The notes beneath the pieces were generated by a model. The model was not told where the DNA came from, ran no database searches, and saw only the letters and a program-made list of their open reading frames with translations. Positions 1 through 64,000 of a stretch of 64,000 nucleotides of DNA are shown here, one piece after another. Source of the DNA: Candidatus Latescibacterota bacterium (GTDB taxonomy: Bacteria > Latescibacterota > UBA2968); the NCBI GenBank assembly GCA_965205975.1, contig OZ242195.1:4352001-4416000 (forward strand), written 5' to 3'. The number at the start of each line of letters is the position of its first letter. Positions within the stretch are counted from its first letter, which is position 1. A program made the position numbers and the translations under genes.

Positions 1-3000
1 CTTCGTATGTCACACCTGTGGTGCCTGAGATTTCGGTTTCTACACCGCCTATTACGCGGATCCACTGGTAGATATAGGTGACATTTTCGAGGCCGTCGAT
101 ATCCCGGATGTTCGAGACGTCCGCCGTCAGTGTTTCTCCCACTTCGGGTGTGCCGCTGATTGTTGGGGCGCCTGTGGCTGGATAGTTGGGGGGTGTGTCG
201 TTGTCGTTTACGGTGACGCTTGCCAAGGATGGTGTGCCTACTGCATAGCCTGTTCCGGACTGTAATGCTGCGGTTATGATGCTGGCGTTTTCATTTGTGT
301 TATCGTCTTCTGTTGCGACTGTCAGGATTGCGGTGGTTTCATTGGCGTTAATGGTGATGGTTGAAGGCGGTGTGCTGCTGATGACACTACCCGTTTCTGT
401 CACGCTTATGTTCACGGTCAGTTCGGCTGTCGGTGCAGGTGTCGCTGTGATTGTGAATGTGGCATCCGTGCCTTCGGTGATGGGGGAGGTCCCTGCCGAG
501 ATGGTCACCTGTGGGACCGGTGCTTCGCGGGTGACTGTGATGGTGTAGGTCACTTGCGTGGTGCCGTCTTCGGCTGTGACTATTACTGTGATGGTGTTTT
601 CGCCTTCGACAAGTGACACGTCCAATGTGGTCGCGGTCTGTCCGTTGATGGTTACGGTTGCACCCGGGTTGTTGGCTGTCGCTGTAATTGTTATGGTCGA
701 GATCCCATTTTCCACTGAGACGGTGTAGTCCAATGTCGCCGGGTCGAATGCCGGGGTCAGTGTGCCGGGATTGATGGTCAAGTCGCTCAGGGTTGCGTCT
801 GTGGATGGGGCACCGCGGGTGATTGTGATGGTGTAGGTCAGTTGCGTGGTGTTGTCTTCGGCTGTGACTGTTACCGCGATGTCCATTGTGTCGCCGGTAA
901 ACGGTACGTTTGATGTGGTCGCGGTCTGCCCATTGATGGTTACGGTTGCATCCAGGTCACCGGGTATTGCTGTGACTGTTACCATTGAGGTCGCGTGCGG
1001 CACTGTGGCGGTGTAGGTGTATGTGTCGGGATCGAATACTGGATTCAGTGTGCCGGGGTTGATTGTCAGGTTGCTCAGGGTTGCGTCGGTCGATAAGACC
1101 ACTTCGTCGTCCAGTACGAATACTTTGGCTGAGGATGGGTCGCCTACTGTGTAGCCTGTTCCAGCTTTTACTTGTGCGGTTACGACACTGGCGTGTTCAT
1201 CTATGTCATCGTCGTGTGTTGCGACTGTCAGTGTGGCGGTGGTGTAGCCGGCACTGATGGTGACGGTCGATGGGGGTGTGCCGCTGAGCATTTTGGCGGT
1301 TTCGGTGACGCTTATGTTCACAGTCAGGGGAGTAACCGATGGCTGGTTTGCTGTGATTGTGAAGGTGGCATTCGTGCCTTCGGTGACGGTTGTGGGATTC
1401 GCTTTGATGGTCACCTGTGGGAGGCTTGTTGGCGCACGGTTGACGGTGATGGTGTAGGTCAATTGGGTGACGCCATCCACGGCTGTTACTGTTACTGTGA
1501 CGTCCATCGAGTCACCGGTAAATGGTATGTTCAATGAGGTGGTGTTCTGGCCGTTTATGGCTACGGTTGCGTCCGGGTTATTGGGTGTTGTTGTAACTGT
1601 TACGGATGAGGCATCGTGAGGCACGAGGGCGGTGTAGGACAATGTCTCCGGGGCGAATGTCGGGGTCATCACGCCGGGGGTGATGGTGAGGTTGCTCAGG
1701 GTTGCGTCCATCGCGGGTGGCAGGTCGTCATCCAGGACGAGTACTCTGGCTGAGGATGGTGTGCCTACTGTATAGCCCATTCCGGTTTGCACTTGCGCGG
1801 TTACGACACTGGCGTGTTCATCTGTCTTATCGTTGTCTGTTGCGACTGTCAGGGTGGTTTGACCAGCGCTGATGGTGACGGTTGAGGGGGGTGTGCCGCT
1901 GAGGGTATTGGCGGTTTCGGTGACGTTCACGTTCACAGTGAGTGTGATTGTGGGGGCAGGTGTCGCTGTGATTGTGAAAGTGGCAGGCGTGCCTTCGGTG
2001 ACACCTGGGGGGTCCGCTGTGATTGTTATGATCGGCGTTACGCCAGGGATGACCACCATCGCTGTCAATGCGCTTTCGAGTTCTTCGGGATAGCCCACAT
2101 CGTCGGTGAAGTTGACCCGAACTTTTAGCTGGTAACCGCTATCGGCTGTTACGACTTCATGCGTCGAGTCCGTGGCTCCGGCGATTTCCATTTCCACACT
2201 GTCCATGACGCGGATCCACTGATAGGTGTATGATACATTGGTGAGGCCATTGGCATCCCGGATGTTTGAGACATCGGCTGTCAGTGTTTCACCCAACGCG
2301 GGTGTGCCGATGATTATTGGGGCACCTGTGGCTGGATAGTTGGGGGGTGTGTCGTTGTCGTTTACGGTGACGCTTGCCGATGATGGTGTGCTCACTGTGT
2401 AGCCCGTGCCTGCTATTACCTGCGCCGTTACGGTACCAGAGGATTCGCGTACGTCATCATCGTGTGTTGCGACTGTGAGTGTGGCGGTGCTCTGTCTGGC
2501 TTTGAAGGTGACTGATGATGCCGGTGTTCCACTGAGGATATCGCCGGTTTGGGTCAGCTTTACCTTCACCTTCAGTGCGGCTGTGGGTGCGGGATCCGCT
2601 GTGAGTGTGAATGTGGCAGCCGTGCCTTCGGTGACGCTCGCGCGATTCGCCGCGATTGTCATTTCTGGCGGATCTGGAGTCTTTACCCCTGGGCCATCGT
2701 TGTCTTCAACGGTGACAGTTGTCGAGGATGGTGTACCTGCTGTGTAGCCTGTTCCGGCCTGTACCTGCGCGGTTATTACACTGGCGGTTTCTCTTACATT
2801 ATCGTCGTCCGTTGCGACTATCAGTGTGGCGGTGCCAGAGGTACCAATGGTGACTGTTGCGTCCGGTGTGCCGCTGATGACGTCGCCGTCCTCGCTGACG
2901 TTTATACTTACGGTTATTGTGGTTGACGGTGCAGGGGATGCTGTAAGTGTAAATGTTGCATCCGTGCCTTCGGTGATGGGTGAGGTTCCTGCCGAGATTG

Positions 3001-6000
3001 TCACCTGTGGGGTTCCAGGCACTGGTGGTTGCTGTGTTGTTGGCGGCTGCGTTGTTATTGGTGGTGATCCAGGCGTCTCGTCGTCATCTACTGTCACCCT
3101 CACCGAGGCCGCTGTTACGTTGTTGTAGTCACCGCCGCTGACTGTGTGTTGTACGGTGGCTGAGTCGTTCGTCGCGTCATCGTCCTGGTCCGCATTCACT
3201 GTTACCGTTTGCGCTGTGCTCCAGTCATTGTTCGTGAAGGTCAGGCTCGTCTCCGACACGGTCACGTCCTCAGACGATCCCGATGCCTTTGACACCCCCA
3301 CTATCACGGTCGCTGTCGGCTCCGAGGTCAGAACCACCGTGTAGGTATTGTTGCTTCCCTCGTTCACGGTCAGGGAGGTGGGTGATACCCTCACCCCGCG
3401 CGTGTCGTTGTCCCGAATCGTCCCGGTCGCTTCATCGTCCCCTATTATCGCGTTGGTGCTCGCATTGCTCAGTGTTACGGTGAAGGTTTCGTTGTCTTCA
3501 TCTATATCGTCGTTCTCTATTGTTATGCTGATCGTCTGTGACGCCGTGCTACTGGCGGGGAATGTCAGGTTGCCGTTATCCGCGGTGTAGTCCTCTCCCT
3601 CTGTCGCCGTGCCGTTTGATGTTGCGTAATCCACTGTCACGGGCTGGGTACTCGCCACGCTCAGACGCACCGTGAACGACATTGTCCCGGCGCTCTCAGA
3701 CGCACTTGCATTGTCAATGCTCAGCGTCGATATGTCGTTTTCGATGATCGTTACTATTACCGGATCCGCTGACTCCCCGGCGTAGTCGCCGCCGCTGACC
3801 GTGTGCGTGATAGTCACTGATGGATCTAAGTCCGAGTCGGTGTCATCAGCCGCATCCACTCTCACTGTTTTCGGGTTATGCCAGTTGCCCGTCGTGAATA
3901 TCAAACTCGTCTGATTTACCGACACATCCGTGTTCGATGGCACGTTCACCGACACGGTCACGTTCTCGGTCGGCTGCGAGGTCAGCACTACTCTGTAGGT
4001 GTTGTTGCCATTTTCCGGCACGTTTAATGCTGTCGGTTCCACCGTCACTCCACGCGTGTCGTCATCCTCAATGGTTCCGGTCGCAGAGGTAGTCCCCAGC
4101 GTCGCGTTGCTCACATTGCTCAGCGTCAAGGTGAAGGTTTCGTTATTTTCATCTATATTGTCATTCCGGATCGTTACGCGGATGGTCTGTGTGCGAGCAC
4201 TGTTCGGGGAGAATGTCAGCCTGCCGCTCCTCTGTGTATAGTCCCCAGGTGCTATCGCCGTGTCGTCCGATGTCGCATAATCTACCGTTACTGTTTGTGC
4301 ATTCGGCCCATTTAGTGTCACGGTGAATTCCATGCTTCCCGCACTCTCTGCAACGGTCTGATTCGCGCCGATTGATAGCTGTGGCATGTCGTTGTCTTCA
4401 ACAGTGACGGTTGCCGAGGATGGAGAGCCTGTTGTATAATCTGTTCCGCTCTGCAGTCGCGCTGTTATCGTGCCACTCAACTCATCTATATTATCATTTT
4501 CGGTATTGACTGTTAGTGTGGCGGTGGCCTGGTTGGTGCTGAAATCGACGGTTGAGGGCGGTGTGCCGCTGATGAAATTGCGGTTCTCGCTGACGCTTAC
4601 GGTCACGGTTAGTGGGGTTGCCGGTGCGGGATCCGCTGTGATTGTGAATTCCGCATTTTCACCTTCGGTGATGGGCGTCGTTACCGCTTCGATTTTTATC
4701 CGCGGATTGTCATTGTCTTGAATGATGACGGTTGCCTTGTCTGGGTCGCCTACGTCATAGCCTGTTCTCTTCAACAGTTCCGCGCTTATCTCGCCATTCG
4801 GTTCATCTACCTGATCATTTTCAGTATTGACTGTTATTGTGGCGGTGGATTGGTTGGCGTTGAAGAAGACCGTGTGAATGCCTTCGCCCGGTGTGCCGGT
4901 GATGAAATCGCCGATCTGGCTGATGCGCACTTCTGCATTTAGTGGAGCCGTCGGAGCAGGGTCCATTGTGATTTTGAATGTCTTGGTCTGACCTTCGATG
5001 ATGGTTGGAGGATTTGTTTCAATTGTCCCGACTGGCATTTCTCCACCCACGACTGCTGTCAACGCGCTTTCGATCTCACACGTACCGTTATTGAAGGTTA
5101 CCTTAACTTTCAGTCGGTGATCATTATCGTCTGACACTATTGTATATGTGCTACCCGTCCCGATATTGGTCTCTGTATTGCCCTGCACGCGAATCCATTG
5201 AATAGTTGTCACACCGCTGAGGCCATGGGAGACGGTTAATATTTCACCCTCGTCGAGCGTGCCGCTGATTGTTGGGGCTCCTGTCGGTTGCCAGCCTGGA
5301 GGAGCATAAACATCTATGGTCACCGAAGATGGATCGCCTACTTTGTAAGCCGCGTCGCCAGGATTAATACCGAGGTTGTCTCCATAGTAGTAGGCATCCA
5401 AGAGATAGGATTCAATTTTGCGTCTCGGTGTGTGCCCACAGGTCTCTTCCTGTACGCGGAAAGAATACGATCTCTCCCCTGGCGGATGCCTGTTGTCCGA
5501 CTGCGGATGAAGGATTTCCACCATCGGTTCCCAGTCGGTAATATCCGGCAGGTGTCCGCCCGTTCGGAAATCCACCCGATGCCTGTAGCCGTGAGGTTCG
5601 GTGCGCTTCATTGTGAGCGTCACCCTGTCGCCTATTGCGACCCGCGTTTGGTTTGTGTGAAGCGTTACGACCGGAAGTTCCATCATCGACGGTGGATCGT
5701 CGTTGCTATTCGGATCTGGTGGCGCATCCTCGTCACTGTCAATCACCTGCACGGATGCATCTCCCGGGTCACCAACCGTGTAGCCATTCCCTTCTTCTAT
5801 TGACACGCTCACCGAGCCCCAATTGTCTGTTTGTCCCTCCTCGTAGAGTTCATCCGGTCTCTCATTGAAATCCTGGATCGGTACTCTCAGTGTGGCCTGT
5901 CCAGAGGTCCCGACGGTGATTGTCGTAGGACGCGTGTAGTTGTCGGGGAGGACAGGTCCGCTACTGGTCACTTCTATGTTCACCGTCAGGTTACTGGTTG

Positions 6001-6178
6001 GGGCTGGTGTCACCGATATGATAAATGTGGCGCTCTTGCCTTCCATGACGCTGGTAGGGCTTGACGCAATTGAAACCTCCTGCGCCCCTGCCGCGATTGG
6101 CAATGCCAGCATGAGAATGAAGGCTGTCAGGCGGGTGCGGATGATGTGTGAAAAAATTTGTTCAATTTGTGAGAACAT
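1..6178 (-). CDS. Giant secreted modular surface protein/adhesin (Calx-beta-like, cadherin-like beta-sandwich and Ig-like repeats); 3' end lies beyond the window, >2050 aa
   Basis: Hand translation from ATG at 6178: MFSQIEQIFSHIIRTRLTAFILMLALPIAAGA|QEVSI (signal peptide). The same frame reads sensibly at ~5300-5460 and at the window edge (TYIYQWIRVIGGVETEISGTTGVTYE). Repeats include DATLSxLTIxPG.., TGAPTISG..YQWIRV and T/V/D-rich Calx-beta-like units. It is absent from the ORF track because no stop lies inside the window. Confidence 0.88.
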   Translation of the reverse strand, partial: MFSQIEQIFSHIIRTRLTAFILMLALPIAAGAQEVSIASSPTSVMEGKSATFIISVTPAPTSNLTVNIEVTSSGPVLPDNYTRPTTITVGTSGQATLRVPIQDFNERPDELYEEGQTDNWGSVSVSIEEGNGYTVGDPGDASVQVIDSDEDAPPDPNSNDDPPSMMELPVVTLHTNQTRVAIGDRVTLTMKRTEPHGYRHRVDFRTGGHLPDITDWEPMVEILHPQSDNRHPPGERSYSFRVQEETCGHTPRRKIESYLLDAYYYGDNLGINPGDAAYKVGDPSSVTIDVYAPPGWQPTGAPTISGTLDEGEILTVSHGLSGVTTIQWIRVQGNTETNIGTGSTYTIVSDDNDHRLKVKVTFNNGTCEIESALTAVVGGEMPVGTIETNPPTIIEGQTKTFKITMDPAPTAPLNAEVRISQIGDFITGTPGEGIHTVFFNANQSTATITVNTENDQVDEPNGEISAELLKRTGYDVGDPDKATVIIQDNDNPRIKIEAVTTPITEGENAEFTITADPAPATPLTVTVSVSENRNFISGTPPSTVDFSTNQATATLTVNTENDNIDELSGTITARLQSGTDYTTGSPSSATVTVEDNDMPQLSIGANQTVAESAGSMEFTVTLNGPNAQTVTVDYATSDDTAIAPGDYTQRSGRLTFSPNSARTQTIRVTIRNDNIDENNETFTLTLSNVSNATLGTTSATGTIEDDDTRGVTVEPTALNVPENGNNTYRVVLTSQPTENVTVSVNVPSNTDVSVNQTSLIFTTGNWHNPKTVRVDAADDTDSDLDPSVTITHTVSGGDYAGESADPVIVTIIENDISTLSIDNASASESAGTMSFTVRLSVASTQPVTVDYATSNGTATEGEDYTADNGNLTFPASSTASQTISITIENDDIDEDNETFTVTLSNASTNAIIGDDEATGTIRDNDTRGVRVSPTSLTVNEGSNNTYTVVLTSEPTATVIVGVSKASGSSEDVTVSETSLTFTNNDWSTAQTVTVNADQDDDATNDSATVQHTVSGGDYNNVTAASVRVTVDDDETPGSPPITTQPPTTQQPPVPGTPQVTISAGTSPITEGTDATFTLTASPAPSTTITVSINVSEDGDVISGTPDATVTIGTSGTATLIVATDDDNVRETASVITAQVQAGTGYTAGTPSSTTVTVEDNDGPGVKTPDPPEMTIAANRASVTEGTAATFTLTADPAPTAALKVKVKLTQTGDILSGTPASSVTFKARQSTATLTVATHDDDVRESSGTVTAQVIAGTGYTVSTPSSASVTVNDNDTPPNYPATGAPIIIGTPALGETLTADVSNIRDANGLTNVSYTYQWIRVMDSVEMEIAGATDSTHEVVTADSGYQLKVRVNFTDDVGYPEELESALTAMVVIPGVTPIITITADPPGVTEGTPATFTITATPAPTITLTVNVNVTETANTLSGTPPSTVTISAGQTTLTVATDNDKTDEHASVVTAQVQTGMGYTVGTPSSARVLVLDDDLPPAMDATLSNLTITPGVMTPTFAPETLSYTALVPHDASSVTVTTTPNNPDATVAINGQNTTSLNIPFTGDSMDVTVTVTAVDGVTQLTYTITVNRAPTSLPQVTIKANPTTVTEGTNATFTITANQPSVTPLTVNISVTETAKMLSGTPPSTVTISAGYTTATLTVATHDDDIDEHASVVTAQVKAGTGYTVGDPSSAKVFVLDDEVVLSTDATLSNLTINPGTLNPVFDPDTYTYTATVPHATSMVTVTAIPGDLDATVTINGQTATTSNVPFTGDTMDIAVTVTAEDNTTQLTYTITITRGAPSTDATLSDLTINPGTLTPAFDPATLDYTVSVENGISTITITATANNPGATVTINGQTATTLDVSLVEGENTITVIVTAEDGTTQVTYTITVTREAPVPQVTISAGTSPITEGTDATFTITATPAPTAELTVNISVTETGSVISSTPPSTITINANETTAILTVATEDDNTNENASIITAALQSGTGYAVGTPSLASVTVNDNDTPPNYPATGAPTISGTPEVGETLTADVSNIRDIDGLENVTYIYQWIRVIGGVETEISGTTGVTYE

Positions 6179-6211
6179 TTTTTTGTCCGTGACGCTCTCT
6201 TGAGGCGTGTT

Positions 6212-6619
6212 TCACGATTCTGTATCGCGGTCCAGGTCGATGGCTACGGAGTTAATGCAATAGCGCAGGCCCGTGGGGGCGGGTCCGTCGTCGAAGATGT
6301 GACCCAGGTGGGCGTCGCAGCGGGCGCAGGTGACTTCGATGCGGCGCATGCCAAAGCTCAGGTCTTCGTGCTGGTTGATACGTTCGGGGTCAATGGCGTC
6401 AAAAAAGCTGGGCCATCCGCAGTGGGAATCGAATTTCTGGTCTGAGCGGAAGAGTTCAGCATTGCAGCATACACAGCGATATACGCCTTCTTCACGGCAG
6501 TCCCAGTACATGCCTGTGAAGGCGCGTTCCGTGCCTTTTTGGCGGCAGACGTAGTATTGTTCGGGCGTGAGTTGTTCCCGCCATTCTCGGTCTGTTTTGG
6601 TGATTTTTTCGTCGTTCAT
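6212..6619 (-). CDS. msrB: Peptide-methionine (R)-S-oxide reductase
   Basis: GTERAF, CxxC zinc pairs, [22 protein letters not shown] motifs. Confidence 0.97.
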
Positions 6620-6631
6620 GTAGATCCTTTT

Positions 6632-7141
6632 TTATTTACTAATGCTTTTCATGATGCGTTCGATAGCGCCGTCGGCAAGTGCCTGCATTTCTTCGTCGGT
6701 GCGATCCTGGATGGGATGGGCGACGAAGACGCGAGCGGGATTAAATCCCAGGGCAGTCGATTGGGCATCGGCTGCTTCTCGGAACGGCTCGGATGCGACA
6801 AAGACGGTGGGTATGCCGCGCGTTTCCAGGTTGGTCGTGTCGTGCACACTGCACGTTGTACAGGACCCTCAATCGGCCAGGCCTTCGACGACGACATCGC
6901 ATTCGGTGGCGATTTGTTGCTGGAGTTCGATGGGTGCCGGGCGCGTGAATGTGGGTTTGATGTAGCGGTTGACTTTGAGGTTGCGCTGTGCGAGGTGCGT
7001 TTCGATGCGGTCGAGGAAGACGTCGCCCCGGCTTTTGGATATGTCGAGAAGTCCGATGGTCAGGCCGTCGAGTGATTGCGGGCGTTTTACCCGTTCTCTC
7101 TGTGCTGGTTTTTGTTCGGATGTGGGGTCGAGCAATTTCAT
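6632..7141 (-). CDS. UGSC-family selenoprotein (169 aa, Sec encoded by TGA at 6869-6871)
   Basis: Two track ORFs (6869..7180 and 6632..6847) are in the same frame and join through a single TGA to read ..VVEGLAD-U-GSCTTCSVHD..RGIP... A hairpin follows the UGA directly. ATG at 7141 overlaps the upstream stop (ATGA). Confidence 0.9.
6833..6867 (-). promoter_or_regulatory. Putative bacterial SECIS hairpin
   Basis: mRNA after the UGA: GGUC-C-UGU-ACAA-CGUGCA-GUG-UGCACG-ACA-C-GACC. This gives a perfect 6-bp apical stem with a G-containing loop and a lower stem. Confidence 0.75.
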
Positions 7142-8553
7142 GGCGTGATCTCCTTTGTGATGGGTTGGCTGGCTCCCCAACTGCTGATGAGGGCAGAGAA
7201 TAAGCCCGCGTCTCCGCCTGCGCGGACGATGTGCAATGTGTTGTTGCGAAATTTGGGTAGTGTTTCTTTGTCTTTTGCCCGCGTGCCTTCAGGGATGCCG
7301 CCCGCGCCTGAGAGCAGTTCTGCGACGGGGAGTTGGAGGTACTGATTTAGTGTGTCGCAGAATCGGGTTTTTGACCAGCCTGCGTCTGCATATCGGCGGG
7401 TGTGTTCTGGCGATATGACCAGTACGGGAGGCGGGCTATTTGCGTGTTTGGGATGGCCATCGGCTTTGAGGCAGGCGGCGAAGGATCGGCACAGGGCGTC
7501 GGGATCTCGGGATGCCTGATCCATGATGGGGGTGACGCCGCTGGCTGCAAAGAGCGAGACTGTGGATGCGTCGGGTGAGAATCCCCTTTCGACGGCAAGG
7601 GATTCCCAGGGGGAATCGTCTTCGCGTTCGGCAAAGCAGAAGGTGTATTTGCCCGGGTTGCCGAGCGTGGCGCGATCAATGCCACCGGGGATGCCGCCGC
7701 CGATGTTGCGGATGACGAGTTGAAGGGCGCGTCCGATGGTCGCGTTGGCGCGGTTGCCCTGCCCGAGCGCGTTGACCCGCGCGTTCATGTCGATTTCGCG
7801 TGTTATCGGTCCATTGACGACGATCATGGGGCCTGCAAAGAATGTGGTGGCGAGCAGTCCGTGCATGCAAAAGGCCTCTGTGAGTGCGGTTTCAACCGCT
7901 GCGAGTACGACGGGGAGATATTCGGGTTTGCATCCGGCGAGGACAGCGTTGATGGCGACTTTTTCTACGGTACATTTGTTGTAATTGGGGGGGACGATGC
8001 CCACCAATTCGTCGGGGGAGCGGGTTGTTCCCGATAGCATGCGCATGATGCGTTCTTCGGTGGGTGGCACGACGGGCAAGCCGTCGCTCCAGCCGCGTTC
8101 AAAACAGGTTTCTATTTCGTCTTCGAGAGCGCCGACTTCAATGCGCCGGGCGGCGAGTACGGTTTCGCCAAATTGTACGGCGAGTTTTTCAGCTATGCCC
8201 GGTTCGATGCTTTTTGATCCGCATCCCGGGCGGGATTCGGGCAGGTCTGCGCCGAGGGGGCTGAGTCCCGATACGGTTTCCCAATCGCCGCGATGCCATC
8301 CAACAGTTCGCGCCACTTCTCGCCCTTTTTCAAAACGGAGCAGGGTCGGTACGGTTTCGATGTTGAGACGATAGGAGTGTTCCAGACCAGTGTCGTCAAT
8401 AACGTCTGCAATTCCCGTGGGAAAATCGGGATTGTCCTGGGTGTAAACCGCGAGTGATTCTTCCCGTTTTCCAATTTGTCTGAGTACGGGTGCAATGAGA
8501 GCACAGGTCGGGCAGTCCTGTTTTACCACGGCTATTAAGCTGTGTGTGTTCAT
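7138..8553 (-). CDS. Thioredoxin-fold (CPTC) protein fused to the GWSDGLPVVPPT domain typical of UGSC-selenoprotein partners
   Basis: N-terminal KQDCPTC and IETVPTL (cis-Pro) Trx motifs, a PGCGS linker, then GWSDGLPVVPPT, VEKVAINAVLAGC and NRANATIGRA. Confidence 0.8.
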   Translation of the reverse strand: MNTHSLIAVVKQDCPTCALIAPVLRQIGKREESLAVYTQDNPDFPTGIADVIDDTGLEHSYRLNIETVPTLLRFEKGREVARTVGWHRGDWETVSGLSPLGADLPESRPGCGSKSIEPGIAEKLAVQFGETVLAARRIEVGALEDEIETCFERGWSDGLPVVPPTEERIMRMLSGTTRSPDELVGIVPPNYNKCTVEKVAINAVLAGCKPEYLPVVLAAVETALTEAFCMHGLLATTFFAGPMIVVNGPITREIDMNARVNALGQGNRANATIGRALQLVIRNIGGGIPGGIDRATLGNPGKYTFCFAEREDDSPWESLAVERGFSPDASTVSLFAASGVTPIMDQASRDPDALCRSFAACLKADGHPKHANSPPPVLVISPEHTRRYADAGWSKTRFCDTLNQYLQLPVAELLSGAGGIPEGTRAKDKETLPKFRNNTLHIVRAGGDAGLFSALISSWGASQPITKEITP

Positions 8554-8736
8554 CTATTTTGTCCTTTTGAACATTGTATTTCTTTTTGCAGAATGTCGTA
8601 ATTTACCGATGTTATGCCATTATCAGGTACGGCGAGACACAAAGAGTTCTGTTAGAAAGACAGTTATGCGCTGCAAGTTTGATGCTCGCCCCTTCACGCT
8701 TTTCAAGAGGGATTTTTTGCTATATAAGTACTTATC

Positions 8737-8753
8737 TGCAATATCTATGCCAA
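8737..8753 (-). promoter_or_regulatory. Sigma54 (-24/-12) promoter facing the Trx-UGSC-msrB-adhesin genes
   Basis: Minus strand TTGGCATAGATATTGCA; exact GG-N10-GC spacing. Confidence 0.75.
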
Positions 8754-8848
8754 TGTGAGGCTGTTCGAGCGATCACAATCACAAATAATTGTTTTTATTT
8801 AATGTATAATGACAAAAAAAGAAAAAATCAGGCAGAGGAGTTTTTACT

Positions 8849-8870
8849 ATTAGACGATATATCGTCTAAT
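8849..8870. promoter_or_regulatory. Perfect 22-bp palindrome, putative enhancer (UAS)
   Basis: ATTAGACGATATATCGTCTAAT, about 100 bp upstream of the sigma54 site. Confidence 0.65.
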
Positions 8871-9147
8871 TTTTATGACCAATGGCCGATATACAGACCA
8901 ATGGTCGAAATAAAAACTATGAGAGGGGATATAGGGGATATACAAGATATTGTGGGGAAATACAGTATTGGACTGCTAATGTAGAACATGTCGCGTTTTT
9001 AGGGAAGAAAAAAATACAGGTTTTACAAGTATTTAAAAAAAGTGGTCATATCTATAATAACCCGATGCAATACATTCTTGACAAGTGCGCGATATATCAT
9101 TACTGAAAATATCATTGGATTCTTGAACGCCACCTTATCACAATCTT

Positions 9148-11124
9148 ATGGCACTTGCACAATCACAACCCGAACCTGCGCGGGCGCGGCATATTACCGT
9201 CCGATCTATTGTCCTTGGTGCGGCTACTGCGGCGTTGCTCAATATTTACAGCGATTACACGGGCATGATTTTGGGGTCTGCTTCGCTGGTTAAGTCGCAG
9301 TTGTCCATGGCTATGCTTTTGCCCTTTGTCGCGTGGCTCGTGATCAATCTCATTCTAAAGCTGGCCTGGCCGCGCATGGCTTTGCGGGGCACAGAGCTTC
9401 TGGTTATTTACAGCATGTCGTGGATTGTGGGCACGGTTTCGGCAAGTGGGTGGACGACCTATTGGGGCGGTATTGTCAGTACGCCGTTTTATTATGCTTC
9501 TCCCGAAAATCGATGGGAAGAGGTCCTTTTTGATATTTTGCCGTGGTGGTGTTTGCCCCAGGCAACGCCCGAAATTATTCGCACGTATTACGAGGGGCTT
9601 CCCGATGGCGCGAGTATTCCCTGGCGCGGTTGGCTGGCTTCGCTGCACTGGTGGTTCGCCGTATCTATTGCCCTTGTTGTTGCCGGGTTATGTCTCGCGG
9701 TCATTTTTCAAAAGCAGTGGGAGGAGAACGAGCGTCTGACTTTTCCTCTCGCGGCTTTTCCGATTGCACTGACCGAGGGCTTTGACGAACCGGGCCGCGT
9801 TATACCCGGTATTTTTCGGAATAAACTCTTTTGGGTCGGCTTTTTTATTGTTTTTGGTGTTTTTGCCTGGAATATCCTCGGTTATTTTGCCATTAGCTTG
9901 CCCCGAATTGGCATTTACGACGGTTATCTGACCAAGGAGGTGCCTATTGCGCGCAATTTTCCATCGTTTTATTTGCGTATTTTGCCACCTGTTTTAGGGC
10001 TTACTTATATGTGTAACCTGGATATCCTCTTCAGTTTTTGGGCTTTTCGTCTTATCGCCATTGTCAAAGAAGGGGTGATGGCTCGCACGGGTTTTAATGT
10101 GGGCCTTTCCGGGCAACAGGCCGAGGCGGCCGAGATTCTGATTTTAGAATCTCATGGTGCTTTCATCTTTCTGGCAGTGTGGGCGGTATGGGTCGCGCGA
10201 GGTCATTTGCGAGATGTTCTTCGCGCAGCGATGACGGGAGGGGCAGATGACGGTCTGGTATCTTATCGCCTGGCATTGCTCGGTTTTATTGCGGCGACTA
10301 TTTTTGTTTTTGGGTGGTTCGTCGCGGTGGGTTTGTCTCCTTTTCTCGCGCTCTTCCACCTCTTACTGCTTTATGCAGCGTATTTTACTGTGGCAAAATA
10401 CACTGCGGCCAGCGGTTTTTCTTATCTTTTTCCGGTTGGGGGCAAGGGGGGGCAAATTGTCGAGATTTTTACGGGGACCGCAACGCTTACGCAACAAAAT
10501 ACCGTTGCTCTGGGCGTGATCAATTCGAGTGCATTTTTTGGCAATTCGCGCATTCCCGCATGGCCCGCTCTGCCTCATCATCTCAAACTTTTGGGGAATG
10601 ACGTCCGCCGTCGCTGGGTTTTCTGGATCGTTTTGTTGGCTTTTGCCTCGGGGTTTTTTGGATCGTGTCTTTTTATTGTGCATTTGGGATATAATTACGC
10701 GGGTCAAAACCTGGGGCTGTCGGGTTTTAGCGGGTCCAATATTCGCACGTACGATCGCATGGTTTCCGCTATTGTTGGCGCGGATAAAACGGTTTTTGAT
10801 CCGGGTAAAATAGCGGTCTGGATTTTTGGGTTTGGGCAAGCGGGTCTGCTTATGCTCCTTCGCAATCGCGTCCCGTGGTGGCCCTTGCACCCCCTGGGTC
10901 TGGCTTTTCAGAAGATGTCGGGTTCTCGGGTCTATGCCTTCAGTATTTTTCTGACCTGGGCGTCCAAGCTCATTATTCTGCGCATTGGTGGCATTTCGAT
11001 CTATCGGCGCTGTATCCCTTTGTTCTTTGGTCTTGTGATCGGTTATGTCGTCGGTGTGGGGGTGTCTTCTGTTGTCGATTTTACCTTTTTCCCGGAAGAA
11101 GGGCATTCTGTTCACGGGTGGTAG
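9148..11124 (+). CDS. Polytopic membrane protein, DUF6785/DUF6784-like (putative transporter)
   Basis: Many TM segments; QWEENERLTFPLA and WWPLHPLG motifs. Confidence 0.75.
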   Translation: MALAQSQPEPARARHITVRSIVLGAATAALLNIYSDYTGMILGSASLVKSQLSMAMLLPFVAWLVINLILKLAWPRMALRGTELLVIYSMSWIVGTVSASGWTTYWGGIVSTPFYYASPENRWEEVLFDILPWWCLPQATPEIIRTYYEGLPDGASIPWRGWLASLHWWFAVSIALVVAGLCLAVIFQKQWEENERLTFPLAAFPIALTEGFDEPGRVIPGIFRNKLFWVGFFIVFGVFAWNILGYFAISLPRIGIYDGYLTKEVPIARNFPSFYLRILPPVLGLTYMCNLDILFSFWAFRLIAIVKEGVMARTGFNVGLSGQQAEAAEILILESHGAFIFLAVWAVWVARGHLRDVLRAAMTGGADDGLVSYRLALLGFIAATIFVFGWFVAVGLSPFLALFHLLLLYAAYFTVAKYTAASGFSYLFPVGGKGGQIVEIFTGTATLTQQNTVALGVINSSAFFGNSRIPAWPALPHHLKLLGNDVRRRWVFWIVLLAFASGFFGSCLFIVHLGYNYAGQNLGLSGFSGSNIRTYDRMVSAIVGADKTVFDPGKIAVWIFGFGQAGLLMLLRNRVPWWPLHPLGLAFQKMSGSRVYAFSIFLTWASKLIILRIGGISIYRRCIPLFFGLVIGYVVGVGVSSVVDFTFFPEEGHSVHGW

Positions 11125-11129
11125 CTCTT

Positions 11130-11741
11130 ATGTCCAATCGCTATCCCATTCCCGCCGAGACCTGCCGCGTAGAGGATGAAATTAAGCGCAGTCGCTTTAT
11201 TACGACGTTGGCGCATACATCGGTGCGAGAAGAAGCTCGTGTGTTTATCGATCAAATTCGCGCCGAGTTTCCCGATGCTTCACACAATTGCTGGGCGTTC
11301 CTGATCGGGCCACCAGGTACAACGGGTAATGTGGGGATGAGCGATGATGGAGAGCCGCATGGTACGGCTGGTCGTCCTATGCTGACCGTGCTCACGCATT
11401 CGGGGCTTGGCGATGTGGTAGTAGTTGTGACGCGCTATTTTGGTGGGACAAAGTTGGGGAAAGGCGGGCTTGTGCGGGCTTATTCAGGCGGGGTGCAACA
11501 CGCGCTTGAGAAGGTTCAATGCACAGAGCGCGTGACGCGGATCGCTGTTTTGGCGACGATTGGCTATGCGGCTTATGAATCTTTCAAGCGGTTGCTTCCG
11601 GATTTTGAAGTGCGTGTTGTCGCTGAAGATTTTGGGACCGATATTACATGCGAACTGGCTGTGCCTGAAGAACAGGTTGGACCTTTCAAACAGGCGGTGG
11701 GGAATCTGACCAGGGGACAGGCGCAGGTTGAGGAGGTGTGA
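11130..11741 (+). CDS. yigZ: YigZ/IMPACT family protein
   Basis: IKRSRF, ASHNCWAF, SDDGEPHGTAG, VTRYFGGTKLGKGGLVRAY; start trimmed to MSNRY. Confidence 0.93.
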   Translation: MSNRYPIPAETCRVEDEIKRSRFITTLAHTSVREEARVFIDQIRAEFPDASHNCWAFLIGPPGTTGNVGMSDDGEPHGTAGRPMLTVLTHSGLGDVVVVVTRYFGGTKLGKGGLVRAYSGGVQHALEKVQCTERVTRIAVLATIGYAAYESFKRLLPDFEVRVVAEDFGTDITCELAVPEEQVGPFKQAVGNLTRGQAQVEEV

Positions 11742-11749
11742 GGCGCGCG

Positions 11750-12919
11750 TTATGCCTTATCGCGGATCAAGTTTGGCAAGCGCGTGTCGGGATTGATGCC
11801 GATGGCGTGTTTGCCGTTTAAGAGTGCGATCAGGTCTGCGCCTAAAAATTCGTACCGCCAACCTGTGTGCAACGGATTATCCGTCGCATTTTTTTTGCGG
11901 GAAATGAATTCTTTGACTTCTGATCGCGATGCGACCATTGGGATGTCGATGCCTTCTGATAGACACCGTCCGCGCAAGAAAGCCATGGCGAGATCGAGAC
12001 GTGCATCGTCAAAGGGATCGGGTCGCACAGGTGGGGATATGGGCGGGCAATTTTTTTCGTCGATTGCCAATCCGCGCTGTACAGCGTTGAGGAGGCTATT
12101 GCTGTGCTGATTTATGGTTGATCTCGGGATACCCCGCAATCGTTTTAGCGACTGAGATGATTGCGGCTTGCGCCGGGCGATTTGCACGATGGCGTTATCG
12201 CTCATGATCCAGGTTTTGGGGCGGTCTGTCTGTCGGGCCTTTTGTTCGCGCCAGGTGGCCAGTTCGCGCACGATGGCCATATTGCGTCTGGAGAGTCGTC
12301 CTGTGCCTTTTACGCGCGTATATTGTTCTTCGGGCGCGCGGTCGTCGTACAATTTGGCAATATCGTACTGACGGAGCTCTTCTGCCAACCAGTTTTCTCG
12401 ACCTCGTCGATGAATGTCGGTCAGGATATGTTCGCGCAGGGCAGGCAAATATCGCACATCATCCAGGGCATAGGCGAGTTGTTTATCCGATAATGGTCGC
12501 CTCAACCAGTTTGTGCGCGTTTCTGTTTTGGGTAATTGTATGTTGAGACACAGGCGCAATAAATTGCCCAGCGATAGGTTTGAACTCAAATCCATGAAGC
12601 CCGCTGCACAACGCGTGTCAAATATATTGCAGGGGAGAGCATCTGTTATCCGTCTCAAAATCCAGAGGTCTTGCTGTGCATCGTGCAAAATTTTCACAGT
12701 GTGAGGGTTTGATAATAAGGTACCCAGAGGCGATAGATCCGATAATGTGACGGTATCTATCAGGTGGCAATCATTTTCTGAAAGTCCCACCTGTATAATG
12801 CCCAGGCGCGGATAATAGGTTTGTTCCCAGATAAATTCTGTATCAATGCCCACACAGGGCGCGTTTAGAGCGCGGTTGACAAGGGTTTCGAGTTCGTTGG
12901 GTGTATTGATTAGTGGCAT
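11750..12919 (-). CDS. rnd: Ribonuclease D
   Basis: DTEF..YYP, HDAQQD, FDT, WLRRPLS..QLAYALDDV, HRDC domain. Confidence 0.93.
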   Translation of the reverse strand: MPLINTPNELETLVNRALNAPCVGIDTEFIWEQTYYPRLGIIQVGLSENDCHLIDTVTLSDLSPLGTLLSNPHTVKILHDAQQDLWILRRITDALPCNIFDTRCAAGFMDLSSNLSLGNLLRLCLNIQLPKTETRTNWLRRPLSDKQLAYALDDVRYLPALREHILTDIHRRGRENWLAEELRQYDIAKLYDDRAPEEQYTRVKGTGRLSRRNMAIVRELATWREQKARQTDRPKTWIMSDNAIVQIARRKPQSSQSLKRLRGIPRSTINQHSNSLLNAVQRGLAIDEKNCPPISPPVRPDPFDDARLDLAMAFLRGRCLSEGIDIPMVASRSEVKEFISRKKNATDNPLHTGWRYEFLGADLIALLNGKHAIGINPDTRLPNLIRDKA

Positions 12920-13018
12920 GAAAAGACCGTTTTGGTTAATGTGTTGAGATCAAGGTATCACATCACGCGCTTAATATCAAGCACAGAACCTGCACCTTAT
13001 TATTATAAAGGAGTCTGT

Positions 13019-13930
13019 ATGAACCATCGACAACTTGGCAAAGACGGTGCCGACATCCCGGTTATAGGCCTGGGTGCCTGGCCCATTGGCGGCGGTATGG
13101 GCAATATGGACGATAGGGATAGTATTGATACTGTGCGTACTGCTATTGACAGCGGTATTACCCTGCTCGATACTGCACAGGCATATCGCACCAGCGAGGC
13201 CACACTGGGCAGAGCGCTCAAAGATGGCTATCGCGAGCGGTGCTTTCTGGCGACGAAAGTCAGTCGTCAATATTCTCGCGGGGATATTGAATACGCCATT
13301 GAAAATAGCCTGCGAAATCTCGATGTCGATTACGTAGATTTGTATCAAATCCACAGTTGGAACCCTCAATATCCCATTGAAGAGAGTATGGAAACTATGG
13401 CCCGGCTGCAAGAGCAGGGCAAAACGCGCTTTATCGGGGTTTCCAACTTCAATGCGGCACAGATGCAACAGGCGTACGATATTGCCCCATTTCATTCAAA
13501 TCAGCCGCGCTACAATATGTTTGATCGGAATATTGAAGCCGAAGATCTGGATTTTTGCAAACAAACGGGTATTGGCATCCTCGCCCATAGTCCCCTGGGG
13601 AAAGGTTTGCTTACGGGCAAATATGCGTCCGGTCACGTCTTTTCCGAAGACGACGAGCGCGCGAATTCACCTCGCTTTCAAGGCGATCTCTTCGCCCGTT
13701 ATCTCGCAGTGGCAGACCAGTTAAAATCCGTTGCTGCCGATAAAAATATCACGATGGTGCAACTCGCTATTGCCTGGCTTCTTCGCCGCGAGGAAGTAAC
13801 ATGTGTGCTCGTTGGGGCAAAAAATTCCGATCAGGCCAAAGAACACGTCGGCGCGGCAGATGTCGCGTTTTCGGATGATGAATTGGAACGTATTGAAAAA
13901 ATTTTGCAAGATACGCCGAGTGGCTTTTAG
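13019..13930 (+). CDS. Aldo/keto reductase
   Basis: IGLGAW, DTAQAY, DLYQIH, IGVSNF, SPLGKGLL; RBS AAGGAG before MNHRQ. Confidence 0.93.
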   Translation: MNHRQLGKDGADIPVIGLGAWPIGGGMGNMDDRDSIDTVRTAIDSGITLLDTAQAYRTSEATLGRALKDGYRERCFLATKVSRQYSRGDIEYAIENSLRNLDVDYVDLYQIHSWNPQYPIEESMETMARLQEQGKTRFIGVSNFNAAQMQQAYDIAPFHSNQPRYNMFDRNIEAEDLDFCKQTGIGILAHSPLGKGLLTGKYASGHVFSEDDERANSPRFQGDLFARYLAVADQLKSVAADKNITMVQLAIAWLLRREEVTCVLVGAKNSDQAKEHVGAADVAFSDDELERIEKILQDTPSGF

Positions 13931-13940
13931 GAGGTTTATC

Positions 13941-14765
13941 ATGATTATTGATCCCCATCTCCATGTGTGGAGCGATGACGAGGAAACCTATCCCTACGGT
14001 CCCAGCCAACCCCATGAGGCGGGTTCGGTCGAGCTTTTGTTTGAGACGATGGCGGACGCAGGGGTGGATAAAGCGGTTATTGTTCAGCCGATCCACTATC
14101 TCTTTGATAATCGATATGTGGCCGATTGTCTCAAACGGTATCCCGATAAGCTGGCAGCACAGGCTCTTGTGGATCCCACATCACCCGATGCAGCGGATGA
14201 GTTGGAGCGTTTGCACAGGGAAGAGGGGTTTGGCGGGATGCGCATTCATTTGTCGCGTTATGGAGACCCTAAAGGTCTGGCTGCACCTGACAAGGATCCG
14301 CTGTGGGCGCGTGCCCGAGATCTGGGCCTGTGTTTCAATCTGTTTGGTGGGGCTGAGGATCATGCGCCTGTTGAACCCATTATTGCCCGGTTTCCCGAGG
14401 TCAATGTTGTGGTTGATCACATTGCCGGTATTCCCGTGGATGAGCCGGATCCCAAGCCCTTGCTGACCAATTTGCTCAATTGGGGACAATATCCCAATGT
14501 GTATGTCAAGATTTCCAATGTGGGACAGCGATCCAATATGCCCTATCCACACCGAGATACGCACGATATGATCAAGCGCATTTACGATGTTTACGGTCCG
14601 GAGCGTTTGATGTGGGGTACGGATTTTCCCCATGTGTTCAGGAGTTGTGGGTACAGAGGGTCTCTGGATTTGATACGCGACCACATGTTTTTTAATGATA
14701 ACGATCTCGAATGGATTCTGTGTAAGACCATTCTCAAACTGTGGTCTTTTGATGAGCGCATATGA
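13941..14765 (+). CDS. Amidohydrolase_2 family protein (sugar-lactonase-like)
   Basis: IDPHLHVW, VVDH, RLMWGTDFP. Confidence 0.88.
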   Translation: MIIDPHLHVWSDDEETYPYGPSQPHEAGSVELLFETMADAGVDKAVIVQPIHYLFDNRYVADCLKRYPDKLAAQALVDPTSPDAADELERLHREEGFGGMRIHLSRYGDPKGLAAPDKDPLWARARDLGLCFNLFGGAEDHAPVEPIIARFPEVNVVVDHIAGIPVDEPDPKPLLTNLLNWGQYPNVYVKISNVGQRSNMPYPHRDTHDMIKRIYDVYGPERLMWGTDFPHVFRSCGYRGSLDLIRDHMFFNDNDLEWILCKTILKLWSFDERI

Positions 14766-14845
14766 GAATCTGATGGGATTTTTCGTAAAATAAAAGAGCC
14801 ATAACACCTGAATGGTATGGCTCTTTATTGTATTGTGATTAATCG

Positions 14846-15676
14846 CTATCCCAGTGCTTCGAGATATTCTTCGCCTTTGTGTTCGCGCAGCCAACTTTTG
14901 AGGGGGACATCGGCTTCTGTGGGTTGCCACCACCCTTTGACGTCTATGCCATCGCCGAGTAGCTGGCGGCGGATGGGGTCGCATTTGCCGAGTATATTTT
15001 CGGGCATGAGGTTGTAATCCAGCCCCCGCAGCCAGCGATAACTGTAGCCAAAGAATAGCACGCGGCGCGTGACGTCGGATGTGTTAATTCCCCGCCGGTG
15101 CCACATTCTGCGGTCAAAGAGTACGGCTGTTCCCGCCTTAACACATACGGGCATCACATCGCATTCTTCGGGTTTTGTGTCCAGTTTGTGACTGCGCGGC
15201 ACTATTTGCATTGCGCCGTGTTCTGGGGTGTCAACATCGCTTAGCCAGTAACTGATTTTTAGCGATAAGCGCGGGTGGGGACGCTCCATCTCGGGTACGG
15301 GTCGCCCGCCGTCTTGATGCCAGCCGCCCGGGTTAATCTCGCGTTTCTTTTGTTCGGGGGGATATACGATTAGATGGGAAATATAAAGCTGGATATTCCA
15401 CCCCAAAATATCCCATAATAAGGGAAATGTTTTGGGGTTATCGAGTAATTCCAGAAAGACATCGTCTTCCACAATGGTTCGGAATTTACCCAGAAGAGCA
15501 TTTGGTTTCAGTCCTTGTACTTCGCGCTCCTGCGCTTCTACCCGATCGACAGCGTCATTCAATCGCGCGAGCAGGTCGGGCGATAGAGCGTCTTCGACAA
15601 TCAAATACCCCTCGTCATTGAATTGCCTGAGTTGCGCTTCTGTAGCGCAGTGTTGCAACCATTTTTTCGCGTTCAT
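14846..15676 (-). CDS. Phytanoyl-CoA dioxygenase (PhyH) family Fe/2OG oxygenase
   Basis: GYLIVED, WHQD, PRSH, distal WH..R. Confidence 0.9.
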   Translation of the reverse strand: MNAKKWLQHCATEAQLRQFNDEGYLIVEDALSPDLLARLNDAVDRVEAQEREVQGLKPNALLGKFRTIVEDDVFLELLDNPKTFPLLWDILGWNIQLYISHLIVYPPEQKKREINPGGWHQDGGRPVPEMERPHPRLSLKISYWLSDVDTPEHGAMQIVPRSHKLDTKPEECDVMPVCVKAGTAVLFDRRMWHRRGINTSDVTRRVLFFGYSYRWLRGLDYNLMPENILGKCDPIRRQLLGDGIDVKGWWQPTEADVPLKSWLREHKGEEYLEALG

Positions 15677-15687
15677 GGTGTTTTCCT

Positions 15688-17904
15688 TTATCCTCGTCTG
15701 CTGATCATGATGGTGGCACAGGTGATATTTTGTGCGAGAACCGGTGCGAGTTGTCCAAATTGTCTGCGGTTTTTGTCAATGCGCTCCAATCCCAAAATCG
15801 CCAGATCGTAGTTATTTGCCATATCCGTAATTGCTTCGAGGGGTTTGTTGTGGCGCACCACCAGGGCGTCGGCTCTGGTGGGAACTTCTTCGTTTGCAAA
15901 TTGCGTCAGTCTGCGCTGTGCGCGGTCACACTGAAAATCACTGATGTGTTCGGGCAATACCTGCAAAAATGTGACTTCGCGGTTGCCCGTGCGACACAGA
16001 CTGCCCAGTAAGCGGGCGCGAAATTTGTCATGGGCACCAAGTCCACGCGTGGGCACCAGTACGCGATGCACGTTCTTTAAGTGCCAACCCGGTGGCGCGT
16101 GCAATACCACGACATCACATGATACAGAACTGATGAGTTCTTCCAGATGGACACTGTTGACGTCGCTCAGACCCAATAATAAACTCTCGCAGCGGTGCAC
16201 GCGCGAGACCCGCACAATCTCGGGCCAGGGTTGTGGTGCGATGGTCATCAGTGCTTCGGGGGCCATTCCAGCGGCAAACGAGGCTGTTACGGCTTCTCTG
16301 AGTACTGTTTGTGTGTCGTGTAAGGAGTGCGGAGATTCTTTCTCGCGCCATCCCTCTTCTGGGGTAGCCACTACGGATAATAACAACACGCGTCCCACGC
16401 CTGGCGGTGCGAGCGCGTGGGCAACTGCGACCATGGCAGAGGCATTTTGAGGATTGGCCACGGGTACGAGGACCAGGGGGCTGCGACCGCGCATTTGGAG
16501 CAGTTGTGGGTCGAGTGCTTCGGCAGAGGCATCGACAACGCGGGCGCGGCGCGCCAATAATGCCCAGTACAATAATCCGCCCAGTCCCAGCCATACCGCC
16601 GAGATCAAGCCAGCGGTTGGCACGGATATGGCTTGAAAGAGTGCCAATCCGGCGCAGCACAGACCGCCTGTGACGGGTATGAGGGGGAAAAATGGCGTGT
16701 GGAATGGTGCGGGTGTTCGCCGTCGCGTTCGGGCCAGGATGCTGGTCCAGTGCGTCATGGCAAAAGAGATGAGAAAAATCAAACTCGCCGCGGCACCGGC
16801 AGCCGCTACATCTGGTACGACCATCAGCAGGGTTGCCATTGTTAGAGCACTGACACAGATTGCGGTTATGGGCGTTTTATGGCGAATGTGTACTTCACCA
16901 ATGGGTGCGGGAAGGGTGCGGTCTTGCGCCATGGTGAGGGCTACGCGGGAAGCGGCAAGCAGATTGGCCTGTAGTGCAGATAGCATGGACAAGATGGCGG
17001 CGATCAGCACCAGCCAGAATCCTATGTCACCCAGAAAATGTCGCGCCGCGAGAGCCACCACGACTTCGGGATGGTTGGCACTCAGGCCACCTATGGTCTG
17101 TCCAGGTGGGACACCCACAGTCGCGATAACAAAGAGCAGAGGCAGATAGACGCCCAGAGCCGCTGCGAGAGACAAGAGCATGGCCCGCGGCAATGTGCGT
17201 TCGGGGGTGCGTACTTCGCCGGCAACGGCGGCGATGAGATCAAAACCCTGGAGGGCGATAAAGGTGTATCCCATGGCTTGAAAAAATCCCGTTGTTCCAT
17301 GGGTGAGAAATGGTGTCAAGCTGGCGTGTATGGCCCCCAGGCTGCGGCCCGTGAGTGCCCATAGACCGCCGCCGATAAGCACCGCAAAGACGGCCATTTT
17401 TGCAAAGTTGATCCAGTTGTCCCCGCCTCCGCTCGTGCGAATGAGGCCAAAGGTATAATAGGCGGTTGCGCCTATGGCCAGCGTTGCGACCATCGCATGT
17501 CCAAGAAGCCATTCTGGTGCGACGCCAAAGAGAAGACGCACACATTCTTGCAGTGCTATTGCTGCATAGGATGCAAACCCCATTGCGTAGAGTACGCCGG
17601 CGACGATGGATGCAAACCAGCCCACCCATCCAAAGGCGAAAGCCGCGCGTACGGATAATACGTTTTTGGCAAATGTATAGGTGCCGCCGGACTGGGGGAA
17701 TGCGGTTGACATCTCGGCAAAGCTCAATGCTGTCAGTACTGCTATCACACCATTGGCTGCAAAGACGAGTAGTGTCGCCGGTCCGGTGGTCGCATAGGCC
17801 ACGCCTGCAAGTGCGAGTATGCCGCCTCCGACGATGGCGCCAATGCCCACGCCCGTAGCACCTGCCAGACCTATGGAACGTTCTATGGTTCCCTGTTTGT
17901 TCAT
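15688..17904 (-). CDS. APC amino-acid permease with C-terminal USP-like domains
   Basis: GAIVGGGI, GGTYTF, QGFDLI..AGEV; C-terminal VLVPVANP and VLVPT USP-like segments. Confidence 0.88.
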   Translation of the reverse strand: MNKQGTIERSIGLAGATGVGIGAIVGGGILALAGVAYATTGPATLLVFAANGVIAVLTALSFAEMSTAFPQSGGTYTFAKNVLSVRAAFAFGWVGWFASIVAGVLYAMGFASYAAIALQECVRLLFGVAPEWLLGHAMVATLAIGATAYYTFGLIRTSGGGDNWINFAKMAVFAVLIGGGLWALTGRSLGAIHASLTPFLTHGTTGFFQAMGYTFIALQGFDLIAAVAGEVRTPERTLPRAMLLSLAAALGVYLPLLFVIATVGVPPGQTIGGLSANHPEVVVALAARHFLGDIGFWLVLIAAILSMLSALQANLLAASRVALTMAQDRTLPAPIGEVHIRHKTPITAICVSALTMATLLMVVPDVAAAGAAASLIFLISFAMTHWTSILARTRRRTPAPFHTPFFPLIPVTGGLCCAGLALFQAISVPTAGLISAVWLGLGGLLYWALLARRARVVDASAEALDPQLLQMRGRSPLVLVPVANPQNASAMVAVAHALAPPGVGRVLLLSVVATPEEGWREKESPHSLHDTQTVLREAVTASFAAGMAPEALMTIAPQPWPEIVRVSRVHRCESLLLGLSDVNSVHLEELISSVSCDVVVLHAPPGWHLKNVHRVLVPTRGLGAHDKFRARLLGSLCRTGNREVTFLQVLPEHISDFQCDRAQRRLTQFANEEVPTRADALVVRHNKPLEAITDMANNYDLAILGLERIDKNRRQFGQLAPVLAQNITCATIMISRRG

Positions 17905-17908
17905 TGTT

Positions 17909-18757
17909 TTATTGTGAGGCTTTGGGAAAGTCTCCTGGCTGGTGGAATTTACCGTTTTCGTTCTGGACGAATTCGGGGGGAAATGCGGTGCAGATTTGGC
18001 CGCTTTTCATGCCCCAGCGGTGTAGCGGACGCATGCGCCCGGCGTTGATTTTCGGGTTTGTCCACACGCCCGCAATGGCTATGCGGCTGTTTGGACTGGG
18101 GTTTGGCGGGCTGTAATGCCACAGGCTGCTGTGCCAGCAGACCACGTCGCCCGGGTTGAGTTCGATGTGTTCTGTACCGCATTGTTCTATGCGTGCTTTT
18201 ACGAGGTCGCGGGGCAGTTCACCGTGAATGCTGTCTTCGTACATGACGTGTTGTACAATCTCACCTTTGTGACTGCCCGGGACAAATTGCATACACCCAT
18301 TTTCGCGGGTTGCCGGGTCGAGTGCCATCCAGGCGTTAAAGGGTTCGGTTTCTCCGTCGCGCCAGAGGCCGTTGTCCTGGTGCCAGGGTGTTGCGCTGCC
18401 CGTTTTGGCGGGTTTTACAAATACGCTGTTGAATTTGACGATGATGTCGTTGTCCAAAAAATATCGCGCCATGGCGAGCATTTCTCGTCCGGTGTGAAAT
18501 GTATGCCAGATGAGGGGGGATTCGACGCAGAAGTTGCCCAATTTTCGAAATCTCAGGGCGCGCGCTTCAGGGGTGTCGCCCATGGGATCCATGGGATCTG
18601 GATTGGGGTTGCCGCTTGGCTCGGGTTTGAGCAGTTCGTTTTTTATGACGCCGCGCATGTCAAAAGCAGTGTCTTCTGGTACGACGTTGCGCTCGATAAA
18701 GAATCCCTTTTCTTCCCATTGGTGTTTTTGTTCAGCGGAGGGTTTCCAATTATTCAT
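17909..18757 (-). CDS. PhyH family Fe/2OG dioxygenase
   Basis: TPWHQD, ALDPATRENGCM, PGSH, LWHYS..R. Confidence 0.9.
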   Translation of the reverse strand: MNNWKPSAEQKHQWEEKGFFIERNVVPEDTAFDMRGVIKNELLKPEPSGNPNPDPMDPMGDTPEARALRFRKLGNFCVESPLIWHTFHTGREMLAMARYFLDNDIIVKFNSVFVKPAKTGSATPWHQDNGLWRDGETEPFNAWMALDPATRENGCMQFVPGSHKGEIVQHVMYEDSIHGELPRDLVKARIEQCGTEHIELNPGDVVCWHSSLWHYSPPNPSPNSRIAIAGVWTNPKINAGRMRPLHRWGMKSGQICTAFPPEFVQNENGKFHQPGDFPKASQ

Positions 18758-19008
18758 TTATAGGTCTCCTTTATGTAGAAGAAATGCCGTTGATGAAAAA
18801 AACGGATTCACCAAAGAAACACAAGCATTTTCTCTGCGATGGTTCCCTTATGCCCCGGCAATTCCCCTTGCCAGACCAGGGACAATCAGTGATATTTCAT
18901 TTGTACCTTACGCGGCAGGGAGAAAGAACAAAGGTCATTGTATTCGCATCAAGCATATTGTCGTTTAGTATGATCCGTAACTGAAAAAGACTGGAGGTGG
19001 AGAAAACC

Positions 19009-19209
19009 GTGACAAAGGTTGAGGAACTCACACGCGAAGTTCAGAAGTTAGATTGTGCTGAACTGATAGACTTTCGGAAATGGTTCGAGGAATACACTGC
19101 TGACATGTGGGATCAGCAGATTGAAGAAGATGTGCAGGCTGGAAAATTAGATCACCTTGCTCAAGCAGCTTTGGCAGAGCATTCTTCAGGAAGAACAAGG
19201 ACATTTTGA
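19009..19209 (+). CDS. Small antitoxin
   Basis: WDQQIEEDVQAGKLD motif; overlaps the downstream toxin; start uncertain (18997 or 19009). Confidence 0.75.
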   Translation: MTKVEELTREVQKLDCAELIDFRKWFEEYTADMWDQQIEEDVQAGKLDHLAQAALAEHSSGRTRTF

Positions 19210-19466
19210 AGCATTTTGTCACGAGCAACTTTTGGGCGTGTTACCAAAGACTTCCATCCGCAGTCCAAAAACTTGCGGATAAAAACTACGAACTTCTGAA
19301 ATCCGACCCATTTCATCCCTCTTTACACTTTAAGCAGATTGGTAACTACCGGGCAGTTCGAGTAGGACTACATTATCGAGCCCTGGCCATTGAAAGTTGG
19401 GATGGATTGGTGTGGTTCTGGATAGGACCCCACGCAGAGTATGAGCGGATTCTAAAGGGTGGGTGA
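19206..19466 (+). CDS. RelE/ParE-like toxin
   Basis: HPSLHFKQI..VRVGLHYRAL..WFWIGPHAEY. Confidence 0.85.
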   Translation: MKHFVTSNFWACYQRLPSAVQKLADKNYELLKSDPFHPSLHFKQIGNYRAVRVGLHYRALAIESWDGLVWFWIGPHAEYERILKGG

Positions 19467-19523
19467 GAGAAATAATATAGATGAGAAGCTGAAATATTCA
19501 TTTTTTGTTTAGGGAGGTTCGTT

Positions 19524-20435
19524 ATGTTGATTGCTACGTCGCGAACAGTGCATGCGGGCTTTGAGGATCAGGACGCTCCTGTGCAGATTGTAGAGGGCGA
19601 TGTTGCCGCGCTTGCCAAAGGCGAGGTTTATCGCGTTGTTGCCCTCAAGAGTGGCGATTTGTTTGTGTGTACCGAAACGGGATCCCAGACGGTTGCTACG
19701 GGTATTGAAGAGGATATCGAGTGTTTGATTATTGTTGACGAAGAACCCCTGCGCTTGCTTATCGGTACGGGAGAATCTCGTATTTATTGTTATGATGATG
19801 GGAAGACGCATCGGGTTGAGTCTTTTGACCAGTTGCCGGTGCGCGAGAAGTGGTACACGCCCTGGGGTGGTCCGCCAGATGTGCGCAGCTTTGCCAGGAC
19901 AACAGATGGCTGGGTTTATGCCGATATTCACGTGGGTAGTATTATGCGTTCGGCAGATTGCGGTGAGACGTGGGAACCCGTGACGCCGGATTTGCACGAT
20001 GATGTGCATCAGGTGGCTACTTCGCCGCAGGACGATGACCGCGTGTATGCGAATACGGCGCGTGCGGTGTTTGTGAGCGATGATCGCGGGAGGTCGTGGT
20101 CCCACCGGTCTGAGGGTTTTCCCTATTATTACGGTCGCGCTATTGCCGTGCATCTCGACGATCCGGATTGTGTGCTGGCTACGGTGAGCAAGGGGCCGCA
20201 CGGAGAGGCTGCGGGTCAGCTTTACAGATCGGATGATGCGGGTGGTACATGGGAACACGTTACAGAGGGGTTTCCAGGTACGGTTCCACATAATATTGAT
20301 ACGTTTCACATCGCGTTTTCAAAAGATGGGCGTGCCTGGGCCGCTGTGGATAAGACGCTTTATACCAGCGTGGACCGGGGTAAGTCATGGGAAAGTGTAT
20401 GGGAGGCATCAGAGAAGATACGGATGATTGCATGA
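19524..20435 (+). CDS. BNR/Asp-box beta-propeller protein
   Basis: Repeated S.D.G.TW Asp-boxes. Confidence 0.8.
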   Translation: MLIATSRTVHAGFEDQDAPVQIVEGDVAALAKGEVYRVVALKSGDLFVCTETGSQTVATGIEEDIECLIIVDEEPLRLLIGTGESRIYCYDDGKTHRVESFDQLPVREKWYTPWGGPPDVRSFARTTDGWVYADIHVGSIMRSADCGETWEPVTPDLHDDVHQVATSPQDDDRVYANTARAVFVSDDRGRSWSHRSEGFPYYYGRAIAVHLDDPDCVLATVSKGPHGEAAGQLYRSDDAGGTWEHVTEGFPGTVPHNIDTFHIAFSKDGRAWAAVDKTLYTSVDRGKSWESVWEASEKIRMIA

Positions 20436-20442
20436 AGACTTA

Positions 20443-20650
20443 GAGACTGTTTTAAAACTCATTTTGCCCCTTCTCGGCGATGCGCTATTGCCCTGTCATT
20501 CTGAGCCTTTCGGCTACGCTCAAGATAAACTCCGCGGAGCGGAGTCGAAGAATCTGCTACTGACGCAGGTGGAATAGATGCTTCGGCTACGCTCAGCATG
20601 ACAAAACGCCGGACATGCGTAACATCAGGTATTAATTTTTAAACAGCTTC
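20443..20650. mobile_element. MITE-like element containing a REP-like inverted repeat
   Basis: Imperfect terminal inverted repeats GAGACTGTTTTAAAA / TTTTTAAACAGCTTC flanked by TTA on both sides. Internal inverted pair TGTCATTCTGAGC (20494) ... GCTCAGCATGACA (20603). Confidence 0.6.
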
Positions 20651-20662
20651 TTAGGAGCATTT

Positions 20663-21637
20663 ATGGCACATCACAACTTTAGCCCCACTCATTATCACAC
20701 GACTATTGGATCCCACGATCCGGTTCTCACTATTGCAAGTGGCGATACGCTTTCGACCACGACGGTTTGTGCGGGTGGCAGGGATATGACGGGCGAGCAA
20801 GTGACAGAGGGCGGCAATCCCCAGACGGGTCCTTTTTATATTGAGGGTGCAGAGCCGGGGGATTCGATTTCGGTTGTGTTTGATTATTTGATGCCCAACC
20901 GTTCGCATGGCTATACTTCTGCGCGCGTTGCGCCCAATGTGCTCGATCCGGGTTATGTGCCCAAATTTGAGGATGATATTGCGCGGGTTTTATGGGAGAT
21001 CGATTTTGAAAATCGCACGGCACGCCCGGTGGAGGTTTCTCGTAACCGCGACCATACCACGCCCGGTTATGGCAGTCCCGCGTCCCGTCCGTTAAGCGAT
21101 CTAATTTTGCCGCTCAATCCGCATCCCGGATGTTTTGGGGTTGCGCCGCCGCGGGGTCAGGCGATTTCGACTGCGACGTCATCCACGCACGGTGGGAATA
21201 TGGATTACAAGCGTTTCAACGAGGGCACGACGGTTTATTTGCCGGTTTTTGTCGAGGGCGCGCTTTTTCACATTGGCGATGGGCACGCGCTTCAGGGCGA
21301 TGGTGAAATTGTGGGTACGGGTGTTGAAATTTCTTTTGATGTCCGTTTTACGGTTCATCTGCACAAGGGCAAGACGATTAACTGGCCGCGGGGTGAAAAT
21401 GAGACGCATATTTTTACGGCGGGCAATGCCCGTCCGCTCGATCAGTGCGTCGAACACGCGACCACTGAAATGATCCGCTGGCTTGTGTCGGATTTTGGTC
21501 TGGACGAGCGCACCGTACATGTGTTGCTCGGCGAGGCGGTTGAATACGATATGGGCAATATGTTTGATCCCGCTTATACTTTTGTTTGTAAAATTCCCAA
21601 GCAAGTTCTCGAAACCCTGGGCGCGACCCGTGCGTAG
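20663..21637 (+). CDS. Acetamidase/formamidase family protein
   Basis: TGPFYIEGAEPGD, HGGNMD, GDGHALQGDGE. Confidence 0.92.
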   Translation: MAHHNFSPTHYHTTIGSHDPVLTIASGDTLSTTTVCAGGRDMTGEQVTEGGNPQTGPFYIEGAEPGDSISVVFDYLMPNRSHGYTSARVAPNVLDPGYVPKFEDDIARVLWEIDFENRTARPVEVSRNRDHTTPGYGSPASRPLSDLILPLNPHPGCFGVAPPRGQAISTATSSTHGGNMDYKRFNEGTTVYLPVFVEGALFHIGDGHALQGDGEIVGTGVEISFDVRFTVHLHKGKTINWPRGENETHIFTAGNARPLDQCVEHATTEMIRWLVSDFGLDERTVHVLLGEAVEYDMGNMFDPAYTFVCKIPKQVLETLGATRA

Positions 21638-21643
21638 TGTGCG

Positions 21644-22630
21644 ATGAAAAAATCTCACTGGATTATTTCCCCGTCTGTCGATTTGTGCTGTATTTCGCTC
21701 GGATGGCTGGTCTTTTTTGCCGCTCCTTATCTGCTCTCTGACTACAGTGAGACCTTCCGCCTCATTGCGGTCACGTCATTTGTAGCCCACCGGTATTTCA
21801 CTTTTCCCCTCGTTTATCTCGACCGCATTGAATTTGAACGGCGGCTGCTGATTTATCTGATAACTCCAGTGCTGTGTCTGGGGTTCGTCGCTCTGTGTTA
21901 TTATTTTCGGGTTGAAGAGCCCGAGATGTTCGCGTTCTGGTACCTTTTTAATTATTTCCATTTTGTCCGTCAAAAGTACGGTATTTTGCGGATTTATTCC
22001 GGGAAGGGACAATGGGGGCACAAACAGCTCGATGCCTGGACTTCGTATCTCTGGGGTATTGCGGGATTTGGGTATCTGTTTGCGTTTCAGGCCGATGTCG
22101 AAGGCCGCGTTATGCATTATTTGCATACGCTTATCGGGACGCCGCTTCCGCAGGTGGGGGCGCAAGGGATATATGTCGCAGCTATCGCTGTTACGATTGC
22201 GTGGCTTATTTACGAGTTTCGGGGCGCGCAAATTAACTGGCCCAAATTGCTTTTCTTTTTTTCGGTCGCGTTTATGTATGGTGTTGTGCCCATTTTGTCG
22301 TCAGACGCGCTTTTTATTGCGACCAGTTTTAGCCATGCCGCGGAATATATCGCCCTTGTCGCGCTTACGGTTCACAATAAGGCAAAACTCGATGCTTTTG
22401 CGTCGCCTGTGCTGACGCGAGCGGGAAAGTCTATTGTTCCCTATACTGCGGGTTTTATTGTTGTGGTCAGCGGCTTGTTATACGGTCTGAAATTTCTTTC
22501 TCTTCCGATCTTTCTCGTTTTTACTTATGGCACTTCGTTTATGCATTTTATCTACGATGGCATGATCTGGAAGTTGCGTCGCCCCCGCGTTGCGCGGGAG
22601 GTTGGCGCAGCGATGAGCGATAGGCGATGA
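21644..22630 (+). CDS. Uncharacterised polytopic membrane protein with four His motifs
   Basis: TM helices; AHRYFT, FHFVRQKYGI, SHAAEYI, MHFIYDGMIWK. Confidence 0.75.
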   Translation: MKKSHWIISPSVDLCCISLGWLVFFAAPYLLSDYSETFRLIAVTSFVAHRYFTFPLVYLDRIEFERRLLIYLITPVLCLGFVALCYYFRVEEPEMFAFWYLFNYFHFVRQKYGILRIYSGKGQWGHKQLDAWTSYLWGIAGFGYLFAFQADVEGRVMHYLHTLIGTPLPQVGAQGIYVAAIAVTIAWLIYEFRGAQINWPKLLFFFSVAFMYGVVPILSSDALFIATSFSHAAEYIALVALTVHNKAKLDAFASPVLTRAGKSIVPYTAGFIVVVSGLLYGLKFLSLPIFLVFTYGTSFMHFIYDGMIWKLRRPRVAREVGAAMSDRR

Positions 22631-22633
22631 GCG

Positions 22634-25757
<3,124 letters not shown>

Positions 25758-25883
25758 TCCACATATTTTTTCGAAAAGGAAGTTGCAGAATAGTAATTGT
25801 CATTGCGGCATGGTTTTAGCCGCAATCCATTGGGGATTGGCAGGTGGGGCTGACAATTCTATCTAACCCAAAGGAGAACAAAG

Positions 25884-26186
25884 ATGAATATATCTGAAGA
25901 TATTGGGACCAGATTGCTTTTTGAAAATGACCGCGTGCGCGTTTGGGATCTCGCGCTTGCCCCGGGCGAGAGTACGGGCATGCATCGGCACGAGAATGAC
26001 TATTTGTACGTGGTTATCGGCGGGGGAAAACTCCAGGGTGTCTCATCAGATGGCGTCAAACGCGATGCCCGCGATATGGTGGATGGGCAGGTACAATGGC
26101 GAGATGTTGATGGCGAAGATATTCACGAGGCCATCAATGTGGGTGATGAACCCTGGCGGAATATTATTGTTGAGTTGAAGAGATAG
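25884..26186 (+). CDS. Cupin domain protein
   Basis: ENDRVRVW, PGE..MHRH, H..INVG. Confidence 0.85.
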   Translation: MNISEDIGTRLLFENDRVRVWDLALAPGESTGMHRHENDYLYVVIGGGKLQGVSSDGVKRDARDMVDGQVQWRDVDGEDIHEAINVGDEPWRNIIVELKR

Positions 26187-26204
26187 GGGTCAGGTAGGCC
26201 GATT

Positions 26205-26264
26205 GGGACGGCACAGGGGCCGTTCCCTACACGTGCATGTAGGGGCGACCCCCTGTGGTCGCCC
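26205..26264. repeat. Doublet of GTAG-type REP palindromes
   Basis: GGGACGGCACAGGGGCCGTTCCCTAC followed by GTAGGGGCGACCCCCTGTGGTCGCCC, between convergent genes. Confidence 0.75.
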
Positions 26265-26287
26265 GTTGCGGGCACTTTTTTGTGTTC

Positions 26288-28282
26288 CTACTGGTAGGCG
26301 AGGAGGTCGTCAACGACGGTTGGGTCGGCGAGGGTTGAGGTGTCGCCGAGGTCCGAGGTGTCGTTTTCGGCGATTTTGCGCAGGATTCGGCGCATGATTT
26401 TGCCCGAGCGCGTTTTGGGCAAGCCCGGTGCCCAGTGGATTACGTCTGGGGTGGCGATGGGGCCGATTTCGGTGCGGACTTGCTGGACGAGTTCGGCTTT
26501 GAGGTCGTCGGTATAGGTTTCGCCCACGTTGAGGGTGACGTAGGCATAGATGCCCTGTCCTTTGATTTCGTGTGGGAAACCGACCACGGCGGCTTCGGCC
26601 ACTTTGGCGTGTGAGACCAGAGCGCTCTCGACTTCGGCGGTGCCCATGCGGTGACCTGAGATGTTGATGACGTCATCTACGCGGCCGGTGATCCAATAGT
26701 AGCCGTCTTCGTCGCGGCGGCAGCCGTCACCAGTGAAGTAGAAGCCTTTGTATTGCTGAAAGTAGGTTTCTTCAAAGCGTTTGTGATCGCCATAGACGGT
26801 GCGCATTTGTCCCGGCCAGGGTTCTGAGATGGCGAGTACGCCATCGACGCCATTGCCTTCGACGATTTTGCCCGATTCGGGTTCGAGGACGACGGGTTTG
26901 ATGCCATAGAGGGGAAAAGTCGCAGATCCGGGTTTGGTGGGGGTTGCGCCGGGTAAGGGACTGATGAGGATGCCGCCGGTTTCGGTTTGCCACCAGGTAT
27001 CTACGATGGGGCATCGCTCTCGCCCGACATTGCGGTGATACCATTGCCAGGCTTCGGGATTGATGGGTTCGCCCACGGTGCCGAGTATTTTGAGAGATGA
27101 CAGGTCGTATTTGGTGGGCCATTCGTCGCCTTCTCGGGTGAGGGCACGTATGGCTGTGGGCGCGGTGTAGAACTGGTTGACTTTGTATTTGTCGATGACC
27201 TGCCAGTATCGGCCCGGGTCGGGATAGACGGGCGTGCTTTCAAACATGATGGTGGTGGCGGCATTTGATAGAGGCCCATAGATGATGTAGGAGTGGCCCG
27301 TGACCCAGCCTATGTCGGCGGCGCAAAAGTAGATGTCGCCGTCCTGATAGTCAAAGACGTTTTTGTGCGTGTAGCCCGTGTACACCATGTAGCCACCCAC
27401 GTTGTGCTGCACGCCTTTGGGTTTGCCGGTGGAGCCAGATGTGTAGAGGATGAAGAGGGGGTCTTCGGCGTCCATTTCTTCGCATGGGCAGTCGGCATCA
27501 GCTTCTGACATGGCTTCGTGCCACCATAAGTCGCGTCCTTCACGCATGGGACATGTGATGCCACTATCTTTGCCTACGCGCTGGACGACGATGCAGGTGT
27601 GAACGCTGGTGTTGCCCATGCGCGAGTTGGCCAATGCAATAGCTTCGTCGGCGGGCTGTTTGCGTTCCATGGGGCGGTCGCCGCGGAACATGCCATCTGT
27701 GGTGAGTACGACCTGGCAGGCGGAATCGACGATGCGGTCTGCCAATGCTTCGGCTGAGAAGCCGCCAAAGACAATGGAGTGGACGGCGCCGATGCGCGCG
27801 CAGGCGAGCATGGCGATGGCGAGTTCGGGGATCATGGGCATATAGATAGAGACGCAGTCGCCTTTTTTTACGCCTCGGGATTTGAGTACGTTGGCGAATT
27901 TGCAGACTTGTTCGTGCAGTTCACTGTAGGTGAGTTTGGCGTCTTCACCAGGCTCGTTGCCTTCCCAGATGATGGCGATTTGGTCCCCTCGAGACGTGAG
28001 GTGACGGTCGATGCAGTTGTACGTGATGTTGGTTGTGGCCCCTTCAAACCACTTGATTGAGATTGGTCCATTGTCCATATTGTAGTTGTAGGATCGCACG
28101 GTGTCCCATTTTTTGTACCAGTGGAATGTATTGGCGATTTCCGCCCAGAATGCTTCGGGATCGGCAATCGATTTTTCGTATTGTTTCCCATAGGCATCTA
28201 TGCTGGGGACATGTGCATTGGTGCTGAGATTTTGCGGTGGGATGTATTTTCCGTTTTGTTCGACCACCTGATTTGCTGCCAT
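26288..28282 (-). CDS. acs: Acetyl-CoA synthetase
   Basis: [38 protein letters not shown]; start trimmed to MAANQ (RBS GAGG). Confidence 0.96.
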
Positions 28283-28491
28283 CGGGATTCCTCGCTTTCT
28301 TACGTGAATGTCATCAGACGGATCGGATTTGGGAAGATGAATATAAAACGGGATTGACAAGGGCGCAATGCGGAAAAACAGGCGGCTCGTATTTTTGGGA
28401 ACCCTGAGGGCGTGTGAAGGGTTTAATAGTAGGATTGAGGATATAAGGCTTTGGGTGGGGAGGGGGACACAGGCCCTAAGGGAGGGATTCC

Positions 28492-29103
28492 ATGCTTATG
28501 GCAAATTCGAGATATGGACTGGGCGAACAGTCAGATGTGGATATTTTAGCTGAGGTATCTGCTGGAGATATTGATGCTTATGGAAAAATTGTGCGGCGCT
28601 ATCAAGGGCGGTTGTACAATTTTGTTTTTCGCTTTGTAGGTGATCGGGAAACAGCAGAGGATATCGTACAAGAGGCGTTTTTGCGTGCGTTTGGAAAGCG
28701 TGAGGAATATCGCGCAATTGCCAATTTTTCTACATGGCTGTTTACGATTGCCGGAAATTTGGCCAAAAGTGAACTGAGAAGGCGCAAGCGATGGCGATTG
28801 TTTTCACTGGATCGAGACGAAGAGTCAGATACGGGCATGGACTTGCCCGATGAATCTATGCGTCCCGATCACATGGCGGAAACTTCGCTGTTCAATGTGG
28901 AGATTCAGAATGCGATTGCTTCGTTGCCCGATAATTACCGCCAGGTGATTTTGTTGCGCGATGTGGAAGGTATGTCGTATTATGAAATTTCTGAGATTGT
29001 GAAGTGTCCGGTTGGGACGGTGAAATCGCGCGTCAATCGCGGGCGCTTAAAATTGCAACAAAAATTAAAAAATGAAGGCCGGGATGTGGGTCTGAATGTT
29101 TAA
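28492..29103 (+). CDS. ECF RNA polymerase sigma factor
   Basis: [30 protein letters not shown]. Confidence 0.93.
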
Positions 29104-29147
29104 TATTAATATATCCCGGAAACCCTGCTCGGAGGTAAAATATAGAC

Positions 29148-29744
29148 ATGACTGTTACTGATTTTGAATCGCGAGTTTCGGCTTATGTAGATGGCGAAAT
29201 GAGTCCGGTTGAGATGGCAGAAATGGAGCGCAAAGCTGCGGAGTGCGAGCATTGTCGCGTTTTGTTAGCCGATGTGCAAGCCTTGAAAGAGCGTATGGCG
29301 CAATTGCCACGGGTTCGGCCATCGGCTGAGTTTGATTTTGCTCTTCGCAGCCATTTGGCTATGGCTATGGCGAAAGAAAAACAGCTTTTGCACAAAGCAC
29401 GGCGCACAATGTTTTCTTCTGTCTCGCGGACCATTACAACGCTGGCTGCGGCTGTGGTGATCGGTTTGGGGTTGACCCAGATGGTTTTCTATAGCGATAC
29501 TACACCTATCCCACAAGTTGCAGTGGAGCGTCCGGAAATTCCACTGGTGCCGGGCGAGAGATTGCCGAATGTTGATGTAGGTGCTCTGGAATTGGAGCGT
29601 TTGTCCAAGGAGTCTTATAGTCTGGATTCTCGTTATTATCGGGACTCAGCGCGTGTGGATTCCGCATCTCGGTTGAAGCAGCGGCCATCGAATATGCGCG
29701 ACCTGCGCGACGTGAAACAGGTTCCCGTTTCGTATTCATTTTGA
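29148..29744 (+). CDS. Membrane anti-sigma factor (zf-HC2-like)
   Basis: SAYVDGEM..ECEHCR, one TM helix; adjacent to the ECF gene. Confidence 0.8.
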   Translation: MTVTDFESRVSAYVDGEMSPVEMAEMERKAAECEHCRVLLADVQALKERMAQLPRVRPSAEFDFALRSHLAMAMAKEKQLLHKARRTMFSSVSRTITTLAAAVVIGLGLTQMVFYSDTTPIPQVAVERPEIPLVPGERLPNVDVGALELERLSKESYSLDSRYYRDSARVDSASRLKQRPSNMRDLRDVKQVPVSYSF

Positions 29745-29776
29745 CGTTGACTCGACAAGTGGAGAGAGGCGGGGTC

Positions 29777-30889
29777 ATGAGATCTTTGTGTTGCGCAATG
29801 GCGTTGTGCCTGCTTGTTGTGGGCAATGGATGGACGGAAGAACGCAGCCTATTGTGCGCGCTTGAAGAGGAAATCGCGGCAATTTTGGAAGATAATCGGC
29901 AGAGTGTGGTGCGGATTCACACGCTGTATCCCCGTGCGCGGGCAGATAGCGGACCGTTTGGTTCGGTGTTTACCCACGGTACGGGGTTTATTTTTGATCC
30001 CCAGGGTTATATTTTAACGATTGAAGCCGCTATTGCAGATGCCGATGAGATTCGGGTGACGCTCGCTTCTGGCGTGCAGGTGCGAGCTGCGCTCGTGGGA
30101 GCAGATCCGATTTCGGGGATTGCTGTCATTCGCGTTGAGGCGGAAAATTTGCCCACGGTTGTGGTCGGAGATTCACAGCATATTAAAATTGGGCATTACG
30201 CCCTTTTGTTGGGTAATGACTTTGGTAATCTGGTGCCTGCTGTTGGGATGGTGCATGAGATATATCGGGATACGGATTTGTTTCAGGTGTCGGCTCGCGT
30301 GCAGAGCAGTTATGGCGGCGCACCTGTATTTTGCAGCAATGGGCGGGTTGGAGGTATGGTGTGGCGCTATGAAGACCCGGTTCGCGCCGTTGGACAAGAC
30401 AATAGCCCGCTGTTTGGGTGGGGTTCCATGCCGTCATCTGTTTTTGTTATTCCGATCAATCGCGCGATGCGGGTGGCGCGCGCACTGGTCGCACATGGGC
30501 AGATGGCGTATGGCAAATTGGGTGTGGAGGTTGCACCACGGGGCAACGAAGTGGTGGTGGTCAATGTGGAGGCCAATAGTCCTGCAACTGAGGGCGGGAT
30601 TCAGCCGGGCGATGTGGTGCTTTCATATCGCGGACGTGCCATTGCTGGTCCGACACATTTGAAGAGAATGGTGCTGGAAAGTACGCCGGGTGAGACCGCA
30701 ACACTGGGTATTCGGCGCAAGGGACAGGTGGTGGCGATACAGGTCGAACTGGATCAGATGGATAGTGCTGCTATGACCGCTTTGCGTCCAGCACCCTTGG
30801 TAAAGCCCGAAGACGCAGCAGTTTATCAACACATGAGTTATTTGCAACGCGAATTCGGGCGTTTGTGGCAAATTTTGCATCGCAAGTAG
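29777..30889 (+). CDS. HtrA/Deg-like trypsin-fold + PDZ protein, catalytic triad apparently lost
   Basis: Signal peptide, GTGFI, PDZ (SPA..GIQPGDVV); triad positions read TIEAAI, SGIAV and SSYGGAP. Confidence 0.82.
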   Translation: MRSLCCAMALCLLVVGNGWTEERSLLCALEEEIAAILEDNRQSVVRIHTLYPRARADSGPFGSVFTHGTGFIFDPQGYILTIEAAIADADEIRVTLASGVQVRAALVGADPISGIAVIRVEAENLPTVVVGDSQHIKIGHYALLLGNDFGNLVPAVGMVHEIYRDTDLFQVSARVQSSYGGAPVFCSNGRVGGMVWRYEDPVRAVGQDNSPLFGWGSMPSSVFVIPINRAMRVARALVAHGQMAYGKLGVEVAPRGNEVVVVNVEANSPATEGGIQPGDVVLSYRGRAIAGPTHLKRMVLESTPGETATLGIRRKGQVVAIQVELDQMDSAAMTALRPAPLVKPEDAAVYQHMSYLQREFGRLWQILHRK

Positions 30890-30906
30890 GTGTTTACAGT
30901 AAACGC

Positions 30907-30940
30907 AAAAAAGCGGTGGTCTTCGGATCACCGCTTTTTT
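30907..30940 (+). terminator. Rho-independent terminator (potentially bidirectional)
   Basis: A6-GCGGTGGTC-TTCG-GATCACCGC-T6. Confidence 0.85.
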
Positions 30941-30993
30941 ATTTTTTCATGGTATGCTCTCTTCGACGAATCGTTAACCAGAGGAGTTAATTT

Positions 30994-32790
30994 ATGTTTG
31001 GTCCCGCTTCTGTTGCTGATTTTTTACCAGCTGATTTTGCCGATAATGAACTCGATTTGCCCTATTATTTGTCGCATTTTCATCGGGTTGCCAATGCTGT
31101 TGAGATGGATGGTCCGGATCGCGGCTTTATCAATCTTTCGGTCTGGCGGAGGCCGAAGGACAACAAACCGCACAATGCGCGCATTATGGAAAATATTCTG
31201 GCGCTGGCTTTCTTTTATTGCACTGACCGCCCCTGGAATGTGTTTTACGCACAGCCCGACCTGCGTCAGCGTCTCGAAGCTGCGCTCGACTTCTGGTGCG
31301 GCATTCAAAACGGGGATGGGCGTTTCAGCGAGTACGGTCCCGGCAATTGGAATCTCGCCGCCACTGCTTTTGCCACAAAGTTTATGGGGCAAACCCTCCA
31401 CCTGCTCGACAGCGGTCCTCCTATTGATCCAACTCTGCACCAGCGCGTCATAACCGCTGACCGCAAAGCACTCTATGCCACTTTTACTCTGGATGAATTG
31501 CAAACTCACGGTCGCAACTTTACCAATCAGTACGCCAATGCCTGGGGCGGCGCGCTGGCGTATCTGGATCTCTTTCCCGATGCAGAACTCGAGCGTTTGC
31601 TCGATCAGCGTCTTGAAGATAGTCTGACTGAATTTCAGAGTCCAGCGGGTTATTTTTACGAGCGTAGCGGTCCCGATTGGGGCTATTTTCTTGGCACTCA
31701 CCACAGCGATATCCACGTTGCCTATCACTATGCTCGCGGCACGGATCGGGCGTCCATTTTTCTGGAAAAAGAACGGCGCTGGTACGATTGGTTTTCCTAC
31801 AATGCCGTGCGCGAACCAGATGGCACGGGTTACGCGCTCAACCGCGGTATTGAAACCCGCCAGCAGAGAGCTTTTCTCACTGAGTATCGCGCCAATCTCG
31901 GCGGTGCCGAGAGGTCTAATTCTGGGGATATCGACACGACTGCCCTCGGCGAAGAACTCGAATTACCCCGCGCTTATGGTCGCACGGCTGAAGCACATGC
32001 ACGGGATATTGCAGATGCGCGCGCCCGCCTTGAAGCCAATTGGCCCTCTGTTGCGCCGCTCCAGGTGGGTGAGTTTTGGGCTTTTACGCCTTATGCGTTT
32101 TTGCATCGGGATCACATTAGCTGGTATCCCACGCTGGATCAAAAAAAAGCGGCCACTGCGATGTTGCCCTATATCGCACGAGACCGTTTCACACACCAGC
32201 GGGTTGACAGCCGCCATCCGGTGGTTTTTACGTTTGTTCGTCGTCCAACCTATTACGCCGCTTTTAATACGGGGCCTGTGCTCAGTGCTCAACAACGGTA
32301 TGGGCTGGGGTTGCTCTGGCATCCTCGCGCTGGTGCTGTTCTGCAGTCTCAAACGGATACAGACTATGCTGCCTGGGGGACGATTGCCAATAATACACTC
32401 TGCGAAAAGGCCGATATTGCCGCTGTTTTCCGGATTGATGGGGATCCGCTAATACCGCGACCTGGCATACGAGATCTGCCCGATGGCGATCTCGAGATTA
32501 CCTATCCCCTCGGCGAAGCTGGCAGTAAGACGATTCTCTTTGCTCGCAATGCAATCACGGTTTCTGTCAGCTATCCCGGTGCCTTTACCGAGGTTCTCCC
32601 GCTTCTGAAAGGGGATATGGATACAATAAAGAACGGGTCGGTTCTCACGCGCGGTGATGTTTCTCTCTGTATTGAAACCGAAAACGCACTCACTTTTTCC
32701 GAAACCGATCTCAAGTCCGGCGATCGCCAGGTCGTGACGGCTTGCATTGATGCTGAAAATACATTGACTTATCGCCTCGCGTTTCGGTGA
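30994..32790 (+). CDS. Hypothetical protein (possible alpha/alpha-toroid carbohydrate-active enzyme)
   Basis: 598-aa ORF with RBS AGGAG; aromatic-rich helical N-half (QNGDGRFSEY, QSPAGYFYE) and beta-rich C-half. Confidence 0.65.
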   Translation: MFGPASVADFLPADFADNELDLPYYLSHFHRVANAVEMDGPDRGFINLSVWRRPKDNKPHNARIMENILALAFFYCTDRPWNVFYAQPDLRQRLEAALDFWCGIQNGDGRFSEYGPGNWNLAATAFATKFMGQTLHLLDSGPPIDPTLHQRVITADRKALYATFTLDELQTHGRNFTNQYANAWGGALAYLDLFPDAELERLLDQRLEDSLTEFQSPAGYFYERSGPDWGYFLGTHHSDIHVAYHYARGTDRASIFLEKERRWYDWFSYNAVREPDGTGYALNRGIETRQQRAFLTEYRANLGGAERSNSGDIDTTALGEELELPRAYGRTAEAHARDIADARARLEANWPSVAPLQVGEFWAFTPYAFLHRDHISWYPTLDQKKAATAMLPYIARDRFTHQRVDSRHPVVFTFVRRPTYYAAFNTGPVLSAQQRYGLGLLWHPRAGAVLQSQTDTDYAAWGTIANNTLCEKADIAAVFRIDGDPLIPRPGIRDLPDGDLEITYPLGEAGSKTILFARNAITVSVSYPGAFTEVLPLLKGDMDTIKNGSVLTRGDVSLCIETENALTFSETDLKSGDRQVVTACIDAENTLTYRLAFR

Positions 32791-32826
32791 ATGATTCGTT
32801 GCAATCCAGTCGATCAGAAAAACATA

Positions 32827-33207
32827 TCAATAAATTTTTCTAAAAGAGCACTCATAAGGCTGAACCAAAATATCCGCCGAAATTCCAAGACCCTTATGCA
32901 ACTTGCGAATCATGTTCAGTGACAGTGAGCATTTTCGATTCAAAACCTCTGACACACTGGTGCCTGAACCCAGATAGGGTTCAAGATCACGATGAGATAA
33001 ACCTTGACTCTCCAGGTGGTGAAGGATTGCCTCAATTGGATCCGGTGGCGGGATAGGGTAGTGCTTCTGTTCATAAACTTCAACGAGCGTGACCAAAACA
33101 TCGAGTTTATCACCTTCTGGCGAACCATAAGTTGCTCCCCAAAGCCGTTCGATCTCTCTCAAAGCGGCTTCATGGTCTGATTCGGTTTTGATGGGTTTAA
33201 TATCCAT
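32827..33207 (-). CDS. higA: HigA-type HTH antitoxin (orphan)
   Basis: MDIKPIKTE..PPDPIEAI..VSEVLN..LSLNMIRKLH..LGISADIL. Confidence 0.85.
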   Translation of the reverse strand: MDIKPIKTESDHEAALREIERLWGATYGSPEGDKLDVLVTLVEVYEQKHYPIPPPDPIEAILHHLESQGLSHRDLEPYLGSGTSVSEVLNRKCSLSLNMIRKLHKGLGISADILVQPYECSFRKIY

Positions 33208-33217
33208 GGTTATCACC

Positions 33218-33337
33218 TCATATCGTGGCTGTGTTGATTTTATTATATATCTGGTGTGTACCAACAAATCGAATTAAATACAGAAATCGGGAACTTCACC
33301 CCAGATCTCGATCGCCTCACGGATTCTTTCTTTGACC
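33218..33337 (-). pseudogene. Remnants of higB (C-terminus) and a HicB-like fragment
   Basis: IRFVGTHQIYNKINTATI* ends at 33218 with no N-terminus; upstream VKERIREAIEI resembles HicB. Confidence 0.65.
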
Positions 33338-34462
33338 TTACGCGCGGTGTTTGGCTACTACTGATTCGTCGAGTTCGATTCCCAGACCGGGTCTTGTTGG
33401 CGGGGTGATATAGCCGCTTTCAAATTGGATTGGTTCTACGAATATTTCGCTGTGGAGGTCGTTGGCGTTGAATTCCTGGATCAAGAAATTCGGCGAGCAG
33501 GTGTCGAGTTGCACTGCGGCGGCTGCTGCGACGGGACCGCAATACATGTGCGGTGCGATGAGGGCGTAGTGGGCTTCGGCCATGCTGGCGATTTTTTTGG
33601 ATTCCAATATTCCGCCACATTGTCCCACGTCTAATTGCAGGATCTGTGCGGCCTGTTTTTTAAGGAGTTCGGCAAATTCGTATTTGGTGACGAGTCGTTC
33701 GCCCGTGGCGATTGGGATGCTGGTGTGGGCGGCGACGCGGGCCATTTCGTCAATGTTTTCCGGGGGGACGGGTTCTTCAAACCAGAAGGGGCTGAATTCT
33801 TCCAGTTCTTTTGCCACGCGGATTGCGCCAGATGTGCTGAATTGTCCGTGGGTGCCGATGCCGATTTCCAATTCGTCGCCGACTGCATCCCGGATGCTTT
33901 TGAATATTTTGGCGACGTGGCGGATGGTTTTGAGTGGGAAGTCGCGCGGGTTGGGAAAGATGGGGTGGAAGGGGTCGAATTTGCAGGCGGTGTTTCCATC
34001 CGCGACCAGGCGGGTTGCGATCTCACCAGCGCGTTCTGGATTTTCCCAGATGCCGTCGGTCGGCATGTAGGCATAAGCCCTGAGTTTGTCGTGGACTCTG
34101 CCGCCGAGCAGATTGTAGATGGGCTGGTTCAGGGCTTTGCCGACGATGTCCCAACACGCCATTTCAATGGCGCTCAAGGCGGGTGTTGCGTCGAGGCCGG
34201 GGTGGCGATAGTCGTGCCGGGATGCAAAGATGCGCTGCCACAGGCTTTCGATGTCAAAGGGGCTTGTGCCGATGGCGAATTGCTGACAGAGGTTTTTGAT
34301 GAGGCTGATTTGGGATTCCAAATTGGTGGCATTTCCCGAGGGTCGCTCGCCTAATCCCACGATGCCTTCGTCGGTGATGAGCTGAATAAAGAGCCAGTAT
34401 CTTCCCCCGCGATAGGGCTGGATGTTTTTGATTACGATGGTTTCTACATCGGTGATTTTCAT
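33338..34462 (-). CDS. Mandelate racemase/enolase-superfamily acid-sugar dehydratase (DgoD-like)
   Basis: SAIEMACWDIVGK, WFEEP, PIATGER, APH. Confidence 0.88.
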   Translation of the reverse strand: MKITDVETIVIKNIQPYRGGRYWLFIQLITDEGIVGLGERPSGNATNLESQISLIKNLCQQFAIGTSPFDIESLWQRIFASRHDYRHPGLDATPALSAIEMACWDIVGKALNQPIYNLLGGRVHDKLRAYAYMPTDGIWENPERAGEIATRLVADGNTACKFDPFHPIFPNPRDFPLKTIRHVAKIFKSIRDAVGDELEIGIGTHGQFSTSGAIRVAKELEEFSPFWFEEPVPPENIDEMARVAAHTSIPIATGERLVTKYEFAELLKKQAAQILQLDVGQCGGILESKKIASMAEAHYALIAPHMYCGPVAAAAAVQLDTCSPNFLIQEFNANDLHSEIFVEPIQFESGYITPPTRPGLGIELDESVVAKHRA

Positions 34463-34534
34463 GGGTGATGTGCTCCTGTGCTGGTGTGTCTATCGTTCAC
34501 TCCGACTATCAGGTTCACGCTTTCTTTCCTTACG

Positions 34535-34837
34535 TCAGGTCTGCACAGTCTCGCGGTTCTTGAGTGTTGGTAGTGCTCTAATACCCTCGCCTATTTTTTT
34601 TTCAGCAATCCGCAACTCATAGAGCTTCTGCAAATTCAGCCAAAATTCTGCACTGGTGTCAAAAAAATGAGCCAATCTCAGGGCGGTATCGCCAGTGATT
34701 GCACGTCGCCCGTTGAGGATTTCGGTGATTCGGCTGGGGGACACCTCAATCTGTCGTGCGAGTGATGCTGCGCTCATGTCGAGTTCTTTCAACTCTTCGG
34801 CGAGGTGTTCCCCGGGATGAATTGCAGGTATGGTCAT
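34535..34837 (-). CDS. higA: HigA/VapI antitoxin
   Basis: IHPGEHL..RAITGDTALRL..FWLNLQ; start trimmed to MTIPA. Confidence 0.92.
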   Translation of the reverse strand: MTIPAIHPGEHLAEELKELDMSAASLARQIEVSPSRITEILNGRRAITGDTALRLAHFFDTSAEFWLNLQKLYELRIAEKKIGEGIRALPTLKNRETVQT

Positions 34838-34848
34838 AACGGTTCTCC

Positions 34849-35133
34849 TTAGTGATAGTCCACGATTTCCACGTTCGTTGGTCCTGAGTGCTCTCGTCGC
34901 CACTCGAAACAGATCCGCCATTGGTCGTTGATGCGGATGCTGTACTGGCCTCTTCGATTCCCTTTCAAGGCTTCAAAATGGTTGCCCGGTAATGCAGCCA
35001 GATCCCTGATTGAAGAGGCAGCCTCCAGGCGGTCAAGCTTCAGCCGTGCGGCGCGTTCGATGCCGGAGAAGGCCCTGACCCACTTTCCGGAAGCGAAATC
35101 CCTGGTTCGCTTGTCGCGATAGCTAACGATCAT
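34849..35133 (-). CDS. higB: HigB plasmid-maintenance killer toxin
   Basis: PGN.FEALKG.R.GQYSIRINDQWRICF..VEIVDYH. Confidence 0.93.
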   Translation of the reverse strand: MIVSYRDKRTRDFASGKWVRAFSGIERAARLKLDRLEAASSIRDLAALPGNHFEALKGNRRGQYSIRINDQWRICFEWRREHSGPTNVEIVDYH

Positions 35134-35989
35134 TCCCTATCCGAATTAAAGCCGTCTCTGCCCTGGTGACAATCTGCATGTATTCCCTATAGTCTGGGTC
35201 GGATCTGAGTTGATGGTGTTGAGGCTTGTTTGCATGACAGCCGATACACAAGGCAAGAAAATTTTTTTCGTTGCTGTCGTTCTTTTGACCATTAATGTGG
35301 TGGACGTGCAGAAATTTTCTCTCATCTTTAAGATTAACGCCGCACTCTTCACATTTCCAGTTCCGCTTTTCTTTGTATCTGTAAGAAATTTGCTCCCAGT
35401 TCGGCGGATAAGTATTTACTGGGGCTGTAATGTCAGTATGCGTTGGCTCTCTCGTTATTTGAGAATCATATTTTTCAAAAAACGCTCTCAAGTTGAAATG
35501 ATCCCTGATTGCATTCCGTCCCGAGTATCCGTGCCTACGGTAACCGTTGTAATTTAGTCGGTCTAAGCAATTCTTACAGACATATAACCTACACTCGATT
35601 TCTTGCTTTTTATCACGAAGAAAATTGACAATAAATTTTCCATCCCTTCGGTATGTGACCACGTATCTGTCGTACCTATTTAATTTTCTCATTTCCTGTA
35701 GAGCAACACAGTCGGCAACATGAAATTTAGGTAACTCTTCGCGAGTAGCATCACTTGGCACATATTGGTCTCGGATATAAACGACGAGCTTTTGTCCTCC
35801 GTATTCAAGTGTGCCATCATCAGCATATTCAATTTTATCAGGTGTGATCTCTATCCCTGTTGTAACTAAAACTTTATCGATATTTATAGAATTCCACTCT
35901 TCTCCTGAATTCCATGAGATCAGTTCAGTGCCCATATTTTGTCGAAGTTGATTCAATCCAACATGTTTTGAAAAATCTGGCAGGTTCAT
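35123..35989 (-). CDS. zorE: HNH endonuclease, ZorE-like
   Basis: CEECG..LHVHHING.K.D..N..LC..CH; third gene after zorA and zorB. Confidence 0.75.
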   Translation of the reverse strand: MNLPDFSKHVGLNQLRQNMGTELISWNSGEEWNSINIDKVLVTTGIEITPDKIEYADDGTLEYGGQKLVVYIRDQYVPSDATREELPKFHVADCVALQEMRKLNRYDRYVVTYRRDGKFIVNFLRDKKQEIECRLYVCKNCLDRLNYNGYRRHGYSGRNAIRDHFNLRAFFEKYDSQITREPTHTDITAPVNTYPPNWEQISYRYKEKRNWKCEECGVNLKDERKFLHVHHINGQKNDSNEKNFLALCIGCHANKPQHHQLRSDPDYREYMQIVTRAETALIRIGNDR

Positions 35990-36714
35990 TCTTTTTCATC
36001 TCGCTTTATAATTTCAACAATCCGTTTCTCAGCATTCGTCCGCACTCTAAACTCCACTCGTCTTGATTCTTCTTTATTTTCTGTGCCATCAGGATAAGAA
36101 ATCACCTTGCTTGAAGATAACCCATTGGCGGTCAAGTACTGTTTCAGCCAATACCTGATCTCCTGATTTCCGCTGAGTTCGGGGAGAAGTACATATTGAA
36201 GTACACGTCTTGTTCTGTCCTGTGATAGCTCCATGTTACGGATATAGGCTTCTTCAGGACTCTCACCTGCTTGCCACTCACTTGAGGTGTGTCCTTCAAT
36301 CCGAATTTCTGCGATATCGTTGATATAATCAGATTGCCTCAAAACTTTAATATAACGGGGAAAAAAGTCCTTCAAGATGTTTTTGAAGGCGGGACGAACC
36401 TCTGCTTCCCCTTGTGCAAATAACACTTCAGGCTCTTTGAACCGGACAGAGAGAGTTTGTCTATCCAAGACAGCGTTCCATTTATTCAGGTCTTTTTCAA
36501 ACTCTTTCTCAAGGTCGGCATATAGGTCGGACTGCAATTTCTCATATGTGACAGCAATTTTCTCAATTTTTTCTTTTTCTGCTTGAACATGTAGCATGTA
36601 ACTGATGGCTATAAATAGGAAGATTACCATCAATCCAGCCATCATATCAGAAATAGAGATCCAATGTTCTTCCGTATCTTGCTCTCTATTTGTCAGAATT
36701 TCTTCGCTCATCAT
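35986..36714 (-). CDS. zorB: ZorB (MotB/OmpA-like)
   Basis: WISISDMMAGLM TM with conserved Asp; IRIEGHTS, NMELSQDR, SRRVEFR. Confidence 0.85.
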   Translation of the reverse strand: MMSEEILTNREQDTEEHWISISDMMAGLMVIFLFIAISYMLHVQAEKEKIEKIAVTYEKLQSDLYADLEKEFEKDLNKWNAVLDRQTLSVRFKEPEVLFAQGEAEVRPAFKNILKDFFPRYIKVLRQSDYINDIAEIRIEGHTSSEWQAGESPEEAYIRNMELSQDRTRRVLQYVLLPELSGNQEIRYWLKQYLTANGLSSSKVISYPDGTENKEESRRVEFRVRTNAEKRIVEIIKRDEKE

Positions 36715-36720
36715 CCTGTC

Positions 36721-38031
36721 CTATGGGCGTCGTGAGTAACGACCTGTTTGTTGTAAACCATCTGCTATTCGTACTACGTTGCGAAGCTGATCCGTTAGGG
36801 GCTGGTAGTCATCAACAAATCGTCTTGATAGACTGGCAAGTTGACTTCCCAATGATTCAATGGATTTTGTGAGTTCTTCCTGAAGTGCTCTATCCAGGAG
36901 TTGGATTTGCTGGGTCACATTGGCTGTGCTTTCGCGGAAAATGCGCTCCGTTTCGGTATTGAGTCGCCTATTTGTGTCTGTCACCATCGTCTCAAGTTGT
37001 TGGGCTTGATTGGTCAAGGCTTCCCTTTGTCTTTCCATAGAAACCTGCGAATTATCAATGTTTTCCGCTACCACTTGTGTAAAGTCATCGGTTAATTGGT
37101 TCAGCCGATTCTCAATGATTGGAAATGCGTTACTCGCATTATCAGCTAACGCACTAAACGCCTCGAGACGATCATTCATCAGTTGTATCTGCTGTTGTAT
37201 TGCTTGAAGTATGGGATCAAGTTTTTCCGCGTTTGAAACAATGACGTCACTTCTTTCAGCAATACTCTCCAGCGATTGCCGCGATTTTTCGATGCTTTCT
37301 GCCGCAATCCGAAATTCCACAGCCAGTTCGTCCATCTGTTGACGGTATTGTTCTTGCCAGTCATTGATTCTTCCGACCGCTTCATTGAGTTGCTTAAAGT
37401 TATCTCCAAATTGTTCATTGATTTTTGTGTTAAAGTCCCGCATGACGGATTCAAGTGCTTCAATTAGTGCCTTTGTATTGTTATCAGCCATCTGAGTCGC
37501 AAATTCTTTGAAGGCCTGAAGTAAATCGTCTTGCTTGTCTGAGAAGGTGGTTCTCAACTTCTGCAACTGAGTCAAAACGGTGCTTTCACCATCTCCCGTC
37601 AATGCTTTTTCAATAGCGCGGAGGGTTTCTCTGGTTTCGTCTCCTTCTGCTTGATGTATTTTGTGAATTTCCTTTAGGATATTTGCAAGGTCATCAATGG
37701 TTGCGCCTGTATAGGTCTCCTCTGAAGCTGCTTGTTTTTTCAGCTTGTTTAGAGATGATAATTTAAGACAAATCGAGCCTGCAATTCCTATAATGGAAGT
37801 TAAAAAGGCAAATTTCAGGCCTTCCAACAACAGGGGAACACTGGCTTCAATGTTCTGTGTGTCAAAATTTAAAAGTCCCCAGGCAATACCAGCAAATGTT
37901 CCAAGTACCCCGATGACGGTCACAATTGAGGCAATAGTATTGACTTGTTGATGCCGAATTTTCCAGAACCACAAGACTGCCACTAACATAAAAATCGCAA
38001 AAAATGCCCAAACCCCCCATAACATGTCCAT
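36721..38031 (-). CDS. zorA: ZorA (MotA/ExbB-like with long helical tail)
   Basis: GVLGTFAGI..GL, GLKFAFLTSIIG; DFNTKINEQFGDNFKQLN coiled-coil tail. Confidence 0.85.
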   Translation of the reverse strand: MDMLWGVWAFFAIFMLVAVLWFWKIRHQQVNTIASIVTVIGVLGTFAGIAWGLLNFDTQNIEASVPLLLEGLKFAFLTSIIGIAGSICLKLSSLNKLKKQAASEETYTGATIDDLANILKEIHKIHQAEGDETRETLRAIEKALTGDGESTVLTQLQKLRTTFSDKQDDLLQAFKEFATQMADNNTKALIEALESVMRDFNTKINEQFGDNFKQLNEAVGRINDWQEQYRQQMDELAVEFRIAAESIEKSRQSLESIAERSDVIVSNAEKLDPILQAIQQQIQLMNDRLEAFSALADNASNAFPIIENRLNQLTDDFTQVVAENIDNSQVSMERQREALTNQAQQLETMVTDTNRRLNTETERIFRESTANVTQQIQLLDRALQEELTKSIESLGSQLASLSRRFVDDYQPLTDQLRNVVRIADGLQQTGRYSRRP

Positions 38032-38079
38032 GTAGATAATTCCTCCGTTTTGATCTATGCTTTGCCCTGATTAGCCAAG

Positions 38080-38505
38080 CTATAACGCGACTGTCGTATT
38101 CTCATGCCGTTCTCTATTCTCAAATCTCGATCTCATCCGAAAGCTCTTGAGGCGTACGGCAGACAGTCGTTTTAGTCGCTGATTGAGCGGATCAACTTCA
38201 ATGCCTACGGATTCCAGGGCGGTTACCCCGAGCAGCGGTTCGGCATTTGCTTCCCCAAATACAATGGTTCCGCCGACGATCTCACCCATAAATTCGATGT
38301 CTGCGGTCGTAATATCCATTCTGATCTCACTACCGTCGGCCAGTTCATACACTCGCTGACCTTTGGGAATGAGACCGATAGATTCCAGATGTGGTCTCGG
38401 TACGAGACAATCAGTCGCTCTCGTGTCAACCAGAAAGAGGCCTTCCCAGGTTTTGTGCGGTTCAGCCGGATTTCGAATTGTAACGGTTACCTGCGTGGCT
38501 CCCAT
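38080..38505 (-). CDS. Clan AA (retropepsin-like) aspartic protease
   Basis: LVDTRAT (canonical DTGA), LADGS, PLLGVTALE. Confidence 0.8.
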   Translation of the reverse strand: MGATQVTVTIRNPAEPHKTWEGLFLVDTRATDCLVPRPHLESIGLIPKGQRVYELADGSEIRMDITTADIEFMGEIVGGTIVFGEANAEPLLGVTALESVGIEVDPLNQRLKRLSAVRLKSFRMRSRFENRERHENTTVAL

Positions 38506-38583
38506 TTTGATCTCCTTTCTCTAAAAGAGATAAGTTGTCCACTAAAACGAGTCAAGTCCAGTCAATAATTCCCCCGTTTTAAT

Positions 38584-39555
38584 TTATATCTCGTTATCAG
38601 CAGTTAATGTCTCTTCAATCACGCGGCATTGCCAGAATGCCCTGTTGCTCCATCCGAATCGCCACGGGTGCGATGTTGTAAATCGCTGGGGCAAGGCTTC
38701 GTATAGCAGGGCAAATGTTTGTACGGTGGCCGCGAATTGATGGGTGTCCTGCTTGTCGCGTTCTGCGTGCGCTTTGTAATAGGGGATGAGCGCATCTGCT
38801 GTGCGGTGTAGCGCGGCGTTTGCATCTGTCTCGCGCCACCTGGTGGCTTTTGGCAGTCGTGATAGCAGATAGACCGCGTCCATGGTTGAAAAGTTGGGGC
38901 GTCCGTGCCAGAAGCCGTTTTTCTCCTGGAGATTTAGCATGGCATCTATAATTTTCTCAGCCTGCGGCGGGAGTTTGTCCATTCCCGTGTAGATCAGGCT
39001 GTAGGCAAATGTGCGGCTGATGTTGGTGGGGCCTTCAGCGGGCCAGGTTCCCAGCGCGGGGTGCTGTTGTGCGGCGAGTTGGGCGAAGAAAGTGTTGATC
39101 CAGGCGGGGTCTGGATGGCTGACGAGCATGGGGACACGCGCGAGTACTTCGTGATGGGTGTCGCCGGAGGCTTTCCACGTTTTGAACCATTGGCGAAGTT
39201 CAGCGACGGTTGTTGCGTTGCGCTGGTCGTCGGGGAATTTCAGGACCTGAGCACCCAGTATGTTGAGTGCGCGAACTGCGTTCCAAAATGCGATCCCCCG
39301 TCTGCCCGAGGGCGGGAAGGCAAAGGATCCGTCCTGCTCGCTCTGTTGTGATTGGATCCAGGCGACCCATTTTGCGCGGTCAAGCGCGACTGCGTCGAGC
39401 GCGTTCATGCTGTACAGGATATAGGTGATGAAGAGGGTGCTCGGAAGGCTGGGCGCGGGTGTGTCGCCATTGCGAAAGGCGCCGGTGTCCGGGAGGTAGA
39501 GGGATTCCGCCCAGGCGATCAAATCGTCGTGGATGGGGTTGAGGGAGATTGTCAT
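38584..39555 (-). CDS. Prenyltransferase/squalene-oxidase repeat protein
   Basis: QW-like repeats QSEQDGSF, QHPALGTW, QEKNGFW. Confidence 0.6.
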   Translation of the reverse strand: MTISLNPIHDDLIAWAESLYLPDTGAFRNGDTPAPSLPSTLFITYILYSMNALDAVALDRAKWVAWIQSQQSEQDGSFAFPPSGRRGIAFWNAVRALNILGAQVLKFPDDQRNATTVAELRQWFKTWKASGDTHHEVLARVPMLVSHPDPAWINTFFAQLAAQQHPALGTWPAEGPTNISRTFAYSLIYTGMDKLPPQAEKIIDAMLNLQEKNGFWHGRPNFSTMDAVYLLSRLPKATRWRETDANAALHRTADALIPYYKAHAERDKQDTHQFAATVQTFALLYEALPQRFTTSHPWRFGWSNRAFWQCRVIEETLTADNEI

Positions 39556-39566
39556 GCGGTTCTCAT

Positions 39567-41495
39567 TTATGCCAGGGCCGCCTGGAGTCCGGGGACCTGG
39601 TCCGCGCCCTCTGGCACCTGAATTTTCGATCCTTGAAAGTCTTCTCCGACCGGTTCAAACCGTCCGCCCAGGTGCTCGGATAAGAACGCCTCGGCGACGG
39701 CGTAAAACGACAAGCGGTTTTCCGGTCGTGCGAATCCATGCCCTTCATCTGGGTAAAGCACGTAGGTCACGGGGATGTTTTTTTGGTTCATCGCCTCGAC
39801 GATTTGATCGGATTCGACTTGTTTGACGCGCGGGTCGTTGGCACCCTGGCCGATCAGCAGCGGCCGCTGGATCTGATCTACACGCGCGAGCGGTGATTTG
39901 GCCAGTAAGGATTCCTGCCCCTCCTCTGTCGTCCAGTCACCTACGCGGTCTTTCATCATTGGGAGGATTGGGATCCAATAAGGCGGCACGTTTTGTAGCA
40001 AGGTGACGAGGTTGCTCGGGCCGACAATATCGACGCCGCAGACGAATGTCTCGGGGGTGAAGGTCAATCCGACCAGGGTCGCGTATCCGCCGTAGCTGCC
40101 GCCCATTATCGCCACCTGGTCGCGCTGCGTGATCTTTTCGCTGATCGTCCAGTTGACAGCGTCAATCAGGTCGTCGTGCATTTTGCCGGCCCACTCGCCA
40201 TTGCCGGCGTTGGTGAATTCTTTGCCGAAGCCGGTCGAGCCGCGGAAGTTGACGCTCAGTACGGCGTAACCGCGGTTCGACAGCCATTGATGCTGCGGAT
40301 CGTAGCCCCAGATGTCGCGCCCCCAGGGACCTCCGTGAACCAGTAAAACCAACGGGACCGGATTGCTTGGCCGAGCATCGCCATCGGGAGTGCTATCGGG
40401 GGGGAGCGTTAGATAGCTGATCAGGTTCCACCCGTCGCGGGATTTGATGGTCAGCGAATGCATCCTGGCCAGTTGGTACTCGTCCAGGTCCGTGCGGTTG
40501 CTGAACAGGTAATTCGCCTGCTTCCTGGTGCGGTCGTACAGGTAGTATTTGACTGGTCCGTTGTCCAGGACGTAGGCCGCCGTCCACAAGCGGTCGTCGA
40601 GCGTGCGGCTGGTGATGGACAATTCGCCGTCTTCCACCGAGTGCAAGTAATCCATGTCCTCTTGAATCGCCGAATCCAGCACATGCCAGCGGTTGCGGTC
40701 GTAAATGAACGATACGGCTTGTACGTGTTTCTCTGTTGGATGAACCAGCATCCCGCCCACATCCGCGCGGTCGTCCTCGGCTACCAGTTCTTGTTTGCCA
40801 GACGCCAGGTCGAGGGTGAACAAGGCGGCGGTGTTTCGCTTGCGGCTGTCGATCATATAGAGGCGTTGGTTTGATTTGTCGAAGCCGGTCAGATAGGTCG
40901 TCAGGGCGTCGGTGTTGGGAACCTCTATGAAGGGTTGCCACTGGTTGTTCTCGTCCCGTTGGAGGATCTCCTGTCCCCCGGTCGGCGAAAATGTCATGGC
41001 AAAACGCGTGTGATCGTCGTTGTCGAACAGGTAAGAGACAAAGCCCGGATTCTCTTCTACCAGGGTCCGCTCGCCGGTGGAAAGCGCGATTCGATAGACG
41101 TCGTGTAGCTGCGGATTGCGGTTGTTGATGCCGATCAGAATCTCGTTGGGTGTCTTTTCATTGATCGAGAGAATCTGCGCGTTGACTTTTTCAAAGGGCG
41201 TCAGGTCTCGGGTCTCGCCCGTGGCGATATTCGTCGCGTACACGTGCCAGTCTTCGTCGCCTTTGGCATCCTGGTAGTACAGGATGTGCTGCCCATCATA
41301 GGTCCAGTTGTAGAGGCGGATGCCGCGTTCCTCGTCTTTGGTGATCGGTCTGGCTGAGTCGGGATCTTCTACTGCGGCGACCCAGACGTTCAAAACGCCA
41401 TCCACTGGCGCGAGGTAGCTCAGGTACTCGCCATCGGGACTGATTCGGGCCATGGATTTTTCTGGATTGCCGAATAGCACTTGTCGGGGAATCAA
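39567..41495 (-). CDS. S9 family (prolyl/dipeptidyl/acylaminoacyl) peptidase
   Basis: HGGPW, GGSYGG, NDPRV, DEGHG; TTG start with AAGGAG RBS. Confidence 0.93.
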   Translation of the reverse strand: MIPRQVLFGNPEKSMARISPDGEYLSYLAPVDGVLNVWVAAVEDPDSARPITKDEERGIRLYNWTYDGQHILYYQDAKGDEDWHVYATNIATGETRDLTPFEKVNAQILSINEKTPNEILIGINNRNPQLHDVYRIALSTGERTLVEENPGFVSYLFDNDDHTRFAMTFSPTGGQEILQRDENNQWQPFIEVPNTDALTTYLTGFDKSNQRLYMIDSRKRNTAALFTLDLASGKQELVAEDDRADVGGMLVHPTEKHVQAVSFIYDRNRWHVLDSAIQEDMDYLHSVEDGELSITSRTLDDRLWTAAYVLDNGPVKYYLYDRTRKQANYLFSNRTDLDEYQLARMHSLTIKSRDGWNLISYLTLPPDSTPDGDARPSNPVPLVLLVHGGPWGRDIWGYDPQHQWLSNRGYAVLSVNFRGSTGFGKEFTNAGNGEWAGKMHDDLIDAVNWTISEKITQRDQVAIMGGSYGGYATLVGLTFTPETFVCGVDIVGPSNLVTLLQNVPPYWIPILPMMKDRVGDWTTEEGQESLLAKSPLARVDQIQRPLLIGQGANDPRVKQVESDQIVEAMNQKNIPVTYVLYPDEGHGFARPENRLSFYAVAEAFLSEHLGGRFEPVGEDFQGSKIQVPEGADQVPGLQAALA

Positions 41496-41519
41496 TTTGG
41501 TATCTCCTTTTAGTTTTGC

Positions 41520-42749
41520 TTAAGACCAACCGCGCACCATATACGCCTGTAGTATGCCGCTTTCATCGGAGTTGAAGAAGCCCGATTGTCCATCTGGGGA
41601 GAGGAAGGGGTGGATGTGCGTGTGTTTTTGCCAGGACGATCCGGGGTCCGCGACTTTGCGTGCGTTTGCGAGGGTGCCTTCCTCTTCTTCGGGGAGGTCG
41701 AATAGCCAGACGGCTCCGCCCGCATCTATTGGGCCTGCGTCTGTGATTAGCCGCTTTCCGTCGATGTCTGTAGCGAAGTGGCAGAAGTCGGGCGCGTCAA
41801 AGGATCGGGACAGGTCGTTTCGCCATCCGCCCGGGGTGTTGATGCCTTCGTCGCCGACGTGAGGCGCGGCGCGTCCGGAGATGAGTTGTCTTTCAGCGGG
41901 TTTGCGGGTGCTCGTGCTGGTGATGGCGATGTCGCTTTGTCCCTGCCAGCATTGATGCCCCTGGCAGAATTCATTTCCATCTCGTCCCCAGGGGAAGTCG
42001 CGCAGTGCAGTGCCGTCGTCCCGGATCAGGTGGATGTCTGCGCCCTGTCCGCTGACGAGTGTTTCTACGCTGCCGTCGGGCGATGCGGTGTTGCCGTGGT
42101 TTTCTTGGATCATGATGTCATGGGAGGCGATGGGGTCTGTCTGGCGCGTGTATTGTGGGTGGATATTGCACCAGGAGGGTCCGTGAAAGATCAGGCGTAC
42201 AGATGGCTTTTCAATTTCAAAGACGAGGAGGCCCCAGGGCGCGCCTGCGGTTTTGCCGTCGCCGAGGAATCCCGAGATCGCGATGCGCTTGCCGTCGGAT
42301 GAGATTGTCGAGAGGGGATACGGTCGGCTCAATCTAAAATTGGTGTCGGGTATGGCGTGGTCCAGGACATAGATGGTGTCGCGTTCTGTTCCGTCCATTT
42401 TGACGCGTTTGAGTGTCAGGCGTCCGCCCCTGGGTTCTGTTTCGTTGACGAAGTAGTAGAGCCATTCGCCATCGGGTGAGATGGATGGTCCGGTGGTTCC
42501 GAGTTCGGTGGTGATGGGCGTTAAGTTGCAATGATCCTCGAGGTCGCAGATGAGGAACTGGTGCTCGGGGTCCTTTGGGTCAGAGCCGTGGGGATGTGCA
42601 GACCGGTGAATGATTAGCCGCTGGGAGTCGGGTGTGAAGATCTGCGCTTCCATGTAGATGTGCGATGAGGGGACCGTTTCATCCGTGAGCTGGATGACTT
42701 CGAGGTTGTCCCGGTCGGTCTCCGGGACGAGGTCGGGTCGAATTTTCAT
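41520..42749 (-). CDS. Oligogalacturonate-lyase-like (PL22/TolB-like) beta-propeller
   Basis: HIYM..FTPD, HQCW, HIHPFLSPDG..FNSD. Confidence 0.6.
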   Translation of the reverse strand: MKIRPDLVPETDRDNLEVIQLTDETVPSSHIYMEAQIFTPDSQRLIIHRSAHPHGSDPKDPEHQFLICDLEDHCNLTPITTELGTTGPSISPDGEWLYYFVNETEPRGGRLTLKRVKMDGTERDTIYVLDHAIPDTNFRLSRPYPLSTISSDGKRIAISGFLGDGKTAGAPWGLLVFEIEKPSVRLIFHGPSWCNIHPQYTRQTDPIASHDIMIQENHGNTASPDGSVETLVSGQGADIHLIRDDGTALRDFPWGRDGNEFCQGHQCWQGQSDIAITSTSTRKPAERQLISGRAAPHVGDEGINTPGGWRNDLSRSFDAPDFCHFATDIDGKRLITDAGPIDAGGAVWLFDLPEEEEGTLANARKVADPGSSWQKHTHIHPFLSPDGQSGFFNSDESGILQAYMVRGWS

Positions 42750-43474
42750 TTTCTTTCCTTTGTATAGGTATGCGTCAGATCATCCTTCGGTTGCCATCCC
42801 AGAATGCGTTTGGCTTTTTCGTTTGAGAATTTCTGGTGTGGTCGATTTGCAAAGATGTTGAAGACTTCGCATTGCGATGGCAGGGTTTGGAGATCGATGG
42901 TCAAGCCCGGTAAGAATGCGGCTGACGCATCTCGCCAGGTTACGAGGAATGGGCGGTTGAGGCCGGGTCTTGACAGGTCGTCGTGGTAGCAGAAGATATA
43001 GAATAAGTAACACAGTACATAGACATCGCTCTGCTCGGCAAAGATTCGGCAGATTTCTTGTCCCAGGCCCTTTGATAGGGCGTATAGATTCGTGCTGGGT
43101 TTGGGCGGTACGTCGGGACCGATGTGGTAGTCCAGTGCCTCGTAGGGTGCGCCCTGTACGGTGAAGTGCGGTCCTGTGTTGATGACTCGCGGAATTCCGT
43201 GTTCAACCGCTGCGCGCATGATGTTGTAGCATCCCAGGGTGTTGACATCAAAGGCGATCTGTCGGTGGGGGCGCAAGACGGATAGGTTGATGATTGCGTC
43301 CATTCCCTCTGCCGCGCGTGTGACCGCATCGGGGTCTGATACATCTACGATCATCATGTCGTGTGGGGTGTCATAAGGCTCCAGGTCCGTTAAGCGCAGA
43401 TCTACATGTCCTTCCAGAGCTTTGACTACGTGTGGTCCCAACTGGCCATTGCTTCCGTAGATTACGACTTTCAT
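42746..43474 (-). CDS. NAD-dependent epimerase/dehydrogenase (uronate-dehydrogenase-like)
   Basis: GSNGQLG, YALSK. Confidence 0.82.
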   Translation of the reverse strand: MKVVIYGSNGQLGPHVVKALEGHVDLRLTDLEPYDTPHDMMIVDVSDPDAVTRAAEGMDAIINLSVLRPHRQIAFDVNTLGCYNIMRAAVEHGIPRVINTGPHFTVQGAPYEALDYHIGPDVPPKPSTNLYALSKGLGQEICRIFAEQSDVYVLCYLFYIFCYHDDLSRPGLNRPFLVTWRDASAAFLPGLTIDLQTLPSQCEVFNIFANRPHQKFSNEKAKRILGWQPKDDLTHTYTKERK

Positions 43475-43526
43475 GTTTACCTCGTTATTGTTCATGCGAT
43501 TTAAGTGTTAAAAGCAACCCAAAATC

Positions 43527-43602
43527 CTGGACACCTGCTTAAGGCATGCAGGCGTGACGAGAGGCCGGTGTCATCGCGGCATGGTGTTAAGCCGCGATCC
43601 AG
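43527..43602. repeat. Inverted doublet of GTCA-type REP-like hairpins
   Basis: CTGGACACCTGC-loop-GCAGGCGTGAC and GTCATCGCGGC-loop-GCCGCGATCCAG. Confidence 0.6.
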
Positions 43603-43622
43603 AAGGTTTTTGTCATTATTGT

Positions 43623-44267
43623 CTATAGGCCCAATGTTTGCTTTGCCTGGTTTGTGGGGAACCGGGCATTTTCAACGTCTGATTGCACATGCAATACCTG
43701 CCACATGGGTCCGTTTGCCGCGAGTGCCTTGCCGATGGCTTTTACCGCGTCTTCTGTTGTCAACGCCGTGTCGCCATCTCCGTCTATGTCTCCAAATCGC
43801 AAGCAGGTTACGCGGACGGAGTGCTCTCGCGCAAATTCTCGGCAGGTAAACTCACCCAGGTAGCGCGCCATGGGCCCCGATTCTGTTGTGGGTCTCGGTG
43901 CCCAGACTTCTGTGACGTTCCAGTTGGGGTCGCATGACGCGAATAGGCTGAGGGAACTGATATAGATGACGTGGGGGACGTTTTTCTCCCGTGCTGCGTG
44001 CATGATGTTATAAGTACATCGGGTTTGAAAGTCTATTTCCCGTTCGTCATTTTTCAGTTCTTCGGGCAGTTCCGCGAGGTGCACTATGGCGTCCATTCCC
44101 TGTACGAGGGTTTCTGTTTCTCCTTCGTGCCCGAGTTCGCATTTAACAAAGTCGCAATCTGTTTCTACATCCACGAGATCTGTCAATACGACGTTGTGTT
44201 CTTTTGCCAATTCTGCTGATAGTGCCCGGGATAGTGCTGTTTTGCCCGAGGTGATCAATACGTTCAT
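43623..44267 (-). CDS. Degenerate NAD-dependent epimerase-family protein
   Basis: Rossmann-like (GMDAIVHLA, YISS) but TSGKTALS and GPMARY replace GxxGxxG and YxxxK. Confidence 0.75.
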   Translation of the reverse strand: MNVLITSGKTALSRALSAELAKEHNVVLTDLVDVETDCDFVKCELGHEGETETLVQGMDAIVHLAELPEELKNDEREIDFQTRCTYNIMHAAREKNVPHVIYISSLSLFASCDPNWNVTEVWAPRPTTESGPMARYLGEFTCREFAREHSVRVTCLRFGDIDGDGDTALTTEDAVKAIGKALAANGPMWQVLHVQSDVENARFPTNQAKQTLGL

Positions 44268-44285
44268 GGATTGCTCCTGTTTTTA

Positions 44286-45134
44286 TTAGACGTAGCGTCC
44301 GATATTTGCTTCGTCGTAGTATTTATTCACATTTGGTATTTCGCGCATGCCGTGCCAGACGCCGCGGAACAGGGTTTGTCGCTTTGGGGGCATGGCGGTA
44401 ATGACTTCAGGCGGTGGGCATTTTTTGCCCCATTTTGCATTTACGGTGTTGTAACAGGTGAATAGGCTCAATCGGTCCCATTCTTCGTTGCCCCATGTTG
44501 TGCCCGTATGGCACAGGGCTTCGGTGAAGATTACTGCGGATCCCGCAACGCATGAATACGTGTCCCACAGGTCGCTTTCGCGTCCACTCAGGGTTTCGGG
44601 TCGCGGGAATGCGGCTTTGTGACTGCCCGATAAGAACATGGTGCCGTCGCCTTTTCGCACTTCATTCAATTCCCAGACGACGCGGATCAATCCCGCGTGA
44701 ATTTTCCCGGGTTGCATTTGATAGATGTGCGAGTTGCCGCAGAAGTTGAAGTATCCACCTCCGCCATGGGGTCGGAAGTTGTCGTGACCGGCTCGTCGAT
44801 GGCTGGTGTACGTATGGTCGAACCGAAATCCGTAGCAGTCTTCGGTTGCCAGTGCCTGATGTGAGATGATTTCGTTTAATACACCGACCACAGCCGGGTG
44901 GTCGAGTAGTATTTGCGATGCGCCGCCGTGATTGTCGCGTTCGTCAGGGGGCAGTGATTCGCTTTCGTTCAGAAGTTTCATCTGGTGTTCGCGTATGGGG
45001 ATGAGTTCTTCTTCACTGAGCAAGCCGGGTAAGCAAATCCATCCCTTGAGGTCAAATGTGTATTTCTGCTCTTCACTCATGGGCGCGACGGGCAAGCCGT
45101 CGGCATTGGTCGTGGGTAATAATGGGTTTGACAT
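44286..45134 (-). CDS. PhyH-family Fe/2OG enzyme with HxG motif
   Basis: FDLKGW, PHGGG, GSHK, EALCH..R. Confidence 0.82.
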   Translation of the reverse strand: MSNPLLPTTNADGLPVAPMSEEQKYTFDLKGWICLPGLLSEEELIPIREHQMKLLNESESLPPDERDNHGGASQILLDHPAVVGVLNEIISHQALATEDCYGFRFDHTYTSHRRAGHDNFRPHGGGGYFNFCGNSHIYQMQPGKIHAGLIRVVWELNEVRKGDGTMFLSGSHKAAFPRPETLSGRESDLWDTYSCVAGSAVIFTEALCHTGTTWGNEEWDRLSLFTCYNTVNAKWGKKCPPPEVITAMPPKRQTLFRGVWHGMREIPNVNKYYDEANIGRYV

Positions 45135-45155
45135 AAAAACGCTCCTGAAAAATGG

Positions 45156-46145
45156 TTATATCCTCAATAATTCCTCCCACTGATCCTCCTCTACCACCAC
45201 CCCTTTCTCCAGACTCTCGCGTCGTATCCGCAACATGCCTTCGCCGGGATAGCGTGCGGATTCGTGAACTTCATGCAGGTCGTCAATGATGCCGTTTACA
45301 ATGCGTTCACATAATTCCCGTCCGTTTAATGATGTGACGTCAATTGCAATATAGGTTTGCGATACGGCGTGTTCATCGCCCTGTGCGCCGATGTCGTGCG
45401 TTGTTTGACCGGCTGATAATAGCGCTGCGAGGGTGTCGAGTACGATCGCGAGTGCCGATCCTTTCCAGTAGCCGATTGGGAGGGCGCGTTTTGAATCGAG
45501 TATGGCACCGGGGTCGCATGTCAGATTGCCCTCTGTATCAAATCCTCCGGCGATAGGCAGAGTCTCTCCTCGCGCTTGCAAGACTTCTAATTTGCCATTG
45601 GAATACTGGCTCATCGCCATGTCCAGGAGGATATGGCCCTCTTTTCTGGGGATGGCCATTGTCATGGGATTGTTTCCAATGCGTTTTTCCGTTGCGCCCC
45701 AGGGCGGCATGAGCGGGGTTGTATTTGTCCAGCACATGCCGATGCATCCCGCGTCGGCGGCTTGCAGGCCATAGGCTCCAGCGCGCATCCAGTGGTTGGT
45801 GTTGCGCAAGCCCACGCATCCCATGCCGTTTGCTTTTGCGATTTCAATTGCGCGTCCCATTGCGAGATGGGCATTGATCAGCCCTATTCCCATTTTGCCA
45901 TCCCATTGTTCTATGACGCCCAGCGCTTTTACGCATTCGGGTTCGGCTGTGCCGTCTAATCGCCCTTCGCTAAGTTTTGCCAGTAGCCCGGGAAATCGGT
46001 TCAGGCCGTGGGAATAGACGCCGTCGCGCTGATTTTCTGCGAATAATCGCCCGCACAATTCCGCGCGGTTCTGTGACAATCCCGCTTTCAGGAGTGCCGC
46101 GACAAATGCCTCTTTTAATTCATTAAAAGGAACCCGTGTTTGCAT
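45156..46145 (-). CDS. yiaK: 3-dehydro-L-gulonate 2-dehydrogenase (2,3-diketo-L-gulonate reductase)
   Basis: DGVYSHGLNRFP, NTNHWMR, MPPWG..GNNP, DMAMSQYS, YWKGS. Confidence 0.9.
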   Translation of the reverse strand: MQTRVPFNELKEAFVAALLKAGLSQNRAELCGRLFAENQRDGVYSHGLNRFPGLLAKLSEGRLDGTAEPECVKALGVIEQWDGKMGIGLINAHLAMGRAIEIAKANGMGCVGLRNTNHWMRAGAYGLQAADAGCIGMCWTNTTPLMPPWGATEKRIGNNPMTMAIPRKEGHILLDMAMSQYSNGKLEVLQARGETLPIAGGFDTEGNLTCDPGAILDSKRALPIGYWKGSALAIVLDTLAALLSAGQTTHDIGAQGDEHAVSQTYIAIDVTSLNGRELCERIVNGIIDDLHEVHESARYPGEGMLRIRRESLEKGVVVEEDQWEELLRI

Positions 46146-46178
46146 CTGATTTTTCCTTATTTAAACATGGATCATGGC

Positions 46179-46204
46179 GTAGGGGACGGTCCCCGTGCCG
46201 TCCC
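46179..46204 (+). repeat. GTAG-type REP
   Basis: GTAGGGGACGGTCCCCGTGCCGTCCC; 23/26 identical to the reverse complement of 26205-26230. Confidence 0.75.
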
Positions 46205-46299
46205 GTGTGTCATCTTACGTAATGTCTATTATAGCAGGTCATGGGGTAGAATGCAACAAAACCGAATCTGTCTTTTCACCTCTCGCGAAGTGGTGTTGA

Positions 46300-46338
46300 A
46301 AAATAAAAACCCACTCGTGTACGAGTGGGAATAAAAAA
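46300..46338 (-). terminator. Rho-independent terminator after the toxin gene
   Basis: CCCACTCGT-AC-ACGAGTGGG followed by a T-run on the minus strand. Confidence 0.7.
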
Positions 46339-46363
46339 TTGCCAGCGGGCCTGTAGGCATTTC

Positions 46364-46621
46364 TTACGGTTTCCTATAAATCTCATGAGTCCCTACTCGA
46401 CGCAGACGGTAGGTATCACCCACGATCTTGAATGTGAATCTGTAACTTCCAGTGACGCGGGCCTCCCAGATATCGGCTTGCCCTCGCATCTTCTGGGTCT
46501 GGAGAGAACCGTGATGTGGATTAGTAAAGAGAAGCGAGAGTTGTTTGTCAACGCGCTCCTGGATGTTCCGTGGCAGTCGCGCATAGTCGCGGTCAAATGA
46601 TTTCTCAGTGACGATTTTCAT
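46364..46621 (-). CDS. RelE/ParE-like toxin
   Basis: NPHHGSLQTQKM..IWEARV..YRFTF..LRRVGTH. Confidence 0.85.
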   Translation of the reverse strand: MKIVTEKSFDRDYARLPRNIQERVDKQLSLLFTNPHHGSLQTQKMRGQADIWEARVTGSYRFTFKIVGDTYRLRRVGTHEIYRKP

Positions 46622-47046
46622 GCACGCTGTTTATGGAGGTGGACAAGGAGACCCTCTGTCGTTTCAAATGCACTGGAAGATCGGCCCTCCCGCTCGTCTC
46701 GCTCAGCTTCCCGCTCGCCTTTCTGCCAGGACTCCAGCCACCAGTACTTTTGTTCTGGATCGATAAGACCTGCTTTAGCAGCCGCGTTGGCCTCTGCCTC
46801 GGTTAATCCTTTGGAATTAAGCATGTCCTCGTTGATGGTCTTGATTTTGTCTTTTGCCCGCGCGAGAATCCGTTGTTCTCTTTTTGAAAGCTCTGGAAGA
46901 CCAGATACCATCTGCTGCGGTATGAGGACGACTTTTCCGTTCTCTTCAATTACCTCAATTACATCACCAACTTTGAGGCCGAGTTTTTCAAATACTGGCT
47001 TGGGAATAGTGATCCGGTGGCTGGAGGTAATTTTCGAATGTGGCAT
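46618..47046 (-). CDS. AbrB/MazE-type antitoxin
   Basis: ITIPK..LGLKVGD; C-terminal QKYWWLESWQKGEREAE. Confidence 0.82.
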   Translation of the reverse strand: MPHSKITSSHRITIPKPVFEKLGLKVGDVIEVIEENGKVVLIPQQMVSGLPELSKREQRILARAKDKIKTINEDMLNSKGLTEAEANAAAKAGLIDPEQKYWWLESWQKGEREAERDEREGRSSSAFETTEGLLVHLHKQRA

Positions 47047-47182
47047 TCCGCGTCTCCTGTTTTGTCATTGCAAGATGATCCTGAACATAGAACAAAATTA
47101 AAAAGCCTCGCAAAAAAGTCAATGGCCTACTGACCATTTCACAGTAAATTGGTCTGGACAGCGACCAGTTGTACAACGTTCC

Positions 47183-48118
47183 TCACGTTACACTTCTCAA
47201 TTTTTCGTACAGGTCCTCTTCCAGCAAGGCGGCACCTGCCCGAGCATTGTCTATGACTTGTTCGACTTTAGTTGCGCCCGGGATGACGACGGGATTGGAT
47301 TTGTGGGAAATGACATACCGGAGAGCGGTTTCCACGAGTTTTGAGTCATCTCCAATAGCTTCTTTGATCGCTTCCAGCTTGTCCAGCATGTCTTCGTATT
47401 CTTCGCGGTCGGATTGTCCCGGGTTCCAATCGTCGCGCACGGTGTCGCCAAATACGCTTTCGCGGTTGTATTTGCCGGATAAGACGCCCTTGGCCAATGG
47501 GCCTCGCACGAGGATGCCCAGGTTTTTTTCTGTGCAGTAATCGAGAAATCCCGCTTCTGGTGCGCGATTGATCAGTGAGTAATCCACTTCCACTACGGCG
47601 CAGACGCCGTTTGATAGTTCATAGAAGTTTTTCAGGACACTGAGGCTGTTGGTCGAAATGCCATAGGTGCGGACAAAACCCTCTTCGCACAGGGTATTAA
47701 ATCCTTCGATGTAAATGGATGGGTCTTCAATGCTACCTTCATGGCATAACATGACGTCGATTCGGTCGGTTTGCATGCGGCCCAGGCAGGCGTGTCCGCA
47801 CAGGCGAATGGCATCAGTGCCCGTTTTTGGCACAGGCGCCCCGGTGCGACTTCCCCAGTTGCCGATTTTGCTCACGATGATCAGTTTGTCGCGCATTGAT
47901 GGGGTCAGGGTTTTGCCGATGCGCAATTCGCTCATGCCGTTGGGGATGCCATAAGATTCGGCGGCGTCCAGCAGGTTCATGCCATTGTCAATCGCGGCTA
48001 ATATAATATCGGTTGCCTCCTGATCGCTCAACTCGCCCCACTGGTTGCCCAGGTTCCAGGTTCCCAATCCTACGACGGAAACACGCCATCCGGTTTTGCC
48101 AAATGTTCGATAGATCAT
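47183..48118 (-). CDS. Aldo/keto reductase
   Basis: MIYRTFGKTG..GLGTW, DAAESYG, PLAKGVL; start trimmed. Confidence 0.9.
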   Translation of the reverse strand: MIYRTFGKTGWRVSVVGLGTWNLGNQWGELSDQEATDIILAAIDNGMNLLDAAESYGIPNGMSELRIGKTLTPSMRDKLIIVSKIGNWGSRTGAPVPKTGTDAIRLCGHACLGRMQTDRIDVMLCHEGSIEDPSIYIEGFNTLCEEGFVRTYGISTNSLSVLKNFYELSNGVCAVVEVDYSLINRAPEAGFLDYCTEKNLGILVRGPLAKGVLSGKYNRESVFGDTVRDDWNPGQSDREEYEDMLDKLEAIKEAIGDDSKLVETALRYVISHKSNPVVIPGATKVEQVIDNARAGAALLEEDLYEKLRSVT

Positions 48119-49254
48119 TTTTGTCTCCTGTTTTTGTTTTTCCAAATGGGATAATCTTTTTCCAAAATTCGCGCGGGCCAGTATCCGTACCATGCATATC
48201 CGGTTCGCCTTTCCAGGGCGACCTGTGATAGAGAATAGACTTTGTTGCCGTCCCGGTTGGCCATGAAGGGGCGGTTTGTACCTATTTCGTGAAAACGCGC
48301 CCACAAAGGCGGGGCGTCCGGGTCTTTGACAACGATCAGGTCTGTGGTCGCGGTGTGATTTCTGAAGCGCGTGGGAGATATTTCGATGCGTTTTAGTCGA
48401 ATGCCTTCTATTTTTGCGTTGTGAAACCATTGTACCGCACTTTCAATTGCGTCTATTATTTCGGGGCTTGGATTTTCAATACGCATTAAAAAATGCACGA
48501 TCTTCGCCGTTTGTCCCGCTGTAATAGACGGCAATTCATAAGTGCGCGCTTTTACGGGTTCATAAGTTATATGGTCGTGTTGTTGACACCATCCCGTTTT
48601 TTTGCCTTTGACGACGATCTGGCATTTCAGGGTTACATCAATTGCCCGGTGCAGTGCGGCTCTGGCTTTGGCGTGTAGTTCATTGCTTGCCCATGCGAAA
48701 TGGGGCTCGCGGTCTGCGATATCTTTCAACAGGGTCATTATGCCAATCATGACACCGTCATTATAAGTAATGGCATCGACATCCCAACCGCGCCATCCAC
48801 CTGTGGGGTGTTGCTCGCGGAATATATAGTCCAGACCCCCTTCGACTGCATTGCGATATTGCGCCAGATTAGTGGCAACGTACACCTTTGCCAGATAGTC
48901 GATCTGTGAGAATGTGTTGTGGTTGTCAAATGTGCTGACCATCCGGCGTTCGCCTTTGATCGCTCTGACTGTATCGGGGGCGATCTGCGCCTGCCAATCT
49001 ACATTGTTGGGCCAACCACCATCTGCGTTCTGGTAAGCGAGCATGTTTTCGGCAATATGGACAATTTGCGAGGGATCGTACATCGGGTCGTTGCGGTCGC
49101 GTCCATATCGCTTGCGCCAGTGGCTCATCCCATCTCGCAATGGGTGAAGGTCAATGGCTTGATATGTCTGAGCTTTGGCTGTTTCAATCCTGTCGTTGGC
49201 TTCACAAAGCCCAATAGCAAAAAAATAAAAGATTAAAAGTGCGGAAATTTTCAC
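48115..49254 (-). CDS. pelA: Secreted pectate lyase, PL10/PelA family
   Basis: Signal peptide; QNADGGWP, STFDN, ITYND, WCQQH, ARTYE, LWARF.E, ERRTGYAW. Confidence 0.9.
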   Translation of the reverse strand: MKISALLIFYFFAIGLCEANDRIETAKAQTYQAIDLHPLRDGMSHWRKRYGRDRNDPMYDPSQIVHIAENMLAYQNADGGWPNNVDWQAQIAPDTVRAIKGERRMVSTFDNHNTFSQIDYLAKVYVATNLAQYRNAVEGGLDYIFREQHPTGGWRGWDVDAITYNDGVMIGIMTLLKDIADREPHFAWASNELHAKARAALHRAIDVTLKCQIVVKGKKTGWCQQHDHITYEPVKARTYELPSITAGQTAKIVHFLMRIENPSPEIIDAIESAVQWFHNAKIEGIRLKRIEISPTRFRNHTATTDLIVVKDPDAPPLWARFHEIGTNRPFMANRDGNKVYSLSQVALERRTGYAWYGYWPARILEKDYPIWKNKNRRQK

Positions 49255-49255
49255 C

Positions 49256-49663
49256 TCATTCTTCCTCTCGATAGCCCAATACCACGAGCAGACACGACCC
49301 GTCGCCGATAACTGAGAGTCCCAATTCTTCTCCCGTTGCTATCGCCTTTGGACTCTCAGCACCGGGTTGCATCCACACGTGTTGAATGCCTGCCTCGTGA
49401 GCTTGAGGGAGTATGGTTTCTGTCACGGGCGGTGGTGTGATGATTGAGATGCCGTAAACGGGTTCGGGGAGTGAATCTATATCGGGGAAACAGGGTTGTC
49501 CCTCGATTTCTGTCTCTTTGGGATTGATGGGATAAGCGGTCAATCCGTGTTGTAGATAACACCGCAGGATCTTGTTACCGTATTTTGCCCGGTCTTGCGA
49601 TGCGCCGACAACGCCGAATGCTTTTCCTTTGAGAAATTCGTCAATTCGTTCTGGGATTGTCAT
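49256..49663 (-). CDS. CoA-binding protein (YccU-like)
   Basis: VVGAS, YPINP, VWMQPG. Confidence 0.88.
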   Translation of the reverse strand: MTIPERIDEFLKGKAFGVVGASQDRAKYGNKILRCYLQHGLTAYPINPKETEIEGQPCFPDIDSLPEPVYGISIITPPPVTETILPQAHEAGIQHVWMQPGAESPKAIATGEELGLSVIGDGSCLLVVLGYREEE

Positions 49664-49931
49664 GCAAGCCTCTTTGATTTAATGGTAGAGATAAAGAAGC
49701 GCGATTGTCAACGGTCATGTTTAAGATATTCGAAATACAGCAGAAAAGCCACGTTGAAAATAAGGTGTTGTCTTAAATTTTCTCTTTTTAACTTTTTTTA
49801 ACTTCTTTGAAATCCGCATGAAATATCTCATCTGTAACATATAAGGCGCAAATGAAAAACTGAAAACGCGTTGAAATGGCTGGTGCTACACAGGCTGATG
49901 CTTAAGCAGATTCACGGGGTTAGATCTTGAT

Positions 49932-52900
49932 ATGATCAATTTACTTAATCGAAAAGGTATCTGGCGGACTTATTCTATGGCCGATGGCCTGTCCGGAATG
50001 CGCGTCGAACACATTGCAGAAGACAGCGAGGGTTGTATCTGGTTCGCCACATGGGATAATGGCGTCAGTCGCTTCGATGGGAACGAATTCCAGAATTTTA
50101 CCAAACAGGATGGTCTTATTGATGATTGTATTATTTTATTGCACAAGACAGTCAGAATCGCTTATGGTTTGGTACCGCAAATGGCGTCTGCTGGTACGAC
50201 GGAGCGGATTTCCACCATTTGAAGGGCGATGGCATTGCAGACCGAGATGTGCGGTGCATCTACGAAGATAATGAGGGCCGTGTATGGTGCTGTGGTACCC
50301 GTACTCTGGGGTATTGCGATGGCACTGCTTTCCACGACATGATTCCGCACTACCTTCAGCACTACAAGCGGCCTCCTTCTCCTAAGTGGCGTCAATGTTG
50401 GGGTATCACTCAGGATTCGCAAGATCACCTGTGGTTTGGCTTCAACTACCTCATCCGCTTTGATGGTGAATCCTTCCATCGCTATGAGAAGAAAGACGGT
50501 TTTCCCCAGGATGGGACCGCATATATGGTAGATACGGACCATACCGGCAAGGTGTGGATTGGTCGGTACGGAAATCGAGATGAACTCTGGTGCTATGCCG
50601 ATGGCACCTTCGAGTCTGTTCAGGTAGATTTAGGTGGTCCACTGCGTAAAATACAGTGTGACCGTGAAGGGCGGATGTGGTTTAGCACTTCGGAAGGGGG
50701 ATTGTATCAGGACAGTGATGGGTTTAGCAGGTTTACCGTTGCTGATGGGCTACCCCATCCCGCAGTCAAATCCGTGCTCCAGGATCGCGATCATCAGTTC
50801 TGGTTTGCCACCTGGGGCGGCGTCGGTCTTTACGATGCACATAGTATCAGCGTTTTTGACCTCGGTAAGACTCTTCCCAAAGACAAAGAGCCGGTCGAGA
50901 TCTCGCAGATCGTGCAAGACCGGCAGGGTGATATATGGGTCGGGTGTGTGTCACCCATTCTCACCTCCCTGAACAAAAGCGTCGCCCGCTTTGATGGCGA
51001 GCACTTTGCTTTTGTAGGCGCCGAGCAAGGCTTTGATATCGACAATTGCCTCTCTATGCACGAGGATCACGAGGGGTATCTGTGGTTTGGCGGTCTCAAC
51101 GGCCTGTTCCGCTACGATGGACAAGCGTTCAAAAAGATGAAAATAGCTGCGGGTTCAGGCGACAGGAGTATCAGTGCAATTGCCCAGGATTCGCAAGGTC
51201 AATTCCTTTTTGGCTATTGGGAAGAGGGCATCTATAAAACCGAATTGAAAAAAAAAGAGCTTTCGGGCAGTCCATTAAAGCTCATTTACCGGCGGGGTGA
51301 GGCATTCCAAACCATTTTTGTAGAGGAAAAAAAGAAAGATGTCTTAGACCGCATTGGCACTGTGGTTGTCGGACGTAACAGCGGGATCTATTTTCATCTA
51401 TCTGAAAAAAAAATTTCAGATACCTACAAGGGCTTCGCGCGCTGGCATCCCGAAGATGGACTTAAATTTTATGGCATTGAAGATGGGCTAATTGACGACA
51501 GGATCACAGATCTTATAGAAGACCACCTGGAGAACCTGTGGATCGCTACTCTGGGTGGTCTTTGTCGTTTTGATGGCAGCACCTTCCAGACCTTCACAAC
51601 GGAAGACGGCTTGCCGAGCAACCGTATCCGTTGCTTGTTCGAGGATCGACAAGGGCATCTCTGGCTCGGCACAGATGGGGGTGTGGCTCACTTTGATGGT
51701 CAGCTTTTTCAGACCATCAATTCGCCGCACATAGGACCGGTTTCTCAGATACTTGAAGATCGCGATGGCAACTTCTGGTTTGGTACTATGCTGGGTTCTA
51801 TCATACGCTACCGGCCGCGACGAGTTCCACCCCGGATTCGTCTGCTCCAGGTGATTGCTGATCGGGTCCATGAGAACTCGGAGGAAGTCATCGTATCTAA
51901 GACAGACCAGAATGTGATTTTTGAGTACAGGGGCCTGAGTTTTTCCACCCATCCCAGCGACATGCTCTATATCTACCGCCTGAAGGGATACGACTCTGAC
52001 TGGCAACCAGCGACTCAAAAAATGCGGACCTATTACCGGGACCTGCCGCCGGGAGACTACACGTTTCAGATCAGAGCTATTGATCGCGACCTCAATTACT
52101 CAGAGATAGCACAGGTACAACTCCTGGTAGAGCCAGATCCGCGTATTGAAGCTCTGACTACTCCAATTAGCGGTCTTAGAGATAACGAGTTTATCGGTCA
52201 GAGCAAGGCTTTGCAACAGTTTCAAACCAAACTCATAGAGGTGGCATCCACTGATATGACGGTGCTATTTCTGGGTGAGACGGGTGTGGGCAAGGGACTG
52301 GTTGCACGGGTGCTACACGAACACAGTGCCCATAGCGATGGGCCTTTTATACAGGTCAACTGCGGTGCATTGCCTGAAACGCTGATAGATAGTGAACTTT
52401 TTGGTCACGAAAAAGGGGCTTTTACCAGCGCAGTGTCTCGCAGGCTGGGCAAGATAGAACTGGCCAGGGGTGGCACACTCTTTTTAGATGAAGTCGGAGA
52501 TATGACTCTGGCAACACAGGCCAGAATGTTGCGCTTGCTGGAAGAGGGCACTTTTGAGCGCGTTGGGGGGAGCGAGATACTGACGGCACAGACGCGGATT
52601 GTGGCAGCGACCAATCGCGACTTGAAGGATATGGTCAAGGAAGGTGAGTTTCGCGAGGACCTCTATTATCGCATCTATGTCTTTCCGCTCTATTTGCCAC
52701 CTTTGCGCGAGCGCAAGGAGGATATACCGCACCTATCTGAGTTTTTCAAGACTCGCATAGCGAAGCATTTGGGCAAGCAAATTGACCCTTTGACACCAGA
52801 GGTTATCGCGGTGCTACAAACCTGCGATTGGTCTGGGAATGTGCGGGAGTTGAAGCATATAATGCAGCGTGCTGTAATTGCGTGTCGCGGATCTCAAATT

Positions 52901-53137
52901 GAAGTGGGTGATCTGGGACTGTATGATTCTCATATCGCTCTTGACCTTGAGATTAATACCATAGATCAAGCCCGCGAAGTCGTGCCTTTGGAGGATTTTG
53001 AACGCCGCTATATCCTCAAAGTGCTCAAAATCACCGATTGGCGGGTAAGCGGTCCTCGGGGCGCAGCAGTTCTGCTGAGATTACCTCCTTCTACTCTGTA
53101 TAGCAAAATCAAAAAATTGGGGATCAAACGTCCCTAA
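49932..53137 (+). pseudogene. Beta-propeller (Reg_prop/Y_Y_Y) sensor fused to a sigma54 AAA+ activator and Fis HTH; frameshifted near 50130
   Basis: ORF 49932 (DGL..IAEDSEGCIWFAT..DGLIDDC) continues in another frame as YFIAQDSQNRLWFGT. It later contains YRLKGYD..W..LPPGDYTF, GETGVGK, ESELFGH-like DSELFGHEKGAFTSA, LFLDEV, FREDLYYR and the HTH. Confidence 0.82.
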
Positions 53138-53160
53138 ATAGTGTATTGATCATTTTTGAT

Positions 53161-53250
53161 AATAGCGATATATCGCTATTTTTATATAACCTGTTGCAAT
53201 AAAAAAATTTATGCATCATTTCGGTTGGTTTTTTATGATATATCGTGAAA
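53161..53250. promoter_or_regulatory. Two palindromic putative enhancer sites
   Basis: AATAGCGATATATCGCTATT (53161-53180, perfect) and TTTTATGATATATCGTGAAA (53231-53250, imperfect). Confidence 0.65.
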
Positions 53251-53286
53251 ATTATGAAATTCAAAGAAATTCAAAATATTCAATAA

Positions 53287-53299
53287 AATCAATATGTTA
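53287..53299 (+). promoter_or_regulatory. IHF-binding consensus
   Basis: AATCAATATGTTA fits WATCAANNNNTTR and lies between the UAS and the sigma54 promoter. Confidence 0.55.
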
Positions 53300-53314
53300 T
53301 ATAAATAATTAGAG

Positions 53315-53331
53315 TTGGCACGGATATTGCT
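53315..53331 (+). promoter_or_regulatory. Sigma54 promoter
   Basis: TTGGCACGGATATTGCT, near-perfect TGGCAC-N5-TTGC. Confidence 0.88.
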
Positions 53332-53346
53332 CTTCTTAGATAGTCT

Positions 53347-53446
53347 GTAGTAGCTATGCCAGTTAATCCATCTACACTATCTCAGGAGAGAGATAAGTAG
53401 TAGCTATGCCAGTTAATCCATCTACACTATCTCAGGAGAGAGATAA
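53347..53446 (+). repeat. Exact 50-bp tandem duplication in the 5' leader
   Basis: GTAGTAGCTATGCC...CAGGAGAGAGATAA at 53347-53396 and 53397-53446. Confidence 0.95.
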
Positions 53447-53447
53447 T

Positions 53448-56225
53448 ATGCATAAAAAGCTTTTCATCTGTATGCTCTTCACTTTTCTCGCATTGTCCGC
53501 CCCTCCAATTCTTGCCCAGCACTCGGTGGCGCGGCAGTGGAATGAAGTCCTTTTGACGGCGATTAGCAATGATAAAGCCTTTCCCACAATCCAGGCTCGT
53601 AATCTTTTTCACACCAGTATAGCACTGTACGATGCATGGGCAGTGTACGGCGATGGACCCGAGCAGACTTATTTGCTGGGTAAAACAGTCAATGGTTTTG
53701 CTGTTCCCTTTGATGGTGTGCCCCGTCCCGACGATTTAGAGGAGGCCCGCCACGAGGCCATGAGCTATGCGGCTTATCGACTCATAGAACACCGCTTTGC
53801 CGATTCGCCCGGTGCGAGGACGACGTTCAATCGCATCGGCACGCTTATGCTACAACTGGGATACGATCCGAATTTCACCTCCACAGACTACGCCAGCGGC
53901 AACCCCGCGGCGCTGGGCAACTATATCGCCCGGCAATTGATTCAGTTCGGCTTGCAGGACGGGGCCAACGAGCAAGGCGATTACCGCAGTCGCTATTATA
54001 CACCGCTCAATCCGTCTTTAAACCCCTCCCTCCCGGGACATAACGGTCTTGTTGATCCCAATTTCTGGCAGCCTCTCATCGTTGGGGAATACGACGATTT
54101 TCTCACGCCAGAATGGGGTTCCATGATGCCCTTTGCCCTCGGCGAAGAGGACATGACGATGTACCAGCGGGACGGTGTCAACTATCCGGTTTTCCACGAT
54201 CCGGGACCGCCGCCCTGTATAGACTTCCAACAACAAAACAGTGAGCGCGCTGGACAGAGAATGGCGTCCGAAGAGTATCAATGGGGCTTTGCTCTCGTCG
54301 CGCTGTGGTCGTCTCATCTCGACCCGGCTGATGGCGTTCTGTGGAATATTTCGCCCGGTGCCATCGGCAATGCGCCCGCATTGCCCCAGACCTTGAGCGA
54401 GTATAAGGCGTTCTACAATTTTTTTGATGGCGGTGATGCCAGCCAGGGGCATCCGGTTAATCCCCACACCGGACAGCCCTATGAAGACCAGTGGGTGCCG
54501 CGTGCCGACTACGCCCGGGTGCTGGCTGAATTTTGGGCCGATGGTCCAGATACCGAGACGCCGCCGGGTCACTGGTTCAGTATTCTCAACTATGTCAGTG
54601 ACCATTCGCTTTTTGAGAAGCGTTTTAAGGGACAGGGACCGATTCTCGACGATCTGGCATGGGATGTGAAGGCATACTTATCCCTGGGGGGTGCCATGCA
54701 CGATGCCGCGGTGAGTGCGTGGAGCATAAAGTCCTGGTACGATTATGTCCGTCCCATTTCAGCCGTTCGCTGGCTGGCTGATCGTGGTCAGAGCAGCGAT
54801 CCCGACCTGCCGCGCTATGACCCGGCTGGTCTGCCGCTCGTCGATGGCTCTATCGAGTTGGTCAAAGCCAGCGATCCCCTCGCTGGCACATACGGCGAGC
54901 ATATTGGCAAAATCAAATTGAAGGCCTGGCGCGGTCCGGATTATGTCACGGATACGGCGACTGATATCGCCGGCGTGGGCTGGGTATTGGCCGAGAACTG
55001 GTGGCCGTATCAGCGGTCCAATTTTGTGACGCCGCCTTTTGCTGGCTATGTTTCGGGGCATTCGGTTTTTTCCAATGCGGCTGCCAGAGTTTTGACTTTG
55101 CTCACTGGGGATCCGTTTTTTCCAGGGGGAATGGGCGAGTTTCGCATCCAGCGCAATCGCTTTCTCGTTTTTGAGGAAGGTCCCAGTGTGGATGTGGTGC
55201 TGCAATGGGCTACGTATCAGGACGCTTCTGATCAGAGTTCTCTCTCGCGTCTGTGGGGCGGCATCCATCCACCTGTGGATGATATTCCTGCCCGTATCAT
55301 CGGTGTCCAGGTTGGCGAGGATGCTTTTGCACTGTCTGAAGCGTATTTTGGTCAGCCACTACCCTGGGCACCTGATGCGCCTGTGGTGACGGGGTCATCG
55401 GCGATTAGTGTGACGGTGAATTGGGAGGCGCTTCCCACGGCGATTATGGGCTATGATTTGCGCTACCGACAGGGCGATATCCTGGTCTTTACGGACGGTC
55501 CTCAGGATGTGACCGGGACGAGTGCGACTATCACCGGGCTAAGGCCCAATACCGCTTATGTGGTACAGGTGCGGGGAAGCAATGCGACAGGCGATGGCGA
55601 TTGGTCGGACGTGGGTATCGGTAAGACGGCCACGCCGTCCGTTTCTCTGGATGTGGATGACGATGAAGCAGATCAGTCTCTGTCTGTTCTCGATGTTTTT
55701 CCCGGTCGGGTTTTCTCTATCCAGATTTTTGGTACGTATTTTCAAGCGATAGATAATTTTTCACTGCGTTTTGAGTACGATGCGGCTCAGGTGGTTTATG
55801 AGGGGTTTAGCAGGGGTAGTGTATCTGGCACCTCGGCCCTCCCCGGAAGGGGTTTTGTGAGTATAGGAATGACGTTGTCGAAAGAAAATCCAGTGGTTGA
55901 TGGCAGTTTGATGGGCACCATTCGCTTTCGCACCACAGAGGCATTTTCAGGCACAGATATACGTCTGATGCGGGTGAGCGTTGTGGGAGAGGAATACGCC
56001 GAGGTACTACCCGTGGATCTGAATATTGCCCTGGGCAAGGCTACTCCTCCTTCTCCGGACTTTGACGGCAATGGGATTGTGGATAGCTCCGACTATGCGC
56101 TTTTTTATAATGCGTTTGGTGCCCGGGTGGGTCAAGCAGGGTATGAGGAAAAATACGATCTGGATGGCGATGGCGAGATTGGAATTTCCGATTTTCTGAT
56201 CTTTGTGGAGCACTTCGGCGGATAG
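53448..56225 (+). CDS. Secreted vanadium-dependent haloperoxidase-like protein with FN3, cohesin-like and dockerin/EF-hand domains
   Basis: Signal peptide MHKKL..ILA|Q; K.WYDYVRP, PPFAGYVSGHS, SRLWGGIH; FN3 (TGLRPNTAYVVQVRG); DFDGNGIVD..DLDGDGEIG. Confidence 0.85.
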   Translation: MHKKLFICMLFTFLALSAPPILAQHSVARQWNEVLLTAISNDKAFPTIQARNLFHTSIALYDAWAVYGDGPEQTYLLGKTVNGFAVPFDGVPRPDDLEEARHEAMSYAAYRLIEHRFADSPGARTTFNRIGTLMLQLGYDPNFTSTDYASGNPAALGNYIARQLIQFGLQDGANEQGDYRSRYYTPLNPSLNPSLPGHNGLVDPNFWQPLIVGEYDDFLTPEWGSMMPFALGEEDMTMYQRDGVNYPVFHDPGPPPCIDFQQQNSERAGQRMASEEYQWGFALVALWSSHLDPADGVLWNISPGAIGNAPALPQTLSEYKAFYNFFDGGDASQGHPVNPHTGQPYEDQWVPRADYARVLAEFWADGPDTETPPGHWFSILNYVSDHSLFEKRFKGQGPILDDLAWDVKAYLSLGGAMHDAAVSAWSIKSWYDYVRPISAVRWLADRGQSSDPDLPRYDPAGLPLVDGSIELVKASDPLAGTYGEHIGKIKLKAWRGPDYVTDTATDIAGVGWVLAENWWPYQRSNFVTPPFAGYVSGHSVFSNAAARVLTLLTGDPFFPGGMGEFRIQRNRFLVFEEGPSVDVVLQWATYQDASDQSSLSRLWGGIHPPVDDIPARIIGVQVGEDAFALSEAYFGQPLPWAPDAPVVTGSSAISVTVNWEALPTAIMGYDLRYRQGDILVFTDGPQDVTGTSATITGLRPNTAYVVQVRGSNATGDGDWSDVGIGKTATPSVSLDVDDDEADQSLSVLDVFPGRVFSIQIFGTYFQAIDNFSLRFEYDAAQVVYEGFSRGSVSGTSALPGRGFVSIGMTLSKENPVVDGSLMGTIRFRTTEAFSGTDIRLMRVSVVGEEYAEVLPVDLNIALGKATPPSPDFDGNGIVDSSDYALFYNAFGARVGQAGYEEKYDLDGDGEIGISDFLIFVEHFGG

Positions 56226-56303
56226 TGAATCTATTCTATCTGAAAATAAAAAAAGAAACACCGAGTTTATATCTGTTTAATCTTTCGGAAATAATCAGAC
56301 TGT

Positions 56304-56351
56304 AATTTTTACCCCGTCGCGATCATTGGGTATTGCGATGGGGTAAAAATT
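56304..56351. promoter_or_regulatory. Long hairpin (terminator or regulatory) upstream of urtA
   Basis: AATTTTTACCCCGTCGCGAT ... ATTGCGATGGGGTAAAAATT. Confidence 0.55.
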
Positions 56352-56474
56352 TATATGCACATTGGGTATTGCCTTGTTGAAAGGAGGCTTTTTGTTGGCT
56401 AACCTATTCGTTAAGAAGATTTTGTTTTTTCGAGGAATCACAAACCATACACACTGGATGGAGGTATCATACGT

Positions 56475-57740
56475 ATGAAAAAGTTTTTGAATATTTTGTT
56501 TGCCGCTGCACTGCTATGCACTACAGGTCTTTCTGTTCAGGCAGAGGAAACGGTTAAGCTCGGCGTGTTGCACTCTCTGAGTGGGACCATGGCGATCTCT
56601 GAGGTTTCACTGCGCGATGTCGTGCTTATGGCTGTTGGAGAGATCAATGCCAGTGGCGGTGTGCTGGGTAAGAAGATTGAACCCGTGGTTGTCGATCCGG
56701 CATCGGACTGGGACCTGTTTGCCGAGAAGGCCAAATCGTTGCTTCGGGAAGAGAAGGTCGCCGTGACTTTTGGTTGCTGGACTTCGGTTTCGCGCAAGTC
56801 TGTTTTGCCGGTTTTTGAAGAGAGCAATGGTTTGCTCTTTTATCCTGTTCAATACGAAGGGGAGGAGTGTTCTCGGAATATTATTTATACCGGTGCTACG
56901 CCCAACCAGCAGTTGATTCCCGCTGCGGAATATCTGATGAGTGAAGAAGGGGGCAGTTATAAGAAGTTTTATCTGCTGGGTACGGACTATGTTTTTCCGC
57001 GTACCGCGAATAAGATTCTTCGCGCTTTCTTGCTGCACAAGGGTGTGCCCGAAGAAAATATTATTGAAGAATATACGCCTTTTCACCATCAGGACTATCA
57101 GACCATAGTTCAGAAGATCAAGCGCTTTGCCGCCAATGGCGATGCGGCTGTTTTATCTACTATTAATGGCGATTCCAATGTTCCGTTCTATAAGGAATTT
57201 GCCAACCAGGGTCTCACATCGGCGATGTGCCCGATTATGGCGTTTTCTGTTGCTGAAGATGAATTGCGTTCGATGGATACGGAGTTTCTCGTCGGTCATC
57301 TGGCTGCCTGGAATTACTTCCAATCTATTCCCGTTGCGGAAAATCGCGCGTTTGTGAAGAAGTTTAAGGATTATTGCGCGGCAAACGGGTTGCCCGGTGG
57401 TGCCAAGCGGGTTACCGATGATCCCATCGTGTGGTCTTATGTGGGTGTTTATCTCTGGAAAGCCGCAGTGGAGAAAGCCGGTTCTTTTGATGTCGATGCC
57501 GTGCGTCCTGCGCTTTATGGCCTCAAATTTGACGGTCCAGGTGGTACGGTGATGATGGATCCGGTGAATCACCATTTGCACAAGCCTGTGCTGATTGGCG
57601 AGATCCGCAAGAACGGTCAATTCAAGATTGTATATGAGACCGATGGCCTCGTCGCTCCCGATCCCTGGGACGATATCACGAGTGCGGACAAAGATTGCGA
57701 TCATGTCAAGCACATGGGAACCTATACTCTCAAACAGTAG
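56475..57740 (+). CDS. urtA: Urea ABC transporter substrate-binding protein
   Basis: LHSLSGTMAISE, DPASDW, FGCWTS.SRK, FYPVQYEG. Confidence 0.95.
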   Translation: MKKFLNILFAAALLCTTGLSVQAEETVKLGVLHSLSGTMAISEVSLRDVVLMAVGEINASGGVLGKKIEPVVVDPASDWDLFAEKAKSLLREEKVAVTFGCWTSVSRKSVLPVFEESNGLLFYPVQYEGEECSRNIIYTGATPNQQLIPAAEYLMSEEGGSYKKFYLLGTDYVFPRTANKILRAFLLHKGVPEENIIEEYTPFHHQDYQTIVQKIKRFAANGDAAVLSTINGDSNVPFYKEFANQGLTSAMCPIMAFSVAEDELRSMDTEFLVGHLAAWNYFQSIPVAENRAFVKKFKDYCAANGLPGGAKRVTDDPIVWSYVGVYLWKAAVEKAGSFDVDAVRPALYGLKFDGPGGTVMMDPVNHHLHKPVLIGEIRKNGQFKIVYETDGLVAPDPWDDITSADKDCDHVKHMGTYTLKQ

Positions 57741-57745
57741 TGAAT

Positions 57746-57774
57746 AGGGCGGAGCAATTCGATTGCTCTGCCCT
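57746..57774 (+). promoter_or_regulatory. Intercistronic UUCG hairpin
   Basis: AGGGCGGAGCAAT-TCG-ATTGCTCTGCCCT, no U-tail. Confidence 0.55.
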
Positions 57775-57789
57775 TAAAAGGAGAAAAAA

Positions 57790-58689
57790 ATGAAAAAATT
57801 GTTGCTGCTTCTCACGATCCTGGCCTTTTCCGCCACTTCCTCATTCGCTCAGATCAAAATTACAGATAACCTCACGGTTACGGGATTTTTCGATATGTCG
57901 TCAACGTATGACACGGAATCCAAATCCAATAATCTGTCTTTTGATCAGTTTGAAGTTGATTTGCTCTACAGTTATGGACACGGGCTGTCAGCCCAGGCCG
58001 ATATCAATAGCTTGAGTGGTGGCTCTGTAGATCTCGAACAGGCTTTTGTGACTTATAAAGCACCGAATGGATTCAGTATTACGGGCGGTAAGTTTCTGAG
58101 TTGTTCGGGTTGGGAGACTGCAGAACCCACGGGTTTGTATCAATATTCTTATTCTGCTACACTCGTCTATGGTGGTTATCAAAATGGTGCCGCTGTGGGG
58201 TTTGGCAATGGCAAAGTCGGCTTTTTTGGCTCTGTTGTCTCCAGCGTGTGGGATGGGTCCGATACCAGTTTTGATGATCTGGGTTTTGAAGCACAGGTTG
58301 CTTTTACACCTGTTGAAGCATTCACGGCTAAGGTGGCGTACCTCTGGGAAGATATGGGTGGTTTTGAACAATCGCTTCTCAATGGTTGGGCAATGTATGC
58401 CACAGGTCCTGTGATACTGGCTGCGGAATACAACTATCTGGCGAACTGGGGAGAAAGTGGCAATAGTGGCTATGGTTGGATTTTAATGGGTAATATGGCT
58501 TTGTCCGACAAGGTTGGTGCCACGGTGCGCTACAGTGGTCTGGATACAGATGCCGATGGAAAGTTTACGGAGATTACCTTTAGTCCCAGCTATACGATTA
58601 CCGATAACTGGGGTGTGTTGGCCGAATTGCGCCGCGATATTGATTCAGAAGTGACCCTGTTTGCCTTTGAATCTATTTTTACGTTTTAA
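57790..58689 (+). CDS. Outer-membrane beta-barrel porin
   Basis: Signal peptide, amphipathic strands, LEQAFV, C-terminal Phe. Confidence 0.82.
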   Translation: MKKLLLLLTILAFSATSSFAQIKITDNLTVTGFFDMSSTYDTESKSNNLSFDQFEVDLLYSYGHGLSAQADINSLSGGSVDLEQAFVTYKAPNGFSITGGKFLSCSGWETAEPTGLYQYSYSATLVYGGYQNGAAVGFGNGKVGFFGSVVSSVWDGSDTSFDDLGFEAQVAFTPVEAFTAKVAYLWEDMGGFEQSLLNGWAMYATGPVILAAEYNYLANWGESGNSGYGWILMGNMALSDKVGATVRYSGLDTDADGKFTEITFSPSYTITDNWGVLAELRRDIDSEVTLFAFESIFTF

Positions 58690-58788
58690 CTTAAAAAAAT
58701 CCCCCGCAAAAGAGGGATGCTGCTCTCCTCTGGTCTCTCCCAGGAAGGTGGGCGGTGTCTCTCGCTGTGGAGATGCTGACTTAAACGC

Positions 58789-60462
58789 ATGAAAATAAAA
58801 CGCCACAATTTTTTGCGCTCTGTCTGCACGCTGGCCCTCATTTTGGGCGCATCGCCCATCCAGGCACAGATAGATCACCAATTGCAACTCGGGCGCATTA
58901 CCAGCAATGACCGCGATAGCATCACTACTGCGGTTAGAGTTATTTCCAATGCAAAAGATGTCGCTTATTATGCCCTGATGGTTGCGCTTTTCAACGGTGA
59001 ACTCTATCTGAAGAATAACGATCTCGTCATTATCGGCGACATGCAAGAAGACGATTATGGCGATACCTTCGCCCCGCTCTACACCGCCTATCCCAAACGC
59101 CATCCCATTTTGGACGATGAGGGCAAGCCCCTCATTGCGTCGCTGATCGATCTCGAAGAGATTGATAGCAACCGCCGCATCCGCGCGCTTATTCAACCCT
59201 ATCTCACGCAGATGGAGATTTTTCATCCGGATCCCGGCAAGCGCCGCGTTGCTGTAGAAACGCTGGGGAATCGCGGTGATCTGGGCGCGGTTCCCACGCT
59301 GCGAGATGCTCTGGAGAAAGAGGCGGATAGCAGTATCCAAAGTCTGATCCGCGTTGCTCTGGGTAAGCTCGAACTCACACATCCCAGTCCCGAAGTTCGT
59401 CTCAATGCGGCTAAAGCGCTGGGTGAACTCAATAATACATTCGTCCTTTCTTTTTTGCGCGCGCGTGTTGAACCCGATGCCAATGGCAATATTGCCGAGT
59501 TGGATCCCGCGGTTCAGGACGAGATACGCGATGCAATTCAGGGTTTGGAGACATTTAACCAGATTATGGTGGTGATCCAGACCGCTTTTGTCGGTCTCAG
59601 TCTGGGGTCTATTTTGATTCTGATTGCGCTTGGTCTGGCGGTTATTTATGGGCAGATCGGTATTATCAATATGGCGCACGGCGAGTTTATGATGGTTGGG
59701 GCTTATTTTACGTTTGTTGTTCAGAATATTTGCATGATTGTCCTGCCCGCTGCCTATGTCGATCTGTTTTTTTTACTGTCTTTGCCGGTTGCATTTCTCG
59801 CGGCTGGCAGTATGGGTTTGCTTGTGGAGTCTGTAGTTATTCGCCGTCTTTACAATCGTCCGCTCGAGAGTTTGCTGGCTACATGGGGGATTGGTCTTAT
59901 TCTGGTGCAACTGGCGCGTACGATTTTTGGGGATCTCACGGCTGTCAAGCTGCCCCAGATTCTCAGTGGTGGTTTTGAATTGGCACCGCAGGTTATGTTG
60001 CCGTATAACCGGATCTTTATCATTGGTCTCACGGCTGTTATTCTGATTGGTCTGGTCGCGTTTTTCTTTAAGACCCGGTTTGGTCTCCGGTTGCGCGCGG
60101 TTACACAAAATCGCGAGATGAGTGCTTGTATGGGTATTCCTACCCGTCGCGTTGATGCGATTGCGTTTTTTATCGGTACGGGTATCGCAGGGATCGCGGG
60201 ATGGGCTATGACGCTTATTGGCAATGTCGTTCCGAATATGGGACAGACGTATATTGTCGATGCTTTTCTCGTGGTTGTCGTTGGCGGTGTTGGAAAAATT
60301 TTGGGAACTGTGGTGGCGGGTCTCGGTATTGGTGTTTCCAATAAGGTTATTGAACCCTTTGCCGAAGCCGTTTATGCCAAGGTTCTCATTTTGGGGCTTA
60401 TTATCCTCTTTTTACAGTTGCGTCCCACAGGCATCTTTCCCGCGAAGGGGAGAGATGAATAG
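58789..60462 (+). CDS. urtB: Urea ABC permease with N-terminal HEAT-like domain
   Basis: GLSLGSIL..LGLA, INMAHGEF, RPLESLLATWG. Confidence 0.93.
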   Translation: MKIKRHNFLRSVCTLALILGASPIQAQIDHQLQLGRITSNDRDSITTAVRVISNAKDVAYYALMVALFNGELYLKNNDLVIIGDMQEDDYGDTFAPLYTAYPKRHPILDDEGKPLIASLIDLEEIDSNRRIRALIQPYLTQMEIFHPDPGKRRVAVETLGNRGDLGAVPTLRDALEKEADSSIQSLIRVALGKLELTHPSPEVRLNAAKALGELNNTFVLSFLRARVEPDANGNIAELDPAVQDEIRDAIQGLETFNQIMVVIQTAFVGLSLGSILILIALGLAVIYGQIGIINMAHGEFMMVGAYFTFVVQNICMIVLPAAYVDLFFLLSLPVAFLAAGSMGLLVESVVIRRLYNRPLESLLATWGIGLILVQLARTIFGDLTAVKLPQILSGGFELAPQVMLPYNRIFIIGLTAVILIGLVAFFFKTRFGLRLRAVTQNREMSACMGIPTRRVDAIAFFIGTGIAGIAGWAMTLIGNVVPNMGQTYIVDAFLVVVVGGVGKILGTVVAGLGIGVSNKVIEPFAEAVYAKVLILGLIILFLQLRPTGIFPAKGRDE

Positions 60463-60474
60463 ACGAGATATTTT

Positions 60475-61569
60475 ATGAATTACTACCGTCCCATTATTGT
60501 ATTCCTCATTTTTGGTATTGCCGCGCCCGTGCTCAATGAGATGGGGTTGCTTTCTGATACGACGTTGAATCTCTGGGGTCGCTATTTTTGTTTTGCGATT
60601 GCCGCACTGGGGATTGATCTGATCTGGGGATATACGGGTATTCTGTCGCTGTGTCAGGCGTTCTTTTTTTGTTTGGGTGGGTATGCGATTGGCATGCACA
60701 TGCTGCTCAAGACGGGTACGCAAGGGGTTTATGGGAGTGCGTTGCCCGATTTTATGGTGTGGAATCGCGTGGAGCAATTGCCCATCTTTTGGGAGCCTTT
60801 TCACACTTTTACATTTGCGTTTATTCTGGCGCTTATGATTCCGGCGATTATTGCGCTTATTTTTGGGTTTCTCGCTTTTCGCAGCCGTCTCCAGGGGGTT
60901 TATTTTGCCATTATTACGCAGGCGCTTGCTCTGGGCGTCTGGCTCATTTTTTTGCGGAATGAAACCATGCTCGGCGGTACCAATGGTCTGACGGATTTTA
61001 AGACTTTGCTCGGTTTTGAATTGGCTGATTCGGCGAGTAAACGCGGTCTTTATATTATTGCTTTTGTCACGCTTTTTGCTTCTTATTTTTTGTGCCGTTT
61101 TATGGTAAAATCCAAGCTCGGGCGCGTGCTTATTGCGGTTCGCGATAGCGAGCATCGGTTGCGTTTTATCGGCTATCGCGTTGCCAGTTACAAAGTATTC
61201 GTGTTTGTGATGGCAAGTATGCTCGGTGCTCTGGGTGGATTGCTCTATGTGCCTCAGACCGGGATTATTACACCGGGTCGGATGGATGTGCAGGCTTCTA
61301 TTGAGATGGTGATATGGGTTGCTGTTGGCGGGCGGGGGACTCTGATCGGTCCTATTATCGGCGCAGTACTTGTCAATCTTTTGTACAGTTTTTTGACGGG
61401 TGCGTTCCCCGGTACCTGGCTCTATTTTTTGGGCTTTCTCTTTATTGGCGTTGTGCTCTTTTTTCCCGATGGTCTCATTGGTCTGAGGTCTAAGATAAAG
61501 ATAAGTAGTTTGAAGCGATTTTTTTCCATACGCACTCCTGCACCTGTAGCCGCTGAAAGTCAGGATTGA
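60475..61569 (+). CDS. urtC: Urea ABC permease
   Basis: DLIWGYTGILSL, LPDFM.W, GVYFAIITQA, VAVGGRGTL. Confidence 0.93.
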   Translation: MNYYRPIIVFLIFGIAAPVLNEMGLLSDTTLNLWGRYFCFAIAALGIDLIWGYTGILSLCQAFFFCLGGYAIGMHMLLKTGTQGVYGSALPDFMVWNRVEQLPIFWEPFHTFTFAFILALMIPAIIALIFGFLAFRSRLQGVYFAIITQALALGVWLIFLRNETMLGGTNGLTDFKTLLGFELADSASKRGLYIIAFVTLFASYFLCRFMVKSKLGRVLIAVRDSEHRLRFIGYRVASYKVFVFVMASMLGALGGLLYVPQTGIITPGRMDVQASIEMVIWVAVGGRGTLIGPIIGAVLVNLLYSFLTGAFPGTWLYFLGFLFIGVVLFFPDGLIGLRSKIKISSLKRFFSIRTPAPVAAESQD

Positions 61570-61570
61570 T

Positions 61571-62323
61571 ATGATATTTGATCCGGTTCTGCTGACTGTT
61601 GAAAATCTGCGCGTGTCTTTTGATGGATTTGTCGCGCTCGATATAGACGAGTTTGTCCTGCACGACCGCGAATTGCGCGTTGTTATCGGTCCAAATGGTG
61701 CGGGTAAGACGACGTTTCTCGATGTTTTATGTGGCAAAACCAGACCCGATCGCGGCAGTGCGCGTTTTGAAAGGTTCGATCTCACCCAGATGAGCGAAGA
61801 TGCGATTGTCAAAGCGGGTGTTGGTCGGAAGTTTCAAACGCCGTCTGTTTTTACTTCTCTTACGGTGTACGAGAATCTGATGCTCGCGCTCAAAACCGAT
61901 CGCACGGTTCTTTTTTCACTTGTTTCGCGTCTGTCGGAGAAGAGTCGAGATCGCATCCAGGCTGTTGCAGAGCAGACGGGTCTGGCTGATCATCTGCATA
62001 CGGTTGCCGATGCTCTTTCGCACGGGCAAAAACAGTGGCTCGAGATTGCGATGGTCATTTTGCAAGATCCCGAGCTTTTTTTGATTGATGAACCCGCTGC
62101 TGGTATGACGGATGAAGAGACGGTTAAGACTGGGGAACTTCTCGAACGCTTGACGATGAATCACGCGATTATTGTTATTGAACACGATATGGAATTTGTG
62201 AGACAGATCGCCCGCACGGTTACTGTTCTCCACGAGGGCAAGGTGCTCGTTGAAGGACCGATGGATCAGGTGCAAAATGATCCCCGGGTTATTGAGTGTT
62301 ATTTGGGTAGTGCGCAACATTGA
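61571..62323 (+). CDS. urtD: Urea ABC ATPase
   Basis: GPNGAGKT, GRKFQTP, LSHGQKQWLEI. Confidence 0.93.
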   Translation: MIFDPVLLTVENLRVSFDGFVALDIDEFVLHDRELRVVIGPNGAGKTTFLDVLCGKTRPDRGSARFERFDLTQMSEDAIVKAGVGRKFQTPSVFTSLTVYENLMLALKTDRTVLFSLVSRLSEKSRDRIQAVAEQTGLADHLHTVADALSHGQKQWLEIAMVILQDPELFLIDEPAAGMTDEETVKTGELLERLTMNHAIIVIEHDMEFVRQIARTVTVLHEGKVLVEGPMDQVQNDPRVIECYLGSAQH

Positions 62324-63058
62324 ATGGATAGTATTTTAATGACGACGACCACAGACATCGCGCTTACCGTTCGAGGTCTGGATGTTTATTACGGTGAGAG
62401 CCAGATTTTGCGCGATATTGATATGGATATTCCCAGAGGGGCTATTGTGGCGATTATGGGGCGCAATGGGGTTGGGAAGACGACACTTATTAAGACGATT
62501 GTTGGTCTGTTGCGTCCTCGGCGAGGGAATATTCTGTTGAACGGAGAAAATATAACGGGGCAGACACCGGATTTGAGGGCGCGCGCGGGTTTGAGTTATG
62601 TGCCGCAGGGGCGAGAGATTTTTCCCAGGCTGACGGTGAATGAGAATTTGCAAATTGGTCTGGAGGCGCGCACAGATGGTCTTGTATCTCTGCCGGAGGA
62701 TCTGATTTACGATCTTTTTCCCGTGTTGGCCGATATGCAAGATCGTATGGGTGGAAATCTCAGTGGTGGGCAGCAACAGCAACTCGCCATTGCCCGTGCG
62801 CTCGTTGGCGATCCGGATATTCTCATTCTGGATGAACCTACAGAAGGCATTCAGCCTTCGATTATTCTCGATATAGAAAATGTGTTGATCCATCTGAAGG
62901 ACAAAGGGAATCTCACCATTATTCTGGTGGAGCAGTACTTTGATTTTGCCCGACAGATTGCCGATTATTTTTATTTGATGGATCGCGGGACCATTGCGTT
63001 GTGCGGTTCTGCGGATGAATTGTCGGATGAGAGTATTAAGCAGTATCTTACGTTTTAA
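62324..63058 (+). CDS. urtE: Urea ABC ATPase
   Basis: [39 protein letters not shown]. Confidence 0.93.
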
Positions 63059-63071
63059 TCAGGGATTTTTC

Positions 63072-63836
63072 ATGTATTTATCGCCCAAAGAAATTGACAA
63101 ATTGATGCTTCACAACGCGGGTTTTCTCGCGCAGAAGCGGTATGCTCGGGGCTTGCGTCTCAATTACCCCGAAGCCGTGTCGCTTATCGCGGCACAGCTT
63201 CTCGAGTTTATCCGCGATGGCGAGTCCGTTGCCACGCTTATGGACAAGGGCAAGCAATTGCTCGGTACGGAAGATGTTTTGCCCGGTGTTCCGGATATGG
63301 TTCAGGAGGTGCAGGTGGAGGGTACGTTTCCCGATGGGACGAAGCTCGTCACGGTTCACCATCCCATCTGCCGCGCAGAAGGCGATTCTGAACTCGCGTT
63401 GTACGGTTCGGGGCTTACGCGCGTCCGCTCGTCTTGGTCGCCGGATAATACGGTTTCTGAAAGGCCGGGTACCGGGACTACGGCTGCCGATCCAATTACG
63501 CTCAATGCGGACCGGGAGACGATTTCTCTTTCTGTGACCAATACCGGAGATCGTCCGATACAGGTGGGTTCGCATTATACATTTTTTGAAGTTAATCCCG
63601 CGCTTTCGTTTGATCGCGAGAAAGCCTATGGCTTCCGTCTCGATATTCCGTCCGGTACTGCCGTGCGTTTTGAACCGGGTGAAAGCAGGACGGTTGATCT
63701 CGTGGCTATTGCCGGCAACCGCACGGTCTATGGGGGGAATGGGCTTATTTCGGGGCAGATTGATGAGAATAAGGCAGAGGCTTTGCAAAGGGCGAGGGAT
63801 GGTGGATTTAAGGGGAGTCCAAATGTCTCAGATTGA
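63072..63836 (+). CDS. ureAB: Urease fused gamma/beta subunit
   Basis: [46 protein letters not shown]. Confidence 0.95.
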
Positions 63837-64000
63837 TCGAATCGCTTATGCCAGTATGTACGGTCCCACTACGGGAGACCGCGTTCAGTTGGGCGATACC
63901 CATCTCGTCGTTGAGGTGGAAGATGATTATACGATTTACGGCGATGAATGCAAGTTTGGCGGGGGCAAGGTGCTGCGCGATGGTATGGGCCAGGCTACGG
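63823..64000 (+). CDS. ureC: Urease alpha subunit (5' part, truncated by window edge)
   Basis: [45 protein letters not shown]. Confidence 0.93.

Follow-up and report, generated by a model that had tools for sequence, protein, structure and literature searches.

Comparative evidence indicates that the in-frame TGA at 6871-6869 of the window, the whole 64,000-nucleotide stretch of DNA analyzed here, is almost certainly decoded as selenocysteine (Sec). The resulting 169-residue UGSC protein probably works with the product of the gene directly upstream as a two-subunit selenium reductase recycled by thiols. The features involved are as follows.

6632..7141 (-): UGSC-family selenoprotein gene, 169 aa plus TAA, with the motif U91-G-S-C94-T-T-C97
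6869..6871 (-): in-frame TGA, the inferred selenocysteine codon (residue 91); TGA in related loci, Cys in distant relatives
6841..6855 (-): putative bacterial SECIS core, a 6-bp stem CGUGCA/UGCACG with the 3-nt loop GUG, 19 nt after the UGA
6833..6867 (-): full hairpin as originally drawn, with an outer GGUC/GACC stem that is not conserved
7150..7155 (-): AAGGAG, ribosome-binding-site-like, 8 nt 5' of the UGSC start (read from sequence)
7138..8553 (-): partner gene, 471 aa, with a thioredoxin-fold domain at ~1-98, P-G-C111-G-S and then the ~340-aa Unknown_1
8221..8223 (-): codon of partner Cys111, a residue shared by all 100 aligned homologues; the codon reads TGA in 3 of 84 loci
6212..6619 (-): msrB (methionine-R-sulfoxide reductase; Pfam/NCBIfam match), 12 nt downstream of UGSC

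Read on the minus strand, 7141..6632 is a single 169-codon frame whose sole in-frame TGA lies in the context LAD-U-GSCTTCSVHD; open reading frame calling under table 11 splits it into 7180..6869 and 6847..6632. Translation bears out the original prediction that two apparent open reading frames are one frame split by TGA. That prediction named no strand, and all parts of the feature are on the minus strand; a plus-strand reading of 6632-7141 was dropped because the motif is on the minus strand, and no family match was sought there. The read-through protein matches PF24696 (UGSC, Pfam) across the whole domain at 153.7 bits (E 7e-45, cut-off 25) and NF041046 (NCBIfam) at 159 bits (cut-off 125), so the assignment to the UGSC family holds with both curated cut-offs passed. 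The gene is single-copy in the window's genome.

The UGSC family has been catalogued since 2007-2008 as 'UGSC-containing protein' by Zhang and Gladyshev (PMC1976440, PMC2398784) and makes up 8.2% of selenoprotein genes in ocean and freshwater metagenomes, according to the available text of PMC9402790. With the family known since 2007 and its link to Unknown_1 since 2008, the window gene is very likely an ordinary, unsurprising further member. The accessible portions of PMC2398784, PMC13188914, PMC1976440 and PMC9402790 give no function for it, in keeping with the earlier statement that none is known to have been demonstrated.

Several lines of evidence support decoding of the TGA as selenocysteine. 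The window genome, a single contig and 98% complete, encodes selA (582 bits), selB (388 bits) and selD (371 bits), all above cut-off; selA adjoins selB, and tRNA-Sec(UCA) adjoins selD, which carries its own in-frame TGA. All four genes proposed as a check, selA, selB, selC and selD, are therefore found. selA is above cut-off in 10 of 10 tested genomes with TGA-form UGSC and in neither of two with the Cys form, a control made of two genomes of unstated completeness (G385, without a selA match, and G547, broken-looking elsewhere). Loci were compared for the best 80 of 378 UGSC relatives confirmed in the GTDB collection; all 80 have TGA at the Sec codon and an intact frame downstream of it, and they are not independent, 13 being near-identical relatives. 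Within the window's phylum the family occurs in 52 of 151 genomes, with one TGA inside each of the 58 listed matches. More distant relatives come from a library of 1.8 billion proteins (2,446 matches at E <= 0.001). Among the best 150 representatives, 51 terminate at the residue preceding the Sec site; of the 70 full-length ones, 64 carry cysteine at the Sec position, as revealed by the alignment to Cys homologues that the original prediction had called for. Full Sec machinery, Cys homologues and the family cut-offs together support its selenocysteine reading, and neither of the refuting findings it had named, a genome lacking Sec machinery or homologues lacking Cys or Sec at the site, holds.

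That the TGA instead marks a true stop in a split gene or pseudogene, arises from a sequencing error or encodes tryptophan has next to no probability: database products are mostly 92-94 aa long and end at the TGA codon, two full-length database records have W at the site and the hairpin is not significant by itself, but comparative data already contradict these readings, since TGA recurs in 80/80 loci with an intact downstream frame and frozen codons, homologues free of read-through have Cys rather than Trp at the site (64/70), the genome has tRNA-Sec(UCA) and only tRNA-Trp(CCA), the partner gene in the same genome terminates with TGA, and the fold model is continuous across the TGA codon (pLDDT 93.7). 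The W-bearing records are likely gene calls made under code 4. Since most database records of the gene end at the UGA, annotation pipelines still miss it.

A few loci place the UGSC gene beside Sec genes: selA and selB in 2 of 80 and tRNA-Sec in 3 of 80. The pair lies directly beside selA/selB and/or tRNA-Sec at L088:6608-9783, L034:253-3330, L087:4363-4460 and G359:C1:1389989-1395588; these genomes are unrelated, as though the pair moved together with the Sec machinery. Locus L088 belongs to the culturable Halopseudomonas xiamenensis, where selAB follow directly behind the UGSC pair.

The hairpin after the UGA needs separate treatment. It is the minimum-energy fold in 50-, 60- and 70-nt windows and in one of two 100-nt windows, with an energy of -14.6 kcal/mol in the 50-nt window. 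Its stability is no better than chance against shuffles (z -1.06 to +1.10 in five windows), and our own coding of the bacterial SECIS rule accepts 94 (17%) of the 550 TGAs sampled in the window; for these reasons folding alone proves nothing, and hairpin stability was rejected as evidence for Sec. The same coding is satisfied by 83 of 92 distinct homologous TGA contexts and by one of two Cys-form contexts, the latter too small a number for a control. The loop (GUG), stem length (6 bp), spacing (19 nt) and energy (-14.6 kcal/mol) fit all four consensus criteria stated in the available text of PMC13188914.

Conservation across 68 loci (the 80 loci minus 12 near-identical ones) is more informative about which part of the hairpin matters. 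Five of the six pairs of the upper stem CGUGCA/UGCACG are kept in 68/68 loci and the closing pair in 65/68, the changes being wobble plus a few two-sided (compensatory) ones, and the loop begins GU in all 68. A divergent paralogue (L131) preserves the stem by exchanging a C-G pair for G-C, at the cost of two altered residues. The outer GGUC/GACC pairs are each kept in only 26 to 44 of the 68 loci, and one of the three UGU/ACA pairs in 19. Because the upper pairs are conserved and the outer pairs are not, we assign the putative SECIS to the upper stem-loop (6855-6841), which appears to be of the standard bacterial type, and take the outer stem as incidental to the window genome. The SECIS-like hairpin as originally drawn is thus exact as a structure and conserved in its upper stem; its outer GGUC/GACC stem is not.

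The codons that encode this stem-loop are also constrained. From +4 to +8 and at +10 downstream of the UGA, synonymous codon usage is frozen (ACG 64/68, TCG 51/52, TGC 67/68, AGT 65/65, GTG 53/53 and GAC 66/68), while +1 and +2 vary freely in the 68 loci. The serine codon AGT, used without exception in the frozen stretch, accounts for 1% in the rest of the gene. The Cys-form locus L129 is without the frozen codons.

The segment 6839-6874 of the window (UGA plus SECIS) alone matches many otherwise unlike RNA-library contigs at >=85% identity, which makes it the part of the locus best conserved at the DNA level and a possible family probe. Rfam at gathering scores gives no match in window 1-20000. 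A crude genome scan for a hairpin plus Cys returned 730 candidates and so cannot call selenoproteins. Five sites are likely other selenoproteins of the window genome, each with a G-loop hairpin: G000:C1:4439674 (+), 1533907 (-), 3282745 (-), 3042949 (+) and 3426376 (-). SelD among them was identified by family scan, and the others are, we presume from their motifs, a SelW-like CxxU protein and three peroxiredoxin/thioredoxin-like UxxC proteins.

The motif itself has a conserved core and a variable flank. In distant relatives the positions of U-G-S-C are C, G, S and C in 64, 66, 56 and 63 of 70 sequences. C97 is invariant within the window's subfamily; in distant full-length relatives the position is Cys in 16 of 70 and Trp in 28, and H100 is kept in 27. 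The family core is U/C-x-x-C, made up of U/C91, G92 and C94, and the overlapping CxxC is a subfamily trait, because C97 is Cys in so few distant relatives. The earlier description of a UxxC overlapping a CxxC therefore applies here and in the subfamily, and does not extend to the distant relatives. Nine fused proteins from the window's phylum (L112-L120; ~548 aa) carry the variant motif H-U-S-T-C-A-P-A and score 65-73 bits on NF041046, below its cut-off.

The upstream partner gene, on which the original prediction was silent, is the part most worth following, rather than the UGSC gene alone. Its stop overlaps the UGSC start as ATGA (7141-7138). The partner is present in 79 of 80 UGSC loci, always on the same strand, and lies within 150 nt in 75. 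Its Unknown_1 region was found fused to UGSC by Zhang and Gladyshev in 2008 (PMC2398784 Fig. S1A), and the aligned stretch of that figure, the part of the paper used here, matches the partner's AINAVLAGCKPEY region. We found UGSC-Unknown_1 fusions in all nine examined loci L112-L120 and in seven of eight representatives of >=280 aa, the eighth being a frameshifted record with both parts. Most of the 32 'longer' matches were not counted as fusions; they look like frameshift read-throughs from partner into UGSC. Because the genes overlap, co-occur and are fused in other bacteria, the two proteins probably form a physical complex or one enzyme.

The partner's N-terminal part is recognizable by structure rather than by sequence. 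In the model (pLDDT 85.8), residues 1-98 match thioredoxins at Z 9.8 (rmsd 2.0, 87 aligned), with the CxxC pair C14-P-T-C17; by sequence the domain is below the Pfam and NCBIfam thioredoxin cut-offs, and a sequence search of solved structures matches the partner to thioredoxins only. A Pfam search of the partner and 100 members found no family beyond weak thioredoxin matches, which leaves Unknown_1 without a Pfam family, and no pyruvoyl-proprotein-type match occurs among the 100 members. The partner belongs to a very large family, in which each of the 8,000 candidates scored passes, corresponding to at least 8,000 clusters at 90% identity. Atlas clusters for Unknown_1 are only unnamed ones of the same family, one with 16% PF24696. 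The full partner model gives no clear fold match for Unknown_1, a weak test in which the thioredoxin part filled the match lists. Foldseek matches this model weakly to Fe-S fumarate hydratases (E 3.7e-4, TM 0.21, rmsd 16). Kinship of Unknown_1 with fumarase finds no sequence support (probability 0.1%), and the same holds for GrdE in a comparison with one contig-truncated GrdE-like sequence (probability 0.1%).

C14, C17 and C111 of the partner are invariant in 100 close homologues. In the three loci with TGA at the Cys111 codon (L031:4854, L057:4847 and L062:4892, all +), the codon is accompanied by a G-loop SECIS-like hairpin and all three genomes have selA; these loci are from related actinobacteria and perhaps reflect one event. 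With TGA at P-G-C-G-S, their operons would encode two selenoproteins. The replacement of Cys by Sec among homologues marks a residue as redox-active. By this pairing argument Cys111 is probably a redox-active residue. A Sec form of the partner corresponds to no family in Table 1 of the 2026 inventory, within its available text (PMC13188914).

These residues suggest a relay. SelB would read the hairpin and insert Sec at codon 91. The U91 selenolate would attack a small substrate bound at Unknown_1 or by it; C94 would then resolve the U91 adduct to a selenenylsulfide. The partner would restore the selenol via Cys111 (itself Sec in some genomes) and the thioredoxin pair C14-x-x-C17, which the cell's thioredoxin system would in turn reduce, with C97 as an auxiliary thiol of the window's subfamily. 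The bond cleaved could be O-O or S-O, in a peroxide or sulfoxide, or else C-N/C-X, the type that glycine reductase B breaks. The proposed cycle follows the general selenolate-selenenylsulfide-thiol pattern set out in the accessible part of PMC10298544. On balance we favor this sequence of U91 attack, C94 resolution and recharging by partner C111 and CxxC. The relay via Cys111/CxxC cannot be universal, because many partners, both the fused forms and several stand-alone ones, are without the thioredoxin domain and Cys111. Across 15 divergent rows, Unknown_1 has no fully conserved cysteine; position 210 of the A1 profile is Cys in six of them.

A special case of the two-subunit reductase would make UGSC a distant relative of glycine/sarcosine/betaine reductase protein B that breaks a C-N or C-X bond; Unknown_1 would take over substrate activation from GrdE, and Cys111 the role of GrdA. 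We regard this as possible and on the unlikely side. GrdF and GrdB models match 44 and 43 of 68 UGSC members at E <= 0.1 (best E 1.5e-5 and 8e-6, respectively). A GrdB-like protein (L121) has the same U-G-S-C-x-x-C followed by a helix, G-I and a strand (hhalign E 2.3e-4, probability 45%, 76 columns) and ranks first of ~7,900 sequences with a 117-row UGSC profile (E 2.6e-4). UxxCxxC is the motif given for GrdB/F/H in the available text of PMC6778437 and PMC13188914. Against this, masking the seven motif residues abolishes the match (nothing at E <= 20), and a profile built from 70 divergent Cys forms weakens it to E 0.097, rank 2; a PrdB-like protein does not rise above background against UGSC profiles; the partner is unlike the GrdE-like protein compared above; and the third cysteine is not UGSC-family-wide. 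UGSC scores 11.6-12.2 bits against GrdB/GrdF/GrdH/PrdB cut-offs of 300-800, PF07355 has no match in the window genome, and the GrdB-like protein has no solved relative at E <= 1. Kinship with GrdB is plausible, the likeness appearing weak and motif-driven. The GrdB/GrdF-like selenoprotein genes, with U-G-S-C-N-R-C, lie at L121:1204-2550 (-) and L122:1489-2835 (+) in two genomes of the window's class, and each precedes a GrdE-like gene.

A bolder version, possible and on the unlikely side, is that UGSC and Unknown_1 constitute an undescribed, very widespread selenium reductase system descended from glycine-reductase-B chemistry. It would comprise a flavodoxin-like Sec subunit, an uncatalogued substrate-binding subunit and a built-in thioredoxin relay with Cys111 sometimes Sec, and its reaction would be the cleavage of a C-N, C-S or C-halogen bond in some metabolite common in aquatic habitats. 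If this is true, the partner is an uncatalogued selenoprotein family.

The gene neighborhood raises a different function, that of an oxidative-stress enzyme, a thioredoxin-fed peroxidase or sulfoxide reductase beside MsrB, which we consider unlikely. msrB adjoins UGSC in the window and in all 13 close relatives, against 1 of 67 other loci, which suggests a linkage limited to the window's lineage. The UxxCxxC of GrdB has a peroxidase side activity, which counts for such a function. In aquatic metagenomes, moreover, few selenoproteins are as abundant as this family (PMC2398784, PMC9402790, each in its available text). A 340-aa partner domain is not obviously needed by a peroxidase, and the two or three paralogous UGSC-partner pairs of some genomes would better fit substrate-specific enzymes. 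Clustering of 81 loci, which is noisy with many shadow frames, shows no third neighbor shared across lineages and no substrate clue.

The predicted fold of UGSC bears on a further possibility. The UGSC model has five strands alternating with helices, with U91 opening the helix after strand 3, and it matches flavodoxin/Rossmann-like proteins at Z 9-12 (FMN reductases, receivers, TIR, PurE). No thioredoxin-fold chains are among its listed matches; the fold is predicted to be flavodoxin-like, apparently a misfit with the 'likely' Trx-like fold proposed in PMC2398784 and repeated in PMC13188914, as far as their accessible text goes. A sequence search of solved structures returns nothing for UGSC at E < 0.6, and an Atlas search with a natural Cys homologue gives no usable match outside PF24696. 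The top natural match is chain H of 8s7v, the methyl-CoM reductase activation complex (Z 12.1, rmsd 2.8, 128 aligned, 13% identity), which from its length we infer to be Mmp7, a ligand donor to complex Fe-S clusters (PMC12176620, available part). This match and the partner's weak Foldseek matches to Fe-S fumarate hydratases would suit a metal-cluster protein, in which U91/C94/C97/H100 serve as metal or Fe-S ligands rather than as a thiol relay. Such a role is quite improbable: in a second look the 8s7v match has Z 11.0, on a par with generic alpha/beta proteins; the fumarase match, at rmsd 16, has a sequence probability of 0.1%; of 70 distant relatives only 16 retain C97 and 27 retain H100; and the fused thioredoxin domain points to thiol chemistry.

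Transcription of the locus is suggested by RNA-library contigs of related strains (three studies), which cover parts of 6231-8540, one spanning 6521-7489. They leave 6100-6186 and 8623-8700 uncovered and, being contigs, mark no transcript ends. A promoter/terminator scan of 5900-9300 finds no more than in shuffles. On one side, window 2-6178 (-) is an open frame of >2,059 aa that runs off the window, with a signal-peptide-like start and repeated beta-rich units that we take to be Calx-beta/cadherin-like; it is likely a large surface protein. On the other, window 9148-11121 (+) encodes a 658-aa membrane protein (DUF6785 + DUF6784); its gene is oriented divergently to the partner gene, and close relatives retain the synteny.

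The value of the window locus is as a compact test object for the proposed thiol-recycled two-subunit reductase: two adjacent genes behind a long-orphan family, with defined redox residues (U91 and C94; partner C14, C17 and C111). Natural all-cysteine UGSC pairs, which need no Sec machinery, also exist (for example at locus L129).

Three known systems can be set beside this locus. The Mmp7/McrC-like domain (8s7v chain H, its identity inferred) is a similar alpha/beta sandwich (Z 11-12, rmsd ~3); identity is only 13-14%, not clearly above generic flavodoxin-like matches, and its archaeal methanogenesis context is absent at the window locus. GrdB/GrdF/GrdH (PF07355, TIGR01917, TIGR01918) and PrdB (TIGR04483) share with UGSC the UxxCxxC after a strand, followed by a helix and a G-I/V-strand, and, as proposed here for UGSC, the need for a larger partner subunit and thiol recycling. 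UGSC differs in its length (169 aa versus ~435), in scoring far below every cut-off, in a likeness that is lost on motif masking and in a partner unlike the one GrdE tested. With the UGSC family itself (PF24696/NF041046) the window gene shares U-G-S-C, a SECIS after the UGA, Sec and Cys forms and the association with Unknown_1, and it passes both cut-offs over the whole length. At the family level the gene shows no difference, whereas its arrangement does: the association described in 2008 is a fusion, and in the window Unknown_1 sits in its own gene upstream, joined there to a thioredoxin domain.

Follow-up and report, generated by a model that had tools for sequence, protein, structure and literature searches.

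The window, a stretch of 64,000 nucleotides from contig OZ242195.1 of a Candidatus Latescibacterota bacterium, carries two putative sigma-54 promoters. The left one reads on the minus strand into a trx-UGSC-msrB operon followed by a giant adhesin gene, and the right one lies between a sigma-54 activator gene and a gene for a predicted secreted haloperoxidase. The features considered here are the following:

2..6178, minus strand: 5' part of the gene for an adhesin-like Calx-beta/cadherin-like repeat protein (Pfam), predicted secreted, 2790 aa, extending past the window start
6212..6619, minus strand: MsrB, methionine-R-sulfoxide reductase (TIGR00357, above cut-off)
6632..7141, minus strand: UGSC-family selenoprotein, in-frame UGA at 6869-6871 (GLAD-U-GSCTTC)
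7138..8553, minus strand: 471-aa protein with a weak thioredoxin-like CxxC domain and an unknown UGSC-partner domain
8738..8753, minus strand: left promoter -24/-12 box, TTGGCATAGATATTGC
8782..8794, minus strand: IHF-like site between the left enhancer and the box
8849..8870, no strand: left CG-type enhancer palindrome, perfect over 22 bp, at -114, matrix score 22.5
8885..8898, no strand: second, weaker left CG-type site, at -146, score 11.5
8978..9008, minus strand: probable ancestral promoter for trx-UGSC-msrB
49932..53137, plus strand: sigma-54 activator with double beta-propeller, Y_Y_Y, AAA+ (GAFTSA) and HTH, helix PPSTLYSKIKK (Ser type)
53161..53180, no strand: right CG-type enhancer palindrome, perfect over 20 bp, at -152, lone remnant of a tandem pair
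53231..53250, no strand: weak accessory site of the right promoter, at -82, score 6.8
53287..53299, plus strand: IHF-like site of the right promoter
53315..53330, plus strand: right promoter -24/-12 box, TTGGCACGGATATTGC
53347..53446, plus strand: 50-bp leader segment duplicated exactly in tandem
53448..56225, plus strand: protein of the vanadium haloperoxidase family, predicted to be secreted, with fn3 domain and dockerin-like tail; 925 aa when counted from the likely start

The predicted haloperoxidase (Pfam DUF6851/VCPO_2nd) contains KSWYDYVRP, PFAGYVSGHS and SRLWGGIH, which fit all three vanadate motifs (K-x6-RP, SGH and SR-x5-H). It matches the PDB entries 9L8X, 9PTR and 4CIT (E 3e-9 to 2e-6), and with these and NapH3 (8CXL) it shares the three vanadate-binding motifs and a weak sequence likeness; compared with these bacterial enzymes it is distant and carries a signal peptide, fn3 domain and dockerin-like tail. 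The gene occurs in six of 21 genomes.

The left operon begins with the gene for the 471-aa protein, found in 18 of 20 congeners and bearing only automatic names in the Atlas; its CxxC thioredoxin domain has been deleted in 6 of the 18, three of them cassette-bearing. In the selenoprotein, the UGA and the hairpin that follows it are kept at all 16 loci compared, and the genome encodes SelA and tRNA-Sec; the hairpin, a candidate bacterial SECIS element, is near-invariant across these loci, with a folding energy no better than that of shuffled sequences (z 0.17). The UGSC family (PF24696, NF041046), for which we found no solved structure, shares with this protein the UGSC motif, the conserved in-frame UGA, the Sec machinery and the partner domain; what sets it apart here is that msrB follows it and that, in 11 genomes, a sigma-54 module has been added ahead of it. 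MsrB is present in all 21 congeners, eight of which have trx-UGSC-msrB under other promoters. The probable ancestral promoter, retained upstream of the sigma-54 cassette, resembles by eye the sequence before trx in the cassette-less genomes G002, G012, G014 and G009. The giant adhesin gene is an insertion that separates msrB from the ancestral gene after it; it starts at most about 45 bp after msrB in all 11 full-cassette genomes, and is absent from 8 of 21 congeners, G020 being scored as present.

Several observations suggest that both are genuine sigma-54 promoters sharing one class of upstream site: the genome encodes rpoN, the boxes have the GG/GC consensus, are intergenic and are conserved in relatives, and a conserved palindromic site lies about 80–200 bp upstream. 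Both boxes were re-found where the sequence-only reading had placed them; the left is kept in 10 congeners, and the right is identical in four relatives and degenerate in G002. Their near-identity, taken by that reading as a sign of co-regulation, is uninformative because both match the plain sigma-54 consensus; 53 intergenic boxes occur in the genome, where the right box recurs letter for letter (four occurrences). The IHF-like sites were assigned by likeness to the IHF consensus; the left one has one mismatch to it and lies in a region conserved in the alignment.

The two long palindromes were likewise confirmed as perfect. As for the weaker copies reported with them, that at 53231-53250 is present, weak, and identical in two of four relatives (G003 and G008), and the one at 9089-9100 was discarded, since its CG varies among relatives and the copy itself persists in genomes devoid of the sigma-54 cassette. 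Genome-wide, the 10-mer core has 13 occurrences where 11–15 are expected, and three of them extend into a perfect palindrome of at least 18 bp. Scored with a matrix built from other genomes (including two right-promoter orthologues and no left-promoter orthologue), both promoters reach p ~0.001 against 886 other upstream regions. The perfection of the palindromes is peculiar to this genome, and we abandoned it as an argument. None of the 10 relatives carrying the left site has it in perfect form; it scores best here among the 11 genomes, and in nine of them it reaches at least 15 at -111 to -114; -112 to -117 is also the commonest site position in the activator family (37 of 81 family promoters). 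In G013 and G005, where the Ser-type activator copies have GAFASA/GAFANA or are partial, the left site has decayed. At the right promoter, G003, G007, G008 and G015 have two tandem cores 18 bp apart. An Rfam search of the window returned no matches. Among the 53 boxes of this genome, six have CG-type sites at p<0.01, that is, four promoters besides the left and right ones, and Calx-beta giant adhesin operons lie downstream of four of the six.

The activator gene next to the right promoter is, as first proposed, the only sigma-54 activator among the 50 ORFs of the window, and its stop (53137) lies 23 bp before the right palindrome. It is frameshifted, being one base short near 50127-50130, and therefore its true start frame ends after 96 aa; contigs of the same strain appear to carry the same break. 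G015 has an intact orthologue of 1064 aa, and the gene has been deleted in G003 and G008, both of which keep the haloperoxidase promoter with its box and sites. This genome has 23 AAA+ activator matches, including four close paralogues of the window activator. Two intact Ser-type paralogues have Phe-Ser helices and more degenerate neighbouring sites, and the other Tyr-Ser copy has 765 aa and GAFASA; elsewhere, the Tyr-Ser helix adjoins unbroken CGATATATCG cores. Ser-type paralogues with the same CG site are common.

The palindromes are likely bound by members of a large Latescibacterota family of sigma-54 activators that is uncharacterised and of which we found no description in the literature searched. 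This family (double beta-propeller, Y_Y_Y, AAA+ with GAFTSA and HTH, no membrane anchor) is present in 42 of 132 genomes of the class, with 0 to 11 copies per congener genome and an adjacent sigma-54 box at 81 of 114 loci. Walker A is conserved in 65 and Walker B in all of the 66 full-length copies, and the AAA+ sigma-54 domain has the arginine-finger motif. Instead of the canonical GAFTGA, 97 of the best 120 homologues have GAFTSA; Ser and Asn at this loop position are functional in NorR according to PMC2941729 (section 5), and because Ser there gave activity, GAFTSA may well work in an activator-like manner. The Fis-type HTH matched HTH_8, with its helix at 1049-1058 in a predicted model (pTM 0.44, with Y_Y_Y and parts of AAA+ poorly modelled). 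Most predicted targets are secreted or located at the surface: by a crude signal-peptide measure, 39 of the 53 readable ones have a hydrophobic N-terminus, compared with 24% of 3124 ORFs, 28 of the 81 promoters having yielded no readable target.

Like one-component enhancer-binding proteins (EBPs) of the FhlA, NorR and NifA type, these activators combine an AAA+ sigma-54 domain with a Fis-type HTH and palindromic upstream sites, and their genes adjoin their own target promoters, as PMC4641369 reports for Desulfovibrio. Whereas the former have GAF, PAS or receiver sensors, the sensor here is a 700-aa double propeller plus Y_Y_Y; GAFTSA is normal, and up to 11 paralogues of about 70% identity have sites split by one helix residue. 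All matches to NCBIfam NF011958, NF003451 and TIGR01817 were below cut-off. The Reg_prop double propeller and Y_Y_Y are shared with the Bacteroides hybrid sensors BT3049, BT4663 and BT4673 (3V9F, 4A2L, 3VA6), the propeller resembling 3V9F/4A2L both in sequence (E 2e-42) and in fold search (E 4e-31). Those sensors are periplasmic and signal via a membrane kinase to an AraC domain. In contrast, the sensor here is fused straight to the sigma-54 ATPase, and the family has no signal segment, membrane anchor, histidine kinase, receiver or AraC output according to Pfam and to a search for hydrophobic segments, absent from 66 of 66 full-length copies.

Within the family, one residue of the recognition helix correlates with the palindrome: Ser or Thr goes with CG-ATATAT-CG, Gly or Asn with CC-ATATAT-GG. 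Residue and site agree at 62 of 75 promoters in-sample (Ser: 23 CG, 0 CC, 1 tie; Thr: 4 CG; Asn: 11 CC; Gly: 24 CC, 6 CG, 6 ties) and at 17 of 19 out-of-sample, in another family (Ser 7/7 CG, Asn 3/3 CC, Gly 7/9 CC). The residue following STLY probably determines which base flanks the conserved C, a contact suggested by an alignment to 4L5E (E 0.12). In L286, an out-of-sample Ser copy within a Gly clade, the site 3 kb away has switched accordingly, and a Ser-type activator of Ca. Contendobacter has a CG core at -99. The exceptions comprise one Gly clade with CG or hybrid sites (L083, L085, L093, L094, L102) and L277, which contradicts the rule. Tree-aware tests, all on quick trees, gave first four independent pairs (p 0.25) and later six pairs, 4.8 in the same direction and 0 opposite (p 0.06, short of significance); at downstream promoters HTH and site are about 200 bp apart and exchangeable together, and restriction to divergent promoters leaves one pair. 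Among distant FhlA-like activators, the helix was found at 14 of 80 loci and a box at four, three of them Latescibacterota or informative, and there is therefore just one outside case for the code.

Taken together, both promoters are probably copies of a stereotyped sigma-54 module, with the palindromes acting as enhancers for the Ser-type members of an expanded family of propeller activators, predicted to be cytoplasmic, that drive genes for secreted and surface proteins in trans. In this scheme an intracellular ligand would be sensed by the double propeller. The HTH would act as dimers on the tandem palindromes, with the DNA bent by IHF, and opening of the sigma-54 complex would fall to the AAA+ ring through its GAFTSA loop, as the conserved parts and the NorR precedent suggest; the helix residue would split the family into few regulons, each common to several paralogues. 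The right module would serve the haloperoxidase. On the left, the adhesin does belong with the promoter, as originally suggested: across the 21 congeners the cassette coincides with it in 13 of 13 genomes against 0 of 8, a pattern requiring five changes on the rpoB tree that are not fully independent, because G002, G012 and G014 share cassette-less promoter alleles (the cassette-less trx-UGSC alleles do not form one haplotype, with low tree support). Because relatives retain or lose the left module and the adhesin jointly, trx-UGSC-msrB probably ride along as passengers, flanked by a promoter and an adhesin gene that were both added. The cassette co-occurs neither with the haloperoxidase (6/21) nor with MsrB (21/21). 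A Ser-type copy is found in every one of the 11 full-cassette genomes, and the six genomes devoid of one lack the cassette, yet G012 and G014 have Ser-type copies and no cassette.

It is possible, if rather doubtful, and compatible with this family-level explanation, that both promoters are orphaned or weakly cross-activated in this strain because their cognate Tyr-Ser activators are broken. Besides the truncated window activator and the 765-aa GAFASA copy, this would fit the loss of one of the two tandem sites, the duplicated leader, and the decay of the left site in G013 and G005 alongside altered or partial Ser-type copies. However, the left site is here the top-scoring of 11, there are two intact Ser-type paralogues, translation might restart inside the broken gene, and box and sites survive in G003 and G008, which have lost the activator.

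The sequence-only reading had proposed instead a colonisation or chemical-defence programme in which the adjacent activator specifically switches on the haloperoxidase, the adhesin and a Trx-Sec-MsrB system for self-protection together, a model that we now consider unlikely. MsrB repairs oxidised methionine, both promoters share a site class, the window activator has the Tyr-Ser helix, which elsewhere adjoins unbroken cores, the left cassette is present in all five genomes with a palindrome at the haloperoxidase promoter, and neither promoter has the site in G002, a genome without a Ser-type activator. Nevertheless, a single dedicated activator is not supported, given its frameshift here, its deletion in G003 and G008, the abundance of Ser-type paralogues and the four other promoters with the same site. 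The pairing of an oxidant generator with self-protection fares no better: the haloperoxidase match is missing in 6 of 11 full-cassette genomes, the redox genes are near-universal and cassette-free in eight congeners, the Trx CxxC is lost in 6 of 18, G010 and G020 have a cassette remnant before the adhesin alone, and the UGSC family has no function assigned in the available text of PMC2398784. Members of such a single haloperoxidase/repair regulon do not co-occur across the congeners and do not appear to depend on one activator, and co-induction of the haloperoxidase and the left operon is plausible only within the wider CG-type set. That the palindromes serve as intrinsic terminators, or are hairpins arising by chance, is highly improbable: both were flagged as terminator-like with a T run on the plus strand, the right one follows the activator stop and the 10-mer is at chance frequency, but they have only three G-C pairs, terminator counts match shuffles, the tandem copies of G008 share one change in direct orientation that breaks the hairpin, in the imperfect left sites of relatives the C..G anchors stay at a constant spacing from the box, and sites also occur at divergent promoters and track the helix residue.

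The stereotyped sigma-54 module offers a sequence-based prediction, in uncultured sponge symbionts, of the activators for adhesins and secreted enzymes, including a candidate bacterial haloperoxidase. It brings together a sensor fold known from the periplasm and here fused directly to a sigma-54 ATPase, a family whose GAFTGA loop is normally GAFTSA, and a testable natural specificity code for Fis-type HTHs, with one residue and one base per half-site, switched several times. Speculatively, sponge-type Latescibacterota may have built a one-component switchboard in the cytoplasm from a glycan-sensor fold, in which dozens of propeller activators would read imported host ligands, the helix code would define few insulated regulons and a portable module would be placed before adhesins and secreted enzymes; the CG-type regulon might then deploy giant adhesins and a surface haloperoxidase, plus the selenoprotein-MsrB pair where captured, in host colonisation.

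The 50-bp duplication in the haloperoxidase leader is particular to this strain, being absent in five relatives, and one contig of run X6 skips it.

The genome is a single contig of 5.56 Mb (51% GC). The two sigma-54 boxes and two long palindromes that the sequence-only reading had reported before the trx-UGSC-msrB operon (left promoter) and the haloperoxidase gene (right promoter) were all verified, as were the 23 bp between the end of the activator ORF and the right palindrome:

8738-8753, minus: sigma-54 box, left promoter
8849-8870: palindrome, left promoter
49932-53137: activator
53161-53180: palindrome, right promoter
53315-53330: sigma-54 box, right promoter

The boxes are indeed near-identical, but they represent an ordinary consensus found in 53 intergenic boxes of the genome, with four exact copies of the right one. 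CGATATATCG occurs 13 times (expectation 11-15), in three cases within a perfect palindrome of at least 18 bp. Such palindromes are present at both promoters, although this perfection is local: the left palindrome is imperfect in all ten relatives carrying the left site, which scores at least 15 at -111 to -114 in 9 of 11 genomes. At the right promoter, four relatives have paired cores 18 bp apart, and this genome is down to one. The palindrome copy at 9089 was rejected as an enhancer: it lies within a TTGACA..ATATATCATTAC element conserved at the divergent gene, the CG is variable, and genomes lacking the cassette (sigma-54 box plus palindromes before trx) still have the copy.

The window activator, with Reg_prop, Y_Y_Y, sigma-54 AAA+ and HTH_8 domains and a GAFTSA loop in place of GAFTGA, has its closest full-length relatives in Ca. 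Latescibacterota. An HTH search retrieved 122 family matches, spread over 27 of 41 genomes with 0-11 in each congener; 114 loci were analysed, leaving out eight that were short fragments, a piece at a contig end or a duplicate. A match to the propeller part was present in 42 of the class's 132 genomes. The loop is GAFTSA at 61 of the 114 loci, GAFTGA at 25, GAFASA at nine, GAFTNA and GAFTTA at three each, another sequence at four and not seen at nine; GAFTSA also occurs in 97 of the 120 top database homologues. According to the part of PMC2941729 consulted, NorR remains active with Asp, Asn, Gln, Ser, Cys or Met at the variant Gly position of GAFTGA and inactive with other changes; the common natural variants of the family fall inside this active set. 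The sensor resembles Bacteroides hybrid-sensor ectodomains in sequence and in the fold of an AlphaFold model (propeller region good, Y_Y_Y poor, pTM 0.44), and is most variable at residues 301-500 (61% identity versus 74-77%). No hydrophobic segment above 1.58 was detected in any of 66 full-length copies, and the propeller would sense its signal in the cytoplasm. The layout is stereotyped, with a sigma-54 box downstream or divergent at 81 of the 114 loci and, in 37 of these 81 promoters, a palindrome site at -112 to -117.

Palindrome type follows the residue after STLY in the recognition helix. Sites were chosen with a score blind to the tested base, in 75 of the 81 promoters (four with other residues and two without a site were omitted). 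Ser promoters had 23 CG-type sites (CG-ATATAT-CG), no CC-type (CC-ATATAT-GG) and one tie; Thr promoters four CG (CGTTATAACG); Asn promoters 11 CC; and Gly promoters 24 CC, six CG and six ties, one Gly clade breaking the rule. In 20 loci of another family, scored with matrices trained on this first set, Ser went with CG (7/7), Asn with CC (3/3), Gly with CC in seven cases, CG in one and no site in one, and His with CC (one); a sigma-54 box was detectable in the DNA fetched around three of the 20. The residue class switched 13 times on the tree, seven of them forced by starred branches. In an independent-pairs test, 4.8 of six pairs went in the same direction and none in the opposite one (p 0.06; an earlier test with four pairs, p 0.25). 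Ser copies nested within Gly/Asn clades (loci L286, L108 and L099/L103/L111) have CG or half-CG sites 3 kb from the HTH, and one outside case, Ca. Contendobacter, combines Ser with TGCGATATATCGCG at -99. The variable residue sits in the final helix of the model and, in a weak alignment to the NtrC-family HTH 4L5E, falls opposite a Lys; we infer that it touches a base. The activator HTH would bind the palindromes and the protein would activate in trans, with IHF looping the DNA between enhancer and box.

With a matrix trained on two right-promoter orthologues, among others, and no left-promoter orthologues, six of the 53 boxes were classed as CG-type (p<0.01, with 886 further upstream regions as background). 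Two of them are the window promoters; of the other four, one precedes a LacI regulator and three precede genes for proteins of 5846, 3826 and 3607 aa. A weak additional candidate (p 0.07) lies ahead of a 1681-aa protein, and two boxes are CC-type. The giant targets carry Calx-beta/cadherin/fn3 repeats. Across genomes, a hydrophobic N-terminus is seen in 39 of the 53 targets that could be read (background 24%), and three targets are further activators.

The window activator truly starts at 49932 and, compared with its orthologue in the relative G015, is one base short near 50127-50130, the true frame ending after 96 aa. In sequencing run X1, possibly the source sample, contigs with the extra base account for a depth of 455 out of 666; the frameshift is probably real, since the 210 left by subtraction of depths match the window-identical contigs (195-223). 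The activator gene is deleted and box and palindromes are kept in two relatives (G003, G008) and one contig of run X6. Four close paralogues are encoded in this genome: a Gly-type copy, a 765-aa protein with a GAFASA loop, and two intact Ser-type copies of 1063 and 1065 aa. That the promoters are orphaned in this strain is a possibility we consider doubtful, and one compatible with the family model.

The sequence-only reading had proposed that one activator runs a defence programme, which we regard as improbable. The candidate haloperoxidase has a signal-like N-terminus and three vanadate motifs, and matches solved haloperoxidases weakly. It occurs in 6 of 21 genomes, five of which have both the palindromes and the left cassette; the sixth (G002) has neither, and its box is degenerate. 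Six cassette genomes lack the enzyme. A common reliance on Ser-type activators fits this distribution better than a dedicated programme. The palindromes as terminators are scarcely credible.

In the left operon, trx-UGSC is present in 18 of 20 congeners and msrB in 21 of 21 genomes; the in-frame UGA is retained at 16 of 16 UGSC loci, the CxxC domain is lost in 6 of 18, and SelA, tRNA-Sec and rpoN are all encoded. The cassette stands before trx in 11 genomes, and a boxless remnant lies between msrB and the adhesin (a Calx-beta giant) in G010 and G020; the adhesin occurs in exactly these 13 genomes and was not found in the other eight (G012 and G014 being drafts). Every one of the 11 genomes with a full cassette also encodes a Ser-type activator, and none of the six genomes lacking such an activator has the cassette; G012 and G014 have the activator and no cassette. 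The cassette/adhesin pair requires five changes on the rpoB tree, and core trx-UGSC alleles are not split by cassette (low support). Cassette-less promoter alleles are common to several genomes; therefore, recombination connects some of the changes. The redox genes would be passengers of cassette and adhesin. The U-G-S-C-T-T-C motif of the UGSC gene (6632-7141, minus) looks similar to the UxxCxxC of glycine/proline reductase selenoproteins, and the operon may be a reductase instead of an antioxidant system. UGSC proteins likely adopt a thioredoxin-like fold, according to the part of PMC2398784 consulted. The remnant after msrB in G010 and G020 is accompanied by part of the divergent DUF6785 gene (L072:3788-4304, L079:3575-3890), pointing to tandem integration, then deletion. 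The 170-nt leader before trx (8554-8726, minus), without Rfam matches, is retained by seven of the cassette genomes; in four it is short or missing.

Family proteins carry only generic database names, and literature outside subscription journals on Latescibacter, sponge symbionts, haloperoxidase, sigma54, propeller or Y_Y_Y, and GAFTSA yielded, in the parts covered, no description of the family or its site. The portion of the main text covered of a sponge Latescibacterota genome paper (PMC12993501) has no mention of sigma factors, cadherin, Calx, seleno or adhesins. Cross-regulation per se is already known, since in Desulfovibrio, where activators adjoin their targets, two share a common motif (PMC4641369, in part).

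Ten probably related Ser-type paralogues (L100, L101, L105, L107, L109, L110, L115, L116, L125 and G000:C1:2543337-2545634) have GAFASA/GAFANA loops lacking Thr, and one has an adjacent sigma-54 box, versus 75 of 94 Thr-bearing copies; they are possibly sigma-54-blind partners or anti-activators. A subgroup of the other family (L279-L289) lacks the GAFTGA loop and keeps the coded palindromes upstream, with no sigma-54 box seen in the DNA fetched around the loci, and was likely repurposed as sigma-54-independent regulators. At L093, L102 and L105 the promoter behind one propeller activator precedes a second, which suggests cascades. A second sigma-54 set with a tandem AAGTGTTCATTTTCGGACAC-type motif (G000:C1 2009626, 2785392, 2850638, 2954319, 4084758, 4107630 and 4821005) includes several promoters preceding ABC-permease-like genes, and GGGCGAGGCATGCCTCGCCC, a REP-like 20-bp palindrome, has 33 copies genome-wide. 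In the window, the haloperoxidase gene is directly followed (56475-63999, plus) by a urea ABC transporter (UrtA above cut-off), a porin and urease gamma/beta, and 35123-38031 (minus) holds a Zorya type II-like trio (ZorA2-like, OmpA/ZorB-like and ZorE-like), all under NCBIfam cut-offs.
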